Shown here in pieces: positions 1 to 64,000 of a stretch of DNA of 64,000 nucleotides. Both the position numbers and the translations under genes were made by a program. The number at the start of each line of letters is the position of its first letter. Within the stretch, counting starts at the first letter, position 1. This DNA comes from an uncultured Chloroflexia bacterium (lineage in GTDB: Bacteria; Chloroflexota; Limnocylindria; QHBO01), in the NCBI GenBank assembly GCA_963720505.1, contig CAVRFT010000006.1:451781-515780 (forward strand), read 5' to 3'. The notes below the pieces were generated by a model that was not told the origin of the DNA, did no database searches, and saw only the letters and a list, made by a program, of their open reading frames with translations.

Positions 1-521
1 ACGTGCCCCATCTCCGACGCCCGTCGCATGGCCGACGAGTAGCCATCGCGCACGCCGCCGCGCTCGTCGCGGAAGTCCAGGTGGGCATCGACCTGGACCA
101 CGGTGATCGGCCCGTGGTCGGCGTAGGCGCGCAGGAAGGGGATCGGCACCGAGTCGTCGCCGCCCAGCAGCAGCGGCACCGCCCCGGCGCCGAGCAGCTG
201 CCGCGACCACCGCCTCGGTGGCCGCCGAGTTGCCGGCGCCGTCCTCCGCCGAGCCGGGCACGTCGCCGGCGTCGGCGACGCGGTACGCCGAGCCGGGCGG
301 CAGCATCGGTCCATCCAGGTCGAAGTCGTGATGGGTCGCGAACCGGGCCAGGCGCTGCGAACGGGCGCGGATGGCGGCCGGCGCCTCGGCGCAGCCCGCC
401 GCCGGACCGGGGGCCGGGTACGGCACGCCGAACGGGACCCCGAGGACGACCGCATCGGCGTCCCCGACTGCCAGAGGCGGTCGGCGTCGACCGACGGCAG
501 GCCGAGGAAGGTGTGGCTCAT
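1..521 (-). CDS. arginase/agmatinase-family ureohydrolase, truncated by the window edge (C-terminus lies beyond position 1); two apparent frameshifts near 472 and 205
   Basis: Minus-strand translation starts at ATG 521 (MSHTFLGLPSVDAD). It continues in another frame as GDADAVVLGVPFGVPYPAPGPAAGCAEAPAAIRARSQRLARFATHHDFDLDGPML. It then returns to the first frame as QLLGAGAVPLLLGGDDSVPIPFLRAYADHGPITVVQVDAHLDFRDERGGVRDGYSSAMRRASEMGH. The VLGVPFG, GGDxS and DAHxD blocks are ureohydrolase signatures. The ORF has no stop inside the window, so it is absent from the ORF track. Confidence 0.75.
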   Translation of the reverse strand, partial: MSHTFLGLPSVDADRLWQSGTPMRSSSGSRSACRTRPPVRRRAAPRRRPPSAPVRSAWPGSRPITTSTWMDRCCRPARRTASPTPATCPARRRTAPATRRPPRRWSRQLLGAGAVPLLLGGDDSVPIPFLRAYADHGPITVVQVDAHLDFRDERGGVRDGYSSAMRRASEMGH

Positions 522-978
522 CCGCGCGGCGTGACGCGCGGCGCACGAGGCGCAGCGGCCCACCACCGTCACGTGCGACAGGTCGACCTCGAAGCCGTCG
601 GCAGCCCGGAAGGCCGTGACGATGCGCATCGGCCTCCGCCGCCCGAATCTCGGACCGAGCGCCGCAGTCGGCGCAGTACAGGTGACCGTGCTCGGCATCG
701 GGGCCGACGTGGAACTCCTCGCGCCCATCGGCTCCGTGGCCGTGACGGACCAGGCCCAGCTGCTCGAGCGCGTCGAGGGTGCGGTACACGGTGGACGGAA
801 TGGTCTGCGGGTCCCGCGCGCGGCAACGCTCGATCAGCTCGGCGCTGGTGACGTGTCCGCTGCTGGCGGCCAGCACCTCGATCACCGTGCGGCGCTGCGG
901 CGTCCAGCGCATGCCGCGCTCATGGAGTTGCTCGCGCACCCCGGACCACGGCTCGGGCAGTGATGCGGATGGGCTCAT
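518..978 (-). CDS. Fur-family metalloregulator; apparent frameshift near 632 and 3' end uncertain
   Basis: ATG at 978 gives MSPSASLPEPWSGVREQLHERGMRWTPQRRTVIEVLAASSGHVTSAELIERCRARDPQTIPSTVYRTLDALEQLGLVRHGHGADGREEFHVGPDAEHGHLYCADCGARSEI. After a 1-nt shift it reads ADAIVTAFRAADGFEVDLSHVTVVGRCASCAA. This is the winged-helix TVYRTL motif plus the CxxC...CxxC layout of Fur proteins. No in-frame stop precedes the downstream ATG at 521. Confidence 0.75.
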
Positions 979-1008
979 CGTCCGTTCAGTATACGGAAGA
1001 TATCGCTA

Positions 1009-1024
1009 CTGCAATACCTTGCAA
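1009..1024. promoter_or_regulatory. candidate operator: two TGCAA half-sites (CTGCAAtaccTTGCAA) in the fur / NiCoT divergent intergenic region
   Basis: The motif is read directly at 1009-1024, between the fur start (978, minus) and the NiCoT start (1057, plus). TTGCAA is self-palindromic. From memory it resembles the TTGCAA-type box reported for the nickel-responsive Fur homologue Nur, but the spacing may differ by 1 nt. Confidence 0.3.
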
Positions 1025-1056
1025 TAGAGCAGCCGCGGCTCGTAGACTGAGGACCA

Positions 1057-1842
1057 ATGACCGAGATCCTTGCCCTGGCCGGCTTCGGCTTCGTGCTCGG
1101 CATGCGCCACGCCACCGATGCGGATCACGTGATCGCGGTGACGACCATCCTGTCGCGCAGCCAGAAGTTCCTGCACAGCACGCTGATCGGCGGCCTGTGG
1201 GGCCTGGGCCACTCCATCACCGTGCTCGCGGTCGGGATCCTGATCATCGCCTTCAACGTGGTCATTCCCCCGCCGGTCGGGCTGGCCATGGAGTTCGCGG
1301 TGGCGATCATGCTGATCGTGCTGGGCATCCTGAACCTGACCGGCGTGCAGCGGCGCATCACCGAACGCTTCACCCCGCCGGCCCCGATGCACGGCCACGA
1401 GCACGCCCACCTGCACGCGCACACCGGCGAGGACGACGTGCACGCCCATGGCCATGCCCATCTGCACGGCCACGGCAGCGATCCCGGATTGCTGGCCACC
1501 TTCGGCTGGTACCAGCTGACGCGCCCGGTGGTGGTGGGCCTGGTGCACGGCCTCGCCGGCAGCGCGGCGGTGGCGCTGCTGGTGCTGGCCACCATCGAGG
1601 ACACCAGCTCGGCGCTCTGGTACCTCGTCATCTTCTGCGGCGGCGTGGCGGCCGGGATGGCCATCCTCACCACCCTCATCGGCCTCCCGTTCCTGGTCTC
1701 CCGCGCTCGGTCGGAGCGCATCAACCGCTGGCTGACCATTGGCTCCGGCATCCTGTCGCTGGCCTTCGGCATCTACCTCGCCTACCAGATCGGCATCGTC
1801 GACGGCCTGTTCACCGGCGACTTCCACTGGGAGCCCGCCTAG
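1057..1842 (+). CDS. NiCoT-family nickel/cobalt transporter with a His-rich loop
   Basis: 261-aa ORF. It has the GMRHATDADHVIAV signature (HxxxxDH of HoxN/NixA/NiCoT), a loop HGHEHAHLHAHTGEDDVHAHGHAHLHGHG, and multiple TM segments. It is divergent from the Fur-family gene. Confidence 0.85.
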   Translation: MTEILALAGFGFVLGMRHATDADHVIAVTTILSRSQKFLHSTLIGGLWGLGHSITVLAVGILIIAFNVVIPPPVGLAMEFAVAIMLIVLGILNLTGVQRRITERFTPPAPMHGHEHAHLHAHTGEDDVHAHGHAHLHGHGSDPGLLATFGWYQLTRPVVVGLVHGLAGSAAVALLVLATIEDTSSALWYLVIFCGGVAAGMAILTTLIGLPFLVSRARSERINRWLTIGSGILSLAFGIYLAYQIGIVDGLFTGDFHWEPA

Positions 1843-1953
1843 GGACCGATGGCCTGGCCGGCCACCTTGCCCCGCTGCGTACACTGCGGATGAGCCCGCG
1901 CTGTCCGGTCCCAGGCGACCCGCGACCCCGCAGCGCAGACGGAGGCTGACCCG

Positions 1954-2388
1954 ATGCAGATCTGGCGCTACCTGTTCGCCGCCTCGGCCGTCCTGTTCGT
2001 GGTCGGCATCGTCGTGCAGATCTTCCTCGCCGGCCTCGGTCTGCCCGGCCTCGGGGGCGGCGGGATGCAGACCCACATCGACTTCGGCTACACGCTGTCG
2101 CTGGCGCCGATCGTGCCGCTGATCCTGTCGTGGCCGGCCCGTGCCGGACGCCGGACGATCGTGATGTGCGCCGTGCTGCTCGTCATCACCTTCGTGCAGA
2201 CGCTGCTGCCATCCGCCGCGGCCGGCCGGGGCGACATCCCCTGGATCGCCGCGCTGCACCCGGTCAACGCGTTCATCGTGCTGGGCCTGGGGATCGCGGT
2301 GACGCGCCGCGCGATCGCGCTGGCCCGCGTCGAAGAGGCTCCGGCCGCGCCGGCAGACGAGCCGGTCGCCGCCACGCCACAGCCCTGA
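1954..2388 (+). CDS. hypothetical integral membrane protein (about 4 TM)
   Basis: 144-aa ORF preceded by GGAGG. It has hydrophobic segments (FAASAVLFVVGIVVQIFLAGLGL, VMCAVLLVITFVQTLL, AFIVLGLGIAV) and normal codon bias. Confidence 0.6.
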   Translation: MQIWRYLFAASAVLFVVGIVVQIFLAGLGLPGLGGGGMQTHIDFGYTLSLAPIVPLILSWPARAGRRTIVMCAVLLVITFVQTLLPSAAAGRGDIPWIAALHPVNAFIVLGLGIAVTRRAIALARVEEAPAAPADEPVAATPQP

Positions 2389-2400
2389 GAGGAGGCCCGC

Positions 2401-2897
2401 ATGGACTGGTATCCCTGGATCGTCCTGCTGCACGTGCTGGGGGCCTTCGGCTTCGTCCTCGCCCACGGTGCGTCGGCGTTCGCCGCCATCCGGATCCGCA
2501 GCGAGCGTGACCCGGCGCGGGTGGCCGCCCTGCTCGACATGTCGGCCACGAGCCTCGGCCTGATGTACGTCTCGCTGCTGATCCTGCTGATCGGCGGCAT
2601 CGCCGCCGGGTTCATCGGCGGCTGGTGGGGGGAGCTCTGGATCTGGCTGGCGATCGGCGTGCTGGTGCTGGTGATCGGCGCCATGTACCCCCTGGGCTCG
2701 ATGCACTACGCCAACGTCCGCCGCGCGGTGGGCCTCAAGGCCTACAACGATCCGAAGGACGCGCCGCCGTCCGACGCCCTGCCGCCGGCCGAGCTGGAGA
2801 AGCTGCTCAGTCCTCGAACCGCCCGTTCGCGCTGGCGGCCATCGGCGGCATCGGCCTCGTCGTCATCATCTGGCTGATGGTGGTGAAGCCCTTCTAG
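2401..2897 (+). CDS. hypothetical integral membrane protein; apparent frameshift near 2815
   Basis: ORF 2401..2877 (MDWYPWIVLLHVLGAFGFVLAHG...) loses protein-like character after EKLLS. The overlapping frame (tail of 2625..2897) continues as SSNRPFALAAIGGIGLVVIIWLMVVKPF, a final TM helix. Confidence 0.6.
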
Positions 2898-2971
2898 GTT
2901 CATCCGAGCATGGCCGATGCGCCGGGGCCGCAGGGCCACCGGCGCATCGCATCGGTCCTCGGAGGGATCGG

Positions 2972-3803
2972 TCAGGCAGGCGCCTCGGCCGTCTCCGGCA
3001 TCTCGATCCGCAGCTTCTCGCCGGTCTCGACCAGGGTCTTCAGGCCGGAGAGGATGATCGCCCAGCCGTCCTTGACCGAGTTGTAGGTCGCGGTCTCGCT
3101 GGCGAAGCCGCCGTGGGTCACCGATAGCAGGCAGGTCTCGCTGCCCATTGGCGTGATCTCCCAGGTGACGGTGCAGGGCGGATCGTCGTTCGCCTCCCAG
3201 CGGCTGGTGAAGGAGTGGACCAGCTTGCGCGGCGGGTCGGCCTCCAGGACCTCGCCGTCGATGTCCACGCTGCCGTCCGGCTGCTTGTACTGGATCGGCG
3301 AACCCACCCGCATGTCCGACTCGACCATCGAGCCGAAGTAGTAGATCTGCGTCATGGCCGGGTCCGTGATCGCCTGCCAGAGGCGCTCCGGGGTGGCCCG
3401 AATGTAGACCTGGAATACGTGTTGCGGTGCACCCATGTGCGTGCTGTCCTCCTTGTCGCGCGCCTCCAGGGCGCTCTTCAGGTCGACCATCGCCGCGGTC
3501 CACGGCTGGGCATAGCGGCTGATCCAGCGATCCGCGATGAGCTGGATCGGAACGGGATTGAGGAAGTGCAGCTTGCGACGCCCATCGCGGCGGGTCGTCA
3601 CGAGGCTGGCCGCCTCCAGGATGCGGAGGTGCTTCATGACGCCGAAGCGGGTCATCCCCGGCAGCCGCTCCTCGAGCTCGCTCAGCGCCTGGCCATCGCG
3701 CTCGCGCAAGTGCATCGAGGAGGGTCCGTCGGTTCGGGTCCGCCAGGGCCCTGAAGACGTCCTCCAGCTCCACGCCGGCGATCTTAGGTGACCGTATGGT
3801 CAC
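2972..3803 (-). CDS. ArsR-family HTH regulator fused to an SRPBCC/AHSA1-like domain; apparent frameshift near 3720
   Basis: The N-terminus in frame of ORF 2742..3803 reads MTIRSPKIAGVELEDVFRALADPNRRTLLDAL. ORF 2972..3715 continues RERDGQALSELEERLPGMTRFGVMKHLRILEAASLVTTRRDGRRKLHFLNP (ArsR wHTH). An SRPBCC-like C-terminal half follows (VFQVYIRATPERLWQAITDP...). Confidence 0.8.
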
Positions 3804-3978
3804 ATGTCAACTCGTGTTTCGGGCGTGGCAACGAACGGACAAGAACAGCTCCGAACCCGCTCAATCACGCCGGTTTCGGGCGTGTGATTGGCCAGAAGTC
3901 GCTCGCTGGGACGATTTCTGAGCATCGTCCGAGACCTGGGTATCCGTTAGTTGCTGCCACAGAAACCGCCGCTGCTGG

Positions 3979-5236
3979 TCAGCTGGCTCCCGTCAATTGC
4001 GACGGGTCGAGGAGGTACGTCGTCATCAGGCCCTTGCCCTTGACCTCCACGCCCTCGCGGACCTGCCAGGGGTATCGGTCCCTGACCCGCAGCCAGGTCG
4101 CCTCGGTGACCTGGATGCAGCCGGGTAGGCCACTCGATTCCATGCGCGAAGCGGTGTTCACCGTGTCGCCCCACAGGTCATAGCTGAACTTGCGGCGGCC
4201 GATCACCCCGGCCACCACGGGCCCGGTGGCCATGCCGGTGCGAATCCGGAGCCGATTGCCGTCCATCGGCGGCTGTTCATCCGCGGCACGGTGCATGGCG
4301 ATCGCCATCTCCAGCATCGCCTCGGCATGGTCGCTGCGCGACTTCGGCACCCCGGCCACCACCATGTAGGCGTCGCCGATGGTCTTGATCTTCTCCAGGT
4401 CGTAGCGCTCGGCCAGCGCATCGAAGGCAGAGAACAGGTTGTCCAGCACCTCCACCACGCGCTCTGCCTCCACTCGCTCGGAGAACGGCGTGAAGTCGAC
4501 CACGTCGCTGAACAGGACCGTCACCTCCGGGCAGTGGTCGGCGATGACCTGCTCCCCGCCCTGCAGCCGATCGACGATCGCCTCCGGGAGGACGTTCAGG
4601 AGCAGCGCCTGGGATTGGCCCTTGGCGCGCACACGTTCGCCGTCGATGAAGACCACCAGCGCAAGCGCGATCCCGCAGGTCAGGATCAGGTTGACGGCGT
4701 ACAGGCCCAGCCCCATCCCCGCCGGCACCGGCGAGGCGAATTCACGCCACAGCGGGATCGGTGAGCGCCGCCCAGACGACCAGCGCGACGAAAGCGATGA
4801 AGGTGGGGATGGCGGCTCGACGTCCCAGCAGCAGCACGGCGCCAATGGGCGTGACGATGGCGAAGACGATGTTGCCGTTCGACTCCTGGATCCCACCGAG
4901 CGTCACCACGCCCGAGGCAATGGTGGTCATGCCGACGACGATGATCGCGACCACCACCCCCCGCAGGTGGCCGGTGCGGTGGAAGGCCGCCAGGATGATC
5001 AGCTGGGCGACGATCTGGCCGATGCTGAACGCGAGCACCACACGGGCGGTCGGCGGCGATGGCCAGGACGGCGTAGAAGAGGCCCGCCACGACCAGGGCG
5101 AAGAGCACGGCCACCGCGGTCCGCTTGCGGACGCGCAGGTCCGGGTCGTCGCCGGGACGCTGCCCGATGTTCAGCAGCGCCCCACAGCGTGGCCACGCGC
5201 CGCCGGTCGCGGCGCGGGGGTGGCGATCTCGCTCAT
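3979..5236 (-). CDS. membrane-anchored class III adenylate/guanylate cyclase (paralogue 1); about three apparent frameshifts in the TM region
   Basis: The catalytic domain in ORF 3979..4896 reads VTVLFSDVVDFTPFSE...KIKTIGDAYMVVAG...YDLWGDTVNTASRMESSG. The TM part is in ORF 4742..5041. The N-terminus MSEIATP (ATG 5236) then GQRPGDDPDLRVRKRTAVAVLFAL parallels the paralogue at 17785..19110 (GDKPEDDEDLRVRKHALAITVLGL). Confidence 0.8.
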
Positions 5237-6485
5237 GCGCCCTGCAGGGTAGTGGCCGCAGCCTCCTCCGGGAGTCGGTCGCGACCGGAACAGGACGTAG
5301 AGCGAGACGTCGTAGGTCATCTTCAGCACGCCCGCCGGCGATCAACGGCGCACCGATGCCGATCGGGATCAGGAACGCCGCCGCCAGCGCGGGACCCAGC
5401 ATCTGGCCGGTGCTGCGCGCGAGCGACGTCACGCCGGCGGTGGCGGTGCGTTCGGCCGGATCGACCACGGCCATGGTGTAGGACTGGCGCGCCGGCACGT
5501 CCATGGACGACAGGGCGGCGCGCGCCAGGATCAGGACCACTGCCACCGGCAGGGTCGGCGCCAGCGCCGTGCCGATCAGGAACAGGTTGGCCGGGATGTG
5601 GGTGAAGACCATGGTCCGGATCAACCCGATGCGCCGCGACAGCCAGGCCGCCACCGGGAATGACAGCGCGGCCAGCAGGTTGCAGATGGCGAAGAGCACG
5701 CCGACGGCGGCCGGATCGGCGCCGAAGCGCTCGGCGAACCAGAACGCCAGGTAGCTCTGCACCACGAACCCGCCGGCCAGCGCGTCCAGGCTGAAGAGGG
5801 CGGACAGCATGGCCACCGTGCGACGTGAGCGCCGGATGGCAAAGCCCGGAGTGAGCGGCTCGCCGGACTCGACCCGCGCGTCCAGGCCCAGGGTCAGGAT
5901 GGTGCTGGCCAGCCCGGCCAGCGCATAGGCCACGAAGGCGGGCGCGTAGGCCGATGCGCCCTCGAGACCCAGGGCGTGGCCGAGCGAGACCATCGGTCCA
6001 ACGCTGAGGGCGCCCACCGCCGAGGCGGCCGCGGCCACCAGGTTGTAGAAGGCGAAGGCGGACGTGCGCTGCTGTGGGCTGACGGTCTGCGGCAGCGCGG
6101 CCTGGTCGACGCTCTGCAGCCCGGTCGACTCGCTGCTGGTCACCGCCACCATGCCCGACAGGCCGATGAGCGCCAGCAGCACGGGGTTGGCGCCGACCAG
6201 CGGGATGATGGCCGACAGCAGCATCAGCGCCGAGCCGATCACCAGCAGCCGACGCCGGCCGATGCGGTCGCCCCAGATGCCGATGACCGCCGTCAGCGCC
6301 AGGGTGCCGGCCAGCGCGGCGGCCAGGATGAAGCCGATGGTCTCCGCCGGCAGCTGCAGGGCGGCCAGATAGAGGCCCAGGGCCACGGCGTTCAGGCCGA
6401 AGGCGTAGCCGCGGAACGTCTTGGCGGCCATCAGCCGCCACCCATTGCGATCCAGCTCCGGGAGGTGCCGCTTCATCATGCGCAC
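5233..6485 (-). CDS. MFS transporter; two apparent frameshifts near the 3' end (about 5335 and 5270)
   Basis: The first ~380 aa of ORF 4686..6485 form a 12-TM-like MFS (GDRIGRRRLLVIG motif between TM2 and TM3). After GAPLIAGG the coding frame moves to VLKMTYDVSLYVLFRSRPTP, then EEAAATTLQGA-stop. That stop overlaps ATG 5236 of the cyclase as ATGA. Confidence 0.8.
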
Positions 6486-6646
6486 GCTACTCCCATGGTG
6501 AGTACATCAACGCGTGAGGCACAGCGCGGGTAACGCGTCACTCAGCACATGAGTATGGCGACGCCGGAAGAGCTCGCGACGCGCGCTCGCGTGCCGTTGT
6601 ACTCCACGTACGGGTGATCAGGGTGTCGCGACGCTATCCGGGGACG

Positions 6647-7123
6647 TCAGACGTAGCGGACCTGGTCGGCCTCCGCGCTCTCGACGGGGCGGGCGCAGGT
6701 CGGGCAGTACCAGCGCGCCTCCATGGGCGTGCCACACGCCGCGTGGCGCAGCGGCTCGGCGTCGTGCGCCACCCGCGAGCCCCAGTCCGCCAGCAGGCGC
6801 AGCGCACCGGCGAGCTCGGAGCCCTCAGGGGTGAGCTCGTAGACGAAGCGCGGCGGGCGCTCGGAGTACGGCGTGGAGCGGATCACGCGCTCGGACTCGA
6901 GGCGGCGCAACCGGTCGGCCAGGATGTTCGGCGCGATGCCCGGCACGGCCTCGGACAGCTCACCGAAGCGGCGTGGGCCGGGCAGGAGCGCCTCGACCAG
7001 CAGCAGGCTCCATCGGTCCCCCACCCGCTCGAGCGCGGCGGCCAGGGGCGAGGAGGGGGCGGCCATGCGCGGATCGTACGGCATCGGCCTTGACATCCGG
7101 CTCACGAGTAGTAACTTGCGCAT
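6647..7123 (-). CDS. HxlR-family winged-helix transcriptional regulator
   Basis: 158-aa ORF containing ALERVGDRWSLLLVEALLPGPRRFGELSEAVPGIAPNILADRLRRLESERVIRSTPYSERPPRFVYELTPEG, the typical HxlR core. It has a Cys-containing C-terminal extension. The true start may be an internal Met. Confidence 0.8.
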   Translation of the reverse strand: MRKLLLVSRMSRPMPYDPRMAAPSSPLAAALERVGDRWSLLLVEALLPGPRRFGELSEAVPGIAPNILADRLRRLESERVIRSTPYSERPPRFVYELTPEGSELAGALRLLADWGSRVAHDAEPLRHAACGTPMEARWYCPTCARPVESAEADQVRYV

Positions 7124-7130
7124 TGCAAGT
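7114..7130. promoter_or_regulatory. inverted repeat ACTTGCgcattGCAAGT at the hxlR-like start / HtrA-like promoter region
   Basis: 6-bp arms with a 5-nt spacer, read directly. It sits in the divergent region between 7123 (minus start) and 7173 (plus start). Confidence 0.25.
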
Positions 7131-7172
7131 CACACACTACCACTGAGCACAAGCGCAGGGCGCACGAACGAG

Positions 7173-8072
7173 ATGGAGGATGGACCGATGGGTCCGATCG
7201 AGGATCTGGGCAAGGCAATCAACGGGATCGCGGAGGGTGCCGGCCGTTCGACGGTGGGCATTGGCAACCGCTGGCGCGGCGGCTCCGGCGTCGTGGTGGA
7301 GGCGGGCAAGGTGCTGACCAACGCCCACAACCTGCACGGCGAGGAGATTCGCGTCTTCTTTGCGGATGGCCGCGAGGCGGACGGCAAGGTGCTGGGCGCC
7401 GATGGCGACGGCGACCTGGCCGTGATCGGCGTCGACACCGGCGAGGCGCCGGCCATCGACTGGGGCGACGGGACCGCGCTGGCCATCGGCGCACCGGTGG
7501 TCGCAATCGGCAACCCGGCGGGGCAGGGCGTGCGCGTCACGCTGGGCTTCGTCTCCGGGCTGGGCCGCGTCTTCCGCGGGCCGCGCGGGCGTCGCGTGGT
7601 GGGCGCGGTGGAGCACACCGCTCCCCTGCTGCCCGGCTCGTCCGGCGGGCCGATCGTGGACGGTGGCGGCAAGCTGCTGGGCATCAACACCAACCGGCTG
7701 GGCAGTGGCTTCTACCAGGCCATCGCCGCCGATTCGGGACTGAAGGACCGGGTCACGGCCCTGGGCCGCGGCGAGGCACCGACCCGCCGGCGGCTGGGCG
7801 TCGGGCTGGCGCCGGCCCACGTGGCGCGGCAGCTGCGACGCGCGGTGGGACTGGACGAGCGCGACGGGCTGCTGGTGCGCGAGGTCGAGGACGACTCGCC
7901 GGCCGCCAAGGCCGGCGTCGCCGAGGGCGACCTGATCGTGGCCGCGGCCGGCAAGCCGGTGACCAGCGCTGACGATCTGTTCGATGCCATCGGCTCCGTC
8001 GGCGCCAAGGACACGCTCGAGCTGACCCTGCTGCGCGGGACGGAGGAGCGGACCGTTACCATTCCGGCGTGA
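7173..8072 (+). CDS. HtrA/DegP-like S1C serine protease with a C-terminal PDZ domain
   Basis: The internal ATG at 7173 of ORF 6873..8072 is chosen because the upstream part overlaps hxlR antisense. Protease blocks are VLTNAHNL, DGDLAVIGV and LLPGSSGGPIVD. The PDZ-like part is GLLVREVEDDSPAAKAGVAEGDLIVAAAGKPV. Confidence 0.85.
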   Translation: MEDGPMGPIEDLGKAINGIAEGAGRSTVGIGNRWRGGSGVVVEAGKVLTNAHNLHGEEIRVFFADGREADGKVLGADGDGDLAVIGVDTGEAPAIDWGDGTALAIGAPVVAIGNPAGQGVRVTLGFVSGLGRVFRGPRGRRVVGAVEHTAPLLPGSSGGPIVDGGGKLLGINTNRLGSGFYQAIAADSGLKDRVTALGRGEAPTRRRLGVGLAPAHVARQLRRAVGLDERDGLLVREVEDDSPAAKAGVAEGDLIVAAAGKPVTSADDLFDAIGSVGAKDTLELTLLRGTEERTVTIPA

Positions 8073-8341
8073 GCGTCTGGGACGACCCCGTCTGCACCCA
8101 CCAGGACTCCCTGCCCGCCGAGGTCACGCCGAGCGGCGAAGGCTGCAAGGAGTGCCTCGAGCTGGGCATGGAGTGGCTGCACCTGAGGATCTGCCTCAGC
8201 TGCGGCCACGTGGGTTGCTGCGACCAGTCACCGGGCCGGCACACCACCAAGCACTTCCAGGAATCCGGGCACCCGGTGGTCCAGTCCTTCGAGCCCGATG
8301 AGGACTGGCGCTGGTGCTACGTGGACGAGGTGTACCTGTAG
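8069..8341 (+). CDS. stand-alone UBP-type zinc-finger (zf-UBP) protein
   Basis: 90-aa ORF. It reads CKECLELGMEWLHLRICLSCGHVGCCDQSPGRHTTKHFQESGHPV, a Cys/His pattern typical of zf-UBP. The start overlaps the HtrA-like stop by 4 nt. Confidence 0.75.
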   Translation: MSVWDDPVCTHQDSLPAEVTPSGEGCKECLELGMEWLHLRICLSCGHVGCCDQSPGRHTTKHFQESGHPVVQSFEPDEDWRWCYVDEVYL

Positions 8342-9783
8342 CCGACGCGCGCCGCTACGACGCGCTCGTCGTGGGGGCCGGGCCCAACGGCCTGGCCGCC
8401 GCCATCACCCTGGCCCGGGCCGGGCGCAGCGTGCTGGTGCTGGAGGCGCGCCCGGAGGTGGGCGGTGGCAGCCGGTCGGCGGCGCTGACCCTGCCCGGCT
8501 TCGTCCACGACGTCTGCTCCGCGGTCCATCCGCTGGGCCGATCCTCTCCCGTCTTCAGCGAATGGCCGCTGGCGGAGCACGGCCTCGAGTGGATCGAGCC
8601 GCCGGTCGCGCTTGCCCATCCGCTGGATGACGGCAGCGCGGCGCTGGTGCGACGCGACCTGGACGCCACGGCGGCCGGCCTGGGCGAGGACGGCGAGCGC
8701 TATCGCCGCCTGATCGGCCCCATCGCGGCCGACTGGGACCTGATCTCACGAGAGCTGCTGGGACCGTTCCGCATCGGGCCAGGCCTGCGCCACCCATTCG
8801 CGGTCGGACGCTACGCGCTGAACGCGCTGCAGCCGGTCACCTGGCTGGCGCGACGCTTCCGGACGCCGGCCGCCAGGGCATTGCTGGCGGGGGTGGGAGC
8901 TCATTCCTTCGTGCGCCTCGAGAAGCCGATCACCGGCGCCTTCGCCCTCTCGCTGCTGGCCAGCGCGCATGCCGTCGGCTGGCCGATCCCGCGCGGCGGC
9001 TCGCAGCGCATCGCCGATGCGCTGGCCTCCTACCTCCGCTCGCTGGGCGGCGAGATCGTCACCGACCATGAGGTGCGCGGCCTGGACGGGCTCCCGCCGC
9101 ATCGGGCGCTGCTGCTTGACCTGACCCCGCGCCAGGTGCTGGCCGTGGCCGGCGACCGGCTGGGCGGCATGTACGCCGCCCAGCTGCGCCACTACCGCTA
9201 CGGGCCGGGCGTCTTCAAGGTGGACCTGGCGCTGGACGGACCGATTCCCTGGGCCAACCCGGCTCTGCGCGAGGCGGGCACCGTCCATCTGGGCGGGACC
9301 CTGTCGGAAGTGACCGCCGGCGAGCGGGCCGTGGCAACGGGACGAACACCAAACAGGCCCTTCGTGCTGGTCGTCCAGCCGTCGCTGTTCGACGACACGC
9401 GCGCGCCGGAGGGGAAGCACACGGTGTGGGCCTACTGCCACGTCCCGAACGGGTCGCGCGCCGACATGACCGAGCCGATCCTGGCCCAGCTGGAGCGCTT
9501 CGCGCCCGGCATCGGCAGCCGCATCCTGGGCCGCTCGACGATGGGGCCGGCAGCGCTGGAGACGTACAACGCCAACTACGTCGGCGGCGACATCAACGGC
9601 GGGCTCCAGGACCTGGCCCAGCTGTGGACGCGGCCAGCGGTCCGCATCGACCCGTACCGGACGCCGGATCCTGGCATCTTCATCTGCTCGTCATCCACGC
9701 CGCCGGGCGGCGGCGTGCACGGGCTGTGCGGCTTCCACGCCGCGCAATCGGCGCTACGCGGAGTCCTCAGCACGGCCGGGTAA
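8314..9783 (+). CDS. NAD(P)/FAD-dependent oxidoreductase, phytoene-desaturase (CrtI)-like family
   Basis: 489-aa ORF. The N-terminal dinucleotide fold is [38 protein letters not shown]. The C-terminus is typical of the family ([19 protein letters not shown]). Confidence 0.8.
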
Positions 9784-9842
9784 CTCGGGGCGTATTGATC
9801 AGCGTCGGCCCGAGCATGGCCCTGACAACGCAGGAGGAAACC

Positions 9843-10142
9843 ATGCACATTCGCCGATCCCTGTTTGCCTCGAGCGCGGTGGCTGCCGCGCTGTTGCTGG
9901 GAATGGCAACCACGTCACTGGCCGTCGGCAACCCGGCCGGCACCGGACAGCCGGGCGCCGAGTGCGGCGAGGAGGAATCCTTCATGGAGCCGCCGGGCTT
10001 CCTGACCCACGGCTTCGCGAACGCAGAGACGCATTACGCGGGCAGCGAGGGCACGCCATCGCTACTCCACGCGAAGTCCGACCACGCCGTGTCGCAGTAC
10101 GACATCGCCTGCGTCCACTTCACGGCGGCGCACGGCGGGTAG
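9843..10142 (+). CDS. small secreted hypothetical protein
   Basis: ATG at 9843 is preceded by AGGAGG. The signal-peptide-like N-terminus is MHIRRSLFASSAVAAALLLGMATTSLAVG. This is the in-frame tail of ORF 9426..10142. Confidence 0.55.
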   Translation: MHIRRSLFASSAVAAALLLGMATTSLAVGNPAGTGQPGAECGEEESFMEPPGFLTHGFANAETHYAGSEGTPSLLHAKSDHAVSQYDIACVHFTAAHGG

Positions 10143-10152
10143 ACCCCCGGCG

Positions 10153-11314
10153 TCAGCTCCACGGTGCGGGGATGGGTGCCATCGCCACCCGCTCCGCACC
10201 GAGCCAGTCGGCCAGCTCGTGGATGGCCGCGGAGACGGCCGGCCAGGCATCGGCCGGCGCATCGGGCTCGGCGTAGACCGCGTTGACGGTGAAGACGCCG
10301 CGCTTGCGATCCATCACCGGGTCGATCCGCCCGATCAGCCGGTCGCCGTGCAGGATCGGCAGCACGTAGTAGCCGTACTCGCGCTTGGCGACCGGAATGT
10401 AGATCTCGAGCTTGAAGCGGAAGTCGAAGAGCTTCAGTGCGCGGTCGCGGTCGGCGACCAGCGGATCGAACGGACCGAGCAACGTGGTGCGCGGCTGCCA
10501 GGCGCCGGCGTCCAGCTCGGCCAGCGCGTCGGCGTGGGCCAGCCACTCCCCGGGAAGCTCGTCGATCTCCACCGGCACCGCCACGCCATCGGCCCGCAGG
10601 GACTCCTCCGCCTCGTGCCGGAAGGGAAGCTCGCCGGCCTCCAGGGCGCCGCCCCAGCCGGTGCGATCGAACCCGCGAGCGCGCAGCTGACGGTCCAGCA
10701 GCTCGACCGCCACCATCGGGTCCGGCAGCTCATCGGCCTCCGGCAGGACGTTTTCCCACAGGTCCCAGACGCGCTGGGTTCCCTCGCGGCGGCTGATGGC
10801 GATCTGGCCGCCGTGCCACAGGATCTCCAGCATGCGGCCCAGGTTCTTGCCGTCGTTCCAGCCGCCGGTCTGCCACGGGACCTCGGCGCGGTCGTCCATA
10901 TCGCGGGTGAGCAGCGGTCCGCGGCGACGCAGCTCGCCCAGCACGTAGTCCCGGAAGCCGGCGTTGTCGCGCAGCCACTCGCCGACGTAGTTGCCGCGCC
11001 CGTAGTCGTTCCGCGGGTATCGCAGCATGGCGGGCCGCTGCAGCGGCAGGTCGCTCATCGGAACCAGGAACGCCCGGTACACGAACAGCTGGCGCGGTGA
11101 CTCCTCCAGCAGGCGCCGCAGGTCATCGCGATCGTAGGCGCCGAATCCGGCTGAACAGCGTGAGGCGCTCGGCGCGCTCGACGGCGGAGGTGGGATCGAT
11201 CTGCACCCGTCCCAGCCGCTCCACGACCTCCATCAGCGTCGAAGGCCGCGGCCCGGCGAGCTGGTTGGCCAGGATGGTCAGGCGGCGGGCGTCCTGCAGG
11301 CTGAGCCGTCGCAT
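10153..11314 (-). CDS. YcaQ-like winged-helix DNA-binding protein (DNA crosslink glycosylase family); apparent frameshift near 11135
   Basis: ORF 10153..11082 contains KLEIYIPVAKREYGYYVLPILHGDRLIGRIDPVMDRKRGVFTV, the characteristic C-terminal block. The N-terminus MRRLSLQDARRLTILANQLAGPRPSTLMEVVERLGRVQIDPTSAVERAERLTLFSRI lies at the tail of ORF 11123..11941. Confidence 0.75.
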
Positions 11315-11341
11315 CGGGCGCAGTGTGGCAGACTCCGACCC

Positions 11342-12016
11342 ATGATCGGCTCGGTGCGAGTGGTCGGTACTGGCCGCGCGGGATCGGCCATCGTGGGCCG
11401 TCTCCGTGAGCGCCGGATCTCCGTCGTCACCGGTCGAGAACCCCTTGGTGATGCCGACCTCGTGCTGCTGGCCGTCCCGGACGCTGCGATCCCCAAGGTC
11501 GCGCAGCAGGTTCCCATCGGCCCATGGGTCGCACACGTGAGCGGGGCGACCTCGCTGACCGCCCTGGACCCGCACGAGCGACGCTTCAGCGTCCACCCCT
11601 TGCAGACCCTTTCCCTGCAGCGCGGGCCGGAGCAGCTTGACGGGGCGTGGGCAGCCATCACCTTCGAGTCCGACGCCGCGCATGCCGCAGCCGAATGGCT
11701 GGCCGGCACCCTTGGACTGCGTGCTTTCCCGCTGGCCGATGCCGACAAGCCCCTCTACCACGCCGGCGCGGCCATGGCCTCGAACTTCCTGGTCACCCTG
11801 TACCGGGCGGCCGCGCGCCTGCTCGAGGAGAGCAATGCGCCGCCGGAGGCGCTGGTGCCGCTGATGCAGCGCACCATCGAGAACGGCTTCGCCCTGACCG
11901 GACCGATCGCGCGCGGCGACTGGACGACGGTCGAGGCGCACCTGCGCGCCCTCGAAGAGCGGGCGCCCGACCTGGTGCCGCTCTACCGCGCCCTGGCGGA
12001 GGCGACGCGCCCGTGA
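11342..12016 (+). CDS. Rossmann-like / DUF2520-type oxidoreductase (candidate ketopantoate reductase)
   Basis: 224-aa ORF. It begins VRVVGTGRAGSAI and has a DUF2520-like C-terminus (LTGPIARGDWTTVEAHLRAL). Its stop overlaps the panC GTG at 12013. Confidence 0.7.
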   Translation: MIGSVRVVGTGRAGSAIVGRLRERRISVVTGREPLGDADLVLLAVPDAAIPKVAQQVPIGPWVAHVSGATSLTALDPHERRFSVHPLQTLSLQRGPEQLDGAWAAITFESDAAHAAAEWLAGTLGLRAFPLADADKPLYHAGAAMASNFLVTLYRAAARLLEESNAPPEALVPLMQRTIENGFALTGPIARGDWTTVEAHLRALEERAPDLVPLYRALAEATRP

Positions 12017-12823
12017 AGCTGTTGCGCACCGCGGCGGAGGTGCGCTCGGCGCTGGCTGCCGAGCGGGCCGCCGGCCGCTCGATCGGGCTGGTGCCGACCA
12101 TGGGCGCCTTCCACGCCGGCCACCTGGCGTTGATGGCGGCCAGCACGGCGCGCGACGACGTCACGGTCGTCAGCCTCTTCATCAATCCGGCGCAGTTCGG
12201 GCCGTCGGAGGACCTGACCCGCTACCCGCGCGACGAGGCAGGCGATGCGGCGTCCGCGGAGGCGGCCGGGGTCGGCATCCTGTTCGTGCCGTCCGCCGAC
12301 GAGATATACCCGCCTGGATTCGCCACCTGGGTTGATCCCGGCGAGCTTGGAACGGTGCTCGAGGGCGCTGTGCGGCCCGGCCACTTCCGGGGCGTCGCCA
12401 CGGTCTGCACGCGGCTCTTCGGCCTGGCCCAACCCACCGCGCGCGTATTTCGGCCGCAAGGACGCGCAGCAGGTGGCGGTGGTCAAGCAGGTCGTGCGCG
12501 ACCTGGCCATGCCGCTGGAGATCGTGGCGTGTCCCACCGTGCGCGACCCGGATGGGCTGGCGCTCTCCTCGCGGAACGCCTATCTCTCGCCCGAAGAGCG
12601 GGCACGCGCCCTGGCCCTGCCGCGCGCCCTGCAGGCGGGGCTCCAGGCATACCGCGACACCGGCGACCCGGTCGCAACGACGGAGGAGGTGCTGGCGGCC
12701 GAGCCGAACCTGAGCGTTGACTACGTGGCGGTCGCCGATCTCGACGGCCCGACCCTGGCCGCAGCGGTGCGGGTCGGCGCCACCCGCTTGATCGACAACG
12801 TGCGCCTGGCGGACGAGCCCTGA
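12013..12823 (+). CDS. panC: pantoate--beta-alanine ligase; apparent frameshift near 12445
   Basis: Motifs are GLVPTMGAFHAGHLALM, VVSLFINPAQFGP and VRPGHFRGVATV. After the shift it reads AYFGRKDAQQVAVVKQVVRDL...SSRNAYL (tail of ORF 11647..12720 joined to ORF 12245..12823). Confidence 0.9.
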
Positions 12824-12849
12824 CCTAGCGGTTGGCGGGCAGTGGCACA

Positions 12850-13757
12850 ATGTCGCCCATGAGCAATGGCACGCCGGCTCGTCCGGACAAGGTGGGGCTC
12901 GCCGAGCTGGCCGCGCTGAAGCGCGACGGCACGCCGATCGTGATGGTCACCGCCTACGACTTCCCCAGCGGGCGGCTGGCGGACGAGGCCGGCGTGGACA
13001 TCGTGTTCACCGGCGATTCGGCCGCGAACAACGTCCTGGGCTACGCGGACACCACCCCGATCAGCATGGACGAGATGGTGATGCTGGGCGCCGCCACGCG
13101 GCGTGGGACGCATCGGGCCTTCTACATGATCGACATGCCGCTGGGCGCCTTCCAGGTCAGCGACGAGGATGCGGTGCGCCACGCCGTCCGGCTGGTCAAG
13201 GAGACCGGCGCCGAGGCGGTGAAGATCGAGGGCGGTGGCGCAATGGTGTCGCGGGCGCGGGCCATCGTGGCGGCCGGCATCCCGACCATGGGCCACCTGG
13301 GCCTGACACCACAGAGCGCGAGCATGCTGGGCGGCTACAAGGCGCAGGGCCGCACCGCCGCCAAGGCGCGTCAGCTGTTCGCGGATGCGCTCAGTCGCTC
13401 CAGGCAGCCGGCTGCTTCGCGATCGTGCTGGAGGCGGTTCCGGCGCGCGTGGCGGAGCGGATCACGCAGGCGCTGCACATCCCGACCATCGGCATCGGCG
13501 CGGGCGCGCAGTGCGCCGGCCAGGTGCTGGTCTGGCACGACCTGCTGGGCATCAACACCGGACGGACCGCAAAGTTCGTGAAGCGCTTCGCCTCGGTGGC
13601 CGACGAGACGCGCCGCGGGCTGGAGGCATTCGCCGCCGAGGTCCGAGCCGGCACCTATCCGGCCGAGGAGCACACCTACCCGATCAGCGACGAGGAGTTC
13701 GCGCTGTTCGAGTCCGAGGTGGCGCCCGGGGTCCTGGTCGCCGACGACTGGCTGTAG
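12850..13757 (+). CDS. panB: 3-methyl-2-oxobutanoate hydroxymethyltransferase; apparent frameshift near 13395
   Basis: Motifs are IVMVTAYDFPSGRLADEAGVDIVFTGDSAANNVLGY, VKIEGG and GHLGLTPQS. After the shift it reads LEAVPARVAERITQALHIPTIGIGAGAQCAGQVLVWHDLLG (ORF 13425..13757). Confidence 0.9.
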
Positions 13758-13772
13758 GAGCCCATCGGTCCG

Positions 13773-14307
13773 TCAGACCTCGAGCTGGTAGACCCACTCC
13801 AGGCCGTCGCGCTCGTCCCACTGCTCGCCGGTCCTGACGAATCCCAGCTTGCCGAGCAGATTCTGCGAGCGTTCGTTGTCGGGCGCCGTACTGGCGCGGA
13901 AGCGGTGCACGCCGTGCTCGCGCGTGGCCCAGCGCAAAGGCCGCCTTGACCGCCTCCAGCGCGTAGCCCTGCCCGCGGGCCGCCGGCAGCAGTGTGTAGC
14001 CGATCTCCGCCATGCCGTGCTGGTCCGGCGCCGCGTGAAAGTTCAGGTAGCCAATGGCCTCGCGGGGATGGCCCGATTCGGTGCGGATGATGGGTCGCAG
14101 CATCCAGGGCCGATCCTGCGGACGTTCGCGCACCTGCTTGGCGCGGAAGGCCGCCAGCCAGCGAACCTCGTCCACCCATTCGGGTGAAATCGCCACGTCC
14201 AGGGCAGATGCCACCGGGCCGGCATCGCCGTCTGCGATCGCGTCCAGCTGCTCCAGCGACAGCAGCGGCAGCTCCAGCCGCTCCGAGGCGATGAGCTCGT
14301 CGCTCAT
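13773..14307 (-). CDS. GNAT-family N-acetyltransferase; apparent frameshift near 13935
   Basis: It starts MSDELIASERLELPLLSLEQLDAI and contains IGYLNFHAAPDQHGMAEIGYTLLPAARGQGYALEAVKAA. After the shift it reads HGVHRFRASTAPDNERSQNLLGKLGFVRTGEQWD. Its ATG overlaps the Sir2 stop as ATGA. Confidence 0.75.
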
Positions 14308-15078
14308 GCCGGCAGCGCCGCAACCTGCTCGACCAGGGCCGGCAGGATCTCGCCGATCTGGCCGCGCAGCACCGCGTGCGCACGGTCGTCCGAGGGCGTC
14401 GGCTCGGCGTTGACGATGACCAGGCGCGAACCGTTCTGCAGCGCCCGCTCCGGCAGCCACGCCACCGGGTAGACCGTCAGCGAGGTGCCGATGGCCAGGA
14501 ACAGGTCGCTGGCCGCGGCCTCCTGCTCGGCTCGCTCGCAGATCCTCGGCGACCAGCGACTGGCCGAACGAGATGGTCGCCGACTTCAGGATGCCGCCGC
14601 AGTCCAGGCAGGCCGGATCGTCCTCGCCGGAGCGCACGCGGTCCAGGGCGTCGGTCATGGGACCGCGAGCCCCGCATGACAGGCAGACGTAGTCGCGCAT
14701 GCTTCCGTGGATCTCGATCAGCCGCTCCCGCGAGCTGCCGGCGGCGAGGTGCAGCCCGTCGATGTTCTGCGTGATGAGCAGCTGAAGGCGGCCCATCCGA
14801 TCCAGCTCGGCCAGCGCCCGGTGCCCGGCGTTCGGCGTCGCGCCGCGGGCCGGGTGGTTGAGCCGGCCCTGCCACGCGCGCCGGCGGAGCTCCGGATCAG
14901 CCACGTAGTAGCGGATGTCGGACAGCGCCTCCGCCTTCGGGTCGCGCGTCCACACGCCCTGCGGACCACGGAAGTCCGGGATGCCGGACTCGGTCGAGAT
15001 GCCGGCCCCGGTCAGCGCCACCGTATGGCGCGCATGGGCGAGCCAGCCCACCACGTCGTTGATCTGAGCGGACGCCAT
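14304..15078 (-). CDS. cobB: Sir2-family NAD-dependent protein deacylase; apparent frameshift near 14538
   Basis: Motifs are ALTGAGISTESGIPDFRGPQGVW, ITQNIDGLH and the zinc ribbon CLSCG...CLDCGG. After the shift it reads AASDLFLAIGTSLTVYPVAWLP. Confidence 0.85.
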
Positions 15079-15099
15079 GGACCGATGGTAGCGGCCGGA

Positions 15100-16118
15100 T
15101 CAGATCCAGCCGCGCCAGCGCGAGATTCCGAGCACAGCCACGGCCAGCGTCACCATCGCCCCGACCGCCAGCCAGAAGTTGGCCGGGTTGTCGAAGAAGC
15201 CGATCTTGAAATTCATGCCCATCACGCCGGCCAGCACCACCGCCGGCAGCAGGATGGCGCTCAGGATGGTGAGCGCCTTCATGACGTCGTTGGTGCGCTG
15301 GGCCGATGTCGCCATGTACACGTCGAACGCACCGATCAGGAGCTCGCGCGCGTTTTCGACCGCGTCGATGGTGCGATCCAGGCGGTCGACGATGCCGGGC
15401 CATGGCTTGCCCAGCCCTTCCACCTCGAAGTCCGGCCTGGCCAGCGGCGCGAAGGCCCAGCGATGCGGCGCCAGCGCACGGCGCAGGACGGCGACTCGAC
15501 GCCGCAGCCGCACGACCTCCTCCAGGAACGTGCGAGCCCCGCTGGAACGGATGGCGATCTCGTCGAGCGCGTCGATCCGGCGCACGATCGTTTCCACCAG
15601 CTCCAGGTACACCGCCAGCACCGAGTCGACCAGGGCGCTCAGAAAGCTCGCGGCATCCAGGTGGCCGAGCTGCGTGTCGCCCCGAATGTGGCCAAGGAAC
15701 GCGTCGAAGGCAGCGATCTCGCCGGCGTGCACGGTGACGACCATGTTCCGCGCCACCACGACATCAATAGGCGCGGACTCCGGGAGGGCGGCATTCGGGT
15801 CGGTCTCCCGCCGCCTTCTCCGCAGGCTGCATGGCCACCAGCCGCAGATGCATCCGATCGGCGTAGCGGATCAGCTGCGCGCTTCCGCGCTCGTCCGCCA
15901 GGAGGCGCATCGAGTCGTCGGGCAGCTCCACGGCTTCGCTGCAGTGCGGCCATGGCAGTCTCGTCCCGACCGTCCACGTCGATCCACAGCAGGTGGTGCT
16001 CGCCCAGCTCGTCCGCCAGGCCGGGACGCACCTCGACCTCGCGGTCGCGGCCCTGGGCGTCGTACAGCACGGCGCGCAGCGCGACCATCTTCTTGGCGTT
16101 CGTCACGGGCCGCTTCAC
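15100..16118 (-). CDS. corA: CorA-family magnesium/cobalt transporter; apparent frameshifts near 15925 and 15805
   Basis: The C-terminal ORF 15100..15759 has MKALTILSAILLPAVVLAGVMGMNF (GMN motif) and two TM helices. The N-terminus MKRPVTNAKKMVALRAVLYDAQGRDREVEV is in ORF 15639..16118. The middle segment VELPDDSMRLLADERGSAQLIRYADRMHLRLVAM is in a third frame. Confidence 0.85.
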
Positions 16119-16157
16119 GAGTGCAAGCGGCAGGCCACTCGGCGACCGGGCGATGGA

Positions 16158-16544
16158 TCAGCGGCGGTTGTAGAGCTCCAACCGCCAGCGCCACTCCGAG
16201 CCGTCCGGCGCGTTCCACCACTCGATCAGCGTCCCGACCTCGCCGCCCGGCAGGATCACCAGCGACCCCAGATCGTCGGCGGTCGGCCAGCGATCCTCGC
16301 GCGCGAAGCCGCCGTCGGCCAGGGCCAGGCGCGTCATGGGCAGGTAGTCGCCGGCACGGGTCACCTGGCCGCGGGCGCGCACGCTCCCGTCGAAGCGGCG
16401 GACGGTCACGTCGAGCTTCTTCGGGGCGCTGTGCACCCACAGGACGTCGGTCGGATCAAGGCGGCCACGCGCGAAGGGAAGCCCGGTGGAAGCGGCGCCC
16501 GGATACCACAGGTCCCAGGTCTCCGTCGGCTGGGGATCGATCAT
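16158..16544 (-). CDS. hypothetical protein (128 aa), immediately upstream of corA on the same strand
   Basis: It is a clean ORF with normal composition (MIDPQPTETWDLWYPGAASTGLPFARGRLDP...). I recognise no family. Confidence 0.5.
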   Translation of the reverse strand: MIDPQPTETWDLWYPGAASTGLPFARGRLDPTDVLWVHSAPKKLDVTVRRFDGSVRARGQVTRAGDYLPMTRLALADGGFAREDRWPTADDLGSLVILPGGEVGTLIEWWNAPDGSEWRWRLELYNRR

Positions 16545-16776
16545 CGGCTCACTCTAACCCGACCTCCATGCCGAGTCGCGGAGGATGGCTGCCTCGCTGT
16601 GCCGATCACGTCCCATCACGCCAATTACCGTCTGGTGCGAGTTACGGACCGGCAGCTGTCCGAGAAGGTGGCGAACTTCCACCCCGTCGAATATGGGGCG
16701 CACCAACGCCTTTACCGTTCGCAAGTCGCAAATGGTGACCGTTAGCGCCGATGGCACACGCACCACGGCGACGTGG

Positions 16777-17238
16777 CTAGCGCACGGCGCCGAAGAGCTC
16801 CTCGTTGGCGGTCTCCTTGCGGCGAGCCATGCGATCACCGAGCTCCTCCAACTCGTCGTCATCGAAGACCTGGCGGGCGGTCTTGAACATCTCGCCCTCC
16901 TCCTCCTCGATGTGGTGCTCGACGTTCTCGGCCATCACCGTCGCCTTCGGCCCGAAGCGCTCGTCGGTGGCGTCCATGCCGTCCAGCTCTCCCATCAGGC
17001 GGCTGACCACGTCGTGCTCCTCGTAGCCCTCCAGCACGATGTCCTTGGCCTTGGGGTGCTGGCGCAGGGTCGGGTAGAAGATCTCCTCCTCGATGATCTC
17101 GTGGACCGTGAGCTCCTGCTTGATGCGGCTGAAGAGCTCGCTCCGCGTCTTCTCGGCGCGGTCCGTCGTTTCCTTCAGCTCGGCGAGCAGCGGCTTGATC
17201 CGGGCGTGGTCTTCCTTGAGCAGCTTGATCGCATCCAT
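16777..17238 (-). CDS. hemerythrin HHE cation-binding domain protein
   Basis: 153-aa ORF. It reads MDAIKLLKEDHARIKPLLAEL...TVHEIIEEEIFYP...EEHDVV...VEHHIEEEE, with His/Glu spacing typical of bacterial hemerythrin-like proteins. Confidence 0.8.
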   Translation of the reverse strand: MDAIKLLKEDHARIKPLLAELKETTDRAEKTRSELFSRIKQELTVHEIIEEEIFYPTLRQHPKAKDIVLEGYEEHDVVSRLMGELDGMDATDERFGPKATVMAENVEHHIEEEEGEMFKTARQVFDDDELEELGDRMARRKETANEELFGAVR

Positions 17239-17376
17239 GGCGGTCTCCTACGTGGTGATTGGGGGCGGTTTGGCGGTGCCCCCATGCACGTTCCGTTCCT
17301 GCGGGTACGGGATCTGGCCCATGTCTTGCACTGGCATGGCCGATGAAGTCGCGTCCATGCGACAAGGAGGAAGTGG

Positions 17377-17658
17377 ATGAGCATCATTGGATGGATCGTG
17401 CTCGGAGCCATTGGCGGCTGGATTGGCGGCCTGTTGGTGAAGGGCGATGAGGGGATGGGAGTTATCGGGCACGTCGTGCTCGGCATCGTTGGCGCCGTGC
17501 TGGCGGGCTTTGTCGTAACGCTCCTCACCGGCGAGGACCCGATGGACGGAGTCCTGGACATCTCGTCGCTGGTCACTGCCATCGTCGGCGCCGTCGTGCT
17601 GGTGATTCTGGTGAACATGCTCCGGGGTCGCACCCGAACTGGCAGCGGGCCGGTCTGA
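17377..17658 (+). CDS. GlsB/YeaQ/YmgE-family (transglycosylase-associated) stress membrane protein
   Basis: 93-aa ORF reading MSIIGWIVLGAIGGWIGGLLV...GVIGHVVLGIVGAVLAGFV, the family hallmark. An AGGAGG-like RBS lies upstream. Confidence 0.85.
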   Translation: MSIIGWIVLGAIGGWIGGLLVKGDEGMGVIGHVVLGIVGAVLAGFVVTLLTGEDPMDGVLDISSLVTAIVGAVVLVILVNMLRGRTRTGSGPV

Positions 17659-17671
17659 GCATCGTCCCTGG

Positions 17672-17701
17672 AACGCCCCGTCGGATTCCCGGCGGGGCGT
17701 T
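17672..17701 (+). terminator. stem-loop after the GlsB-family gene
   Basis: AACGCCCCG (17672-17680) pairs with CGGGGCGTT (17693-17701), a 9-bp stem with a 12-nt loop. The T tail is weak, as is common in GC-rich genomes. Confidence 0.5.
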
Positions 17702-17784
17702 GTCATGCCTGCGACGCATGACGTAGGCATTGGCGGGCCGAATGGCCGTGGTCCGTCACCTGATCGTTGGATACCGTGCGCGAC

Positions 17785-19110
17785 ATGGACCTCGCCACGC
17801 CCTACGACCGGCTACGCGACTTCATCGACCGGATGGCCACCATCGGTGACAAGCCTGAGGACGACGAAGATCTGCGTGTGCGCAAGCACGCCCTGGCCAT
17901 CACGGTGCTGGGACTCATCCCGGCATCCGTGGTGTGGGTGCTGATCGGGCTGCTGATCGACCGGCCGCTGCTGACCGCGTCGTCGATCTACTTCTCGCTG
18001 GCGATGCCGGTCATGCTGGTCGTCCTGTGGCGCACCAAGGCCTTCGAGCCGATCGTGCGCATCCTGCTCGCCATCGGACTCAGCTACGTCGTCCTTGGCC
18101 ACCTGGCGCTGGGCGGCATGCATGCCGGCGGGGCGAGCCTGATCTGGGGCCTGGTGGCGCCGGTCTCCGCGGTCCTCTACTTCGACCGCAGTAGCAGCCT
18201 GCACTGGTTCGTTGGCTTCGGCGCGATCGTGGTCGCGGCGATCATCTTCGATCCGCTGGTCGTCAGCCTGCTTCCCGCCTCGTGGAGCAGCCCGCCGTCC
18301 TGGCTATTCGCCTACAACCTGCTGGGTCCCTCGCTGATCGTGCTGCTGCTGATCCGGTTCGTGGACGGCCAGCGCCTGACGGCCCAGAAGGAGTCGCGGC
18401 ACCTGCTGCATGACATGCTGCCGGGCAAGATCGCCGAGCGGCTGGCAAACGGCGAGCGCCTGATCGCCGAAACCCACCCGGACGTCAGCGTCCTGTTCGC
18501 CGACGTGGTGGGTTTCACCGAGTTCGCCGACCATGTTGAGGCCGATGACCTCCTGCTGACCCTGAACCAGCTCTTCTCCGCCTTCGATCGGATCGCGGCC
18601 CGCCATGGGATCGAGAAGATCAAGACCACCGGCGACGCCTACATCGCGGTGGCGGGGGCGCCGGTCGCCATGGAGGGGCATGCGCTGGCAGCGCTGCGCG
18701 CGGCCGCCGACATGCACCGCGCCGTCGAGCGCCTGGGTGGCCTGCGCCGCCGCGGCATGCAGCTGCGGGTGGGGATCGCCTCCGGGCCGATCACGGCCGG
18801 CGTCATCGGCGAGCATCGGTACACCTACGACATGTGGGGCGACACCGTGAACGTGGCCAGTCGCATGGAGTCGACCGGCGTGCCGGGCATGATCCAGGTG
18901 GCGGCTTCGACTCACGACCGCGTGGGCGATGGCTACCCGTGGACCGAGCGCCGCGTGCTGGCCAAGGGCAAGGGCGAGATGACTGCCTACGTCCTGGATC
19001 CGGAGGCCGTCCCGCCGCTGGCACGACGGGCAGCCGCCGGTGACGGCCTCTACCCGACGCCGGGAATGCGGCGGCCGGTCAGCGTCGACGCAGCGGCTTC
19101 GCCAGCCTAG
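17785..19110 (+). CDS. membrane-anchored class III adenylate/guanylate cyclase (paralogue 2, intact)
   Basis: ORF 17767..19110. The ATG at 17785 (MDLATPYDRL) aligns with the MSEIATP start of paralogue 1. It has six TM-like segments, then VSVLFADVVGFTEF...KIKTTGDAYIAVAG...YDMWGDTVNVASRMESTG. Confidence 0.85.
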   Translation: MDLATPYDRLRDFIDRMATIGDKPEDDEDLRVRKHALAITVLGLIPASVVWVLIGLLIDRPLLTASSIYFSLAMPVMLVVLWRTKAFEPIVRILLAIGLSYVVLGHLALGGMHAGGASLIWGLVAPVSAVLYFDRSSSLHWFVGFGAIVVAAIIFDPLVVSLLPASWSSPPSWLFAYNLLGPSLIVLLLIRFVDGQRLTAQKESRHLLHDMLPGKIAERLANGERLIAETHPDVSVLFADVVGFTEFADHVEADDLLLTLNQLFSAFDRIAARHGIEKIKTTGDAYIAVAGAPVAMEGHALAALRAAADMHRAVERLGGLRRRGMQLRVGIASGPITAGVIGEHRYTYDMWGDTVNVASRMESTGVPGMIQVAASTHDRVGDGYPWTERRVLAKGKGEMTAYVLDPEAVPPLARRAAAGDGLYPTPGMRRPVSVDAAASPA

Positions 19111-20266
19111 CGGCCGGCTCGCCGGCCAGGAACTGCTCCAACAGCTCGCTGACCTGCGGCAGCACCTCTTCCTGCAGGGCGTAGGTCGACTGGTTGCCGG
19201 TGCCCTTGGTGGCACGTACCAGGCCGGCGCTGCGCAGGATGACGATGTGATGCCAGAGGCTGGTGCGTGGCACGCCCAGCCGCTCCGCGATCTCCATGCC
19301 GGTCAGCTCGCGCTCGCGCAGCGCGTAGAGCACCTTGAGACGACCCTCGTCTGCGAGGGCCTTGACCAGCTTGACCAGGCGCGGCGGCGGGCCGAACTCA
19401 TCGCCCAGGACTGACTCCTCCGACACGGGGAACAGGACGAGGGTCGTTCCGCGGTGCTCGACGTAGAACACGATCGGTCGTGCCGCGTAGCTGGGCGCCA
19501 TCAGCACGTCCTCCATGCCGGCGTCGATGGCCCAGCGCAGCCCATCGGTCACGTGGTCCAGGATCCCCAGCCCTTCCGCGCGCACCGCCTGCCGGCGGAT
19601 GGCCACGGCCTCGCGCTCCAGGATCGGCATCAGCCGCTCCTCGTCGGGAGCGAACGCCTTCTCGTGCCAGAGCCGCAGGATGTGCAGCAGCTCACCGCGC
19701 AGGTGCTCGAGATCGGCGCGCAGGACGTGGCGCATCGCCTTCTGCCAGGGCGCCTCATCCGGGTAGGACTCGCGACGCAGTCTCTGCTGCGCCCTGGCGT
19801 TGCCCGATGCCGCGGCCTCGATCAGGTCCGCGCTCACCATGCGCAGGACATGGGCGTTCCAGCGCCCCAGCAGATGCAGGCGCAGCTCATCCGCGTCGAC
19901 CGCCTCGATCAGGCTGAACAGGCCCGGGATGTCGTGCTCGCCTCCGGCATCCATGGCGAGGCCCAGCACGTGGTCCCAGAAGCGGAGCGATCCGCCGGCG
20001 AAGCGGCGGATGGCGACGGCATCAGTGCCGAGGTAGCGCTCCTCCTGGCGGACCAGGTCGGAGCTCGCCTCGTAGACGGAATGGCGTTCATCGTCCAGGA
20101 ATGCCCACAGCGCGGCGAGCATCTCGAAGGAAGCGCCAACGGTGACGCGGACGCTGTGCGGTTGCTGCGGCACCCCTGCCGCACCGGCGTTCACGAGCGC
20201 GAACGATAGCGCACCGTCGCCCATCGCGCCCATTTGACGAAAAAGTTCGACAGCGACCAGTTTCAT
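19079..20266 (-). CDS. ArsR-family regulator with a large N-terminal domain of unknown function (DUF5937-like)
   Basis: 395-aa ORF. The C-terminus is LVKALADEGRLKVLYALRERELTGMEIAERLGVPRTSLWHHIVILRSAGLVRA (ArsR wHTH). The first ~290 aa have no motif I recognise. Confidence 0.7.
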   Translation of the reverse strand: MKLVAVELFRQMGAMGDGALSFALVNAGAAGVPQQPHSVRVTVGASFEMLAALWAFLDDERHSVYEASSDLVRQEERYLGTDAVAIRRFAGGSLRFWDHVLGLAMDAGGEHDIPGLFSLIEAVDADELRLHLLGRWNAHVLRMVSADLIEAAASGNARAQQRLRRESYPDEAPWQKAMRHVLRADLEHLRGELLHILRLWHEKAFAPDEERLMPILEREAVAIRRQAVRAEGLGILDHVTDGLRWAIDAGMEDVLMAPSYAARPIVFYVEHRGTTLVLFPVSEESVLGDEFGPPPRLVKLVKALADEGRLKVLYALRERELTGMEIAERLGVPRTSLWHHIVILRSAGLVRATKGTGNQSTYALQEEVLPQVSELLEQFLAGEPAARLAKPLRRR

Positions 20267-20361
20267 TGAACCAATCGGTCCCCCGGGAGGTAGACCGATA
20301 CGGAAGGGTGTGCGCCCACTCCTTCCTATTTCTTCCTACCACCCGCCATGAGGAACAGTTC

Positions 20362-22023
20362 ATGCATACCAAACGCCTCGCGGCGGCGGGCTTCGCCGTG
20401 ATCGTTGCCCTCGCCGCCTGCAGTGCGCCCGGCACCTCCAACCCACCCAGTGGCAGCGGTAATGCGTCGCAGCCTCAGGCGGAAGACCAGGTGCTGCGCA
20501 TCCCGCTCGGTGGCGAGCCGGCGACGCTGGATCCGAACCGTGCCAGCGATAGCATTTCAATTACCGTCCTCTACCAGCTGGTGCGTCCGCTGGTCTATTT
20601 CGACGCCGACCTCAACACGGTGTCGGAGGGTGGCCTGGCCGATTCCTGGGACGTCAGCGAGGATGGCAAGACCGTCACCTTCCACCTGAAGGACGGGATC
20701 AAGTACTCCGACGGCAGCGACATCGTGGCCGCCGACTTCGTGACCTCGTGGCGGCGCCTGATCGATCCGCGCACCGCCGCTGACTACTACTACGTCATGC
20801 TCGACGTCGAGGGCGCGGCCGACGTGGCCGGTGCGAATCCGGACGACGATGCCGCCGTCGAAGCGGCCCTGAAGAAGTTCGGGGTCGAGGCGCCGGACGA
20901 CGCGACGTTCGTCGTTCATCTCTCGCACCCGGCGACCTACTTCATCTCGATCGCCACGCTATGGGCTACCGCCCCGATTCGCGAGGACTTCGCGTATGGC
21001 GAGGCGGATGGCTATGTCTCGTCCGGTCCGTACATGATCTCCAGCTGGGAGCATGACGCTCAGCTGACGCTCGATCCCAACCCGGAGTGGAATTCGGGTC
21101 CGGCGAGCGGAGTCCAGCTCGAGATGCCGATCATCGCCGATCCGGCGCAGGCCCTGGCCGCGTACGAGAACGACGAGGTTGACCTGGCGCTGGTGCCGTC
21201 CGCCGACGTGCCGCGCATCAAGGACGATCCGGACCTGAGCCAGCAGGTGGTGCAGGGCGACGTGCTGTCGCTCGAGTACTACGGCTTCGACATGCGGCCG
21301 GACAGCGTGTTCGCCAAGTCCAAGTCACTGCGCTACGCCTTCAGCGAGGCGGTCGACAAGCAGACGCTGATCGACACGCTGCGCCAGGGGGTCGGCACGG
21401 TGGCCGGCTCGGCGGTACCGCCGGGCATGCCGGGTCACCAGGCCGACATCGGTATCGGGTTCGACGTGGCCAAGGCCAAGACCGACTTCCAGGCCGGTCT
21501 CGGGGAAGCGGGCGTGAGTGCCGGCGACCTGAAGCTGCAGCTCGGCTACAACACCGAGGCCGATCACGAGCCGACGGTGGAGTTCCTGCAGGAGCAGTGG
21601 CGCACCGCCTTCGACGTCAACGTCGAGCTGGTCGGGCTCGAGTGGTCGAGCTACCTGACCCGCCTCAACGAGGATCCGTTCGACATCTTCCGTCTGGGCT
21701 GGGGCGCGGACTACCCGCATCCCAACAACTTCCTGACGGACCTGTTCACCTGCACCTCCGGCAACAACAACATGCAGTACTGCAATGAGGACTTCGATGC
21801 CCTCATGGCCGATGCTGCGGTCGAGCCGGATCTGGACACCCAGGTGGGCATCTACAACCAGGCGCAGGAGATGCTGGTCGACGACGCACCGGTCATCTTC
21901 ATCAGCTGGGGCGGTCGCTTCACGCTGGTCAAGCCCTGGGTCACCAACCTGACCATCACCCCGGGTGATGCCACCACGGGCTCGTACTTCTATGACGCGG
22001 TGACGATCGCCGCGCACGACTAA
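20362..22023 (+). CDS. ABC-transporter substrate-binding lipoprotein, family 5 (peptide/nickel type)
   Basis: ATG at 20362 gives MHTKRLAAAGFAVIVALAACSAPG (lipobox). SBP_bac_5-like blocks follow (LRIPLGGEPATLDPNRASDSISITVLYQLVRPLVYFD, GWGADYPHPNNFL). No permease or ATPase genes are adjacent. Confidence 0.85.
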   Translation: MHTKRLAAAGFAVIVALAACSAPGTSNPPSGSGNASQPQAEDQVLRIPLGGEPATLDPNRASDSISITVLYQLVRPLVYFDADLNTVSEGGLADSWDVSEDGKTVTFHLKDGIKYSDGSDIVAADFVTSWRRLIDPRTAADYYYVMLDVEGAADVAGANPDDDAAVEAALKKFGVEAPDDATFVVHLSHPATYFISIATLWATAPIREDFAYGEADGYVSSGPYMISSWEHDAQLTLDPNPEWNSGPASGVQLEMPIIADPAQALAAYENDEVDLALVPSADVPRIKDDPDLSQQVVQGDVLSLEYYGFDMRPDSVFAKSKSLRYAFSEAVDKQTLIDTLRQGVGTVAGSAVPPGMPGHQADIGIGFDVAKAKTDFQAGLGEAGVSAGDLKLQLGYNTEADHEPTVEFLQEQWRTAFDVNVELVGLEWSSYLTRLNEDPFDIFRLGWGADYPHPNNFLTDLFTCTSGNNNMQYCNEDFDALMADAAVEPDLDTQVGIYNQAQEMLVDDAPVIFISWGGRFTLVKPWVTNLTITPGDATTGSYFYDAVTIAAHD

Positions 22024-22034
22024 GGCGACACGTG

Positions 22035-22066
22035 CCAGGGCCGTTGCGCCGACGCGACGGCCCTGG
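22035..22066 (+). terminator. stem-loop after the SBP gene
   Basis: CCAGGGCCGT (22035-22044) pairs with ACGGCCCTGG (22057-22066), a perfect 10-bp stem. Confidence 0.5.
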
Positions 22067-22117
22067 CTCCTCACCATCCGTCCATGGCAGCAGGAGCACC
22101 ATCACAGGTAGGCATTC

Positions 22118-22400
22118 ATGATCGCGCGCTACGAAACGAACGACCTTCATCTGGCCGCCACCCTCCAGTGCCTTGGCCTGGAGCTGCTGGAGGTGAACCG
22201 ATCCGACCCGCGCCGAGTCAAGTTCGTCTTCGAAGACGACGCTCTACGGCGCGAGTGGACGCGGGAATACCTGGCCGGCGGCCTCCGCGTCGACCCGCTC
22301 ATCCTGTTGAACTCATTCCGTTCCCTGAAGCGGCAGATCTACGCCGATTCCAGCCCGGCCAACCACGTCGTGCGGGTCGTCCCCCAGCAGCGGGCGGCGG
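22118..22400 (+). CDS. DUF5659-like small protein; 3' end uncertain
   Basis: The N-terminus MIARYETNDLHLAATLQCLGLELLEVNRSDPRRVKFVFEDDALRREWTREYLAGGLRVDPLILLNSFRSLKRQIY matches the DUF5659 pattern as I remember it. The ORF (22118..22675) then becomes Arg/Pro-rich and runs into the csp gene, so the real stop is probably masked by an indel. Confidence 0.5.
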
Positions 22401-22562
22401 CGGGCGGCGCGCGCCGACTGAACCGCCATCCGCGCCGAACGGCGCGGAGGGACTATGCTTGTACCTCCTCCGGACCGTCCGGAGACCTCCGTCCGGTCGT
22501 TTGCTTCTCGAGTCGACCGCGCGTCGACCTAATGCATCGAGAAGAGAGACATGGGAGTGACC

Positions 22563-22766
22563 ATGACAAGCGGCACTGTGAAGCGAGTAATCAGCGAGCG
22601 CGGGTTCGGCTTCATCGTCGGCGAGGATGGCAAGGAGTACTTCTTCCATCGCGACGGCCTGACCAGCTCCATTGACTTCGACCGTCTGGTCGGAGGCGAG
22701 AAGGTCAGCTTCGACACCGAGACCGGACCCAAGGGCGAGCGCGCAGTGCGCGTGCAGGCCGCCTAG
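22563..22766 (+). CDS. cold-shock protein (CspA family)
   Basis: It reads MTSGTVKRVISERGFGFIVGEDGKEYFFH (RNP1/RNP2-like motifs). ATG 22563 lies 5-6 nt after GGGAG. This is the in-frame tail of ORF 22551..22766. Confidence 0.9.
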   Translation: MTSGTVKRVISERGFGFIVGEDGKEYFFHRDGLTSSIDFDRLVGGEKVSFDTETGPKGERAVRVQAA

Positions 22767-22787
22767 GCTCCTCTCTCCTCACGACAG

Positions 22788-22825
22788 GGCGCTCGGCCGC
22801 ACAGGCCGGGCGCTCTTTCATTTCT
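22788..22825 (+). terminator. intrinsic terminator after csp
   Basis: GCGCTCGGCC (22788-22797) pairs with GGCCGGGCGC (22803-22812), with one G-U pair. It is followed by TCTTTCATTTCTG. Confidence 0.55.
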
Positions 22826-22898
22826 GCCCGGCCGCCGGCGGCGTGGAATGAGCCACCCCGCACATTCGCCGGCAGTCGCGCGGACTACGATCAGCCAC

Positions 22899-24443
22899 AT
22901 GGAGGCGGCTCGACGGCTTCCCGCGCCCGCGCGCTACGGCCTTGCCCTGCTGGGCGTGGCCGTCGTCACCGCCCTCATCGCCGCGCTGGGGCGCTTCCAT
23001 CTGGCCAACGCGTCGATGCTGTACCTGATCGTGGTGCTGCTCGCCGCCGTGGCGCTGGGACGCGGCCCGGCGGTGATGGTCGCCTTCGCCGCCTTCCTGG
23101 CAACCAACTTCTTCCTGGTCGAGCCGCGCTTCTCCCTCGCCGTCGCGAATCCCGAAGAGTGGGTGACGCTGATCCTGCTGCTGCTGACCGCGGTGGTCAC
23201 CGGGCAGGTCGCCGCGGGACAGGAGCAGCGCGCCGAGGAGGCCGAGGCCAACGCTCGCGAGGCGCGCCTGCTGTCTGAGGTGGCGCAGCTGATGACCGAA
23301 CCGAATCTCGACCCGGCGCTGGGCCGCGTCGCGGAACGGCTGCGCGGGGAGATGGGCGTGCTGGCGGTTCGCATCGTGGTCAACGGCGAGGACGGCGGCC
23401 TGCTGGCCAGCGCATCGGCAGGTGCCGGCACCGACCTGGAAGCGCTGACCGCCGCCCTGGCCGGCGCCGGGTCGGAGGTGCTGAGCCCGAGCGGGGGCCG
23501 ATGGGTGCGCGTGGTCCAGCCCCACGCGGGCCGCGCGGCCGCAACCTCCGCATCGGTTCCGTCCCTGCGGCTGCTGCGCGTACCGGTGCGGGCGCCGCAC
23601 GGCGAGACGGGCGAGGTGATCCTGGCCGCCCACCGCGACAGCCGGTTCGGGCCGGCGGACGTGCGCCTGCTGGAGTCCGTGTCGGCCCAGCTGTGGGGCG
23701 CCGTGGATCGGGCGCGGCTGCGCGACGAGGCCAATGAGGCCGAGGCGCTGCGCCGGGCCGACCAGGTGAAGTCGGCGCTGCTCGACGCGGTCAGCCACGA
23801 CCTGCGGACGCCACTGGCCTCGATCCTGGCGTCGGCCGGCAGCCTGCGCCAGCGCGACGTCGAGTGGGACGAGGAGGCGCGGCGCAGCTTCGCCGAGGCC
23901 ATCGAGCAGGAGGCGCATCGGCTCGACCGCATCGTTGGCAACCTGCTCGACCTGTCGCGCCTGGAGAGCGGCACGCTGCAGCCGGATCGCGGCTGGTATG
24001 AGCCAACCGCCCTCATCAACGAGGTGGCCGCGCGGCTGCGGCCGCTGCTGGCGCCGCACACGCTGGCGCTGGACCTGCCCGACGAGCTGCCACCGGTTCA
24101 CCTGGACTACTCGGAGGTCGACCAGGTGCTGTCGAACCTGATCGAGAACGCCGCCAAGTACTCGCCGCCCGAATCGGAGATCCGGGTCAGCGCGGCCGTT
24201 GCCGACGGCTCCCTGCGGGTGGACGTGGCGGACCAGGGGCCCGGGGTGGCCCGCGACGCGATGCCACGCCTCTTCGAGCCGTTCTTCCGCGGCGCCCGCG
24301 CCCGGCGTGGCGGCAGCGGCCTGGGACTGGCAGTCGCCCGCGGCCTGGTGGAGGCTCACGGCGGCCGCATCTGGGCGGAGAACCGGCCCGAGGGGGGCGC
24401 GCGCTTCAGCTTCGAGATCCCCGACGGCACGGAGGCGCCATGA
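22899..24443 (+). CDS. KdpD-like sensor histidine kinase lacking the N-terminal KdpD/Usp sensor domains (DUF4118 membrane domain, GAF-like, HisKA, HATPase)
   Basis: ORF 22848..24443. The membrane part is LLGVAVVTALIAALG...MLYLIVVLLAAVALGRGPAVMVAFAAFLATNFFLVEPRFSL. The H-box is LLDAVSHDLRTPLASI. The ATPase blocks are NLIENAAKYSP, DQGPGV and GSGLGLAVARG. Confidence 0.85.
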   Translation: MEAARRLPAPARYGLALLGVAVVTALIAALGRFHLANASMLYLIVVLLAAVALGRGPAVMVAFAAFLATNFFLVEPRFSLAVANPEEWVTLILLLLTAVVTGQVAAGQEQRAEEAEANAREARLLSEVAQLMTEPNLDPALGRVAERLRGEMGVLAVRIVVNGEDGGLLASASAGAGTDLEALTAALAGAGSEVLSPSGGRWVRVVQPHAGRAAATSASVPSLRLLRVPVRAPHGETGEVILAAHRDSRFGPADVRLLESVSAQLWGAVDRARLRDEANEAEALRRADQVKSALLDAVSHDLRTPLASILASAGSLRQRDVEWDEEARRSFAEAIEQEAHRLDRIVGNLLDLSRLESGTLQPDRGWYEPTALINEVAARLRPLLAPHTLALDLPDELPPVHLDYSEVDQVLSNLIENAAKYSPPESEIRVSAAVADGSLRVDVADQGPGVARDAMPRLFEPFFRGARARRGGSGLGLAVARGLVEAHGGRIWAENRPEGGARFSFEIPDGTEAP

Positions 24444-25189
24444 GCGAAGACAGCGGTCGCGGCGCCCGCATCCTGGTCGTCGATGACGAGCCGGCGCTGC
24501 GGCGGGCGGTGGAGCGCAACCTGGCCGGCCACGGCTTCGAGGTGCGCGGCGCCGAGACCGGCGAGGAAGGTCTCGAGCTGGAGACCCGCTTCCACCCCGA
24601 CCTGGTGCTGCTGGACATGGTGCTGCCGGACATCCCCGGCACCGAGGTGATCACGCGCCTGCGAGAGCGCAGCAGCCTGCCGATCATCGTCCTGTCGGTG
24701 CGCGAAGCGGAGGGCGACAAGGTCCGCGCCCTGGAGCTCGGGGCCGATGATTACCTGACCAAGCCGTTCGGCGTCGACGAGCTGCTGGCGCGCATCCGGG
24801 TGGCGCTGCGTCACGCCGCGCGCTCCGGCGCGCGGACCGATTCCGTCTTCCGCAGCGGCGAGCTGTCGGTCGACCTCGAGCGGCGCGAGGTGCGGACGGG
24901 CGACAGGCGGGTGCACCTGACGCCGACCGAGTACGCGCTGCTGGGCGCCCTGATCGCCGATGCCGGCCGGGTGCTGACCGATCGAGCCCTGCTCCAGCGG
25001 GTCTGGGGGCCGGAGTACGGGTCGGAAGACCACTACCTGCACGTCTACATGGCCCGGCTGCGCAAGAAGCTGGAGCCAGATCCGGCCAATCCCCGCTACC
25101 TGCGCACCGAGCCGGGCGTCGGCTACCGCCTGCTCGAAGCCGGAGACCGATCCACCGCAGCGAGCCTGAACGACGCGCCGCAGGATTGA
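24440..25189 (+). CDS. kdpE: OmpR/PhoB-type response regulator, KdpE-like
   Basis: It reads ILVVDDEPALRR...DLVLLDMVLPD...IIVLSVREAEGDKVRALELGADDYLTKPFGVDELLARIRVALRH plus a winged-helix C-terminus (RYLRTEPGVGYRL). The start overlaps the kinase stop by 4 nt. Confidence 0.8.
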   Translation: MSEDSGRGARILVVDDEPALRRAVERNLAGHGFEVRGAETGEEGLELETRFHPDLVLLDMVLPDIPGTEVITRLRERSSLPIIVLSVREAEGDKVRALELGADDYLTKPFGVDELLARIRVALRHAARSGARTDSVFRSGELSVDLERREVRTGDRRVHLTPTEYALLGALIADAGRVLTDRALLQRVWGPEYGSEDHYLHVYMARLRKKLEPDPANPRYLRTEPGVGYRLLEAGDRSTAASLNDAPQD

Positions 25190-25257
25190 GGCAATGTTGA
25201 GGTGACGGCGGTCCGGCGTTGACACGCCGTTGAGCGCCAGCGGCGGAGCATGGTCAC

Positions 25258-25543
25258 GTGCTAAGCGTCGTCGATGGGGCCGCCACGACCCACACCATCT
25301 CTTCCCTGCGGGCAGCCTGCGACATGCTGGAAGGGGCGGCAGGCCGGATCAACGCCGTCAGCGTGTCCGGCGTCCTGCCCGACCACGACGATCCCACCCT
25401 GCCGGTCATGGCGGTCGCCCAGCGCCTGGCCGCCGAGCACCAGCTGTCGGTCGTGGTCAGCGTCGAGGGGCAGCGCTTCGTGGTGGAGTTCCGCCGCGGC
25501 ACAGCCCACGGATCGACGCCTGACGGAGGCCGGCTGAGTCCGC
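25258..25543 (+). CDS. possible small ORF of unknown function between kdpE-like and the first permease (3' end undefined)
   Basis: A GTG at 25258 opens a frame whose first ~85 aa look protein-like (LSVVDGAATTHTISSLRAACDMLEGAAGRINAVSVSGVLPDHDDPTLPVMAVAQRLAAEHQLSVVVSVEGQRFVVEFRRG). The frame has no stop before it runs antiparallel-free through the permease gene. The end is therefore unknown and the call is weak. Confidence 0.3.
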
Positions 25544-27582
25544 ATGGATCCCGATCCATCGCCCACGCGGATCGACCCCCACCTCGAAGTCCGGGAACAC
25601 AAGAAGGGGATCAGGCCGGGCGACGCCTACGTCCGCATCGTGCGGCCATTCGAGACCGAGTTCGAGCGCGGCGAGAATGGCCACCTGGTCGCCACCAGCG
25701 AGACATTGCTCTCGCCGCCCGGGTTTCGGCGCGTCCTGGCCGGTGCCCGCTCGTTCCTGATCGGCCGCCCGATCTCTTCGGAGCGGGAGGAGCACGAGCG
25801 GCTCACCAAGCTCAAGGCGCTGGCCGTCTTCAGCAGCGACAACATCAGCTCATCGGCCTACGCCACCGAGGAGATGATGCGGGTGCTGGCGGTGGCCGGG
25901 GTGAGCGCCTTCGCCCTGGTCATGCCGCTGACGCTGGTCATCGTTGTCGTGCTGGCCATCGTGGCCACCAGCTACCGCCAGACGATCAAGGCCTATCCGC
26001 ACGGCGCCTCGAGCTACATCGTGGCGTCGGACAACCTGGGGGCTCCGGCCGGCCTGGTCGCGGCCGGCGCCCTGCTGATCGACTACACCCTGACGGTGGC
26101 GGTTTCCGTATCCGCGGGCGTGGCAGCGATCACCTCGATGGTGCCAGCGCTCCTTCCCGAAAAAGTCCTGATCGCCGTCGTGATCGTCGTCGCCCTGACG
26201 CTGGGCAACCTGCGCGGCGTCCGCGAGTCCGGCACGATCTTCATGGCGCCGACCTACCTCTACATCGTGGCGGTGCTGGGTCTGATCACCTTCGGTCTCA
26301 TCGGCCTGGCGGCCGGGATCATCCCGCCGTACACGCCGCCACCCGAGTGGGTAGCGGAGGAGACGAGCGGCGCACTCGGTGCGCTGGGCCTGCTGCTGGT
26401 CCTGCGGGCCTTCTCGTCCGGGGCGGTGGCCCTGACCGGGGTCGAGGCAGTCTCGGACGGCGTGCCAGCCTTCAAGCCGCCCGAGTGGCGCAATGCGCGC
26501 ACCACCCTGACCTGGGCGGCGGGGCTGTTCGCCGTGCTGTTCGTGGGCATCAGCCTGCTGGTCAGCATCCTGGGCATCATTCCGGATCCGAGCGAGGACC
26601 AGACGGTGCTCTACCTCCTGACGCGGCACATCACCGGCGACGGCCCGTACCTCATCTTCGTGCAGATCTCCACGGCCCTCATCCTGACCTTGGCTGCCAA
26701 CACCAGCTTCGCCGACTTTCCGCGCCTGTCCTCTTTCCTGGCGCGCGACGGCTTCATGCCGCGCCAGTTCGGCTTCCGCGGGGATCGGCTGGCCTTCTCC
26801 ACCGGGATCATCGCGCTGGCCGGACTGGCGATCGTCCTGCTCATCGGCTTCGGCGCATCGGTCAGCGCACTGATTCCGCTCTACACGCTGGGCGTATTCG
26901 TGGCCTTCACCCTCTCGCAGAGCGGGATGGTGCGGCGTTGGTGGCACCGCCGCGAGCCGGGGTGGCGCCGCGGACTGGCCATCAACGGGCTGGGCGCCGT
27001 CACCACCGGCGTGATCGTCCTGGTGGTGGCGGCCAGCAAGTTCACCTCGGGCGCCTGGCTGGTGATGATCCTTGTCCCGCTGCTGGTGCTCCTGATGTGG
27101 GCCATCCATGTCCACTATCAGCGCCTGGAGCTGGCAGTCGCGCCGCGCTCCGCCGCCCGTGTCAGCGTGCCGGCCCGCTCGCCACTGGTGATCGTGCCGA
27201 TCGCGCGGCTGGACCAGCCCTCGCTGGACGCCGTCGCGTTCGCTCGCTCCATCGCTCCGGACGCGCTGGCGGTGCACATCACCAACGACGCGGCGGCCGC
27301 GGCAGAACTGCGGATCGGTGGGCCGAGCTGGGCGGCGGCGTGGAGCTTGTGATCGTCGAGTCGCCCTACCGGGCCCTCATCAAGCCCCTCCTGCGCTACC
27401 TGGACGCGCTGCAGGGCCAGGACCCGGACCGCCGGCTGCTGGTCGTCCTGTCGGAGGTCGTGCCGCGCCACTGGTGGGACAACTTCCTGCACAACCAGAC
27501 CGCGCTGCGGCTCAAGCTGCGGCTCTTCTTCCGGCCGAACACGATCGTGGCGGACGTGCCCTACCACGCCCCGGAGGCGTAA
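25544..27582 (+). CDS. APC-superfamily permease with a C-terminal cytoplasmic domain (KimA-like architecture), copy 1; apparent frameshift near 27315
   Basis: ORF 25544..27352 has 12 TM-like segments (AVFSSDNISSSAYATEEMMRVL, LLIDYTLTVAVSVSAG, LRAFSSGAVALTGVEAVSDGVPAFKPPE). The tail continues in the frame of ORF 25258..27582 as RWAELGGGVELVIVESPYRALIKPLLRYLD...LHNQTALRLKLRLFFRPNTIVADVPYH. It is collinear with copy 2. Confidence 0.85.
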
Positions 27583-27586
27583 GGCG

Positions 27587-29725
27587 ATGGGAGCCGACTC
27601 CCTGCGGCCGATGGCACGCCGCGTCCCCGCCGCGTCCGATCCGGAAGCCGCATCTCCCGAAACGGCGCGGTCGACGCAACCTGAACCACCGATCGAGGTC
27701 CTGGAGCTGCGCGAGCGGACGGAGCGCCGCGGGCGGCTGCCGGGCGATCGCTACGTCAAGGTCATCGAGCCGTTCGGCGAGCAGTTCCGGCGACGCGCCA
27801 GCGGCCACCTGATCGTGTCGGAGCAGGTCCTGCGCCCCGCCGGCCTGGCCGGCCGCACGGCCGACACGGTCCGACGCGTCCTGGTCGGGCAGCGCATTCC
27901 GACCGCGCACGAGGCCCACGAGCGCATCGGCCCGATCAAGGGTCTGGCCGTCTTCGCCTCCGACAACATCTCGTCCTCCGCCTACGCCTCGGAAGAGATC
28001 ATGCGGGTGCTGGTTCTGGCCGGCGCCGGAGCCCTCGCGCTGACCATGCCGCTGACGGTGGGGATCGTGGTGGTGCTGGCCATCGTGGTGGTCAGCTACC
28101 AGCAGACCATCCGCGCCTACCCCAATGGCGGCGGCTCGTACATCGTGGCCAGCGACAACCTCGGCCGCGGTCCCGGGCTGGTGGCCGCCGGTGCCCTGCT
28201 GACCGACTACGTGCTGACCGTGGCCGTCTCCATCGCGGCCGGTGTGGCGGCACTGACCTCGATCTTTCCTGCCCTGTTCGACTGGCGCGTGCTGTTGGGC
28301 GTCGGCTTCATCGGCATGCTGTGGCTCGGCAATCTGCGCGGCATCCGCGAGAGCGCGACGCTGTTCGCGATCCCGACCTACGTCTACCTGGTGGCCATCT
28401 TCGCGCTGCTGGCGATCGGCATTGGCCAGGTCTGGTCGGGGCACACGCCTTCCTACACGCCACCGTCGGGATGGACCGATGGCAACGGCACCAACGCCCT
28501 GGGCATCCTGCTCATCCTGCGGGCCTTCGCCGCCGGGTCGGTGGCCCTCACGGGAACGGAGGCCGTGTCGAATGGCGTGCCGGCCTTCAAGCCGCCGGAG
28601 CCGCGCAACGCCGGGACGGTGCTGATCCTGATGGGCGTCTTCTTCGGCGCCATCTTCCTGGGGATCAGCTTCCTGGCCTCAACCATCGGGATCGTGCCCG
28701 ACCCAACGGAGCAGGAAACGGTGATCAGCCAGCTGACGGCAACGCTGGTCGGCGCGGGCACGCCGTTCCACTACCTGATCCAGATCTCAACGGCCCTGCT
28801 GCTGGTGCTGGCCGCCAACACGGCCTTTGCCGACTTCCCGCGACTGGCCAGCATCCTGGGCAAGGACCGATTCCTGCCCCGTCAGTTCCAGTTCCGCGGC
28901 GACCGGCTGGCGTTCAGCGTCGGGATCATGGTGCTGGCCCTCCTGGCCGCCGTGCTGGTGGTTGCCTTCGGCGGCAGCGTCACCGGCCTGATCCCGCTCT
29001 ACACGATCGGGGTCTTCGTGGCCTTCACGCTGAGCCAGGGCGGGATGGTCCGCCACTGGTTCCGATTGCGCGGCCGCGGCTGGCGCTGGCGCGCGGCGCT
29101 CAACGGGGTCGGCGCGGTCGTCACGGGGATCGTGGCGGTAGTGGTGGGCGTGGCCAAGTTCGAGCTCGGCGCCTGGTTCGTGCTGATCCTGATCCCGATC
29201 CTGATCGGCCTGATGTGGGCGATCCATCATCACTACCGGACCGTCGAGTCCGCGCTGGCCTCGCCGTGGACCGATCCTCGGCTGCCGAAGCGACAGCCAC
29301 GCGTGATCGTGCCGGTCAGCCGGCTGGATCGGCCGACCTTCGAGGCGCTTGCCTACGCCCGGTCGATCTCGACCGATGTCACCGCCGTGCACGTTGCCGA
29401 CGAGGACGGCGCCATCGAGGAGATGCAGCGCCGCTGGGGCGAGTGGGGCGGTCCGGTCAGGCTCATCATCCTGGAGTCGCCGTACCGCGCGTTGCTGGCG
29501 CCCCTGCTGGCCTACATCGACGCCACCGAGAGCGCGGACCCGCTGCGGCCGACGACCATCGTGCTGGCCGAGTTCGTGCCGCGTCACCTGTGGGAGTACC
29601 CGCTGCACAACCAGACGGCGCTGCGCCTCAAGCTGCGGCTCTTCTTCCGTCCGAACACGGTGGTGGTCGATGTCCCGTTCCACCTGCGCCCGCCGCGGTC
29701 ACGCCATCCGGCGAAGGCGGCGTAG
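27587..29725 (+). CDS. APC-superfamily permease with a C-terminal cytoplasmic domain (KimA-like architecture), copy 2 (intact)
   Basis: 712-aa ORF. Its blocks match copy 1 (AVFASDNISSSAYASEEIMRVL, LRAFAAGSVALTGTEAVSNGVPAFKPPE, RLIILESPYRALLAPLLAYID, LHNQTALRLKLRLFFRPNTVVVDVPFH). Confidence 0.85.
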   Translation: MGADSLRPMARRVPAASDPEAASPETARSTQPEPPIEVLELRERTERRGRLPGDRYVKVIEPFGEQFRRRASGHLIVSEQVLRPAGLAGRTADTVRRVLVGQRIPTAHEAHERIGPIKGLAVFASDNISSSAYASEEIMRVLVLAGAGALALTMPLTVGIVVVLAIVVVSYQQTIRAYPNGGGSYIVASDNLGRGPGLVAAGALLTDYVLTVAVSIAAGVAALTSIFPALFDWRVLLGVGFIGMLWLGNLRGIRESATLFAIPTYVYLVAIFALLAIGIGQVWSGHTPSYTPPSGWTDGNGTNALGILLILRAFAAGSVALTGTEAVSNGVPAFKPPEPRNAGTVLILMGVFFGAIFLGISFLASTIGIVPDPTEQETVISQLTATLVGAGTPFHYLIQISTALLLVLAANTAFADFPRLASILGKDRFLPRQFQFRGDRLAFSVGIMVLALLAAVLVVAFGGSVTGLIPLYTIGVFVAFTLSQGGMVRHWFRLRGRGWRWRAALNGVGAVVTGIVAVVVGVAKFELGAWFVLILIPILIGLMWAIHHHYRTVESALASPWTDPRLPKRQPRVIVPVSRLDRPTFEALAYARSISTDVTAVHVADEDGAIEEMQRRWGEWGGPVRLIILESPYRALLAPLLAYIDATESADPLRPTTIVLAEFVPRHLWEYPLHNQTALRLKLRLFFRPNTVVVDVPFHLRPPRSRHPAKAA

Positions 29726-29899
29726 CGGGCGACTCGGGCGGCGCCATCCCTGGTCGATCCGGTTCCCGGGGCCGGGCCACCCACGTCGCGTTGCCCGTTG
29801 CGGACGCGTCGCGCGCAAGCGCACTATGCGCTGTCGCGAACCGCGGCTCGCGTCATGAGTCGACCCGGCTTTGTGCTCATACCACGACAGGAGGAGTGG

Positions 29900-31309
29900 A
29901 TGACCGCCGAGACCATGCCTGTAGGGGAAATGCCTGCGCGCGAAGGGGACTTCACCGTTGAAGGGCACGGGATGGAGCCGATCCCGGAGAACGCCCGCTA
30001 CGGCTCAGTCAGTCGAGTCTTCACGGTCTGGTTCACGCCGAACCTGGTGCCGGCGGCGTTCTTCATCGGCACGCTCGTCACCCTGAGCTTCCTGCAGCTC
30101 GGCTTCTGGACCTCGATCCTGGCGATCATCGTGGGGAACGTGGTGGGGGCCCTGTTCGTCGCGCTGTTGAGCACGATGGGCCCGAAGCTCGGCCTTGCTC
30201 AGATGGCCGCCGCGCGGTTGCCGTTCGGCAAGTCGATCGTCCTGCCGGGGCTGCTGAACTGGCTGAGCACCATCGGCTGGGATGGCATCAACAACGTGTT
30301 CGGCGCCATCGCGCTGACCATCCTCATCCCGGCGCTCCCCTTCTGGGCGGCGCTGCTGATCATCGTGGTCTGCCAGGCCGCGCTGGGAATCATCGGCTAC
30401 GAGGCCATCCACACCTTCGAGAAATGGATGGCATTCGTGCTCGGCGCCATGTTCGTGGTGCTGACCATCTCGATCTTCGGCCAGGGCCAGGCCGACACCA
30501 GCGCCGTCGATGGTATGAGCGGCGCGGATCTGGTCGGTGCCTTCGTCGGCTTCGTCGCCATCGTCGCCAGCTTCGTGCTGGCCTGGTGTCTCTACGCTTC
30601 CGACTACTCCCGCTACCTGCCCTCCAGCACGAACACCGGCCGCGTGTTCTGGTACACGCTGCTCGGGCTGTGCCTGTCAGCCGGCTGGCTGGAGGTCCTG
30701 GGCGTGCTGGTCGCGTCGCAGGCGACCGGCGGCGAGTCGAGCGACACGATCTACTCGGTCCTGGGCGGATCCGGGTCGATCATCGCCGCGTTGGCCATGA
30801 TCGCCATCTTCATCGGGACGATCGCGGTCAACGCGATGAACGACTACACCGGTTCGCTGTCGCTGCTGGCAGCAGGAGTGAAGATCAAGCGGGTGTTCTC
30901 CGCCGCCGCGGTGGCGTTCCTGGGGTACCTCTTCACCCTCTTCCTCCAGTTCAACGGGGACTTCTCGCTGAACTTCTTCAACTTCCTGCTGTTCATCAGC
31001 TACTGGATCTCGCCCTTCGTCGGAGTGGTGCTGGCCGATTGGTGGCTGCGCGGCCGGAACGCCGACGCGTGGTCGATCGTTGACTTCGCTCGGCTCAACT
31101 CCGGCATCGTGGCGTTGGTTGCGCTGGTGGTTGGCTTCATAGCCGGCATCCCGTTCCAGAACTCGTCGCTCGGCTACGAGTGGGGCGGGCCGTTCAACTG
31201 GGTGACGGCCAATTACCTGCACGGCGCCGACCTGGCCTACTACGTCGGTGGCCTGGTGGCGTTCGTCATCTATTGGCTCGGGGCGCGCCGCGCGCTACAG
31301 CACGCCTAG
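29900..31309 (+). CDS. NCS1-family (purine-cytosine / hydantoin-allantoin type) permease
   Basis: ATG at 29900 follows AGGAGG. It reads GMEPIPENARYGSVSRVFTVWFTPNLVPAAFFIGTL, the typical NCS1 N-terminal motif, with 12 TM-like segments. Confidence 0.85.
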   Translation: MTAETMPVGEMPAREGDFTVEGHGMEPIPENARYGSVSRVFTVWFTPNLVPAAFFIGTLVTLSFLQLGFWTSILAIIVGNVVGALFVALLSTMGPKLGLAQMAAARLPFGKSIVLPGLLNWLSTIGWDGINNVFGAIALTILIPALPFWAALLIIVVCQAALGIIGYEAIHTFEKWMAFVLGAMFVVLTISIFGQGQADTSAVDGMSGADLVGAFVGFVAIVASFVLAWCLYASDYSRYLPSSTNTGRVFWYTLLGLCLSAGWLEVLGVLVASQATGGESSDTIYSVLGGSGSIIAALAMIAIFIGTIAVNAMNDYTGSLSLLAAGVKIKRVFSAAAVAFLGYLFTLFLQFNGDFSLNFFNFLLFISYWISPFVGVVLADWWLRGRNADAWSIVDFARLNSGIVALVALVVGFIAGIPFQNSSLGYEWGGPFNWVTANYLHGADLAYYVGGLVAFVIYWLGARRALQHA

Positions 31310-31412
31310 GCCCATCCCTTTCGTCGCAGCAGTGGGCCTCGGTGGCAGCAGCCGCCGGGGCCCATCGCCGTCTAGGCAGGCTCCGCCTGGTGCGGCCGAT
31401 GGACCACCGGCG

Positions 31413-32286
31413 TCAGTGGCAGGCCGCCACGTGCTGGGCGACCTCCTGGGCCGATGCGATCCACAGCCCGTCGATCGCCTTCGCCCGGGCAATGAGGGTT
31501 TCCAGCGCTGCCGCCCGTGATGCACGGCCGCTGATGAACGGGTGGCTGGTCAGCATGAACAGGCCGCCGTCCTCGACCAGCGCCTCGAGCTCCAGGGTCC
31601 AGCGCGCCAGGACGTCAGCAGGGCTGGCGATGAGGCCGGTGCCGGTGATGCCCGGCAGATAGTTGTACGGCTCCCAGTCGTCCAGGCTCCAGTGGCAGGG
31701 CAGCTCCACGATGGGATCTGTCTCGTCGCCAGTGGCCAACAGGTAGGGGTGATCCGCATCCATCAGCCCGGAGTCGTACAGGAAACCGTGGCGGGCGAGC
31801 AGTGCGGGCAGTCGGTCGGTGACCTCCCACATCGGGGCGCGATAGCCCACCGGACGCACGCCAAGGACCGTGTCCAGCGCCTCCAGGCCGCGCAGCAGGC
31901 GTCGCTCCTCGGTGGCCTCGTCCGGCGCCGAGTGCGCGCCCTCGTGCAGGTAGCCGTGGTGGCCGATCTCGTGACCGGCGTCCCGCACCGCGCGGACGGC
32001 GTCCGGCCAGTGCTCGGCGGTGTAGCCGGGGACAAAGAACGTGGCACGCACCTGCTGCCGGTCCAGGATGCGCAGGATGCGCGCGCCGCCGGTGCGCGGC
32101 CCGTAGGCCTGGTGCGACATCACGTCCAGCCAGCCGGCGGACTCGGGATGCTCGACCAGGATGGCGCTCTCCGCGTCCATGTCGAAGGTGAAGACGGCGG
32201 CGGCGCGGTGGCCGGCGGGCCAGCTGAAGCCCGCGCGGCAGCGGGCTCTTCCAGGCAGGCGTGCTCCCGTCCATGCCGTCAGCCAT
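31413..32286 (-). CDS. polysaccharide-deacetylase-fold hydrolase (PuuE allantoinase-like); apparent frameshift near 32225
   Basis: ORF 31413..32180 contains RATFFVPGYTAEHWPDAVRAVRDAGHEIGHHGYLHE and YRAPMWEV. The upstream part in another frame reads FSWPAGHRAAAVFTFDMDAES, the typical NodB-fold start. A candidate ATG at 32286 overlaps the agmatinase stop as ATGGCTGA. Confidence 0.75.
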
Positions 32287-33231
32287 CGGCGCGGCGCTGG
32301 AGGGCCACCAGCGACAGCATCTCGTAGGCGAGGTTGGCGGCCAGCGTCGCCGTCTGGCCGGCCGGGTCGTAGGCGGGGATGACCTCGACCACGTCGAAGC
32401 CCACGAAGTCGATGCCCGTCAGGCGCCGAACGACCGCGAGCATGTCCCGCGCTGAGGGGCCACCGGCTTCCGGCGTGCCGGTACCCGGGGCGTAGGCGGG
32501 GTCCACCACGTCGATGTCGAACGAGATGAAGGCGGGCCGATCGCCCACTCGCTCGCGGATGCGCTGCGCCACCGCCTCCGGACCCAGCGCGAACACGTCC
32601 TCGGTGGTCAGATAGTCGAGGCCCAGCTCGTCGCGCAGCCCGGTCCAGTCGTCGGCGTCATAGATGGAGCCGCGCAGGCCCACCTCGATCGAGTGGGCGA
32701 CGTCCACCAGCCCCTCTTCGATGGCGCGCCGCATCCACGTGCCGTGGTTGTACTTCTCGCCGAAATAGCTGTCCCAGGCATCGGTGTGCGAATCGAAGTC
32801 GATCACCGCCACCGGCCCGCGCGAGCGCGTGGCGCGCAGGTGCGGCAGCGTGCAGGCATGGTCGCCGCCGATGAGCAGCGGGCACCACGCCCGCCTCGAC
32901 GATGGGGCTCACGGCTTCTTCGATCGCTGCGTAGCTGCGCTCCGTGTAGCCCGGCACGATGGCGATGTCGCCGTAATCCACGCAGCTCAGGACGTCGAAC
33001 GGCTTCACGTCCAGGTTGGCGTTGTAGGGCCGCAGCATCACGCTCGCGGCACGAACGGCATTCGGCCCGAAGCGGCCACCGACCCGGTAGGTCACGCCCG
33101 TGTCGAATGGCACCCCCACGATCGCGAGGTCGACGTCGTCAAGCGTCCGGACGTAGCGGCAGTCGGCCGAAGGTCGACGGCCCGGTGAAGCGCGGACTCT
33201 TGAGCGAGTCTTCGGGAACGTACCGCGGCAT
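32279..33231 (-). CDS. agmatinase / guanidino-acid hydrolase family ureohydrolase; apparent frameshifts near 33150 and 32880
   Basis: It starts MPRYVPEDSLKSPRFTGPSTFGRLP. After a shift it reads YVRTLDDVDLAIVGVPFDTGVTYRVGGRFGPNAVRAAS. After a second shift it reads LLIGGDHACTLPHLRA...VAVIDFDSHTDAWD...ISFDIDVVDPAYAPGTGTPEAGG. All canonical metal-ligand blocks are present. Confidence 0.85.
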
Positions 33232-33287
33232 CGCCCGAATTATGGCCGCGCGGGCTCGAGCGCCCGCGCGGCCTGCGACGTTGGCCG

Positions 33288-34068
33288 CTAGGTGGCCTGG
33301 CTGCTCTTGAAGAGGCCGAAGGTCGCTCCCTGCGGATCGCGGATCACCGCGAAGCGGCCGCCGAAGTAGTCCTGCGGATGCACGGTCACGGATCCGCCGG
33401 CGGCGGTTGCCTCACGCGCGGTGGCGTCCACGTCATCCACGTTGAAGTAGATCAGCCAGAAGCTCGGCACCTGGGCGGGGATGTTGTCACCCATCTCGAA
33501 GGCGCCGGCGATCTGGTGCTCCGTCCGTCTCGAACTGGGTGTAGGCCGGCGAGTCCCCGTCGCCCTCGGTGGTCGAGTGGCTCCAGCCGAAGATCGACTC
33601 GTAGAACGGGATCGCGCCTTCGAGGCCGCGAGCGTTGAGCTCTGCCCAGCCGAAGGCGTTCGATTGATTGATGGCGAAGGTGTCCATCCGGGCGCCCTGC
33701 CAGGCCGAGATCACGGCGCCGATCGGATCGGCGAAGACAGCCATCCGGCCCTGGTCGCCAACGTCGAACGGCTCGGCGATGACCGTGCCACCGGCGTCCT
33801 TGACCCGCTGCGCCAGGCCGTTGACGTCATCGGTGCCGATGTACAGGCCCCAGGCGGTGGGTGCCTCCGGCATCTGCTTTGGCCCGATACCGGCGGCATC
33901 GTCGCCGCCGATCTTCGCGATGGCGTAGCCGCCGTACTGCGGATCGGGGTTCACCTCGATTTGCCAGCCGAAGAGCCGGGCATAGAAGTCACGGGACGCG
34001 GCGGAATCGGGCGATGCGAGCTCGACCCATGCTGGTTTGTTGAGCGTGGCTGTGGCTGTGGTGGCCAA
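33288..34068 (-). CDS. two-domain VOC (glyoxalase/bleomycin-resistance/dioxygenase) family protein; apparent frameshift near 33505
   Basis: A TTG at 34068 follows GAGGAGG. It reads ATTATATLNKPAWVELASPDSAASRDFYARLFGWQIEV...MAVFADPIGAVISAWQ. The second repeat reads AFGWAELNARGLEGAIPFYESIFGW...FAVIRDPQGATFGLF (ORF 33288..33494). Confidence 0.8.
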
Positions 34069-34184
34069 GGTGGGACCTCCTCGCGCCGGGTACATGGCGC
34101 GTTTCCCGGCTGGGCTCCGGGGGATGTGGCCCGCGACGCGGTCGGCGTCCCTCGTTACGCCGGCATGGCGTCGCTGGGAAGGTA

Positions 34185-34261
<77 letters not shown>

Positions 34262-34358
34262 ACCGGCCATCGCTCGACGATGGGCTCCGAGTGTACCAAG
34301 CGCCCCGGAGCCGGTCCAACCTCCGTGCCCGGATGGCTCACCTACACTGCGCCAGCAG

Positions 34359-35523
34359 ATGCCGCGGCTCGACCACAACGAACGCCTGATCATCGGGCTC
34401 ACACTGGCGCTCAAGCTGGGCGTGCTGCTGCTGGGCCTGGGCGCCTGGCAGTTGGTCCACGGCTCCGGCACGCCGCCGTTCCCGGGCTTGGAGCTGTGGG
34501 ACCGCTGGGACGCACCGCACTACACCGACCTGATCGTCTACGGCTACCGGGCGGTCGATCCGGGCAACCTGGTCGACCCCTACGGCTACCGTCAGGTATA
34601 CCCGGGCGACCTGGGGCTGTACATCGTCTTCTACCCGCTCTACCCGTGGCTCGGGTCGATCGTCAACGCGCTCATCCACCAGCCGGTGTGGAGCGCCTTC
34701 ATCGTGGCCGGCATCGCCTCGCTGTTCGTCGGGCCGCTGATGTACCGGCTGGTGCGCCACGACGAGACGCCGGACGTGGCGCTGCGTTCAGCCTGGTTCC
34801 TGCTGATCTTCCCGACCGCCTACTTCCTGCACATCGGCTACACCGAGGCGCTTTTCATGGCCCTGGTGCTGGGCTCGTTCCTGGCGGCCCGGACCGAACG
34901 CTGGTGGCTGGCGGGATTGATCGGCGGCCTGGCGGCGCTGACCCGGATCAACGGCCTCATCCTGCTGCTGGCCCTGCCGGTGGAGGCCGCCACTCAGTGG
35001 TTCACGACCCCGTCTGGCGAACGGCGCTGGCGGTGGGAGTGGCTGGCGATCGGGCTGGTCGGCATCGGCTTCGCCATCTACCTGGGCCTCAACCTGGCGA
35101 TCTACGGCACGCCCTTCCAGTTCCTCGATCGTGCAGCACGACCACTGGTTCAAGTCGCTGGCGGCGCCCTGGGACGCCATCAACGCGGCGCTCGGCTGGT
35201 TCGGGAGCGATCAGCCGGACGAGGTCCTGATGTACGGCGGGATGGAGCTGCTGTTCGTCGTCATCGGGCTGATTGGGACCATCTACGCCGCCTTCCGGTT
35301 CCGGCCGTCATGGTTCGCCTGGATGGCCGGCAACCTGGTCCTGTTCCTGTCGACGTCGTTCCTGCTCTCGACCCCGCGCTACGTGCTGACCCTTTTCCCG
35401 TTGTTCGTGGCCTTGGCGCTGGCCACCCGTCGCACCTGGGTCCTGGTCGCGGTCTCCGCCATCTCGCTGGCCGGCTTCGTGTACTTCGCCGGCCGCTTCG
35501 CAACCGGGTCCTGGGCCTTCTGA
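34359..35523 (+). CDS. GT-C fold membrane mannosyltransferase-like protein (PIG-V-like); apparent frameshift near 35130
   Basis: ATG at 34359 gives MPRLDHNERLIIGLTLALKLGVLLLGL...LWDRWDAPHYTDLIVYGY (PIG-V-like motif). After FQFLD the frame moves to ORF 35131..35523 (QHDHWFKSLAAPWDAI...). It has many TM helices. Confidence 0.7.
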
Positions 35524-35526
35524 CCG

Positions 35527-36144
35527 ATGCGCCGTCTGGCCGCCCTCGCGGTGCCCGCGTTGCTGACGGTGGTCGTGCTCGGCGGGTGTGGTGCGCCATC
35601 CGGCAGCCCGGTGGACCTGCCCGACGGATCGGCTGCCCGACGCTGGGGCGACGGACCCTACGGCCTGGTGCTGGTGCACGACGAGGGGCTGGACGCGGCC
35701 TCCTGGGCCGCGCAGGCGGCGACCTTTGCCGACAAGGGGATGACGGTGGTGGCGGTCGAGTCGGCCACGCCCGATGCGGTGGTGGCCGCGCTCCGTTCGC
35801 TGCTGGACGGCGGACTGGACCGGGTGGCGCTGCTGGGCGCCGGTGACGGCGCCGGCGTCGCGATGCAGGCGGCCCTGGCCGAGCCCGACCGGGTCGATCA
35901 GCTGGTGGTCATCTCGGCCGACGGCGACGCGGCGGCGTTGGATGTCTTCCCCAAGCTGTTCGTGGCCTCGGAGGGCGAGCCCGCCGCGGGCGACGCGGCA
36001 CGGATGGCCGACGAGTCACGCGGCGACTGGAACGCGCTCTTCCTGGCGCCTGGGGAGGCGACCGGCCAGGCGCTGCTCTCCGACGAGACGGGCGGAGAGC
36101 CGGCGATGGATGCGATCGTGGCCCGGCTCGAGGAGCGACGGTAG
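35527..36144 (+). CDS. alpha/beta-hydrolase-fold-like lipoprotein
   Basis: The lipobox start is MRRLAALAVPALLTVVVLGGCGAP. It contains GLVLVHDEG and a nucleophile-elbow-like ALLGAGDGAGVAM with no Ser. Confidence 0.6.
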   Translation: MRRLAALAVPALLTVVVLGGCGAPSGSPVDLPDGSAARRWGDGPYGLVLVHDEGLDAASWAAQAATFADKGMTVVAVESATPDAVVAALRSLLDGGLDRVALLGAGDGAGVAMQAALAEPDRVDQLVVISADGDAAALDVFPKLFVASEGEPAAGDAARMADESRGDWNALFLAPGEATGQALLSDETGGEPAMDAIVARLEERR

Positions 36145-36154
36145 TTTCTCCGGG

Positions 36155-36285
36155 CACAGAAGTGTCCCGAAGGAACCGCGGCGACCGTTGATGTGATCTC
36201 CAGTCGGCCAGCTGCCCCTTCGGGACACCAACAGAATGCCAGCGGGTGGTGACAGGACGCAAGGGGGTTGTCCACGACTTCTGTG
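36155..36285. repeat. nested inverted repeats in a lower-GC intergenic region (possible structured RNA or protein-binding site)
   Basis: Outer arms are CACAGAAGT (36155-36163) and ACTTCTGTG (36277-36285). Inner arms are GTGTCCCGAAGG (36162-36173) and CCTTCGGGACAC (36217-36228). All are perfect and were read directly. Confidence 0.6.
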
Positions 36286-36350
36286 CAAAAGTTCGAAGTT
36301 ATCCACAGCCCGTCCCCTAATGAGGTGGCGAGCCAACTCCGACCTCTTGT

Positions 36351-37571
36351 TTGCGCCGGTACCCTCAGCCGGTGATTGCCGAATCGGCCGATGCCAGGAT
36401 CCCAACGCTCGGCCTCGGACAGCTTGTCCTGCGTTTCCTCCGTTTTGGCGGCCTGGCGTGGGGCGGCCCCATCGCACAGATCGCGATGCTTCGACGGGAA
36501 TTAGTGGACGACGAGCGGTGGATCAGCTCCGAGCGATTCAATCGCACGCTGGCGGTGTACCAGGTCCTCCCTGGGCCCGAAGCCCAAGAGCTGTCCATCT
36601 ACTTCGGCATGCTGGCCAGGGGCCGTATCGGAGGCTTCCTGGCAGGCCTCAGCTTCCTGCTCCCGGGATTCCTGCTGATGCTGGCGCTGGCCTGGTGGTA
36701 CACCGAGATCGGCATCAACGCGCCCTTGTTCATCGCTGCCTTTGCGGGCGCCCAGGCGGCAGTGGTGGCCCTCATCGTTCGAGGTCTTCAACGGATCGGC
36801 TCTCGGGCGTTAACTGACAGCACGCTGGTGGCTATCGCGGTCGCCGCCTTCGCTGCGTCCGCAGCTGGACTTCACTTCGCAGTCCCCCTCCTGGCCGGTG
36901 CGGTGGCGTACCCACTCGCTCGCCGCGGCTACCGGTTGCTCGCGTTCGCCCTTATCGGCTTCATCCTCATTGGCAGCGTGGCCCTCGCGCTGACTGCAGG
37001 GCGAGCGGTCAGCGAAGGCCCGGTTGGTGTCCCGTTGCACACGCCGAGCAACGGCGAGCTGTTTGTGTCGGGACTGCGGGCAGGCGCGCTGACCTTCGGC
37101 GGCGCCTACACCGCGATCCCGTTCGTGGAGGCCGACGCCGTCGGACAGGATGGCTGGATGACGACCGGCCAGTTCCTGGATGGCCTCGCGCTGTCAGGCG
37201 TCATTCCGGCACCGCTCGTCATCTTTGCGACCTTCGTCGGGTATGCCGGCGGCGGACCGCTGGGTGCACTCGCCATCACGACAGGCATCTTCCTCCCCGC
37301 CTTCGCCATCACCCTGATCGGTCACCGCTACCTCGAGGCTGCCGTCGCGAACGTGCGGCTGCACGCCATCCTGGATGGGATCACGGCCGCTGTCGTTGGC
37401 CTGGTCGCTGCGACACTCCTGCAGCTCGCGCCGACGGCAGTGGGCACCATTCCGGCGCTCGTCATCTTTTGTGCGGCTCTTGCCGGCCTCTATCTGTGGC
37501 GCGCAACCGCCGCCGTGGCGGTGGTGATTGCCGGGGCGGCAGTCGCCGGGGCGCTCATCATGGGCACCTAG
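36351..37571 (+). CDS. chrA: chromate ion transporter (CHR family)
   Basis: 406-aa ORF. It reads LRFLRFGGLAWGGPIAQIAMLRRELVDDERWISSERFNRTLAVYQVLPGPEAQELSIYFG, and the second-half repeat reads GALTFGGAYTAIPFVEADAV...FLDGLALSGVIPAPLVIFATFVGY. Confidence 0.85.
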   Translation: MRRYPQPVIAESADARIPTLGLGQLVLRFLRFGGLAWGGPIAQIAMLRRELVDDERWISSERFNRTLAVYQVLPGPEAQELSIYFGMLARGRIGGFLAGLSFLLPGFLLMLALAWWYTEIGINAPLFIAAFAGAQAAVVALIVRGLQRIGSRALTDSTLVAIAVAAFAASAAGLHFAVPLLAGAVAYPLARRGYRLLAFALIGFILIGSVALALTAGRAVSEGPVGVPLHTPSNGELFVSGLRAGALTFGGAYTAIPFVEADAVGQDGWMTTGQFLDGLALSGVIPAPLVIFATFVGYAGGGPLGALAITTGIFLPAFAITLIGHRYLEAAVANVRLHAILDGITAAVVGLVAATLLQLAPTAVGTIPALVIFCAALAGLYLWRATAAVAVVIAGAAVAGALIMGT

Positions 37572-37627
37572 CTGCGCTGCGCGGCCAGTCGAGGCTGCTG
37601 GCCAGCCGATACGCAGACCTGGCGCGG

Positions 37628-39340
37628 TCAGGCGGCCCGATGACGACGGAGGCGCACCGGACCCAGGCTGCGCCGTCGCGGGGCAACAGGTTCGTGCACC
37701 ACCGGCGCGTCGCCCACGCCGATCGCCATGGCCTGCATGGCCGGCAGTCGGTCCACCGCGTCGCGCCCCGCCAGGGCCAGGCTGCCGGCCAGGTGCCCAT
37801 CGGGCCGGATCAGCCAGGCCCGCGATCCGGCGGCGCCGTAGGCCTGCACCAGGTCCCCGGCATGATCGCGCAGGACGGTGACGCCGCGCAGTGGCATGTT
37901 CGCGCCCACCACCGCCACACCGCAGGGCGCCGGCCAGGCCAGCCCGGCTGCGCGGATCGCCATGGCCGCGGCGCGCTCAGGGGTGGTGCGGCAGACCAGG
38001 AGCAGCAGAAACTCGGGACCGATCAGGTCGCGCAGCCGCGACACGTCCCGATCCTGACCAAGCGGGGTGCAGCGCGCGTCCGGGGCCACCGAGCCGTGTG
38101 CCGGCAGGCGCGGGTCCTCGTGCGGCGGCGCCACCACCGCGGAGCCCTCGTAGGTGAAGGGCTGCGACAGCCGCCCCGAGTTGACGAGCCGGCGCAGGGT
38201 CGCCGAGCGAACGCTGCCGCGCAGGATGGCGTTGCGCGCGCTGCGCCGCAGCGGTCCGTGCGGGACCATGAACCGCATGCTGGCATCGGTGACGGCCAGG
38301 TTCTCGACGGCAGCCGCGCGGCGCTCGGCGTCGTAGCTGTCGAGCAATGCCTCCGGCGCCCGGCCGCTCAGCACCAGTTGAAGCTTCCAGGCCAGGTTCT
38401 CGCCATCGGCAGCTCCGGAATTCAGGCCCCGCGCGCCGAACGGGCTCATCAGGTGGGCGGCATCACCCGCCAGCAACACGCGGCCGACGCGGTAGCGAGG
38501 CGCCAGCCGCTGGTGGAAGCGGTAGGCCGTTGCCCAGACCAGCTCGTACGGCGTCGTGGCGCCAACCACCTGGCGGATGCGGCGGTCCAGGGCGCCGGAG
38601 GCGCGCTCCGCCTCCACATCGGTCCCGGATGGAACCTGCCAGTCGATGCGCCACAGGTCGTCCGGCTGCGGATGGACCAGCACCTGGCGGCCGGGATTCC
38701 ACGGCGGGTCGAAGAAAAAGCGCCGCTCCCTGGGGAAGGGCAACGTGGCGCGGATGTCGCAGATCAGGAACAGGTCCTCGTGGCTGTGACCCGGAAATCC
38801 CATGCCCATCAGGTGACGGACCGATGAGTGGGCGCCATCGGCTCCAACGGCGTAGGCCACCGTGATGGTTGACGCCCCGGTGGGCGTGTCGCAGGTCAGC
38901 CGCACCGCCTCGCCGTCCTGCTGCAGCCCGGTCAGCCGCTGGCCCCAGCGCATGTCCACCGTGGGCAGCTGGCCGAGGCGACGCCGCAGCAGCTGCTCGA
39001 CCTCGGTCTGGCTGATGTTCACGAACGGCGGAAAGTGGTCGGCGCCGCTGTCCGGGAGCTGCACGGTGAACAGCTCGCGATCGCGGAAGTAGGTCCGGCC
39101 CACGTTCCACTGCACGCCGCGCTGCGCAACCCGCTCGCCGATGCCCAGCCGGTCCCAGATCTCGAGCGTCTCGCGCTGCATGCAGAGCGCCTTCGATCCC
39201 TCGCCGGTGGGGGCGGCATGCTCCTCGAGGAGGATCACGCTGAGGCCGCGCTGCGCCAGGCGACCGGCCAGGGTCATGCCGATCGGTCCAGCTCCCACCA
39301 CGGCGACCTGGGCGTCGAGCGCGGGCATGCGAGGGATCAT
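37628..39340 (-). CDS. FAD-dependent aromatic-ring monooxygenase (PheA/TfdB / MhpA-like)
   Basis: The internal ATG at 39340 of ORF 37628..39598 gives MIPRMPALDAQVAVVGAGPIGMTLAGRLAQRGLSVILLEE. It contains YAVGADGAHSSVRHLMG and RVLLAGDAAHLMSPFGARGLNSGAADGENLAWKL, plus a thioredoxin-like C-terminal domain. Confidence 0.85.
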   Translation of the reverse strand: MIPRMPALDAQVAVVGAGPIGMTLAGRLAQRGLSVILLEEHAAPTGEGSKALCMQRETLEIWDRLGIGERVAQRGVQWNVGRTYFRDRELFTVQLPDSGADHFPPFVNISQTEVEQLLRRRLGQLPTVDMRWGQRLTGLQQDGEAVRLTCDTPTGASTITVAYAVGADGAHSSVRHLMGMGFPGHSHEDLFLICDIRATLPFPRERRFFFDPPWNPGRQVLVHPQPDDLWRIDWQVPSGTDVEAERASGALDRRIRQVVGATTPYELVWATAYRFHQRLAPRYRVGRVLLAGDAAHLMSPFGARGLNSGAADGENLAWKLQLVLSGRAPEALLDSYDAERRAAAVENLAVTDASMRFMVPHGPLRRSARNAILRGSVRSATLRRLVNSGRLSQPFTYEGSAVVAPPHEDPRLPAHGSVAPDARCTPLGQDRDVSRLRDLIGPEFLLLLVCRTTPERAAAMAIRAAGLAWPAPCGVAVVGANMPLRGVTVLRDHAGDLVQAYGAAGSRAWLIRPDGHLAGSLALAGRDAVDRLPAMQAMAIGVGDAPVVHEPVAPRRRSLGPVRLRRHRAA

Positions 39341-39356
39341 AGGGCGCCGGCGGGGT

Positions 39357-40310
39357 TCAGGCCGTGAGCGCATCCCAGGTGGCGCGGTCCCGCTCCACGG
39401 TCCAGATGCGCGGATGGTCGATCCCGTCGAGCTCGTCCCAGGCGCGCTGCACGTTGAACGGCATGGTGTGCTCGAAGATGGGGAAGGTGCCGTAGCGGGG
39501 CGCGAGCGCAGCATGGGTGGACCGATACGCGTCAGCCGGCGTGCCGCCGGCGTCCTTGACCTGGCGCGTCCCGTCCAGGACCGCGGACAGGAAGGCACGG
39601 GTGTCGTCGATGGCCTGGCCGACCGCCGCTCCCCGGACGACGGGGCCGCGCCCGCCGACCATCTGCTCCGCGCCCAGGCCGGCCACGCGACTCAGCGTCT
39701 CGCCCCGCCAGTCACCGATGTGCGCGTCGCCCATGTACGGTGCGGCCATGGCCTCGACCAGGTCCCCGGCAAAGCAGACGCGCTCCTCCGGCAGCCAGAC
39801 CACCAGGTCGCCGCTGGTGTGGCCGCGCCCCAGGTGGTGCAGCTCCACGACGCGGTTGCCGAGGTCGATCTCCATCCGCTCCTCGAACGTGTCGGTGGGC
39901 CGCGTCAGTCCCGGAATCGACTCGGCGCCCTCGAACAGCCGCGGCATCCGACCCTGCTCGCTCGCCCAGTCCTGCTCTCCGCGCTCCTCGATCAGGTCCG
40001 CCGTCATGCGAGTCGCCACGATCCGCCGGGCGCCGAAGGCGCTGGCACCCAGCACCCGCACGGCGTGATAGTGAGTCAGCACCAGATCCCCGAATGGCAG
40101 CGGGCTGAGGGTCCGCACCACGTCGATCCAGCGCTGGGCCATGACCGGAGTGGCACGCGCCTCGATGGCCAGGATTGCATCGGTCCCGATCACGCAGCCG
40201 ACGTTCGGGTCCCCCTGCGCGGTGTACGCGTAGACGCCCGGCGCCAGCTCCTCGAGCGTCGCCTCCTTGGCCGCCAGATCCGCACTCGACGCGAAGGGCT
40301 TGCTGCTCAC
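39357..40310 (-). CDS. MBL-fold metallo-hydrolase
   Basis: 317-aa ORF. It contains LVLTHYHAVRVLG (HxHxxR variant of HxHxDH) and HLGRGHTSGDLVVWLPEERVCFAGDLV. Confidence 0.8.
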   Translation of the reverse strand: MSSKPFASSADLAAKEATLEELAPGVYAYTAQGDPNVGCVIGTDAILAIEARATPVMAQRWIDVVRTLSPLPFGDLVLTHYHAVRVLGASAFGARRIVATRMTADLIEERGEQDWASEQGRMPRLFEGAESIPGLTRPTDTFEERMEIDLGNRVVELHHLGRGHTSGDLVVWLPEERVCFAGDLVEAMAAPYMGDAHIGDWRGETLSRVAGLGAEQMVGGRGPVVRGAAVGQAIDDTRAFLSAVLDGTRQVKDAGGTPADAYRSTHAALAPRYGTFPIFEHTMPFNVQRAWDELDGIDHPRIWTVERDRATWDALTA

Positions 40311-40340
40311 CGAGCCGATGATACCCAGCCAGGGTCAGGT

Positions 40341-40820
40341 TCAGGGCGTGACCGTCAGGACCGCAGACGGCGCTCCGCTCTCCTCCGGCGCTCCGGCAAC
40401 GATGAGGTAGCTTCCCGGCCGCACCGTCACCAGCATCACGTTGCCGCAGGGACCGGTCATCCCGCGTGCGGCCTCGTTCTGATCGGGGTCGCAGCTATTG
40501 GCTTCCAGGCCGGAGACCGACGTGTCCTGGAGGTTGCCCTCCCCGACCTGCGCGACCTGGTCGTCGCTCAACGGCTCCGGCGATGCGTACGCGCCAGCCT
40601 GGCGAGCGACAAAGCTGATGGACCCGTCGTCGAGCACGAGGTAGACGTCCCCGGCTGCCACGCTGTCCGGCTGAAGCTCGACGCTCGAGTCGGTGGCCGT
40701 GACCTGCACCTGCTGCGCACCCGACGGAATCGGCGCATTGCCAGCGCAGGCGGTCAGCCCAAGCAGGAGAGCCCCGACACATGCGGCGGTTGCTCGCGGG
40801 ATTCGCAACGTGCGGTTCAT
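40341..40820 (-). CDS. hypothetical lipoprotein
   Basis: The internal ATG at 40820 gives MNRTLRIPRATAACVGALLLGLTACAG (lipobox). The remainder is beta-rich with no recognised family. Confidence 0.55.
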   Translation of the reverse strand: MNRTLRIPRATAACVGALLLGLTACAGNAPIPSGAQQVQVTATDSSVELQPDSVAAGDVYLVLDDGSISFVARQAGAYASPEPLSDDQVAQVGEGNLQDTSVSGLEANSCDPDQNEAARGMTGPCGNVMLVTVRPGSYLIVAGAPEESGAPSAVLTVTP

Positions 40821-40854
40821 CGCCAGGCTCCATTGTCGCCCGGCACGCAACCGC

Positions 40855-42457
40855 TCAGCCGAGGGGCGGCAGCTCCACGACCCGTGCCTCGCGGATGCCC
40901 GGCACGCTGAGCAGATGCTCCAGCACCGCGTCCGGCACCGGCGAATCCACGCTGACCACCATCATCGCCTCGCCGGCGGCAGACAGCCGCGACAGCTCGA
41001 GCGACGAGATGTTGACGCCGGCCTCCGCCAGCGCGGTGCCCACCGAACCGACGATCCCCGGCTGGTCGCGGTGGCGCGTGACCAGCATCAGGCCGGCCAG
41101 CTCGGCGTCGATCTGGAAGCCGGCGAGGCCGGCCACATGCGGGCGGCCATGGGCCGTCGAACCGGCCAGGCGGAGGGCGCCCTCGCCCTCGCCCGCCTCC
41201 AGCGTGACCAGGGAAGTCCACGGGGCGGGGGCATCGGTCCGGGTCTCGCGGACGGTGAGGCCGCGCTCGCGCGCGACCAGGTCGGCGTTGACGGCGTTGA
41301 CACGCTGGTCGGTCACGGCTTCCAGGATCCCGGCCAGCGCGGCCGTGCGGATGGGGGCGCAGTCCCACTCGGCGATCTCGCCCGCGTAGGTCAGGGCGAT
41401 GCAGTCGAAGGCGGCCGGTGACAGCTGCCGGGCCAGGATTGCCAGCCGGCGGCCCAGCTCGACGTAGGGGCGCAGCCGCGGCACGACGTCCGGCGCCACC
41501 GACGGCGCGTTGACGGCGTAGGTCGGCGTCACCCCGGCCAGCGCCTCCAGCAGCTGCTCGGCCATCTCGACTGCCACCCGGTCCTGGGCTTCCGCGGTCG
41601 AAGCACCAAGGTGCGGTGTCAGGACGGTGTTGGGTGCGTCGCGCAACGGGTTGTCGGGAGCCATCGGCTCGGAGGAATAGACGTCCACGGCGGCACCGGC
41701 CAGCCGGCCGTCATGCAGCGCAGACGCGAGGGCGGACTCGTCCACGATCCCGCCCGCGCGCCACGTTCAGCAGGACCGCGCCTGGCTTCATGGCCCCGAT
41801 CTGCGCAGGACCGATGAGCCCGCGCGTCTGCTGCGTCAGCGGGGTGTGGACGGTGATGACGTCGGCCCGCAGCAGCAGCTCGGGCAGCCCGACCAGCCTG
41901 GCGCCATGCTCCGCCGCCTGCTCCTCGGTGAGATACGGGTCGTGGGCGACGACGCGCATCTCGAAGCCGTTTGCCCGTCGGGCCACTGCCTTGCCGATCT
42001 TGCCCAGGCCGATGATGCCCAGCGTCCTGTGCCGGAGCTCGCTGCCCGTGAAGCGGCCGCGCTCCCACTCACCGGTCCGCAGCGAGGCGTCCGCCGCCGG
42101 CACGTGGCGCAGCAGGGCCAGCATCAGCGCCATGGTGTGCTCCGCCGCGGCGATCGTGTTGCCGGTAGGCGCGTTGACGACCATCACCCCGGCCCGGGTG
42201 GCGGCCGCCAGGTCGATCCGATCGGTTCCCACGGAGGCCACGCCGATCACCGACAGGCGGGGCGCCGCCGCCTCCAGCAGTTCGGCGTCGACTCGCGTCT
42301 GCGAGCGCACGACCAGTCCGTCCCAGCCGTCCTCCTCCGCCAGCGCGCCAAGGAGCGCTTCGCGCGACAGCCCGGTGCGGACGATGACGTCGTGGGCCGC
42401 CGCCAGGACGTCGCGCCCGGCCTCGGCGACCGGCTCTGCGACGAGGATGCGGGCCAT
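40855..42457 (-). CDS. serA: D-3-phosphoglycerate dehydrogenase (long form with ASB and ACT domains); apparent frameshift near 41755
   Basis: ORF 41711..42457 contains GIIGLGKIGKAVARRA and HVPAADASLRTGEW. After NVARG the frame moves to ORF 40855..41745 (IVDESALASALHDGRLAGAAVDVYSSEP...TPHLGAST). The ACT-like end is MLVTRHRDQPGIVGSVGTALAEAGVNISS. Confidence 0.9.
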
Positions 42458-42488
42458 TGATCGAGTGTACGGGCTAACCTAGCGACCC

Positions 42489-43370
42489 ATGCACCGATTC
42501 ATGGGAGTGGGGTTCGCGGTCATCCTCGCGGCCCGCCTCGTGGTCGGCCTCCCGGCCGGCGCTGCCACACCACCAATGGTGGCCACCATCGTCGGTGCCG
42601 GCGACATCGCCTCGTGCGCCTACACCACCGACTCCCAGACGGCCGCGCTGCTGGACAACGAGTGGGGCACCGTCGTCGCGCTGGGCGACAACGCCTACCT
42701 GAAGGGCACGGCGGCGCAGTACCAGGATTGCTACGGGCCTACCTGGGGGCGTCACCTGAAGCGCACCCGACCGGTGCCGGGCAACCACGAGTACGAGACC
42801 CCCAACGCGTCCGGCTATTTCGGCTATTTCGGCGCCCGCGCCGGCGCGCGGGGTCTGGGCTGGTACGCCTACGACCGCGGGGCGTGGCGCATCTACGCCC
42901 TGAACTCGAACTGCGCAGAGATCGGCGGCTGCTGGGTCGGGTCGCGGCAGCAGCGCTGGCTGGCGGCGGACCTGGCGGCCCATCCGCACGGATGCGTGCT
43001 CGCCTATTGGCACCATCCCTACTTCAGCTCCGGCTTCCATGGCAACGACATCGAGCTCCGCGGCCTGTGGAAGACGCTGCAGGCCGCCGGCGCCGAGGTG
43101 GTGCTGAACGGCCACGACCACGACTACGAGCGATTCGCGCCGCAGACCTGGCAGGGCCAGGCGGATCCGACGCATGGCATCCGCGAGTTCGTGGTCGGCA
43201 CCGGGGGCACCGGCCTTCGCCCGTTCCAGGCCGTCAAACCCAACAGTGAGGTGCGCAGCAGCACCGCCCATGGCGTGCTGCGCCTGCGCCTCCACGACGG
43301 CCTGTACCGCTGGCGCTTCATCTCGACCGACGGCGCGTTCAGCGACACAGGAACGACCAGCTGCCACTGA
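42489..43370 (+). CDS. secreted calcineurin-like metallophosphoesterase
   Basis: It has a signal-like N-terminus. Motifs are GAGDIASC, LGDNAY, PGNHEY, WHHPYFSSG and NGHDHDYERF. Confidence 0.8.
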   Translation: MHRFMGVGFAVILAARLVVGLPAGAATPPMVATIVGAGDIASCAYTTDSQTAALLDNEWGTVVALGDNAYLKGTAAQYQDCYGPTWGRHLKRTRPVPGNHEYETPNASGYFGYFGARAGARGLGWYAYDRGAWRIYALNSNCAEIGGCWVGSRQQRWLAADLAAHPHGCVLAYWHHPYFSSGFHGNDIELRGLWKTLQAAGAEVVLNGHDHDYERFAPQTWQGQADPTHGIREFVVGTGGTGLRPFQAVKPNSEVRSSTAHGVLRLRLHDGLYRWRFISTDGAFSDTGTTSCH

Positions 43371-43455
43371 TGCGACGAAAGCGCCACCTGACTTCGCACG
43401 CTCCCGCGTGTAGAGTGGGCGCTGGCATGCCACTCGCAGAGGGAATAGGGAGCCC

Positions 43456-44865
43456 ATGATCCGCCGGCACCTGATGGCCCTTCGCATCGGCCTCATGCTC
43501 CTGGACGGCGTTGTTGCCGCGGCCGTCTTCATTGGCGTGGCCGCCCTCCGCTACCGCGACGGCGATGTCCAGGCGCTGTGGCGCACGCTGTCGATCGACC
43601 CACCCGTCGCCGCAATGCTGTTCGCGCTGCTCTGGGTGCTGGCGTTGTGGACCGTCGGCCTCTATCGGCTGAATGCCCGCTGGAACGTATGGACCGAGGT
43701 GCGGGACATCGCCCGGGCCACGCTGCTGGTGATCGCGCTGACGCTGTCCACCCTGTTCGTCTTCAAGCAGAACGACGTGAGCCGTCTGTTCCTGATCATC
43801 CTCTTCATCGCCGAGCCGACCGTCGCCCTGATCGGGCGGCTTGGCTTCCGGGCCGTGTTCGAGGCGGCACGCCAGCGCGGGCACAACGCCCGTTACATGG
43901 TGATCGCCGGCACCGGCAACCTGGCGCAGGACTTCGCGGACCAGCTGGAAGAGCACCCCGGACTGGGGATCAAGGTGATCGGCCACCTGCGGGCGCCCGG
44001 CGAGCGCAAGGCAGTCGTGAGCCGTCCCGTCCTTGGCACCATCGACGACATCGAGGACATCTTCCACAGGAGGGTCGTGGACGAGCTCGCGGTCTGCCTG
44101 CCGGCCACTGCCTGGGAATATCTCGAGCCCCTCACCCAGCTGGCCGCCAGCGAGGGCAAGACGGTTCGCATAGCGGTCGAGCCGGCCCACGAGCTGCCAT
44201 CCGGCGATGCGGAGGAAGTCTTCGACCGCTTCCTGGTCCGCTCCATCGTCAATGACGGGCATCGCGAGGCGGGCCTCATCTTCAAGCGTCTGTTCGACAT
44301 CGTTGGCGCGGCCCTGGCACTGATCATCCTCAGCCCGATCCTGCTGGCGACGGTGGTGGCCATCCGCCTCGCCGATCGGAAGCCCGCCCTCTTCGGGCAG
44401 ACCCGCATCGGCCTGCATGGCCGGCCGTTCCTCATGTACAAGTTCCGCTCGATGGTCATGGACGCCGAGGATCGGCTGCATGAGGTGAAGCATCTCAACG
44501 AACGGAGCCACGTCGCCTTCAAAGCGACCAACGACCCACGCATCACCCCCATCGGCCGCTGGCTGCGCCGGACATCCATCGACGAGCTGCCACAGCTGTG
44601 GAACGTGCTTGCCGGCTCGATGAGCCTGGTCGGTCCGCGCCCGCCGCTGCCGGCCGAGGTTGCCCGGTACGACATCTGGCACCGACGCCGATTGTCCATG
44701 AAGCCCGGCATCACCGGCCTGTGGCAGGTCGAGGCGCGCAACGAGGCCGACTTCGACGCCTGGGTCGAGCACGACCTGGTCTACATCGACGGCTGGTCGC
44801 TCTGGCTCGATCTCAAGATCCTGGTCAAGACGCTCCCGGCGCTGCTCGCCCACTCGGGCCGCTGA
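43456..44865 (+). CDS. polyprenyl-phosphate glycosyl-1-phosphate transferase (WbaP/WcaJ-type 'bacterial sugar transferase'), priming enzyme
   Basis: 469-aa ORF with N-terminal TM helices. The C-terminal block is KRLFDIVGAALALIILSPILL...YKFRSMVMDAE...DPRITPIGRWLRRTSIDELPQLWNVLAGSMSLVGPRP...KPGITGLWQV. Confidence 0.9.
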   Translation: MIRRHLMALRIGLMLLDGVVAAAVFIGVAALRYRDGDVQALWRTLSIDPPVAAMLFALLWVLALWTVGLYRLNARWNVWTEVRDIARATLLVIALTLSTLFVFKQNDVSRLFLIILFIAEPTVALIGRLGFRAVFEAARQRGHNARYMVIAGTGNLAQDFADQLEEHPGLGIKVIGHLRAPGERKAVVSRPVLGTIDDIEDIFHRRVVDELAVCLPATAWEYLEPLTQLAASEGKTVRIAVEPAHELPSGDAEEVFDRFLVRSIVNDGHREAGLIFKRLFDIVGAALALIILSPILLATVVAIRLADRKPALFGQTRIGLHGRPFLMYKFRSMVMDAEDRLHEVKHLNERSHVAFKATNDPRITPIGRWLRRTSIDELPQLWNVLAGSMSLVGPRPPLPAEVARYDIWHRRRLSMKPGITGLWQVEARNEADFDAWVEHDLVYIDGWSLWLDLKILVKTLPALLAHSGR

Positions 44866-44900
44866 CGTCCCGCCCGGCGCCGGCACGCGGCGCTCGGTGA

Positions 44901-46673
44901 TCAGTTGAACGGGAAGACGATCGGAACCAGCGTCAGGGTCAGCACGATGGTCATCAGGTTGAGCGGCACGCCCACTCGCGCGTAGTCGCCGAAGTGATAG
45001 CCGCCCAGGCCGTAGACCATGAGGTTGGTCTGGTAGCCGATGGGTGTCAGGAACGACAGGCTGGCGCCCAGCATGATCACGATCACGAATGGGCGAGCAT
45101 CGACGCCCAGCGTGAGCGCCGTGGCCACCCCGATCGGGAACATGAGCGCCGCTGCCGCGTTGTTCGACAGCAGCTCGGTCAGGGCCATGGTCGCGATCAG
45201 GACCGCGGCCAGCGCCCCAATCGCCCCCAGCGGCGACATCACGCTCACCAGGCCGCCGGCGATCGTATCGGCCAATCCGCTCGATGACACCGCCGCGCCG
45301 AGCCCGAACGCCGCGGCAATCATGATGATGATCTGCAGGTCCACCGCATCGCGGGCCTGGCGCAGGGTGAGGACCCCGGTGGCGATCACGATCAGCGCAG
45401 CGGCGATCGAGGCCTGGAGGATGGGCACCAGGCCGGAGCCGGTCGCCAGGATGAAGCCCAGGAACACGGCGCCGATCAGCCAGGCGCGCCGCGGCTGACG
45501 CGGCGAGATGCCCGACAGCGGCGCGATGACCAGGAAGTCCGGGCGATCACGCCAGCGACCACGGAAGCCGGGGTCGGACAGGACCAGCAGCGTGTCACCG
45601 ACACGCAGCGGCACGTCACCGAGCTTGGCGTCGACCCGCTGCCCAGCCCGGTGGATGGCGATCACGGCCGCGTCGTAGCGCGCCCGGAAGTCGACCTGCT
45701 TCAGCGTCTGCCCGACAACGTCCCCTCCGGCGCCGACCACGACCTCGTAGAACGCATGGACGCTGCCCGCCAGGCTGCCGATCTGGCGCGCCTCGGTCGA
45801 GGTCAGGCCGCGCACGCGCTGCAGGTCGACGATGTTGTCGACGCGGCCGACGAAGGTGAGCAGGTCGCCGCCCCGCAGGCGCTCGTCCGGGCTGACCGGC
45901 GCGATCGACCGGCCGTCGCGCCCGATCTCGACCAGGAACACGCCCTGCAGCTGTCGCAAGCCCGCCTCGCTCACGCTGGCGCCGTCGGCAGCGCCACCGG
46001 ACTCGACCGACATGCTGACCGTGAAGTCGCGGCCGCCCTCGGCAATGGCACCGCCGACCGGCGTGCGGTCCGGCAGCAGGCGCGGCACCACCAGGACGAG
46101 CACCGCCACGCCGACGAGGGCGATCGGCAGGCCCACCGCCGTCGGCTCGAACAGCCCGAGCGGCTTCATGCCGGCCTCGGTCAGCAGGCCCGAGACGGTG
46201 AGGTTCGTGGACGTGCCGATCGCCGTCACCACCCCGCCCAGGATGGCCGCGTAGCTGACCGGCATGAGGAAGCGCGACGCCGGCAGGTTGCGGCGGGCGG
46301 AGATGTCGATCACGGCGGGCACCGTCATCGCCACCAGGGTGGTGTTGTTGATGAAGGCGCTGATGCCGGCCAGCGGAAACAAGAGGCGGGACAGGATGCC
46401 GGTCGAGGTCTCAGCGCCACGGAACAGGCGGGTGACGATGGGCTGCATGATGCCGGCCACGTCCACCGCCCGGGCCACGATCAGCAGGCAGGCGACGATG
46501 ATGGGCGCCTCGTTGCTGAACCCGGCGAAGGCCTGCTCCGGCGAGATGACGCCGACGAGCATCAGGAGCACGGTCGCACCCAGTACGGCAGGACCGGGCG
46601 GCACGCGCTCCGTGTAGAGCACGACGATCATGACCGCCAGCACGGCAAGCGTGATCCAGGCGCTCAGCTCCAT
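44901..46673 (-). CDS. SLC13/DASS-family anion permease with two internal TrkA-C domains (candidate sulfate importer)
   Basis: 590-aa ORF with TM-rich halves. The central soluble region has TrkA_C-like repeats (LQGVFLVEIGRDGRSIAPVSPDERLRGGDLLTFVG; VIAIHRAGQRVDAKLGDVPLRVGDTLLVL). It sits directly upstream of cysC/sat on the same strand. Confidence 0.85.
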   Translation of the reverse strand: MELSAWITLAVLAVMIVVLYTERVPPGPAVLGATVLLMLVGVISPEQAFAGFSNEAPIIVACLLIVARAVDVAGIMQPIVTRLFRGAETSTGILSRLLFPLAGISAFINNTTLVAMTVPAVIDISARRNLPASRFLMPVSYAAILGGVVTAIGTSTNLTVSGLLTEAGMKPLGLFEPTAVGLPIALVGVAVLVLVVPRLLPDRTPVGGAIAEGGRDFTVSMSVESGGAADGASVSEAGLRQLQGVFLVEIGRDGRSIAPVSPDERLRGGDLLTFVGRVDNIVDLQRVRGLTSTEARQIGSLAGSVHAFYEVVVGAGGDVVGQTLKQVDFRARYDAAVIAIHRAGQRVDAKLGDVPLRVGDTLLVLSDPGFRGRWRDRPDFLVIAPLSGISPRQPRRAWLIGAVFLGFILATGSGLVPILQASIAAALIVIATGVLTLRQARDAVDLQIIIMIAAAFGLGAAVSSSGLADTIAGGLVSVMSPLGAIGALAAVLIATMALTELLSNNAAAALMFPIGVATALTLGVDARPFVIVIMLGASLSFLTPIGYQTNLMVYGLGGYHFGDYARVGVPLNLMTIVLTLTLVPIVFPFN

Positions 46674-46711
46674 CGGCGGCTCAGGCCTGGGTTTTGTGGG
46701 CGGTCAGGAGA

Positions 46712-47353
46712 TCAGGCGGCGGGCGGGCTGTAGCCCAGCTCCTCCAGCTTGGCGAGCACCTTCGCTGCCGACTCCTCTGGCGTCTCGCGGCCGTCGGAAT
46801 GACACACGACTTCGGGGTTGAGCGGCGCCTCGTAGGGATCGTCAACGCCCGTGAAGCCCTTGATCTCGCCCGCCATCGCCTTCTTGTAGAGGCCCTTCAC
46901 GTCGCGGTCGGCCAGGACCTGGACCGGTGCCTCCACGTAAACCTCGACGAAGCGGCCGATGTTGCCCCGGACCTGGTCTCGGATGTCGCGATACGGGCTG
47001 ATGGCTGCCGCAATGGCAACCACGTCGTTGCGCGACAGGACCTCGCACACCCAACCGATACGAAGGATGTTGGTGTCGCGGTCCTCCTTGCTGAAGCCAA
47101 GGCCCTTCGACAGGTGCTGCCGCACGGCGTCGCCGTCGAGAACCTCGACCTTGTGGCCGCGTTCCCGTAGCTCCAGCTCCAGGATGTGGGCGATGGTGCT
47201 CTTGCCCGAGCCGGAGAGGCCCGTGAACCAGAGGGTGAAGCCCGTGGTCTCGCGGTCCTGGCGCGTACCGGCGCCTCCGCCGAGGTGGATGGTCTGGCCG
47301 TGGCGGTCGGTGCTCGTGGTCAGGTCGGGCGTCGGGCGATCCGTTTGTGTCAT
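46712..47353 (-). CDS. cysC: adenylyl-sulfate (APS) kinase
   Basis: It reads [22 protein letters not shown]...[31 protein letters not shown]...[25 protein letters not shown]. Confidence 0.9.
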
Positions 47354-47376
47354 GGGTCCTTCTCTCTTGTGAGGTT

Positions 47377-48564
47377 CTAGCGCGCCGCTGCGGGCGCGCG
47401 GTAAGCGTCAATCAGGATCTTCGCCACTTCCGGCCGGCTGAACTCCTGGGGCGGCATCTCGCCGGACGACAGGAGCTCGCGAACCTTGGTGCCGGAGAGG
47501 ATCAGGTGCTGGTCATCACCGTGCGGGCAGGTCTTGTAGGAGGCCATGCCCTCGCAGGCGTTGCACCAGAAGGTGTGCTCGAAGAAGAGCGGGGTGATGC
47601 CCAGCTCATCGGGCTCGAACTCGTCGAAGATCTTCTGCGCGTCGTAGGTGCCGTAGTAGCTGCCGACGCCGGCATGGTCGCGTCCCACGATGAAGTGGGT
47701 GCAGCCGTAGTTCTTGCGCGCGATGGCGTGGAAGATCGCCTCGCGCGGGCCGCCGTAGCGCATGGCCGCCGGGTATACGCTCAGCAGCGTGCGGTCCGAC
47801 GGGTAGTAGTCGGCCAGCAGCGTCTCGTAGGCGCGCATGCGGACGTCGGCCGGGATGTCATCCGACTTGGTGTCGCCCACCAGCGGATGGATCATCAGGC
47901 CATCGGTGACCTCCAGCGCGACCTTGGTCAGGTACTCATGGGCCCGATGGATGGGGTTGCGCGTCTGGAAGCCGACCACTCGGCGCCAGCCCTTCTCGGC
48001 GAAGATGGCGCGCGTATCGGCCGGCGCGCGGCGATAGGCGGCAAAGGGCGGATCGGCCGGCCCGTTCAGGACGGTGACCTCGCCGCCCAGGTAGACCTCG
48101 CCGGCGGCGTGGATGCGCGCCACACCGGGGTGCGCATCCTCGGTGGTGCGGAAGACCTGCTCCGCCTCGTGCTGTGCGTCATAGGTGTACTTCTCGGCCA
48201 GCGCCAGGATGCCCAGCAGGCGGCCGCTCTCGTCGCGCAGGGCGACTTCGCTGCCGATCTGCAGCGCGTCCGCCTCCTCGCGGCCGATGGCCAGGGTGAT
48301 GGGAATCGACCAGGGCAGGCCGTTGGCCAGGCGCATGCTGTCGACCACCGAGCGGTAGTCGGCCTCACCCATGAAGCCGGTCAGGGGGCTGAAGGCGCCG
48401 TTGCCGATCAGCTCCAGGTCGGAGGCGGCGACGGATCCGATGGTGATGGAAGGAAGGGCGTTGGCGCGCTCGATGGCGCTCTCGCGCTCCGCTCCGGTGG
48501 GGGCGCGGTCGATGAGGACGCCGCCGTGCGGCGTCGAAGTAGCAGATGTCAAGTCAAGCTCCAT
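47377..48564 (-). CDS. sat: sulfate adenylyltransferase (ATP sulfurylase, Sat type)
   Basis: The internal ATG at 48564 of ORF 47377..48609 gives [20 protein letters not shown]. Motifs are [29 protein letters not shown] and [15 protein letters not shown]. Confidence 0.9.
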
Positions 48565-48759
48565 GTGGCGCCGACGCGGGCAGGCAGCATTCGGGATGGG
48601 GGGCCGCATCGGGTCGGGTTCCGTATCGTAGCGCCTGAGACCCCCTTCCCGCCACCCAGCACCAAGGTCATGGCCCGTGCAGGGACGATTCGAGTTGCCC
48701 GGCTACAATCCTGCGGCGCCAACACGGTCGGCGCGACGCACACGCACGAGGAGAACCGG

Positions 48760-49767
48760 TTGTCGATCGCGGCTGAACGAGGGAGCAGCATTGGTGACGT
48801 TGTGGAGGCGCTCCGCGCCGCCAAGCGGGTGAGCGCGGTCTGCCACGAGAACCCCGATGCCGACACCATCGGTGCGGCAGTCGCCGTCTGCATCATCGCC
48901 GAGCGGCTGGGCGCCGAGGCCGAGATCGTCAGCGCCGACGGCATCCCACCCATGTTCGCCTTCCTGCCCCATGTGGCGCAGGTGGTGCGCAAGCCGCACC
49001 TGGAGCCGGATCTCGCCGTCTTCTGCGACGCCGCCACGCTGGAGCGAGTCGGCCGTATCGCCACCGAGGAGGCGGACTGGTTCTCGCGGGCAACCGTGCT
49101 GAACATCGACCATCACATCAGCAGCAACTACTTCGGTGACCTCAACCTGGTGGACCCCAAGGCCGCCGCCACGTGCGAGGTCGTGGCACGGGTGGTGGAT
49201 GCGCTGGAGATCGAGCTGGACGAGGAGCTGGCAACGGCCCTCATGGTGGGGATCGTGCGCGACAGCCAGGGCTTCTCCGACATGGCCACGTCGGGCGACA
49301 CGTTGCGCGCCGCGGCGCGCCTGGTCGATGCGGGCGCCCCGTTGGCGCTCATCCATCGCCGGATCCTGTCAGAGCTGCCGTTCGCGACCATCGCCCTGTG
49401 GGGCAAGATGCTGGCCGGCGTGGGGTCCGAGGCAGACGACCGGATCGTGCACACCACGCTCATGTTGTCGATGCTCGACGAGACCGGGACCGAGCAGCAC
49501 GACGCCGACGGGCTGGCCGAGTTTCTGGCCAAGGCAAAGGGCGCCGACGTGACCCTGCTGCTGCGGGAGCTGGGCCCCGACGAGACACGCGTGAGCGTCC
49601 GCACCTCGGATGCCGTCGACGCCACGGCCATCACGTCCCGTTTCGGCGGCGGCGGCCACGTGCGGCGTGGAGGCTGCACAGTCCGCAGCCATGCCACCGA
49701 GGCCCTGAGCCTGGTGCTGGACGCCAGCCGCGCCGCCTTGGACGGGCCACCGGCAGCGGACGGCTGA
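48760..49767 (+). CDS. nrnA: DHH/DHHA1 phosphoesterase, NrnA-type (oligoribonuclease / 3'-phosphoadenosine-5'-phosphate phosphatase)
   Basis: A TTG at 48760 follows GAGGAG; it is in frame with the 3' third of the 806-aa ORF 47347..49767. Motifs are CHENPDADTIGAA, FCDAAT, NIDHHISS, GIVRDSQGF and FGGGGH. The 5' two-thirds of that ORF is antisense to sat and is rejected. Confidence 0.8.
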   Translation: MSIAAERGSSIGDVVEALRAAKRVSAVCHENPDADTIGAAVAVCIIAERLGAEAEIVSADGIPPMFAFLPHVAQVVRKPHLEPDLAVFCDAATLERVGRIATEEADWFSRATVLNIDHHISSNYFGDLNLVDPKAAATCEVVARVVDALEIELDEELATALMVGIVRDSQGFSDMATSGDTLRAAARLVDAGAPLALIHRRILSELPFATIALWGKMLAGVGSEADDRIVHTTLMLSMLDETGTEQHDADGLAEFLAKAKGADVTLLLRELGPDETRVSVRTSDAVDATAITSRFGGGGHVRRGGCTVRSHATEALSLVLDASRAALDGPPAADG

Positions 49768-49792
49768 CCGTTCCGGGCCTGGATCGCCGGCC

Positions 49793-51223
49793 TTGACCGC
49801 AGAGCTCGCGACTCCTTCCGTCGACGCGCAGCCGCTCCCGCACGCCGGAGTGCGCTGGTGGCACGAGGCGCTGATCCTGGGATCGGTCATGGTCACGCTC
49901 CTGCTGCTGGGGCTCTGGCAGCTGGGTGATCTCAGTCTCTGGCGGGACGAGGTGGCGAGCGTCGTCTTCGCCAAGGGCTCGCTGGGGGACCTGCTGACCA
50001 TCATCGGCCGCGACCGCAATGCGGTGGGACTGGCCAACATGGCGACCTACTACCTGCTGCTCCACTTCTGGCTCCTGGTCGGCGAGACCGAGGCCCGCAT
50101 CCGGCTGCTGTCGGTGCTGTTCGGGGTGGCCAGCGTGGTGCCGGTCTACTTCATCGCCCGCCGGCTGGGCGGCTGGCTGGCGGCGGCCCTGGCGGCCGGC
50201 ATCTTCGCCCTGATCCCGTACGTCATCCACTACAGCCAGGAGGCGCGTGGCTACTCGCTGGCGATGCTGATCGGCGGGGCCCTGACCTGGCTGGTGCTGA
50301 TCGGGGTCGAGCGCGGCCGTGGCGCCTGGTGGCCGTGGCTGGCGTATGGGCTGATCGCGGCGCTGGGGCTGTACGTCCACTTCTTCGTGGCGCTGGTGGT
50401 GGCCGCCCACGGGCTGTGGCTGCTGGCCACTCGCCAGGTGCCGGGCTGGCGCGGCATCGCGGCCGGCGGCATCCCCCTGCTGCTGGCGGCCGCGCCGATC
50501 CCGCTGATCATCGTCCAGTTCGGCGGGGAACAGGAGTGGATCCCGCCGCTGACGCTGTCACAGGCAGCCGGCGCGATCACCGATCTGGCGGGAGGGCTGC
50601 CGCTGCTGCTGGCGCTGACCGCACTGGGCGTGGTGGCCGTGGTGGCGCGACCGCGCGACGCCGGCATCTGGCTGATGCTGGCGTGCATCGTCATCCCGAT
50701 CGTGGGGGCGGCGGCGATCTCGCTGGTGAAGCCAATGTTCGTTGGGCGCTACCTGATCATCGTGCTGCCGTTCGTGGCGGTCCTGGCTGCCTGCGCCCTC
50801 GTGGCGCTGCCGCGGCCCTGGATGCGTGGCGCGGCGGCCGTGGCGGTGGCCGGCCTGCTGCTGCTGGCCGTTCCGAGCGCCTATGCCGACACGCACCAGC
50901 AGGACTGGCGAACCGCCGGCCCGTGGATGGCAAGCCGGGTCCAGGCGGGAGATCGAATGATCGCCGGCAATGGCCAGCGGTCGATCAACTACTACCTGCG
51001 GCAGGCAGGCGCGAAGGTCATGCCGCCCAACACGACGGCCGGCGACGCGCTGACCGAGCCTCCCGCCGGCAGGGTCTGGCTGGTGATGACCCAGAGCGCG
51101 GCCAGCAGCTCGTTGCGCGAGCGCCTGGCGGCGGGCTACGACGTGGTCGATGAGCACGAATTCGGCGACCACCTGGCGGTGGTGCTGCTGGAACCGCGCG
51201 ACACCCCGCCTGCGTCTGGCTGA
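49793..51223 (+). CDS. GT39 / ArnT-PMT-like GT-C membrane glycosyltransferase, copy A
   Basis: 476-aa ORF. It has LWRDEVASVVFAKG (DE motif after TM1), IRLLSVLFGVASVVPVYFIARRLGG, HYSQEARGYSLAM, and more than 10 TM segments. Confidence 0.8.
   Translation: MTAELATPSVDAQPLPHAGVRWWHEALILGSVMVTLLLLGLWQLGDLSLWRDEVASVVFAKGSLGDLLTIIGRDRNAVGLANMATYYLLLHFWLLVGETEARIRLLSVLFGVASVVPVYFIARRLGGWLAAALAAGIFALIPYVIHYSQEARGYSLAMLIGGALTWLVLIGVERGRGAWWPWLAYGLIAALGLYVHFFVALVVAAHGLWLLATRQVPGWRGIAAGGIPLLLAAAPIPLIIVQFGGEQEWIPPLTLSQAAGAITDLAGGLPLLLALTALGVVAVVARPRDAGIWLMLACIVIPIVGAAAISLVKPMFVGRYLIIVLPFVAVLAACALVALPRPWMRGAAAVAVAGLLLLAVPSAYADTHQQDWRTAGPWMASRVQAGDRMIAGNGQRSINYYLRQAGAKVMPPNTTAGDALTEPPAGRVWLVMTQSAASSSLRERLAAGYDVVDEHEFGDHLAVVLLEPRDTPPASG
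49958..50529 (+). repeat. 572-bp segment identical to 51411..51982 (inside GT39 copy A)
   Basis: A base-by-base comparison of the two stretches shows no mismatch. Flanks diverge immediately (g vs c at the 5' edge, a vs g at the 3' edge). Confidence 0.95.
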
Positions 51224-51233
51224 CGAAGGACCA

Positions 51234-52703
51234 ATGGAGAGCCAGCGTCCCATGTCCCGCGCCTGGCTGGCCGGGCGGATCAGCGAGGAGCATCGCGCGA
51301 ACCTGCTGAGCTGGCTGCCCTGGCTGGGACTGGTGCTGCCGATGGTGGCCCTGCTGGTGCTTGCGCTGCAGGACCTCGGCAAGCCGAGCCTGTGGCGCGA
51401 TGAAGTCTCCAGCGTCGTCTTCGCCAAGGGCTCGCTGGGGGACCTGCTGACCATCATCGGCCGCGACCGCAATGCGGTGGGACTGGCCAACATGGCGACC
51501 TACTACCTGCTGCTCCACTTCTGGCTCCTGGTCGGCGAGACCGAGGCCCGCATCCGGCTGCTGTCGGTGCTGTTCGGGGTGGCCAGCGTGGTGCCGGTCT
51601 ACTTCATCGCCCGCCGGCTGGGCGGCTGGCTGGCGGCGGCCCTGGCGGCCGGCATCTTCGCCCTGATCCCGTACGTCATCCACTACAGCCAGGAGGCGCG
51701 TGGCTACTCGCTGGCGATGCTGATCGGCGGGGCCCTGACCTGGCTGGTGCTGATCGGGGTCGAGCGCGGCCGTGGCGCCTGGTGGCCGTGGCTGGCGTAT
51801 GGGCTGATCGCGGCGCTGGGGCTGTACGTCCACTTCTTCGTGGCGCTGGTGGTGGCCGCCCACGGGCTGTGGCTGCTGGCCACTCGCCAGGTGCCGGGCT
51901 GGCGCGGCATCGCGGCCGGCGGCATCCCCCTGCTGCTGGCGGCCGCGCCGATCCCGCTGATCATCGTCCAGTTCGGCGGGGAGCACGGTTGGATTCCACC
52001 CTTCAATCTGCCGCGCTTCTATGGCGCCGTCGTCGAGCTGACCGGCAGCCTCTGGCTGCTCATCGGCCTGACCGCCCTGCTGGTGGTCGCCGCCGTGCTG
52101 CGTCGCCGCGATCCCCGTGTCTGGCTGCTGGTCGCCAGCGTCCTGCTGCCGATCGCGGTGGTGGCGGTCGTGTCCCTGTTCAAACCGTTCTTCGTCCCCC
52201 GCTACGTGATCATGGTGCTGCCCATGCTGGCGGTGCTGGCGAGCGTGGCGCTGGTGGCGGTGCGTCCCGTCCTGCTGCGAGCCGTCCTGATCGGGGCACT
52301 GGCGGTAGCGCTGGTGGTTGCGCTGCCGTCCGCCTACTGGAGCGCGACCAACATCAACTGGCGGGGGGCCGGCCGCTGGATGGCCGAGGAGGGGCGGCCG
52401 GGCGATCGGGTGTGGATGCAGTCGTGGTTCGGGTCGCCGCTCCAGTACTACCTCCATCGCGCCGGTCCCACCACCGAGCTCGACAAGGTCAGCTTCGACG
52501 AAGCCCTCTTCGACGCACGGGACCGGGTCTGGCTGGCGGTGACCGGGAAGCGCCAGGGCGAGATCCACGACATCGTGCTGCTCTTCGAGAATCGCTACCA
52601 GGTGGTCGATGCGCGCTCGCTGGGCGGCCGCGGGCGCCTGTTCCTGCTCGAGCCAATCGACGACGGCACGGCCGCTCGTTCGTCGCCGGTCGGGCGGCTT
52701 TGA
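51234..52703 (+). CDS. GT39 / ArnT-PMT-like GT-C membrane glycosyltransferase, copy B
   Basis: The ATG at 51234 (MESQRPMSRAW...) lies within ORF 51150..52703, 11 nt after the copy A stop. It has the same family motifs. The N-terminal ~55 aa and the C-terminal ~240 aa are clearly diverged from copy A. Confidence 0.8.
   Translation: MESQRPMSRAWLAGRISEEHRANLLSWLPWLGLVLPMVALLVLALQDLGKPSLWRDEVSSVVFAKGSLGDLLTIIGRDRNAVGLANMATYYLLLHFWLLVGETEARIRLLSVLFGVASVVPVYFIARRLGGWLAAALAAGIFALIPYVIHYSQEARGYSLAMLIGGALTWLVLIGVERGRGAWWPWLAYGLIAALGLYVHFFVALVVAAHGLWLLATRQVPGWRGIAAGGIPLLLAAAPIPLIIVQFGGEHGWIPPFNLPRFYGAVVELTGSLWLLIGLTALLVVAAVLRRRDPRVWLLVASVLLPIAVVAVVSLFKPFFVPRYVIMVLPMLAVLASVALVAVRPVLLRAVLIGALAVALVVALPSAYWSATNINWRGAGRWMAEEGRPGDRVWMQSWFGSPLQYYLHRAGPTTELDKVSFDEALFDARDRVWLAVTGKRQGEIHDIVLLFENRYQVVDARSLGGRGRLFLLEPIDDGTAARSSPVGRL
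51411..51982 (+). repeat. 572-bp segment identical to 49958..50529 (inside GT39 copy B)
   Basis: See the partner feature. The offset is 1453 bp, as a direct repeat. Confidence 0.95.
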
Positions 52704-52740
52704 TACCATCCCGCGGTTCCAGCCAGCCCGGGAGGATCAG

Positions 52741-54327
52741 GTGAGGCCACCGAGCCACGCCGAGACCGAACTGCGGCGGCACCGAAATCCGAGTGCTCGG
52801 GCGCTGCTCCGATCCCTGCTCCGACCATCACGCTTCGCGGTGGTCGGCATCATCGGCATTGGCGTCAATACCGCCGCCCTTGTCTTCGGCACCGAAGTCA
52901 TGGGCATGCACTACGCGGTGTCGGCGATCGTCGCCTCGCAGGTCTCGACGCTCAGCAACTTCGTCCTGACCGAGCTCTGGGTCTTCCGGGGGCGGGAGGC
53001 ACGCCACCACATCGTGGTGCGCTACCTGACCTTCAACGCCCTGAACGTGGCGACGCTGGTGGTGCGCGTGCCGCTGCTGGTGCTCATCACGGAATGGATC
53101 GGCCTGCACTACCTGGTGTCGAGCCTGATCGCCATCGGCGTGACCTTCGGCATTCGCTACTTCATCGCCGACAACTGGATCTGGGCGGGACGCGACGCGC
53201 GCGATCAGTCGGCGGCTGACGGCTGGTTCCACTACGACATCCACGGCCTGGCCCGGCTGAGCTCGCGGATCGCCCTGCCGGAGCTCGCGGCCTTCAACAC
53301 CCCGCACCCCGTTGAGGCGGACATCGTCATCGCCCGGCGCTTCGGTCTGGGTGGCCTGCCGCGGCTGCGCGTCAGCATCGGCTCCGAGGACGGCGTCATC
53401 CGCTACCGGGAGCAGTTGGGCGCGGCCGGCGTCGCCTTCGACGTCCACCTGGAACCGCACATCCGGATCGAGCCGAACTGGCTGCTGGCCTGGTCGCACC
53501 ATGTCCTGTACACGAACGTGGTGGAGCCGCTCCTCCGCTTCCTGCTGGTCAGCCGCGGGGTGGTGCTGCTGCACTGCGCGTCGGTCGACACCGAGCGGGG
53601 CGCACTGCTCATGTCGGCCCAGACCGATACCGGCAAGACGAGCACCCTGCTGCGACTGCTGATGCATCGGTCATGGGGGTTCATGGGCGATGACATGGCC
53701 ATCGTCCGGCCGGACGGGCAGGTCCTTTCCTATCCGAAGCCGATGACCCTGTCGCTGCACACCATGAGCGCCGTCAACGAGTCGGCACTGCCCTTCGCCG
53801 ATCGGTTCATGCTCGCCATCCGCAGCCGCGTGCATTCCAAGCAGAGTCGAACGATCGGCCATGCGCTGGGCCGCTGGCCGGTGCCCATCGTCACCATCAA
53901 CTCGGTGGTCCAGCTGCTGGTGCCGCCGCCCAAGTACCACGTCACCTCGCTGCTGGACTGCGACCTGGTGGACGAGTCGCCGCTCGATGGCGTGCTGCTG
54001 ATGGAACGCGGACAGCCGGTGATCGAGGACGTGGCGCTCGAGCCGGCGCTGGACGAGCTGCTGGCCAACACGGAGGACGCCTACACCTTCCCGCCGTTCG
54101 GCTGGTTCGCGCCGTACCTCGCCTTCGACGGGCTGGACGTCGATGCCCTGCGCGCTCGCGAGCGCGATCTGCTGCGCTCCGCCGTGGCGCGTGGCTGGCG
54201 GACCCGGCTGCGCGTGGTCGGCCACGAATGGGCGGAGGTGATTCCCACCCTGCTGGACGGTCGGGCGAGCGCGCGTCAGCCGTCGGCCAGTCCCGCACCG
54301 GCCGGCGTGGGTAGCGCCCTCAGCTGA
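52741..54327 (+). CDS. fusion protein: N-terminal GtrA-like 4-TM domain plus a C-terminal P-loop domain resembling HPr-kinase-related kinases
   Basis: A GTG at 52741 lies 6 nt after GGAGG. The GtrA-like part is RFAVVGIIGIGVNTAALVFGTEVMGMHYAVSAIVASQVSTLSNFVLTELWVFRG...IGVTFGIRYFIADNWIWAG. The C-terminal part is VVLLHCASVDTERGALLMSAQTDTGKTSTLLRLLMHRSWGFMGDDMAIVRPDG. This has Walker A AxxxxGKT followed by DD, the HprK-like layout. Confidence 0.7.
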   Translation: MRPPSHAETELRRHRNPSARALLRSLLRPSRFAVVGIIGIGVNTAALVFGTEVMGMHYAVSAIVASQVSTLSNFVLTELWVFRGREARHHIVVRYLTFNALNVATLVVRVPLLVLITEWIGLHYLVSSLIAIGVTFGIRYFIADNWIWAGRDARDQSAADGWFHYDIHGLARLSSRIALPELAAFNTPHPVEADIVIARRFGLGGLPRLRVSIGSEDGVIRYREQLGAAGVAFDVHLEPHIRIEPNWLLAWSHHVLYTNVVEPLLRFLLVSRGVVLLHCASVDTERGALLMSAQTDTGKTSTLLRLLMHRSWGFMGDDMAIVRPDGQVLSYPKPMTLSLHTMSAVNESALPFADRFMLAIRSRVHSKQSRTIGHALGRWPVPIVTINSVVQLLVPPPKYHVTSLLDCDLVDESPLDGVLLMERGQPVIEDVALEPALDELLANTEDAYTFPPFGWFAPYLAFDGLDVDALRARERDLLRSAVARGWRTRLRVVGHEWAEVIPTLLDGRASARQPSASPAPAGVGSALS

Positions 54328-54410
54328 CCGGCCCCGACCGGAGTTTGCCCTGCAGCCTGTACTTCTTACCCATGGCAGCAGAGCGTGAGTCATTCCATGC
54401 TGGCCCGGTC

Positions 54411-56162
54411 ATGACGCGTCGCGCCCGATCCACGCTGCTCCTCGCATTGGCCCTGACGGCCTGGACCGTCGCCCCTGCCGTTCGCCCGGCGCCCGCCGCG
54501 GCGGCCGGCGTGACCCTCTACGTCGACGGCAAGCACGGGAGCGACAGCAACGGCGGACGATCGTGGGGCGACGCCTACAAGACCATCAACTACGCCGCGC
54601 GCCGCGTGCCGAATGGCATGGCCGCGGCCGGCTGGACGGTGGTGGTCCGCGGCTACACCGACTACATCTATCGCGAGCGCCCGGTGCCGGGCAACTACGA
54701 CCGCGCCGGCACGGCCGGCGCGCCGGTCGTCTTCATGGCCGATGGGTGGTCGCCGGCCGGGACCGACTACGTCAAGCCGATCGTGTCGGGCGCCCAGGTC
54801 GCCCCCCACTCGGGCAATTCCTGGACGCCCGATGCCACCAACGGCGTGTGGTCCACGGCGTGGAGCTCTGCCCCGTCCGGTTTTGATCGCTTCAAGCCCT
54901 ATTCGAGCGCCATCTTCCAGAACCGAATTGGCTTCCTGTGGCAGCACGCCAGCCTGGCCGATCTGCGTAACCGGGCTGGCACCGGCGCCGGCGGCTACTG
55001 GTGGGACGATGGCGCGAACCGCCTGTACGTGGCCACCCGCAACGGCGTCGCGCCCGGATCGGTGACGATCGAGGTGCCCACCTACATGGGCTTCTACTTC
55101 ACCGGCGTGGCCGGCTCGCGGTACGTCTCGGTGCGGGGCTTCGTGGTGCAGCACACGTCGATGGGGATCACCTTCCACCAGGGCGCCGACCACAGCTCGG
55201 CCTGGGACAACACGGCAGTCGGCAACACGCCCATGGCCTTCGGCACTTCGGGCCGCGCGACGGCGTCCGGCTTCGATGCCGCAGTGGGCAACGAGTTCCT
55301 GCGCAACAGCGCCGCATACAGCACCCTCCAGGGATTCAAGGTGGACGCCGGCTCGCAGGACACGGTCATCTGCGGCAACACGGTGAGCCACAACGCGCTG
55401 CAGGGGATCAAGGTCCAGGGGCCCAACAACAGCGGCGACCATCGCGCCACCTATGGCACCGAGGTCTGCCGCAACACGTTGGCCTCGCAGAACGTGCAGC
55501 GCCCCGGACCCGAGCGCGCTGACGAGCGTCCCAACGGGCTGACCCTGACCAATGGCGCGCGCGGCACGAACGTGCATGACAACGTGATCCGCGGCAACAC
55601 CATTGGCGTGCAGGTCAACCAGGGCGGCATCGGCTCGCCGATTTCGAACACCGTGTTCAAGCACAACCAGGTGTTCGGCAATACGGGCGCCGGCCTGAAC
55701 CTGCGCGACGGCGTTGCGTCCGCCCACTCCGGCACGGGGCTGATGACCTTCTCGTTCAACCTGTACTGGGACAACCAGTACGGCATCCGGGTCAACGAGG
55801 GCAGCACCAACAAGGTGTTCCGCCACGAGACCGTCTACGCCAACCGGACCGCCGGCATCTTCATCGGCTGCGATTGCCCGTCGTCCCGGGCCGAGGTGGA
55901 CCTGCAGGAGAGCCTGGTCTCGCACAACGGCGGGTACGGCATCCGCATCGCGCCCGGCCAGACGGTGCGCCTGAAGTACGTGGGCGTCCCGTCGAACAAG
56001 AGTGGCGGCGTGCTGGGACCGGCCACCAAGTACCGGATGAACAGCAGGCCGGCGGGTTACCTCTCCCGCACCCCCGGCAGCAGCCAGTTCGTGCGGATCG
56101 CCTCCGTTTCGTACCAGTACACCGCCGGCCCGAGCGCCAGCCCCATCGGCGCGCGTTACTGA
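54411..56162 (+). CDS. secreted right-handed parallel beta-helix repeat protein (pectate-lyase fold)
   Basis: The ATG at 54411 gives MTRRARSTLLLALALTAWTVAPAVRPAPAAAAG (signal). This is followed by LYVDGKHGSDSNGGRSWGDAYKTINYAARRV. PbH1-type repeats follow (HNALQGIKVQG, GNTIGVQVNQG, GNTGAGLNLRDG, DNQYGIRVNEG, NRTAGIFIG, HNGGYGIRIAPG). Confidence 0.8.
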   Translation: MTRRARSTLLLALALTAWTVAPAVRPAPAAAAGVTLYVDGKHGSDSNGGRSWGDAYKTINYAARRVPNGMAAAGWTVVVRGYTDYIYRERPVPGNYDRAGTAGAPVVFMADGWSPAGTDYVKPIVSGAQVAPHSGNSWTPDATNGVWSTAWSSAPSGFDRFKPYSSAIFQNRIGFLWQHASLADLRNRAGTGAGGYWWDDGANRLYVATRNGVAPGSVTIEVPTYMGFYFTGVAGSRYVSVRGFVVQHTSMGITFHQGADHSSAWDNTAVGNTPMAFGTSGRATASGFDAAVGNEFLRNSAAYSTLQGFKVDAGSQDTVICGNTVSHNALQGIKVQGPNNSGDHRATYGTEVCRNTLASQNVQRPGPERADERPNGLTLTNGARGTNVHDNVIRGNTIGVQVNQGGIGSPISNTVFKHNQVFGNTGAGLNLRDGVASAHSGTGLMTFSFNLYWDNQYGIRVNEGSTNKVFRHETVYANRTAGIFIGCDCPSSRAEVDLQESLVSHNGGYGIRIAPGQTVRLKYVGVPSNKSGGVLGPATKYRMNSRPAGYLSRTPGSSQFVRIASVSYQYTAGPSASPIGARY

Positions 56163-57067
56163 GCCGATCCCTCCGCCGGTAGCCAGGCCGGCAGCTCGCG
56201 CCCCAGCATTTCTTCCAGCTCGCGGTTCGCACCCGCCATGTCCCGACGCAGGCGCTCGGCAGCCTCGCCCGTCAGCGCGTCGCGTGCGGCGGCCTCCGTG
56301 TTCAGGTTGACCGCGGAGCGGTAGAGCCGGCGCCGCATGCCCTGCGGGGCCACGCGGCGTGCCGCCTTGCGCAGCCACTCCGGCGGATCGTTGAGGGCTC
56401 GACGCAGCACCATGTTGCGCGAGCGCTTGCTGGCGTTCACCACCGCGAAGTCCGGCTGGTGGTCCGGATCGACGCCCAGGAAGGCCAGCGTGTCGCGGTA
56501 GGACCCCGCGGTATCGGCCCTGAAGTCGTCGTACACGATGACGTGCACCCGCTCACGGCCGAATCGGTCCAGGTAGCGCCCCAGCTGCGGGGCGTACGTC
56601 GCCACGCGCCGGTAGAGCAGGCCGCGTGGGAAGTTCGCGTGTTCCGGGATGCGGCGGCCCGCCGCGCGATCCTCCTCCGCGGCGAGCGCATCGGCCAGTC
56701 CGAGGTCTTCGTGGCCGTTGTAGACGAACTGGCTGTGCAGCGAGGGGATCATCTCGACCGGGTCTCGCAGCATGACGATGATCCGGGCGTCGGGCACCGC
56801 CTGGCCGATCTCGTCGGCGGCGCACTCCGAGTACAGGTACCAGACCGATGCCTCCCCGATGCGGCGCCGGTCGCCGGCGCCCGCGAAGTAGGACCGATAT
56901 TGCGCGTCGCTGGGGCGGCGCCGGTAGCGGAAGTCCAGGTCTGAGCCGAAGTAGTGCGGCTCCTTCGGATCGGACATGAACACGTCCGGGTGCTGGGACA
57001 GGTAGGCGTGCAGCGCGGTGGTGCCGCACTTTGGCGCTCCCACGATGAAGAAGTTGGGCAGCGTCAT
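56156..57067 (-). CDS. PAPS-dependent sulfotransferase (Sulfotransfer_1/3-like), ST1
   Basis: 303-aa ORF. The 5'-PSB loop is NFFIVGAPKCGTTALHAYL. The 3'-PB region is IIVMLRDPVEMIPSLHSQ. Confidence 0.85.
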   Translation of the reverse strand: MTLPNFFIVGAPKCGTTALHAYLSQHPDVFMSDPKEPHYFGSDLDFRYRRRPSDAQYRSYFAGAGDRRRIGEASVWYLYSECAADEIGQAVPDARIIVMLRDPVEMIPSLHSQFVYNGHEDLGLADALAAEEDRAAGRRIPEHANFPRGLLYRRVATYAPQLGRYLDRFGRERVHVIVYDDFRADTAGSYRDTLAFLGVDPDHQPDFAVVNASKRSRNMVLRRALNDPPEWLRKAARRVAPQGMRRRLYRSAVNLNTEAAARDALTGEAAERLRRDMAGANRELEEMLGRELPAWLPAEGSAQ

Positions 57068-57975
57068 GTGGGGGGCTCCTGCAGCCAGAAGCCGAGGTCG
57101 CGCCCGACCATGGCACTGAGCCGCTCGACCTCGGGACGGAGGTCCTCGACCAGGCTGGCGCGCAGTCCCGGGTCCATGGTCGCGCGTTCCTGGGGGCGAG
57201 CGTTCAGCCGCGTGGCGGTGCGGTAGATACCCTTGCGCGTGTTCTTGGGCAGGATGCGGCGGGCGGTGCCGCGCACCCAGCCGGGCGGGCTGGCCATCAG
57301 GCGCTGCGCCAGGCGGCTGCGGCTCGCCTTGGCCGGGTTCTTGACCTCCAGCCGCGGCCGGAAGGCCTCGTCCACGCCCAGGAAGCGGAAGGTCGCGGCC
57401 ACCGATGCGGCGGTATCGGCCTTGAAGTCGTCGAAGACGATGATGTGCATCCGCTCGCGGCCGAGCGCGGCGTCGTAGCGGACCAGCTGCTCCGAGTAAT
57501 TGACGGCCTCGCGATAGAGCAGGCCGCGGGGGTTGTTGATGGCCTTGGGGATGCGGCGGCCCTCGCGCCGGTCAGGCTCCGCGGCCAGCGCCTCGCCGAA
57601 GTCGGTGATCTCCTCCAGCCCCAGGAAGACGAGCTCCGAGTGCAGAGCCTGCATCACCTCCAGCGGGTTGCGCAGCATGACGATCGCCTGCGCCTCCGGC
57701 GCGAACGCGGCGATCTCCTGGGCGGCCAGCGTGGAGCGCAGGTAGCTGACCGATGCCTCGCCCACCCGCCCGCCGGCCGGCGCGGAGGCGAAGTTGGCCA
57801 GGTACTCGTCCAGCGTCATCCGCGAGGAGTGCCGTGATGGGCGGTCGCTGCCGAAGTAGTTCAGCTCCTTGATGGCGGGCATGAAGACCGCCGGATGCTG
57901 GCGCAGGTAGTCATGCATCGAGGTCGTGCCGGACTTGGCGGCGCCGACGATGAAGAAGTCCGGGCGACGCGTCAT
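57064..57975 (-). CDS. PAPS-dependent sulfotransferase (Sulfotransfer_1/3-like), ST2
   Basis: 303-aa ORF. It has DFFIVGAAKSGTTSMHDYL and IVMLRNPLEVMQALHSE. There is a 4-nt ATGA overlap with ST1. Confidence 0.85.
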   Translation of the reverse strand: MTRRPDFFIVGAAKSGTTSMHDYLRQHPAVFMPAIKELNYFGSDRPSRHSSRMTLDEYLANFASAPAGGRVGEASVSYLRSTLAAQEIAAFAPEAQAIVMLRNPLEVMQALHSELVFLGLEEITDFGEALAAEPDRREGRRIPKAINNPRGLLYREAVNYSEQLVRYDAALGRERMHIIVFDDFKADTAASVAATFRFLGVDEAFRPRLEVKNPAKASRSRLAQRLMASPPGWVRGTARRILPKNTRKGIYRTATRLNARPQERATMDPGLRASLVEDLRPEVERLSAMVGRDLGFWLQEPPT

Positions 57976-59141
57976 CGGCCCGATGCTACCCCGGCATCGC
58001 CGCGGCCGCCGTTGGGGCCGATCACCGCGTCGAGCAGGTCGGCGTACTGCCGGATGGCGGTCTCGGGGGCGAAGGCTTCCGAACGCTGTCGGGCGCCCTC
58101 GCGCAGGCGCGCCGCCAGGGCGGGATCGGTCAGGATGCGCAGGATGGCGTCGGCCAGCGCGACCGGGTCGCGGGTCGGCACCAGCAGGCCGCTGCGCTCC
58201 GGCTCGATGATCTCGTTCGGACCGAACTCGGAGTCGGTGGCGACCGCCGCCGCGCCGACGCGCATGGCCTCGACCAGCACGAAGGGAAATGCCTCCCAGT
58301 CGGAGGCGAGCACGAACGCGTCGGCCCGCCGCATGGCCGGGAAGGGGTTCGGCGCGTAGCCGGGCAGCTGGACCGCATCGCCCAGCCCCAGCTCGGTGAT
58401 GCGTGCCTCCAGGGCGGCGCGCTCCTCGCCCTCGCCCAGGATCAGCAGCCGCGCCGGCGCCTGCTCGCGCACGCGGCGCAGCGCCTCCAGCAGGACCGGA
58501 TATGCCTTCTGGGGCGTCAGGCGGCCGACGGCCACCAGGGTCGGGCCGGGACCCGCGAACCAGGCTGCCGGCGGCTCCTCCGCCGCCAGGCGGTCGACCT
58601 CCGGGTCGAACGGGTTGTAGATGGTCGTCATGCGGTCGGCGGGCAGGCCCAGCTCGCGGGCCATCGCGTCACGCAGGCCATTCGAGACCGGCACCACCGC
58701 GGCAGCGCGGCGATAGGCGCGGGCCGCCAGGCCCAGCTGCAGCCGCTTGCCGCCGCTGGCCCGCAGGGCGTCGGGTGTGACGTGCTCGGTGGCGATCACC
58801 GGCGTGCGGGTGCCGGCCATGCGGGCGGCGGCCACCAGCAGGAGGTTCTGGTAGGTCATGAAGCCGATGGCCGCCGCCGGCCGCCGGCCGCGCAGCTCTC
58901 CCACCAGGCGCCGCAGCGTGCGCGGCAGGTCGTAGCGGGACCGCTTGTCGAGTGATCGGATCGGCACCGCCGCGGGAAGCTCGCGCGCGAAGTCCGGGTT
59001 CTCGTCGCGGCGATGCAGCACCACGATCTCGACCGCGAAGCGCTCGGGGTCCAGGCCGCGCGCCAGGATGCTGACCAGCCGCTCCATGCCGCCCAGTCGA
59101 ATGGACGGCAGCAGGAACAGGACGCGCTGCGGCCCGCTCAC
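57972..59141 (-). CDS. GT4-family (GT-B) glycosyltransferase
   Basis: A GTG at 59141 gives VSGPQRVLFLLPSIRLGGMERLV. The C-terminus is LVAVGRLTPQKAYPVLLEAL...ASDWEAFPFVLVEAMRVGAAAVATD (EX7E region). There are 4-nt overlaps at both ends (GTGA with ST3, ATGA-type with ST2). Confidence 0.85.
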   Translation of the reverse strand: MSGPQRVLFLLPSIRLGGMERLVSILARGLDPERFAVEIVVLHRRDENPDFARELPAAVPIRSLDKRSRYDLPRTLRRLVGELRGRRPAAAIGFMTYQNLLLVAAARMAGTRTPVIATEHVTPDALRASGGKRLQLGLAARAYRRAAAVVPVSNGLRDAMARELGLPADRMTTIYNPFDPEVDRLAAEEPPAAWFAGPGPTLVAVGRLTPQKAYPVLLEALRRVREQAPARLLILGEGEERAALEARITELGLGDAVQLPGYAPNPFPAMRRADAFVLASDWEAFPFVLVEAMRVGAAAVATDSEFGPNEIIEPERSGLLVPTRDPVALADAILRILTDPALAARLREGARQRSEAFAPETAIRQYADLLDAVIGPNGGRGDAGVASGR

Positions 59142-60048
59142 GGATCGGCGCGCCAGGCCGCCAGCGACCGTCCCAGCAGCCGCTCGAGTCGGCTGACATC
59201 GGGCTCGAGCTCGGCACGCAGCCGGTCGCGCAGCCCGGCGGGCATGGCGGAGCGCTCCGGGTTGGCGGCGTTCAGGTCGACCGCGCGGCGGTAGGCGGCG
59301 CGCCGCGCGCCGGCCGGGACGAGGGTGCGGATGAGCACGGCGCAGGGCCGGCGGCGGATCGGCCAGGAACCGCCGCATGCCGGCCGACCGGGCGCGCTTG
59401 TTCGGGTTGGCGTGCGGGAAGGCGAGCTGCCGGCTGCGCCGACAGGCCAAGGAAACGGACCACGGCGGCGCCGGTGCCCTCCGGATCGGCGATCAGGTCG
59501 TCGAACAGCAGGACGTGGACCCGATCCGCTCCGAAGCGCTCGAGATAGCGCTCGACCTGCTCCGCGTAGCGGACCGTGGCCCGATAGCAGAGGCCGGCCG
59601 GAAAGTGGGCGTCGCCGGGTATGCGCCGGCCGGCGCATCGGTCCGGCTCCGCCTCCAGCGCTGCCGTGAAGTCGGCGATGTCCTCGTTGCCGTCGTAGAC
59701 GAACTCCGAATGCAGGGCGTACAGCGCCGCCACCGGGTCGCGCAGCGCGATCACGATCCGCGCATCCGGCCGCACCTCCGCGATCTCGCGCGCCGCCTCC
59801 CGGCTGTAGAGGTACCAGACGTACGCCAGGCCGCGGGTCGAGCCGGCCGGGGCTGAGCCATACAGCTCGGGCAGGTCGTCGGCGGTCCAGCGCCGCCGAT
59901 TGCGCACGTCCAGGTCCGAGCCGAAGAGCAGGAGCTCCTTCCGGTCGGGCAGGAAGACGTCCGGATGAGCGGCCAGGTATTCGTAGAGCGAGGTGGTGCC
60001 GGCCTTCGGTGCGCCGACGATGTAGAAGTCGGGCCAGGCGGCCGTCAT
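59138..60048 (-). CDS. PAPS-dependent sulfotransferase (Sulfotransfer_1/3-like), ST3; at least two apparent frameshifts (about 59450 and 59330)
   Basis: ORF 59272..60048 has DFYIVGAPKAGTTSLYEYL and IVIALRDPVAALYALHSE. The C-terminal third is spread over two other frames (FPHANPNKRARSAGMRRFLADPPP; LIRTLVPAGARRAAYRRAVDLNAANPERSAMPAGLRDRLRAELEPDVSRLERLLGRSL). It is collinear with ST1/ST2. Confidence 0.75.
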
Positions 60049-60151
60049 GCGCAGGCGATGCCGAGTTCGGGACGTCTCGTCACACTGGCTCCATGGCGAG
60101 GTGCTGGGCGGCGATTATAGGAAGGATGCCGATCCGCGAGCGGGAGAGCCG

Positions 60152-61177
60152 ATGTCGATAGCGCTGGTGATGACGGTCCGCGACGAGGTGGAGTTCCTGC
60201 GCCAGAACCTGCTCTACCACCGGTTTCTGGGCGCGGAGGCGGTGTACGTCTACGACGACGGCTCGACCGATGGCACTCCCGACAGCGTCGTCGACCTGCC
60301 GTTCGTGCGAGTCGCGCCCACCGTCTCGCCCGATGAACTGCCGCCGGAAGACCGCACCGACGCATCGGCGGATGAGCCGGAGCGCTACGTCACCTCTCGC
60401 CAGAACATGAACACCATCGATGCCATGCGCCGCGCCCGCGCCGATGGGATGACCTGGCTTTTGGCGATCGATGCGGATGAGCTGGCCACCGTCAGCCTGG
60501 ACGCCACCGCACCCGGCGCGCTGGCGGCGGCCTTCGATGGCGTCCCGGATGCCGTGGAGCAGGTGGTCCTGCGCCCACTCGAGATCGTCCAGCGGCGGGT
60601 CGACTTCGACGATGTGATGGCGCAGGAGACCCTCTTCAAGCGCGCCGACGTGGGGCTGGAGCACAAGACATTCGACCCGTTCACCAGCACCACCCACATG
60701 GTCCGGGGCGTCTACGGCCACACGCTCGGCAAGGGCGCGGCGCGCCTGTCGGCCGACCTGCGACCCGCCACGGTCCACCGCTTCCGGCGGCGGGGCGGGG
60801 CGCGGGCGAGATCAACCGACCTGGGCTGGCTGCTGCATTACTACTGCCACACCTTCGAGGCGTTCGTGCGCAAGTTCCGCCTCTTCCGCGATCACCCGGA
60901 CATCCACCTGCGCGGCCACGAGGTGCAGCTGCAAAAACGGCTATGGCGAGACGTGGTCAACCGCTCGGGGATGAGCGACGAGGAGCTGCGGGACTACTTC
61001 GAGCGCTGGGTGCAGTTCGACGATGAGGAGATCGCTCGGCTGCGCCACCGCCGTCGCTTCGGCGTCCTGCCACAGGCGCCGGCGATCGTGGAGGTGACCG
61101 CCGCGCGGGATGCGTTCGCGCAGATGCGCTCGGAAGCGCAAGGCGCTCAGGCGCCGGAGTCGGCCACGGGACGCTGA
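60152..61177 (+). CDS. GT-A fold glycosyltransferase (GT2 / GT92-like)
   Basis: The ATG at 60152 gives MSIALVMTVRDEVEFLRQNLLYHRFLGAEAVYVYDDGSTDGT. A DxD-like LAIDADE follows. It is divergent from the ST3 operon. Confidence 0.7.
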   Translation: MSIALVMTVRDEVEFLRQNLLYHRFLGAEAVYVYDDGSTDGTPDSVVDLPFVRVAPTVSPDELPPEDRTDASADEPERYVTSRQNMNTIDAMRRARADGMTWLLAIDADELATVSLDATAPGALAAAFDGVPDAVEQVVLRPLEIVQRRVDFDDVMAQETLFKRADVGLEHKTFDPFTSTTHMVRGVYGHTLGKGAARLSADLRPATVHRFRRRGGARARSTDLGWLLHYYCHTFEAFVRKFRLFRDHPDIHLRGHEVQLQKRLWRDVVNRSGMSDEELRDYFERWVQFDDEEIARLRHRRRFGVLPQAPAIVEVTAARDAFAQMRSEAQGAQAPESATGR

Positions 61178-61917
61178 GGTCGCTTGGCGACATAGTCGGC
61201 GAAGCGGAAGTACTTCCAGTAGATGCCGCGGTAGAAGCGAGCGATCCGCATCGCCACCCGCGACCAGGCTGGCGTCCGCACGCGGCCCCACTCCTCCGGG
61301 AAGGCGTAGTCCCAGTCGTCCATGTACGGTCCGAAGACCCACACCGCGCGCTTGACCGCCTCGGGCGTGTAGTAGCTGACGAAGTCGCGCTCCCGTCCCG
61401 GCGTCTTGTTGACCACGGGCAAGGGCCGCTTGGGCTCCAGCCCGATCCGCCGCAGCGCCTCCTCGAAGTCCTCGGGCAGGTGCTCGAAGCGCAGCACCAT
61501 GTCGATGCTGCCATGGTCGAGGCTGGTCCAGGTGTCGTACGGCACCACGTACCAACGCTTCAGGAACTGCTCGAAGGTGGCGTCGGTGCGCTGGATCCAC
61601 GAGTAGATGCGCCGCTCGATCTTGCTGGCCAGCGAATTCCGAACCTTGACCGACCACGTATCGGTGAAATGGTCCTTCACGTTGCCCTTGAGGTGGACGT
61701 AGCGGGTGACCGCCACGTCGAGCGGGTTGCGGATGCCGGAAAAGACGAAGTAGGTCTTCTCATCCTCGGTCGCCTGCCGCAGGAAGTCGCGGTACGTGGC
61801 GTGCTTGCGCAGGATGTGCTCCCCGCCGTACATCTCCTGCAGCTCCTTGCGCACGGCCGATGAGCCGGTGCGCGGAACCTCGACGTACACGTACCGGTGC
61901 TCGTGGTTGATGATCAT
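61147..61917 (-). CDS. Sulfotransfer_2-family (carbohydrate sulfotransferase-type) protein, ST4
   Basis: The ATG at 61917 gives MIINHEHRYVYVEVPRTGSSAVRKEL (5'-PSB-like). FVFSGIRNPLDVAVTRY is 3'-PB-like. It lies in the same open frame as the C-terminus of the upstream GT4 (ORF 61147..62274 has no intervening stop). Confidence 0.8.
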   Translation of the reverse strand: MIINHEHRYVYVEVPRTGSSAVRKELQEMYGGEHILRKHATYRDFLRQATEDEKTYFVFSGIRNPLDVAVTRYVHLKGNVKDHFTDTWSVKVRNSLASKIERRIYSWIQRTDATFEQFLKRWYVVPYDTWTSLDHGSIDMVLRFEHLPEDFEEALRRIGLEPKRPLPVVNKTPGRERDFVSYYTPEAVKRAVWVFGPYMDDWDYAFPEEWGRVRTPAWSRVAMRIARFYRGIYWKYFRFADYVAKRPQRPVADSGA

Positions 61918-63178
61918 GCGGCTGCAGATTAGCCGATCGTCTGGTTCGGCTCCGCTGGCGGGCAGCTGGGCCGCCATCTCGCGGTTCGCGTCGTACACGC
62001 CACCCAGTACCCGATCGGCCAGGAACGGTTCCGCCGCGCGTACCGCGTCGTCGCGGAGGCCTGCCGCCGGACGGCTGAGCACCGCATGGATGGCGGCGGC
62101 GACGGCCTCAGGCGTCCGGCCGGCGGCGACCTGGCCGGCGCCCGTCTCGCGCCACGACCGACGCAACCTCGCCGACATCGGTGGTGACCACCGGCAGGCC
62201 GGAGGCCAATGCCTCCAGGCCGACGGTCGGGCCGGTCTCGAAGGCGGAGGTGATGAGCAGCGCGTCGGCGGCATGCATCAGGCGCGCGACCTCCTCGCGC
62301 GGCACCGTGCCCAGGAGCGTGGCCGCAGATTCGAGCCCCACGGTCGCCAGTTCCGCGCGCGTCGCCGCCTCCAGGCCGCCCTCGCCCGCGATCATCAGGT
62401 GCGCGGCCGGACGGGTGGCGCGCAGCGCGGCGAAGGCACGCACCAGCAGCAGCGGATCCTTCTGGCCCTCGAGGCGGCCGGCGAAGAGCAACAGCGGCGC
62501 GTCGGGCGCCAGGCCGATCTCGGGCGGCGAGCCGCGTCGCGCTCCGCCTGCCGGGCCGCGGCATCGGCGCCGCGGAAGATGGCGGGGTCGACCCAGTTCG
62601 GCAGGAATCGGAATCGGTCGGCGACTTCGGCGAATCGCGCGCGATAGTCGGCGGTGACCTTGCGATTGACGACGTAGATGCGCTCCATGCGCCGGAAGCT
62701 GCGACGCTCGCTCATGGCCAGGCTGCGCGGAGACACGCGCCCATCGGCTTTCGCTGCCCTCGGTGGCCAGGTCCTCGACGCCCAGGTGCACCACCCGCCA
62801 CATCGGTCCGGACTGCCGGATGGGAAGGTCGGTCAGCGGGCGATGGAATGAGCTGACCACCCCGGCACCCAGGCTCCGCCCACGACGGGCCAGGGCAGCC
62901 ACGTAGCGCGCGGCGATCGGCACGCGCCCGCGCGTGTCGCCGGCGCGGACGACCGGCATGAACCTCATGGCGCGCCCCTCGAGCTCAATCTCGTGCCAGG
63001 TCCACAGCGGCAGCGACGCCGACACGCCCACCATGGAGAGGGCGAAATCGTCCGGTGCGTACTTCACGAAGCCGCGCACGAAGGTGGCGATGCCCCCGAT
63101 CCGCATCTGGCCGGGATCCGCCGGCAGGAAGATGCGGACGGGGACGGGTTGGCCAGCCGCCGTCAGGGCGGCGCTCAC
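61918..63178 (-). CDS. GT4-family (GT-B) glycosyltransferase; at least three apparent frameshifts; 3' end possibly fused to ST4
   Basis: A GTG at 63178 overlaps the upstream stop as GTGA. Fragments in different frames are VRIFLPADPGQMRIGGIATFVRGF; ERIYVVNRKVTADYRARFAEVADRFRFLPNWVDPAIF; LLLFAGRLEGQKDPLLLVRAF...ITSAFETGPTVGLEALASGLPVVTTDVGE; and ETGAGQVAAGRTPEAVAAAIHAVL. Confidence 0.7.
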
Positions 63179-64000
63179 GGATCGGCTTGGCGAGGCTGCC
63201 GCCAGGCGATGGACGCCACGATGCCGATGACCAGCATGACCAGGTAGACGCGCGACGGCGAGTGGAACATGGAGCTGGCCGCGGACTCGACCAGCGCCTG
63301 CGCGAAGACCATGCCCGCCGCCAGGCGCAGGATGCGCAGGTCTGGTTCGCCTTCCCTGCCGTTCTCCCGCCACAGCATCCAGCCCAGCGCCGCGATGAAG
63401 GCCGCATAGCCGATCAGGCCGATGACGCCCAGCTCGCCCAGGATCTGCGGCCAGAACGTGTCGGTGGCCGCCGTGGCAACTTCGGGCGGGGGCTGCAGGC
63501 CGCGGATGTGGCTCGCGTCGTAGGTCACGTACAGCGGGCTGTAGTGCTCGCGACTCATCCAGCTGCCCCACCGGCCCAGGCCGCCACCCAGCGGGAAGTC
63601 GTCGACGGCGATCTCGAACGAGCCGCGGTACAGGGCGAACCGGGCGCGCTCGTTCTCGCCCTCGCCGACCGGTTCCTCGATCGGCGTCTCACCGGGTGAC
63701 AGGGTGGGCTCGGCGCCGTTCTCGAGAGTAGCGACCCAGGAACGAGTCGTACAGCCCCGTCAGCAGCGACAGGAAGACGAGGAACAGCACCACCCCGCTG
63801 ATCGCGGCCGGGATCCAGGTGCGCCAGTACGCGCGCCAGCTCTCGAACATGGCTGCGCGACGCCACCGCGGCCGCCAGCGCCCCGGCGGCCAGCGCCAGG
63901 ATCGCCCGGCGGCGGGCGGACAGGAACGGGCCGATCGCCGCGAACACGGAGAGCAGCCAGCCAGCGCAGCTGGCGCGTGACGACGTAGCGCGCCAGCAGC
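63175..64000 (-). CDS. O-antigen ligase / Wzy-like polymerase family membrane protein (5' end beyond window; frameshifted)
   Basis: ORF 63175..63558 contains TDTFWPQILGELGVIGLIGYAAFIAALGWML, the family's conserved C-terminal region. Upstream frames give FALYRGSFEIAVDDFPLGGGLGRWGSWMS and TM-like WLLSVFAAIGPFLSARRRAILALAAGALAAAV. Confidence 0.65.

Follow-up and report, generated by a model that had tools for sequence, protein, structure and literature searches.

A resident, hypervariable locus of the Wzx/Wzy type has its left two-thirds in the right-hand part of the window (the whole stretch of 64,000 nucleotides that was analysed), at positions 43456-64000; with a probability of roughly two in three, it directs the synthesis of a multiply O-sulfated heteropolysaccharide of the envelope or matrix and carries its own module for PAPS supply and recycling. 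The host is an uncultured soil bacterium with a Limnocylindria-like genome (Chloroflexota). The most likely product predicted from the genes of this conserved, self-supplied cluster is a heavily sulfated surface polysaccharide, and the sulfate groups could instead be carried by a glycan linked to protein or lipid, not by a free polymer. To our knowledge, a sulfated polymer of such kind has so far been shown genetically only in cyanobacteria. New ORF calls with a codon-usage model, then scanned against Pfam and NCBIfam, confirmed the candidate sulfated-glycan gene set that a sequence-only reading had proposed for this region:

43456..44865, + strand, priming polyprenyl-phosphate glycosylphosphotransferase (WbaP/WcaJ/EpsZ-like; Bac_transf 230 bits plus CoA_binding_3)
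44901..46673, - strand, SLC13/DASS-type anion permease (CitMHS 227 bits, Na_sulph_symp, two TrkA_C)
46712..47353, - strand, adenylyl-sulfate (APS) kinase CysC (PF01583 204 bits; NF002059 273 bits against a cutoff of 244)
47377..48564, - strand, ATP sulfurylase Sat, PUA_2 plus ATP-sulfurylase type (Pfam 331 and 192 bits)
48760..49767, + strand, NrnA-type DHH/DHHA1 phosphoesterase (DHH and DHHA1 domains)
49793..51223, + strand, GT-C fold glycosyltransferase, PMT_2, paralogue a (PF13231 43 bits; about 10 TM segments)
51234..52703, + strand, GT-C fold glycosyltransferase, PMT_2, paralogue b (PF13231 42.9 bits)
52816..54327, + strand, fusion of a GtrA/DPMS-type 4-TM domain and a PEPCK/HprK-fold P-loop domain (GtrA_DPMS_TM 74.5 bits)
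54345..56162, + strand, secreted right-handed beta-helix protein (Beta_helix 42 bits, NosD 32 bits)
56156-57067, - strand, g55, soluble PAPS-dependent sulfotransferase (ST; Sulfotransfer_3, heparan-sulfate-ST-like; PF13469 63.7 bits)
57064-57975, - strand, g56, PAPS-dependent ST (Sulfotransfer_3; PF13469 45.1 bits)
57972..59141, - strand, GT4 glycosyltransferase (Glycos_transf_1 127 bits plus Glyco_transf_4 72 bits)
59147-60048, - strand, g58, third Sulfotransfer_3 gene, frameshifted (PF13469 66.0 bits)
60101..61177, + strand, soluble GT-A glycosyltransferase, Glyco_tranf_2_4 (PF13704 51.5 bits against a threshold of 27.5)
61147-61917, - strand, g60, predicted divergent Sulfotransfer_2-like ST of 255 aa (own Pfam score 17.1 against a threshold of 22)
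61942..63178, - strand, second GT4, broken by indels (Glycos_transf_1 85.6 bits)
63181..>64000, - strand, Wzy/O-antigen-ligase-like multi-TM protein, C-terminal part of about 270 codons (TM pattern and position)

The four STs of two families that had been proposed were recovered as three Sulfotransfer_3 proteins (gathering score 27) and one divergent, Sulfotransfer_2-like protein. The 5'-PSB loop (K13, T16) and the R-x-P motif of the 3'-PB are invariant across g55, g56, g58 and XssA of the synechan cluster. Specifically, g55 matches PDB 3rnl (E 6e-43), HS3ST1, HS3ST3A1 and NDST (E about 1e-6, the alignment matching PKxGTT, RDP and the catalytic Glu) and XssA (28% identity, E 2e-22), and its paralogue g56 (47% identical) has 1510 homologues, those with names being Chloroflexota or Limnocylindria. 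In g55 and g56, a Glu occupies the aligned position of the catalytic Glu in heparan-sulfate 3-OST; as a caveat, the g58 clade has Leu or Val at this position, with GLAY/GVAY in place of GEAS. As for g60, 74 of 96 diverse representatives of its family match Sulfotransfer_2, and the AF2 model (pLDDT 85) has only STs as structural neighbours, all its top Foldseek matches being of this type though weak (TM 0.36-0.41), which together identify g60 as a predicted ST. It retains an invariant R62-N-P64 and the PRTGS loop, so that PAPS-binding residues are present in both families.

The genes for sulfate supply that had been named, encoding the SLC13 permease, Sat, CysC and the NrnA-type protein, were all found again, with the DASS and NrnA models scoring below their equivalog cutoffs (120 bits, under 198.6, for the permease; 70.9, under 350, for the DHH protein) and NF003166 well above its own on Sat (570 bits, cutoff 387). 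Relatives show the permease gene in linkage with CysC/Sat or CysDN, and its product probably imports sulfate. The best solved relatives of the DHH protein are NrnA and, at their head, Rv2837c (CnpB), annotated as "bifunctional oligoribonuclease and PAP phosphatase NrnA" (E 2e-33; DHH and GGGH motifs aligned), which suggests a PAP (3'-phosphoadenosine-5'-phosphate) phosphatase.

The WbaP-type priming transferase, the two GT4 and the GT-A enzyme were likewise confirmed by Pfam/NCBIfam. The former (469 aa, about 5-6 TM segments) scores 402 bits with TIGR03025 (EPS priming transferase; cutoff 295.55), the GT4 at 57972..59141 matches its orthologue in the related locus L001 over the full length, and the GT-A protein has zero TM segments and orthologues in L001 and L172. 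The Wzy/O-antigen-ligase-like label was kept on the strength of about 10 TM segments, a large loop (residues 335-425) and the gene position, with zero Pfam or profile matches for 63181..>64000; the protein extends past the window end to a full size of 515-525 aa and is 56% identical to L001:2407-3954. Genes for Wzx, an ABC exporter, PCP, OPX or LCP are absent from 43456-64000. The flippase that was expected beyond 64000 is borne out in five related loci, where Wzx (Polysacc_synt) lies directly past the Wzy-like gene.

Pfam also confirmed the two GT-C enzymes as PMT_2 proteins; paralogues a and b share an identical tract of 572 nt, and L001 holds an orthologue of b. The GtrA domain, confirmed as well, matches the TM domain of dolichyl-P-mannose synthase in 5mlz (E 8e-7). 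The same protein has an extra C-terminal kinase-like domain of about 380 aa, missed by the sequence-only reading, with an invariant Walker A motif (TDTGKTS) and a HprK_rel_A match (E 1.4e-7); in the AF2 model (pLDDT 82.7), Foldseek relates it to PEP carboxykinase (E 7e-6, probability 1.0) and HprK/P (E 1e-3). The beta-helix protein is upheld by the Beta_helix/NosD matches, and its N-terminus (MTRRARSTLLLALALTA...) resembles a signal peptide, as expected of a secreted protein. It is kept in L001-L004, L010 and L172 and may process the glycan, as a glycanase, a lyase or an epimerase.

The locus is colinear with L172, a 336-kb metagenome contig, over 21.2 kb at 89.4% nucleotide identity and is syntenic in many relatives, the same modules being present in L001-L010 at 50-80% ST identity. 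There, the PAPS, DHH and ST genes form the constant part, and it is the glycan genes that differ from locus to locus (UDP-Glc dehydrogenase, nonulosonic-acid genes, heparinase II/III-like, MBOAT, LCP). The label "island" is not supported, because the G+C content is that of the surroundings and the locus occupies a chromosomal site next to serA that is conserved among relatives. Every relative is a MAG or metagenome contig from an uncultured organism, and none of the homologous loci has been assigned to a non-sulfated product; the interpretation as a sulfated polysaccharide or envelope glycan held against each of the refutations named for it that was run.

The association of PAPS supply with ST and glycan genes is not explained by chance, since it was present in each of the related loci examined that were long enough and, of 80 unrelated Sat loci, only 2 have a member of the window-type ST family close by. 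Sat, CysC, SLC13 and DHH might nonetheless be ordinary assimilation and nanoRNase genes that merely sit beside a glycan locus, with STs that use the general PAPS pool or modify small molecules or lipids, and the Sat-CysC adjacency in about half of 80 unrelated loci and the housekeeping role of NrnA-type enzymes in many monoderm bacteria speak in this direction. This explanation is improbable in view of several lines of evidence. The ST linkage is kept across relatives despite the turnover of glycan genes, and the STs resemble the carbohydrate STs HS3ST, NDST and XssA. In some relatives the Sat slot is occupied in situ by CysD plus CysN, both above cutoff. The DHH gene belongs to a clade specific to this locus: of the homologues with at least 55% identity, 21 of 22 have sulfur-activation, ST or glycan genes as neighbours (counting loci with 2 kb or more of flank; 6 of 6 where the flank reaches 8 kb), against 0 of 39 homologues below 55%, a second clade of equal G+C. 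Lastly, 23 of 80 control sat loci have a cysH-like ORF upstream of sat, a feature that neither the window nor any ST-linked locus shows. The CysDN replacement, the DHH clade and the cysH pattern tie the PAPS supply to the glycan genes and, together with the conserved ST linkage, make it unlikely that sat/cysC is merely an assimilatory copy.

A different product, namely a sulfated glycan on a surface (S-layer) protein, would be assembled likewise as a lipid-linked sulfated oligosaccharide and then passed to protein with the Wzy/O-antigen-ligase-like protein in the role of O-oligosaccharyltransferase; alternatively, the PMT_2 enzymes would perform protein O-glycosylation. Protein O-mannosyltransferases belong to the PMT_2 family, the 515-aa multi-TM protein is indistinguishable from O-OTase or ligase-type enzymes, and a chain-length regulator was found in none of the related loci examined. 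Conversely, the PMT_2, GtrA and beta-helix genes are missing from L008 and L009, which retain the ST, Wzx, Wzy-like and PAPS genes, so that the GT-C enzymes are accessory; moreover, an LCP (LytR_cpsA_psr) ligase adjoining the L010 cluster suggests wall attachment and an S-layer protein gene was not seen, leaving the protein-linked glycan rather unlikely. The locus could also be read as decaying, as it has nine frame changes within 59.1-64.0 kb against zero in 43.4-59.1 kb; if these were real, the locus would be dead in the host genome and no polymer would be made. They comprise two frameshifts in g58 (about 59430 and 59333; frames -2, -3 and -1, judged against intact 302-aa orthologues of L001 and L172), four 1-nt indels in the second GT4 (frame changes at about 62740, 62530, 62150 and 61953, placed against intact 390/407-aa orthologues) and about three frameshifts in the Wzy-like gene. 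An apparent read-through of the second GT4 into g60 was dismissed as an artefact of the indel frame changes, by comparison with the intact orthologues. The g58-type ST, second GT4 and Wzy-like genes are intact in L172 and L001, and in L172 it is instead SLC13, Sat, DHH and PMT_2 that are split. Since different genes are broken in the window and in the 89%-identical L172, the nine frameshifts are most likely random indel errors of long-read assembly; the housekeeping gene serA is likewise split by one frameshift, further genes are fragmented across the window and a high third-position G+C persists in the shifted frames, which makes decay very improbable.

For the preferred product, an O-sulfated heteropolysaccharide, the predicted order of events would start with sulfate import by the SLC13/DASS permease and the formation of APS by Sat and then of PAPS by CysC. 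On the cytoplasmic side of the membrane, the priming transferase would begin the repeat unit on polyprenyl phosphate, the two GT4 and the GT-A enzyme would extend it, and three to four soluble PAPS-dependent STs would sulfate different positions of the lipid-linked unit, releasing PAP that would otherwise inhibit them and that the locus-specific NrnA-type DHH phosphoesterase would hydrolyse. The Wzx flippase, encoded just beyond the window, and the Wzy-like protein would export and polymerise the unit, and the accessory module (two PMT_2 GT-C enzymes, GtrA-kinase fusion, secreted beta-helix protein) may decorate or trim the product outside the membrane.

The earlier claim that this is not a described system was overstated: individual ideas have clear precedents in synechan xss, in the predicted wps-1 cluster of Actinoplanes and in nodPQ-nodH. 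The closest known system is the synechan xss cluster on plasmid pSYSM of Synechocystis sp. PCC 6803 (PMC8205485), a Wzx/Wzy-type heteropolysaccharide cluster with STs among the GT genes, as here, and with two ST subfamilies in one cluster, again as here. XssA is 23-28% identical to g55, g56 and g58 (E 1e-15 to 2e-22), the xss sugar transferase 44% to the priming transferase, and the xss Wzx 27% to that of the window's relatives. In contrast, xss lacks a sulfate permease, Sat/CysC and PAP phosphatase, all of which are predicted in the window locus, as well as the GT-C, GtrA-kinase and beta-helix module; it has 2 STs against 4 in the window and up to 6 in L001, and has the diderm-envelope components PCP (XssK) and OPX (XssT), which were not found in the window or its relatives. 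Moreover, xss is plasmid-borne and regulated by XssQRS, whereas the window locus is chromosomal and beside serA.

In rhizobia, nodPQ-nodH encodes a private sulfate-activation set beside a PAPS-consuming sulfotransferase, a principle shared with the window locus, and Sinorhizobium megaplasmids carry g55 homologues (30-33% identity). However, for nodPQ-nodH and the Sinorhizobium LPS/K-antigen STs the acceptor is a lipo-chitooligosaccharide or LPS, activation by nodPQ is of the CysDN rather than the Sat/CysC type, and the cluster has no permease or PAP phosphatase and is not a Wzx/Wzy locus. The sulfated EPS cluster wps-1 of Actinoplanes missouriensis (PMC13390465, 2026), for which sulfation is predicted as it is for the window locus, similarly combines Wzx/Wzy with two STs of different families, one heparan-sulfate-ST-like, in a monoderm, high-G+C host of a different phylum, a likeness seen at the level of gene description. 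Unlike the window locus, it holds a Wzz-like protein, a GH26 enzyme, a methyltransferase and a kinase-like protein, and a search of the paper's text, as distinct from the gene list, did not return the word "PAPS" (PMC13390465). GtrA-dependent extracytoplasmic glycosylation (GtrA-type gsf cluster) was studied alongside it (PMC13390465).

In the mycobacterial sulfolipid system (Stf0, CysDNC, CysQ), a glycoconjugate of the envelope is sulfated from PAPS in a lineage derived from monoderms, as is predicted for the window locus, but the genes of that system are dispersed, its acceptor is a trehalose lipid and it has one ST per product. With the animal heparan-sulfate STs (HS3ST1/3A1, NDST), the fold, the 5'-PSB loop, the 3'-PB motif and the catalytic Glu can all be aligned, and several of these animal enzymes act in a position-specific manner on one glycan, as is predicted for the STs of the window locus; they are type II membrane proteins of the Golgi lumen that modify the finished polymer, whereas the window STs are soluble and cytoplasmic, have no TM segment and presumably sulfate the repeat unit while it is linked to lipid.

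The segment at 43456-64000 combines genes for the assembly of a glycan, for its sulfation and for the supply of the sulfate donor, and is predicted from sequence to encode a sulfated-glycan system. On account of a G+C content of about 70% and numerous spurious ORFs in the window, genes were re-called by a codon-usage model and then scanned against Pfam and NCBIfam, which gave the following inventory.

Genes of the locus, with coordinates, strand, assignment and supporting match
43456-44865, plus: priming polyprenyl-phosphate glycosylphosphotransferase g46 (TIGR03025, 402 bits, above the cutoff of 295.55; Bac_transf, 230 bits)
44901-46673, minus: SLC13/DASS-like permease with two TrkA_C domains (DASS score below cutoff)
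46712-47353, minus: CysC (curated model, 273 bits, above the cutoff of 244)
47377-48564, minus: Sat (curated model, 570 bits, above the cutoff of 387)
48760-49767, plus: DHH/DHHA1 phosphoesterase (closest solved structures Rv2837c/NrnA, E 2e-33)
49793-51223 and 51234-52703, plus: two tandem PMT_2 GT-C enzymes (Pfam)
52816-54327, plus: g53, GtrA domain with an additional domain (GtrA_DPMS_TM, 74.5 bits)
54345-56162, plus: secreted beta-helix protein (Pfam)
56156-57067 and 57064-57975, minus: Sulfotransfer_3 proteins g55 and g56 (63.7 and 45.1 bits, threshold 27)
57972-59141, minus: GT4 (Pfam)
59147-60048, minus: third Sulfotransfer_3 protein, g58 (66.0 bits, threshold 27)
60101-61177, plus: GT-A (Pfam PF13704)
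61147-61917, minus: g60, Sulfotransfer_2-like, 255 aa (transitive Pfam test)
61942-63178, minus: second GT4 (Pfam)
63181 to beyond 64000, minus: Wzy-like protein with about 10 TM segments, C-terminal half only (topology and position)

The annotation agrees with the genes for glycan assembly, sulfation and sulfate supply listed in the sequence-only reading, with three qualifications. Specifically, the enzymes called GT39 do have the GT-C fold and can be named as PMT_2/GT-C but not by the CAZy label itself; the Wzy-like protein stands on topology and position and lacks a Pfam profile match; and of the four sulfotransferases (STs) of two families, three are Sulfotransfer_3 proteins, while the fourth is below threshold when taken alone and is accepted through the members of its family. 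A PDB sequence search with the beta-helix protein gave no match.

Among the STs, g55 matches the bacterial sulfotransferase structure 3rnl (E 6e-43) and, at about 1e-6, the heparan-sulfate 3-O- and N-sulfotransferases, where PKxGTT loop, RDP motif and catalytic Glu are in alignment. The PAPS-binding residues, looked for because their loss could refute the sulfation claim, are kept: K13 and T16 of the 5'-PSB and R101 and P103 of the 3'-PB are invariant in 10/10 aligned proteins, including XssA of the Synechocystis synechan cluster (xss), and they align to HS3ST1. The position of the 3-OST catalytic Glu is occupied by Glu in g55 and g56 (GEAS) as well as in XssA, and by Leu or Val (GLAY/GVAY) in the g58 clade (window 59147-60048, minus strand; L172:16366-17274; L001:7937-8845), which retains both PAPS-binding motifs and may employ another base or a different catalysis. 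The STs contain no TM segment, so sulfation should be cytoplasmic.

The assignment of g60 follows a longer route. It does not reach the Sulfotransfer_2 gathering threshold (17.1 bits for the extended ORF against 22), its core ORF matches only Sulfotransfer_1 (15.8 bits), and sequence and profile searches against the PDB returned nothing significant. Its family comprises 7793 representative clusters at E <=0.001, from which 96 diverse representatives, matching the family profile at E <=1e-40, were scanned against Pfam: Sulfotransfer_2 (PF03567) is found in 74 (best 3.4e-13), Sulfotransfer_1 in 16 and Sulfotransfer_3 in 5, next to two unrelated families with one member each. On this transitive test g60 is accepted as a divergent Sulfotransfer_2-type enzyme. 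R62 and P64 are invariant; the AF2 model (pLDDT 85) retrieves sulfotransferases as all top four Foldseek matches in the PDB, weakly (TM 0.36-0.41), and in an hhalign comparison with the Sulfotransfer_3 alignment PRTGS and RNP fall on the PSB and PB motifs, at a probability of just 1.4%.

The PAPS module (SLC13 permease, Sat, CysC and DHH phosphoesterase) belongs to the glycan system, on the basis of four independent observations, namely the replacement of Sat by CysDN, the clade of the DHH enzyme, the rarity of ST linkage among Sat loci and the absence of cysH. Specifically, CysD and CysN, both above their curated cutoffs, fill the slot of the homo-oligomeric Sat in the related locus L009 (14289-16471) and in five metagenome loci (L094, L095, L100-L102), with CysC, SLC13 and DHH as neighbors like in the window. 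This is a non-orthologous replacement that keeps the function within the locus, and the interchangeability of Sat and CysDN in one slot argues that the genes for PAPS supply and recycling are selected within the glycan locus. DHH homologs in a metagenome scan fall into two groups that do not differ in G+C: among those at >=55% identity, 21/22 loci with a flank of >=2 kb, and 6/6 with one of >=8 kb, contain genes for sulfur activation, STs or glycan genes, against 0/39 below 55% identity, so that the DHH protein of the locus represents a specialized clade, distinct from the presumably housekeeping NrnA. In a control set of 80 Sat loci across the GTDB species set, mostly from other phyla, this ST family occurs within 10 kb of Sat in two, and sat is closely preceded by a cysH-type ORF (ECG[IL]H motif) in 23; the window and all ST-linked loci lack such an ORF. 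A dual use of the module, serving cysteine synthesis as well, is possible.

NrnA and Rv2837c have PAP phosphatase activity. The DHH protein carries the Pfam domains DHH and DHHA1, its DHH and GGGH motifs align with the Rv2837c and NrnA structures, and it scores 70.9 bits against the NrnA equivalog NF053633, below the cutoff of 350; by analogy with these two enzymes, it would remove PAP.

For the STs, g60 and g53, the named homologs belong to MAGs of Chloroflexota or Candidatus Limnocylindria. A survey of synteny, proposed as a check in the sequence-only reading, found the locus conserved in relatives; window 42746-64000 and the 336-kb ENA metagenome contig L172 (ERZ25039588 contig_59259) are colinear and 89.4% identical in nucleotide sequence. 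In remoter relatives (ST identity 50-80%) the core is kept, consisting of the STs, GT4, g60-like, Wzy-like and Wzx proteins together with DHH, ATP sulfurylase, CysC and SLC13, while UDP-glucose dehydrogenase, a full nonulosonic-acid pathway, heparinase II/III-like, MBOAT and LCP-ligase genes vary and the number of STs ranges from 2 to 6. L008, L009, L172 and the window share the same flanking genes, namely serA, metallophosphoesterase and MBL. Because the core is constant, the glycan genes turn over and the flanks are the same, this is a resident hypervariable glycan locus, comparable to an O-antigen or capsule locus. A reading as a genomic island is rejected: G+C (0.67-0.74) equals that of the rest of the window, the flanks are syntenic in relatives, and the sole RNA gene detected in the window, tRNA-Pro(CGG) at 34185-34261 (minus strand), is about 9 kb away. 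Rfam gave no regulatory RNA within the locus.

Among the variants, L002 (4679-6694), L003 and L004 have, between a GT4 and the STs, a gene for a heparinase II/III-like protein with Hepar_II_III_N and Hepar_II_III_C, and UDP-glucose dehydrogenase or the complete nonulosonic-acid pathway occurs in others (L005, L009). These genes point to probable uronic- or sialic-acid-like sugars in the related polymers. A sulfatase gene borders one locus (L007:20126-20720), and a gene for a wall ligase of the LCP (LytR_cpsA_psr) type borders another (L010:778-1752); the latter hints at possible wall attachment of the polymer.

Regarding export, no Wzx (Polysacc_synt/MOP) gene is present in 43456-64000, the window ending inside the Wzy-like gene. 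As an exact-sequence look-up of a window protein returned no record, the gene content past 64000 was inferred from relatives: in L001, L005, L008, L009 and L010, Wzx directly follows the Wzy-like gene, at a distance of no more than a few kb, in accordance with the earlier suggestion of export genes beyond the window. The 515-aa ortholog of the Wzy-like protein has about 10 TM segments and a large loop, with no match to Wzy_C or any other Pfam family even at E <=1 and no BLAST match to XssF. PCP and OPX domains are absent from the window and from +/-10 kb in 10 related loci, and the lack of OPX would fit a monoderm envelope.

The PMT_2 pair, the GtrA-kinase fusion g53 and the beta-helix protein are absent from L008 and L009, where the other genes are kept. 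Sources label g53 a "GtrA flippase" or a "dolichol-phosphate mannosyltransferase", but it is a fusion: its 4-TM domain shares 32% identity with the TM domain by which archaeal DPM synthase binds lipid phosphate, and its C-terminal domain has the kinase-like PEP-carboxykinase/HprK P-loop fold, the Walker A motif TDTGKTS being invariant. Of its 1414 homologs, those with a named source are from Limnocylindria or Chloroflexota. Of the Gtr-type three-component system for extracytoplasmic glycosylation, the GtrA-like 4-TM protein (74.5 bits) and the GT-C component (PMT_2, twice) are present, and a membrane GT2 polyprenyl-phosphate sugar synthase (GtrB/CsbB/DPMS) is missing, given that the only GT-A of the window (PF13704) has no TM segment and that the soluble domain fused to GtrA has the PEPCK/HprK fold and not that of a GT-A.

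The PMT_2 paralogs share a perfectly identical 572-nt tract (49958-50529 = 51411-51982), the remainder being 45-70% identical. It might be ascribed to a misassembly, yet within-genome identity recurs in L172 (575 nt) and L001 (551 nt), while between genomes the tract is 96% identical to that of L172 and 83.5% to that of L001; one artefact would have to arise three times, which is less likely than the recurrent gene conversion of the PMT_2 N-terminal core that the pattern indicates. With respect to the intact orthologs of L001 and L172, the third ST has two frame changes (59333, 59430), the second GT4 four (61953, 62150, 62530, 62740) and the Wzy-like gene about three (63690-63960). Such breaks could denote genuine decay, and L172 has splits as well; however, these affect different genes (SLC13, Sat, DHH and one PMT_2), the three genes broken here being intact there, splits occur throughout the window and the contig names of the related ENA assemblies are Flye-style. 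Long-read indel errors are thus preferred, and real gene decay is very improbable. An apparent GT4-sulfotransferase fusion ORF (61147-62274) is false, a 1-nt insertion near 61953 masking the TAA stop seen in L172. Across the window, single-base frameshifts split genes at 40855-42457 (minus strand), around 27340, at 12.4-13.8 kb and at 59.1-64.0 kb, examples being serA (at 41753), a permease-like gene (near 27340) and fragments of panB/panC; scattered breaks of this kind are typical of unpolished long-read assemblies.

nodPQ-nodH is a precedent for a sulfotransferase with a private supply of PAPS next to it. Of the characterized systems, the synechan xss cluster comes closest: identity to XssA is 23-28% for the window STs, g46 is 44% identical to its xss counterpart and the Wzx of relatives 27%. 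The locus differs from xss in its embedded module for PAPS supply and recycling, its larger number of STs, its GT-C/GtrA-kinase module, its phylum and the lack of PCP and OPX. Deletion of XssA abolishes EPS accumulation. In the recent literature, sulfated polysaccharides among bacteria are regarded as essentially cyanobacterial (PMC8205485; PMC13390465), and a 2026 Actinoplanes paper, which predicts a sulfated EPS cluster, describes them as so far only cyanobacterial (PMC13390465). Conversely, sulfated GAG-like polymers have been found chemically in sludge granules and biofilms, with neither producers nor pathways known (PMC10483923; PMC7356697), and work on Pontiella and granular sludge describes such polymers, likewise with no known biosynthetic pathway. 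A literature search for sulfotransferases or sulfated glycans in Limnocylindria or Chloroflexota found nothing relevant.

In the proposed pathway, the SLC13/DASS permease would import sulfate, which Sat and CysC, according to their family assignment, would convert to PAPS; g46 would prime the repeat unit on polyprenyl phosphate, two GT4 enzymes and the GT-A would extend it, and the soluble STs would sulfate it at several positions, while the dedicated DHH enzyme would clear PAP. Wzx would then flip the unit and the Wzy-like protein polymerize it, with the PMT_2 pair, the GtrA-kinase fusion and the beta-helix protein as a putative accessory extracytoplasmic module.

Limnocylindria are an abundant uncultured class of Chloroflexota in soil and freshwater. 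A wider reading, tentative and given as a whole a probability of about 0.3, is that they may generally be coated with a heavily sulfated GAG-like anionic polymer, made with 4-6 STs per repeat unit and, in relatives, also containing uronic or nonulosonic acids; that it would be encoded by a serotype-like hypervariable locus, self-sufficient in sulfate import, PAPS synthesis and PAP removal; and that g53 would be a previously unrecognized membrane enzyme, joining a PEPCK/HprK-fold kinase to a GtrA/DPMS polyprenyl-phosphate-binding domain, which might phosphorylate the glycan on its lipid carrier or supply the two GT-C enzymes, themselves evolving in concert, with a new lipid-linked donor. The locus offers a concrete and widely conserved genetic candidate for a sulfated polymer in a dominant uncultured soil lineage, and its STs form a panel of soluble bacterial carbohydrate sulfotransferases, accompanied by a PAPS regeneration set, that could be expressed for enzymatic glycan sulfation.

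The combination of STs, Sat or CysDN, CysC, an SLC13 permease and a dedicated DHH phosphoesterase provides a signature for metagenome searches. The linkage of sulfate activation to STs may also occur outside Chloroflexota: in a Gaiellaceae MAG contig (DATHVD010000048, L065), an actinobacterial cysH-sat-cysC cluster has two distant homologs of these STs, 33-34% identical, within 10 kb.

Follow-up and report, generated by a model that had tools for sequence, protein, structure and literature searches.

A GtrA-type membrane bundle fused to a putative PEPCK/HprK-superfamily phosphotransferase domain in uncultured soil bacteria

Introduction

How polyprenyl-phosphate-sugars cross the membrane, and what, if anything, energizes or modifies these sugars en route, are among the least understood steps in the building of the bacterial cell surface. 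In the three-component systems of extracytoplasmic glycosylation (GtrA/GtrB/Gtr-type GT-C, CsbB/GtcA/YfhO and ArnC/ArnEF/ArnT; PMC11127046, PMC7389260), a GT2 polyprenyl-phosphate-sugar synthase, a small membrane protein of the GtrA family and a GT-C transferase are encoded together. A 64 000-nucleotide stretch of DNA from an uncultured Chloroflexia bacterium (hereafter the window) contains a gene in which a GtrA-type bundle continues into a large soluble domain, here called domain X, and two GT-C genes of the PMT_2 family lie directly upstream on the same strand. The locus raises the question of whether this fused gene, GtrA-X, is real, what domain X is and what it might do to a lipid-linked sugar. 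Our answer to the last part is tentative: GtrA-X is possibly a membrane-anchored, cytoplasm-facing, putative ATP-dependent phosphotransferase which acts on polyprenyl-phosphate-sugar as a fused fourth component of the glycosylation machinery.

Results

Gene model and reality of the fusion

The features of the locus are collected in Table 1. Translation of the reading frame gives the strings LHCASV..., GALLMSAQTDTGKTSTLLRLL and GFMGDDMAIV as quoted in the first-pass annotation. A mechanical list of ORFs also offered a longer alternative beginning with an ATG at 52609; this over-long frame was rejected and the GTG at 52741 favoured, because GGGAGGA stands just before the latter, the preceding PMT_2 gene ends at 52703 and the homologues share this start.

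Table 1. Features of the GtrA-X locus (coordinates are those of the window; A1, 58-sequence alignment; A2, diverse alignment)
Feature	Coordinates	Strand	Basis or remarks
PMT_2-family GT-C glycosyltransferase, first copy	49793..51223	+	Pfam PF13231, E=7e-11
PMT_2-family GT-C glycosyltransferase, second copy	51150..52703	+	Pfam PF13231, E=8e-11; ends 37 bases before GtrA-X
Ribosome-binding site GGGAGGA	52730..52736	+	spacing to the GTG start 4 bases, or 5 counted from the GGAGG core; direct reading
Whole gene, GtrA-type membrane bundle plus domain X	52741..54327	+	528 aa plus stop; GTG start
Basic cytoplasmic N-terminal tail, residues 1-30 (predicted)	52741..52830	+	7 Arg/Lys; K+R counts, positive-inside rule
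Four-helix GtrA/DPMS-type membrane domain, residues 31-148	52831..53184	+	Pfam PF04138; pocket residues N43, N73, F136, R139
Junction motif NWIWAGRD, residues 145-152, membrane-cytoplasm interface	53173..53196	+	W146-D152 invariant in A1
Domain X, residues 159-512, cytoplasmic PEPCK/HprK-superfamily P-loop phosphotransferase-type domain (predicted)	53215..54276	+	AF2, Foldseek, hhalign
Motif WSHHVLYTNVVEPLLR, residues 251-266	53491..53538	+	S252, V255, Y257, N259, E262, R266 invariant in A2
LLHCAS	53566..53583	+	H278 invariant in A1 and A2; aligned to E. coli PckA MHCSAN, H232
P-loop SAQTDTGKTST, residues 292-302	53614..53646	+	A293, D296, T297, G298, K299, T300 invariant
GDDMA	53686..53700	+	Asp pair D317/D318 invariant in A1 and A2; aligned to PckA IGDDEH, D268/D269
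YPKPMTLSLHT	53731..53763	+	P332, K333, T336, H340 invariant in A2; K333 aligns with PckA K288
IRSRVHSKQSR, basic helix specific to family X	53818..53850	+	H365, S366, R370 invariant in A2
PPPKYH	53923..53940	+	P396, P397, K398 invariant in A2; aligned to PckA SYPIYH
NTEDAYTFPPF	54067..54099	+	A447, F450, P451, P452 invariant in A2; aligned to PckA LTADAFGVLPPV
Secreted right-handed beta-helix protein	54345..56162	+	17 bases downstream of GtrA-X; Pfam Beta_helix, NosD; N-terminal signal-like MTRRARSTLLLALALTAWTVAPA

The fusion might be an artefact, either of two genes merged by an assembly indel or of a non-catalytic pseudo-enzyme remnant. There are some grounds for such caution: a probable indel frameshift occurs elsewhere in the window (serA is split at 40855-42457), split genes are seen in related loci from long-read MAGs, and some lineages encode the membrane domain and X in two genes. 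However, more than 100 clusters, drawn from independently assembled data, and dozens of species genomes contain the same fusion with an invariant in-frame junction, the catalytic-type residues of X are all intact in the window copy, and the codon-position GC of the gene (GC3 0.89, GC2 0.48) is that of real coding sequence. Among the matches listed, the 120 best-scoring homologues come from independent assemblies and, with few exceptions, cover the full length at 60-91% identity. NWIWAGRD is in frame across them; since W146-D152 is invariant in A1, the fusion is in frame and under selection. The AF2 model of the full-length protein has a pLDDT of 81.6 and a pTM of 0.75, with a linker below pLDDT 50. 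The gene is therefore single, as the first-pass annotation had taken it to be, and its recurrence in independent homologues and species genomes effectively refutes an assembly artefact, whose probability we regard as negligible.

The membrane domain

Residues 31-148 match the Pfam family GtrA_DPMS_TM (PF04138) over its whole length (E=9e-21, 74.7 bits against a cut-off of 26.1, profile positions 1-117 of 117). The AF2 model places helices at 31-53, 58-81, 91-120 and 124-148, and the K+R counts of the N-terminal tail, the three successive loops and the segment after helix 4 (7, 0, 3, 0 and 2, respectively) fit the positive-inside rule. The modelled helices and the charge distribution together predict a four-helix bundle with both ends in the cytoplasm.

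The sole sequence match of this domain in the PDB is the dolichyl-phosphate-mannose synthase of Pyrococcus furiosus (PfDPMS, 5mlz; E=7e-10), a type-III enzyme (PDB 5mlz, 9ep0) with the same four-helix topology and about 29% identity over 120 residues. In PfDPMS, a polar pocket (Asn/Asn/Arg with a Phe gate) holds the mannosyl-phosphate headgroup of dolichyl-P-mannose; this pocket takes the product headgroup (sugar and phosphate) and is dispensable for catalysis on Dol-P, and a bundle of this type has been proposed to translocate Dol-P-Man (PMC12992685). The window protein keeps both the pocket residues and the gate, N43, N73, F136 and R139 aligning with N248, N277, F338 and R341 of PfDPMS, and among 126 membrane domains associated with X they are kept in 126, 123, 91 and 126 cases, respectively. 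Hence the 'typical four-helix GtrA module' of the first-pass annotation holds as regards its four helices and its Pfam family, but the module appears, from these alignments, to be of the DPMS type-III kind with a polar pocket for a lipid headgroup rather than a generic GtrA. Unlike type-III DPMS, which has been defined as archaeal only (PMC12992685), the window protein is bacterial and lacks a GT2 catalytic domain, and it has X appended at the other end of the bundle, C-terminally. Relatives with the architecture GT2-bundle-X resemble a DPMS plus one added domain.

Fold and superfamily of domain X

Some 10 residues lie between helix 4 and the beginning of domain X. When the AF2 model of X (pLDDT 91.1, pTM 0.90) was searched with Foldseek, the top 31 matches were all PEP carboxykinases (PEPCK), 30 of these ATP-dependent (E 2.6e-7 to 1e-4; query-normalised TM 0.37-0.52; 343-430 columns aligned, mostly about 390), and the second-best fold was that of HPr kinase/phosphorylase (HprK/P, 1kkl; probability 1.0, E=2e-4, TM 0.52 normalised on HprK). 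The structure search proposed in the first-pass annotation thus returned a P-loop phosphotransferase fold, with PEPCK first and HprK/P second. The best match over the whole of X, which is two-lobed like its counterpart, is to the ATP-dependent PckA (E. coli; Thermus thermophilus 1j3b) and extends over about 390 columns (E=2.6e-7).

The metal and phosphoryl-transfer residues of PckA are H232, K254, T255, D268, D269 and K288 (E. coli numbering). Alignment of the X family with E. coli PckA by hhalign (E=3e-4, probability 39.6%, against this single sequence) pairs them with H278, K299, T300, D317, D318 and K333, respectively; the P-loop of X falls on GLSGTGKTT of PckA, and further pairs are PPPKYH/SYPIYH and EDAYTFPP/ADAFGVLPP. 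The motifs aligned in this way are the one with the His (MHCSA in PckA, LLHCA in X), the P-loop (GTGKT, DTGKT), GDD and a Lys that follows the next strand. In A2, with relatives of 30-50% identity, the catalytic-type residues do not vary. Unlike PckA, to which it is only about 10-13% identical, X has about 350 aa (PckA, 540) and no match to the Pfam PEPCK profile, which was found neither in the window protein nor in the relatives searched.

The only sequence-profile matches of X are to HprK-related families (PF07475, TIGR04352, TIGR04249/PF27840), all of them far below the family thresholds. The NCBIfam model HprK_rel_A (TIGR04352) covers only residues 273-343 (E=1.6e-7, 30.8 bits against a cut-off of 200), ScmC (TIGR04249) gives 17 bits against 125, PF27840 is 'weak' or 'faint' on relatives, and Hpr_kinase_C (PF07475, gathering threshold 33.3 bits) is sub-threshold in 6 of 22 relatives (best E=1.1e-6) and gave no match for the window protein in the Pfam search. 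The window protein reaches no curated kinase-family threshold in Pfam or NCBIfam, and neither database has a family for X itself. Searches of X against PDB chains by sequence (as a single sequence, a 22-member profile and a 92-aa core) returned chance matches only (a cytochrome c555 trimer, TrwB and a methyltransferase), so that the superfamily assignment rests on Foldseek, the alignment with PckA and the sub-threshold profile matches. These bear out a P-loop, PEPCK/HprK-superfamily fold for the C-terminal domain; the HprK-like label given earlier is right as to superfamily, but the closest relative in structure and motifs is the ATP-dependent PEPCK.

X shares with HprK/P and the HprK-related kinases a core in which a His, the P-loop GK[ST] and the Asp pair follow each other at intervals of about 15 residues. 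It differs from them in about 170 additional C-terminal residues with PEPCK-like motifs, in the first Gly of Walker A, which is Ala, in an invariant Asp inside the loop and in its context, which offers neither HPr nor a peptide substrate; HprK/P proper phosphorylates HPr at Ser46 and responds to FBP and Pi, and no HPr gene lies beside any related locus examined. These likenesses and differences bear on the possibility that X is an HprK-type Ser/Thr kinase-phosphorylase of proteins or peptides, which would regulate the GT2 or GT-C enzymes or prime an acceptor protein while sensing the energy or phosphate state. The nearest sequence families, HprK-related kinase A and ScmC, are both tied to peptide modification, the Hpr_kinase_C matches and the Foldseek probability for HprK/P point the same way, and PMT-type enzymes work on Ser/Thr. 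Set against this are scores far under the cut-offs, a whole-domain fold and extra motifs nearer to PEPCK and the lack, in the loci examined, of any conserved gene whose product could serve as a protein or peptide substrate; very high conservation over 350 residues and obligate colinearity with the pathway enzymes would also suit an enzyme of the pathway better than a regulator. We consider such a protein kinase quite improbable.

Acceptor site

The oxaloacetate/CO2 site of PEPCK consists of R65, Y207, K212/K213 and R333. In X, the place of the substrate-binding segment around Y207, K212 and K213 is taken by the family-specific motif SHHVLYTNVVEP, and the motif at residues 251-266, which stands at this place, is not alignable to that segment; the hhalign alignment begins only at PckA residue 218, past Y207-K213. 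The oxaloacetate site thus appears, from sequence comparison, not to be kept. A true PEPCK making PEP for a glycan pathway was rejected on this ground and for want of a PEPCK profile match. X further differs from PEPCK in being tethered to the membrane and encoded in glycan operons, so its phospho-acceptor must be a different one; we infer that this would be a lipid-linked sugar or its carrier.

Distribution, architectures and gene order

The first-pass annotation had called the fusion unusual. As to frequency it is not: GtrA-X is common in uncultured soil phyla. Clustering at 50% identity leaves about 1,000 groups, and the fusion is present in 552 species genomes or more, every one of them from uncultured members of Chloroflexota, Dormibacterota or Actinomycetota. 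Even so, the architecture is uncharacterised and lacks a dedicated family model, and no description of domain X or of a GtrA-X fusion was found in the literature on HprK-related kinases, GtrA, polyprenyl glycosyltransferases, polyprenol kinases and Limnocylindria sulfated polysaccharides. The architectures among 149 representatives are GtrA-X (26), GT2-GtrA-X (23), GT2-X (11), GtrA-X-PMT (3) and GT2-GtrA-X-PMT (1), and X also occurs alone.

Across 80 species genomes the colinear order is GT2, GtrA, X, PMT_2, with parts fused or split in all combinations. A colinear GT2 synthase is present in 37 of the 80 related loci, and at least 50 have an adjacent same-strand protein with at least seven membrane helices. 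The best matches of the GT2 partner are the polyprenyl-phosphate-sugar synthases PgfS, ArnC, AglJ and PpgS. Because the first PMT_2 HMM was too narrow, 29 Limnocylindria loci appeared orphan; tblastn with the 722-aa PMT_2 protein of locus L089, together with a hydropathy count, revealed a divergent GT-C gene adjoining X in many Limnocylindria loci. Neighbourhood families were taken from Pfam-annotated contigs. Single-linkage clustering of ORFs collapsed into two giant components, one built by fusion proteins that chain families together and the other by antisense shadow ORFs in high-GC DNA.

Downstream of the module, a secreted PF04185 phosphoesterase (PLC/AcpA-type) is encoded in 30 of the 80 loci and GH99/71-like genes are frequent too. 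In a search from the PF04185 subfamily, X lies upstream in 7 of the 22 closest loci (>=43% identity): four (L095, L102, L105 and L109) have the full GT2-GtrA-X-PMT block and three, cut by a contig end (L096, L097 and L104), have part of X. The approximately 2.4 kb available upstream of the phosphoesterase in L103 contains neither X nor PMT_2, and none of the module genes accompanies the more distant PF04185 homologues.

Domain fusions and conserved gene order strongly support a functional link of GtrA-X to polyprenyl-phosphate-sugar metabolism. The first-pass annotation had proposed a coupling to the supply or flipping of lipid-linked sugars; the link to their metabolism is what the fusions with GT2 and PMT and the gene order conserved across related loci sustain. 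With respect to the three-component systems, the X modules differ by a kinase-type fourth component between the GtrA-type bundle and the GT-C enzyme, and by the frequent addition of the phosphoesterase and GH99/71-like genes; no component resembling X is described for these systems in PMC11127046 or PMC7389260. Judged by sequence and synteny, X is probably a widespread, conserved fourth part of the lipid-linked extracytoplasmic glycosylation machinery.

The same data can be read in terms of the carrier lipid. X would then be a polyprenol kinase re-phosphorylating undecaprenol or decaprenol held by the bundle and feeding polyprenyl phosphate to GT2 and other pathways, while the secreted PLC/AcpA-like enzyme would make free polyprenol outside the cell. 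The direct fusion of X to GT2 in the absence of a membrane domain (11 of 149) fits two consecutive steps on one lipid, the pairing of a kinase with a secreted phosphoesterase fits a polyprenol/polyprenyl-phosphate cycle, and the Arg through which the pocket binds phosphate, R139, never varies. Moreover, GtrA-X of Limnocylindria behaves like part of a conserved core set surrounded by housekeeping genes, in some of these genomes miaB, miaA and hflX, and a general carrier-lipid role fits the latter at least as well as the explanation that we prefer. On the other hand, GT-C transfer from a polyprenyl-phosphate-sugar releases polyprenyl phosphate and not the alcohol, and a kinase is therefore not stoichiometrically required; known undecaprenol and dolichol kinases are integral-membrane enzymes unrelated to X, which makes this reading novel and without precedent. 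The PfDPMS pocket, too, binds the product headgroup and is unneeded for catalysis on Dol-P (PMC12992685). Overall, a polyprenol kinase seems to us doubtful, though conceivable.

The architectures also bear on the flipping idea of the first-pass annotation, in which X would be an ATPase powering or gating translocation of the polyprenyl-phosphate-sugar by the attached bundle, i.e. part of a primary-active lipid-linked-sugar flippase. In its favour, translocation of Dol-P-Man has been proposed for bundles of this type (PMC12992685). In addition, X begins close behind helix 4 and the invariant interfacial motif, the GT-C consumers are adjacent, and the pTM of the full-length model is compatible with such an arrangement. 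However, the characterised members of the PEPCK/HprK superfamily are, to our knowledge, phosphotransferases throughout, with no motor ATPase among them, and the invariant set of His, Asp-Asp and Lys is typical of transfer to a substrate. In many cases, furthermore, X occurs as a soluble protein by itself or is joined to GT2 and lacks a membrane domain, and the linker is modelled with low confidence. ATP-driven flipping is accordingly an improbable function for X.

The module in the window

The window module is reduced to the two PMT_2 genes, GtrA-X and the beta-helix protein: neither the module's GT2 synthase nor a PF04185 phosphoesterase was found anywhere in the 64 kb using the respective HMMs. 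The first PMT_2 gene has sub-threshold matches to the mannosyltransferase model NF052499 and to the archaeosortase-associated oligosaccharyltransferase model TIGR04154. Relatives L001-L003 have this beta-helix gene at the corresponding place, and one lies downstream in L088 as well. Rfam and tRNA scans of the window returned only a tRNA-Pro, far from the GtrA-X locus. The module lies within a sulfated-glycan locus.

Discussion

What is new here is a conserved kinase-type domain with its catalytic-type residues intact at the polyprenyl-phosphate-sugar step, fused to the bundle, the synthase or the GT-C enzyme in hundreds of species. Under our preferred reading, phosphorylation of the lipid-linked sugar, the order of events would be as follows: (i) X phosphorylates, using ATP, a polyprenyl-phosphate-sugar that the bundle presents at the inner face of the membrane, (ii) the phosphorylated lipid-sugar is translocated, (iii) the neighbouring GT-C enzymes move the phosphosugar onto a surface glycan or protein and (iv) secreted phosphoesterases subsequently act on this phosphate to trim or remodel it. 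In the window, given its place inside a sulfated-glycan locus, the module would supply further anionic decoration. We know of no polyprenyl-phosphate-hexose intermediate phosphorylated by a kinase, and none was found in the literature on HprK-related and polyprenol kinases and polyprenyl glycosyltransferases.

If this reading is true, there would be lipid-linked intermediates of a new class and, probably, an anionic wall polymer of a new kind. A polyprenol kinase would instead be a third, unrelated solution to the recycling of the carrier lipid, and an ATP-driven flippase would answer the energy question for GtrA-type proteins. A bolder proposal, which we consider distinctly unlikely, is that X is the energy-coupling or chemical-modification partner that GtrA-type translocators lacked, be it as part of the first primary-active polyprenyl-phosphate-sugar flippase with a PEPCK-like domain or as the founder of a class of lipid-linked-sugar kinases. 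In the latter case the kinase product would enable GT-C enzymes to build extracellular polymers of phosphosugars or with phosphodiester links, similar to teichoic acids, in Chloroflexota, Dormibacterota and Actinomycetota, and the secreted phosphoesterase and the GH99/71-like enzymes would be the remodelling arm.

The phyla hosting X are abundant and uncultured soil bacteria, and members of the family are currently annotated as 'flippase GtrA' or 'dolichol-phosphate mannosyltransferase'. Family X merits a profile of its own, which would put an end to these labels.

The fusion gene

Translation of the GtrA-X gene (X being the soluble domain, residues ~159-512) gives 528 amino acids, in which every string quoted in the first-pass annotation is found exactly. 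The mechanical ORF is longer, beginning at ATG 52609; GTG 52741 was taken as the start on the basis of (i) GGGAGGA at 52730-52736 ahead of it, (ii) the stop of the upstream PMT_2 (GT-C-fold glycosyltransferase) gene at 52703 and (iii) the matching N-termini of homologues. GC content by codon position (0.69/0.48/0.89) fits a genuine gene of a genome with ~70% GC. Searching 5.8 billion proteins gave 1,176 relatives; the top 120 are nearly all full length, 60-91% identical and from many independent assemblies, and all members of a 58-sequence alignment share the junction NWIWAGRD (residues 145-152) unchanged. This shows a genuine in-frame fusion under selection and excludes two genes joined by an assembly indel, a possibility raised earlier; an artefactual ORF is ruled out with near certainty by the invariant in-frame junction across independent assemblies.

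Membrane half

Over residues 31-148 the protein scores far above the Pfam GtrA_DPMS_TM threshold (E=9e-21), making it a true member of PF04138, and this stretch forms four long helices in the AF2 model. The N-terminal tail has 7 arginines and lysines and the inner loop 3, with none in either of the outer loops, which are both very short; these counts place both bundle ends, and therefore domain X, on the predicted cytoplasmic side. The sole solved protein matched by sequence is the type-III dolichyl-phosphate-mannose synthase (DPMS) of Pyrococcus furiosus (PfDPMS; 5mlz, E=7e-10), N43, N73, F136 and R139 pairing with its N248, N277, F338 and R341. In PfDPMS, described as one of an archaeal type, the latter form a polar pocket and gate in which the Dol-P-Man headgroup was seen 'upside-down', and these motifs are missing from classical GtrA proteins according to the authors (PMC12992685). 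Equivalents are kept in 126, 123, 91 and 126, respectively, of 126 X-associated membrane domains from distant relatives. The PfDPMS match and the shared pocket residues thus point to a DPMS-type bundle for binding lipid-phosphate(-sugar) headgroups, more specific than a typical GtrA: the four-helix GtrA-family bundle first proposed stands, the word 'typical' does not. Lacking a GT2 domain, the protein is not a DPMS.

Domain X

Domain X matches no Pfam family. Matches to NCBIfam HprK-related kinase A (residues 273-343, E=1.6e-7, 30.8 bits versus a cut-off of 200) and ScmC are sub-threshold, Pfam Hpr_kinase_C is touched below threshold by 6 of 22 diverse relatives, and a sequence search of PDB chains found nothing. 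A confident model of X by itself, based on 22 diverse relatives (pLDDT 91.1, pTM 0.90), was compared with the PDB by Foldseek: the top 31 matches are PEP carboxykinases, 30 of them ATP-dependent (best E 2.6e-7, ~390 columns, TM-score on query 0.37-0.52), followed by HprK/P (E=2e-4, TM 0.52 on target). The full-length model retrieved the same families, PEPCK and HprK/P, with DPMS for the membrane part.

Aligning the X profile to E. coli PckA (E=3e-4, probability 40%) pairs LLHCA with MHCSA (H278/H232), DTGKT with GTGKT (K299,T300/K254,T255), GDD with GDD (D317,D318/D268,D269), YPKP with CYAK (K333/K288), PPPKYH with SYPIYH and EDAYTFPP with ADAFGVLPP; all the aligned X residues are invariant among relatives merely 30-50% identical to the window protein. 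The oxaloacetate/CO2-binding segment of PEPCK is not alignable, and an invariant motif specific to the X family, SHHVLYTNVVEP, stands in its place. From the fold, the invariant catalytic-type residues and the loss of this segment, X is predicted to be a catalytically intact PEPCK/HprK-superfamily phosphotransferase whose phospho-acceptor differs from that of PEPCK. Every threshold of the curated HprK, HprK_rel_A, ScmC and PEPCK families is missed, so X belongs to none of them. The P-loop call of the first-pass annotation is upheld by the structural search, and 'HprK-like' holds at superfamily level, PEPCK being the nearer overall relative in the model comparison. That X is an HprK-type protein kinase or regulator is quite improbable.

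The Walker A of the family is atypical (consensus A-x-[TP]-D-T-G-K-T): an invariant Ala takes the place of its first Gly, and the loop contains an Asp (D296) that is likewise invariant.

Distribution

The fusion had been called unusual. Among 1.84 billion 50%-identity representatives, however, X has 974 matches at E<=1e-3 (136 at E<=1e-30), and at least 552 loci were found on scanning one genome per GTDB species. The 80 kept for inspection are all in metagenome-assembled genomes, mainly of Limnocylindria and other Chloroflexota, Dormibacterota and Actinomycetota. In the source records these proteins go by nothing more specific than 'putative flippase GtrA', 'dolichol-phosphate mannosyltransferase' or 'hypothetical protein', and literature searches gave no description of X or of the GtrA-X fusion; the architecture is thus common yet uncharacterised.

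Among the matches listed, all but four loci belong to those three phyla. The exceptions (L007 and L008, 69-73% identical to the window X; L040 and L058, 48-51%) come from contigs that binning placed in Steroidobacteraceae or Proteobacteria, probably through mis-binning, possibly through horizontal transfer. One Dormibacterota MAG (DATKSR01) carries two separate GT2, GtrA, X, PMT loci (L071 and L084), showing that a single genome can have paralogous copies of the module.

Module partners

Among 149 representatives, the architectures scored were GtrA-X (26), GT2-GtrA-X (23), GT2-X (11), GtrA-X-PMT_2 (3), GT2-GtrA-X-PMT_2 (1, of 1,310 aa), rare X-GtrA and GT2-X-GtrA, and X alone (76, many of them fragments); long fusions were seen again on multiple independent contigs. 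Across the 80 species genomes, GT2, GtrA, X and PMT_2 are colinear on one strand, fused or split in every combination (four separate genes in 8 loci), and a same-strand neighbour with at least seven membrane helices is present in at least 50. For the GT2 partners, the best matches are polyprenyl-phosphate sugar synthases, namely PgfS, ArnC, AglJ and PpgS. The link to polyprenyl-phosphate-sugar metabolism proposed at first reading is borne out by these fusions and this gene order: the system is the three-component Gtr-type glycosylation pathway to which X is added as a kinase-type fourth component. A conserved PEPCK-like domain here will be unexpected to specialists in bacterial glycoconjugate biosynthesis.

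That X drives or gates flipping by ATP would touch the question of how GtrA-type translocation works. We regard such a role as improbable: in many cases X is encoded as a soluble protein of its own, or is joined to GT2 with no membrane domain present, and to our knowledge every characterised PEPCK/HprK-superfamily member is a phosphotransferase.

On Pfam-annotated contigs, four distant members share one operon: GT2-GtrA, X, PMT, PF04185 phosphoesterase, an unknown gene and a GH99/GH71-like gene. Its first part is partial in L087, where no GT2 gene was called upstream of GtrA-X, and in L086, with a GT2-X protein lacking a membrane domain. Signal peptides are present on the phosphoesterases, whose best matches are PC-PLC and AcpA; PF04185 genes occur in 30 and GH99/71-like genes in 34 of the 80 loci. 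Reciprocally, starting from the phosphoesterase subfamily in metagenomes, X lies upstream in 7 of the 22 closest loci (>=43% identity): the GT2-GtrA-X-PMT block is complete in L095, L102, L105 and L109, and part of X is seen in L096, L097 and L104, each truncated at a contig end. The ~2.4 kb upstream in L103 contain neither X nor PMT_2, and none of the module genes was found with homologues below 40% identity.

The proteins encoded after the block, a secreted PF04185 (PLC/AcpA-like) subfamily, a family-less secreted protein and GH99/GH71-like proteins (one fused to a Metallophos domain, L087), are all uncharacterised. In the Limnocylindria clade to which the window belongs, many loci have a divergent 720-aa PMT_2 gene directly upstream. 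Beside one orthologue in a Limnocylindria MAG (L089) lie a toxin-antitoxin-like HTH_17/PIN pair and a Hachiman-like HamA and DEAD-helicase pair.

Possible acceptor of X

The analysis shows the domain identities and topology, that catalytic-type and pocket residues are conserved, and that X is tightly coupled, both in the genome and by fusion, to a GT-C transferase and the synthase of the polyprenyl-P-sugar. X would use ATP to phosphorylate a substrate at the inner membrane face, and this acceptor may be the lipid-linked sugar, the reading that we tentatively prefer. The tethered bundle, expected to bind the sugar-phosphate headgroup of the product, argues for it, and the PfDPMS bundle is dispensable for catalysis on Dol-P (PMC12992685); that X is instead a polyprenol kinase we consider unlikely. 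The dedicated secreted phosphoesterase, implying that phosphate reaches the outside, also favours the lipid-linked sugar. So does precedent: the ArnD deformylase modifies a lipid-linked sugar before export. In the decaprenyl-phosphoribose pathway, the steps catalysed by a phosphatase and by the DprE1/E2 epimerase do likewise (PMC11127046). Against the lipid-linked sugar, neither a module-type GT2 synthase nor a PF04185 phosphoesterase was detected within the 64-kb window, and some orthologues lie among housekeeping genes. Nor do we know of any kinase-made phosphorylated polyprenyl-P-hexose. The remaining probability is reserved for other chemistry.

Locus in the window

In the window, the module consists of GtrA-X together with two PMT_2 genes and the gene of a secreted beta-helix protein. 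The surrounding region, 43456-62274, is by gene content a probable sulfated-glycan biosynthesis locus, in which the NrnA-like DHH phosphatase is likely a PAP phosphatase; relatives of 74% identity (L001-L003) have the same locus. For soil Chloroflexota, sulfated polysaccharide loci seem not to have been described.

Coordinates of features in the window and in loci of relatives (L numbers)
Feature	Sequence	Positions	Strand
tRNA-Pro (CGG)	window	34185-34261	-
serA, both ORFs	window	40855-42457	-
serA: rest of NAD, intervening and ACT domains	window	40855-41745	-
serA: N-terminal and NAD domains	window	41711-42457	-
Metallophos (calcineurin-like) phosphoesterase	window	42489-43370	+
Priming transferase (Bac_transf)	window	43456-44865	
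CitMHS/sulfate-type transporter	window	44901-46673	-
APS kinase	window	46712-47353	-
ATP sulfurylase	window	47377-48609	-
806-aa ORF	window	47347-49767	+
NrnA-like DHH phosphatase	window	ends 49767	+
GtrA-X	window	52741-54327	+
Walker A of X	window	53614-53646	
Sulfotransferase	window	56156-57067	
Sulfotransferase	window	57064-57975	
GT4 glycosyltransferase	window	57972-59450	
Sulfotransferase	window	59272-60048	
GT2 glycosyltransferase	window	60047-61177	
Sulfotransferase (weak match)	window	61147-62274	
PF04185, secreted-protein and GH99/GH71-like genes after the GT2-GtrA-X-PMT block	L085	7605-12048	
Same	L086	5084-8831	
Same	L087	11643-16413	
Same	L088	4005-8523	
Same	L095, L102, L105, L109		
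HTH_17/PIN and HamA/DEAD-helicase pairs	L089	10209-15683	

The 806-aa ORF as called is too long: ~420 codons at its 5' end are antisense to the ATP sulfurylase gene; since DHH/DHHA1 covers only residues ~481-788, the real start is probably near 48760-48830. The Metallophos protein adjoining the priming transferase is similar to the Metallophos domain of the L087 GH99-like protein, so phosphoesterases recur around the module. The serA gene (D-3-phosphoglycerate dehydrogenase) is split into two overlapping ORFs, most likely by a frameshift from a long-read assembly indel, and the tRNA gene is the sole RNA gene detected in the window by Rfam and ARAGORN.
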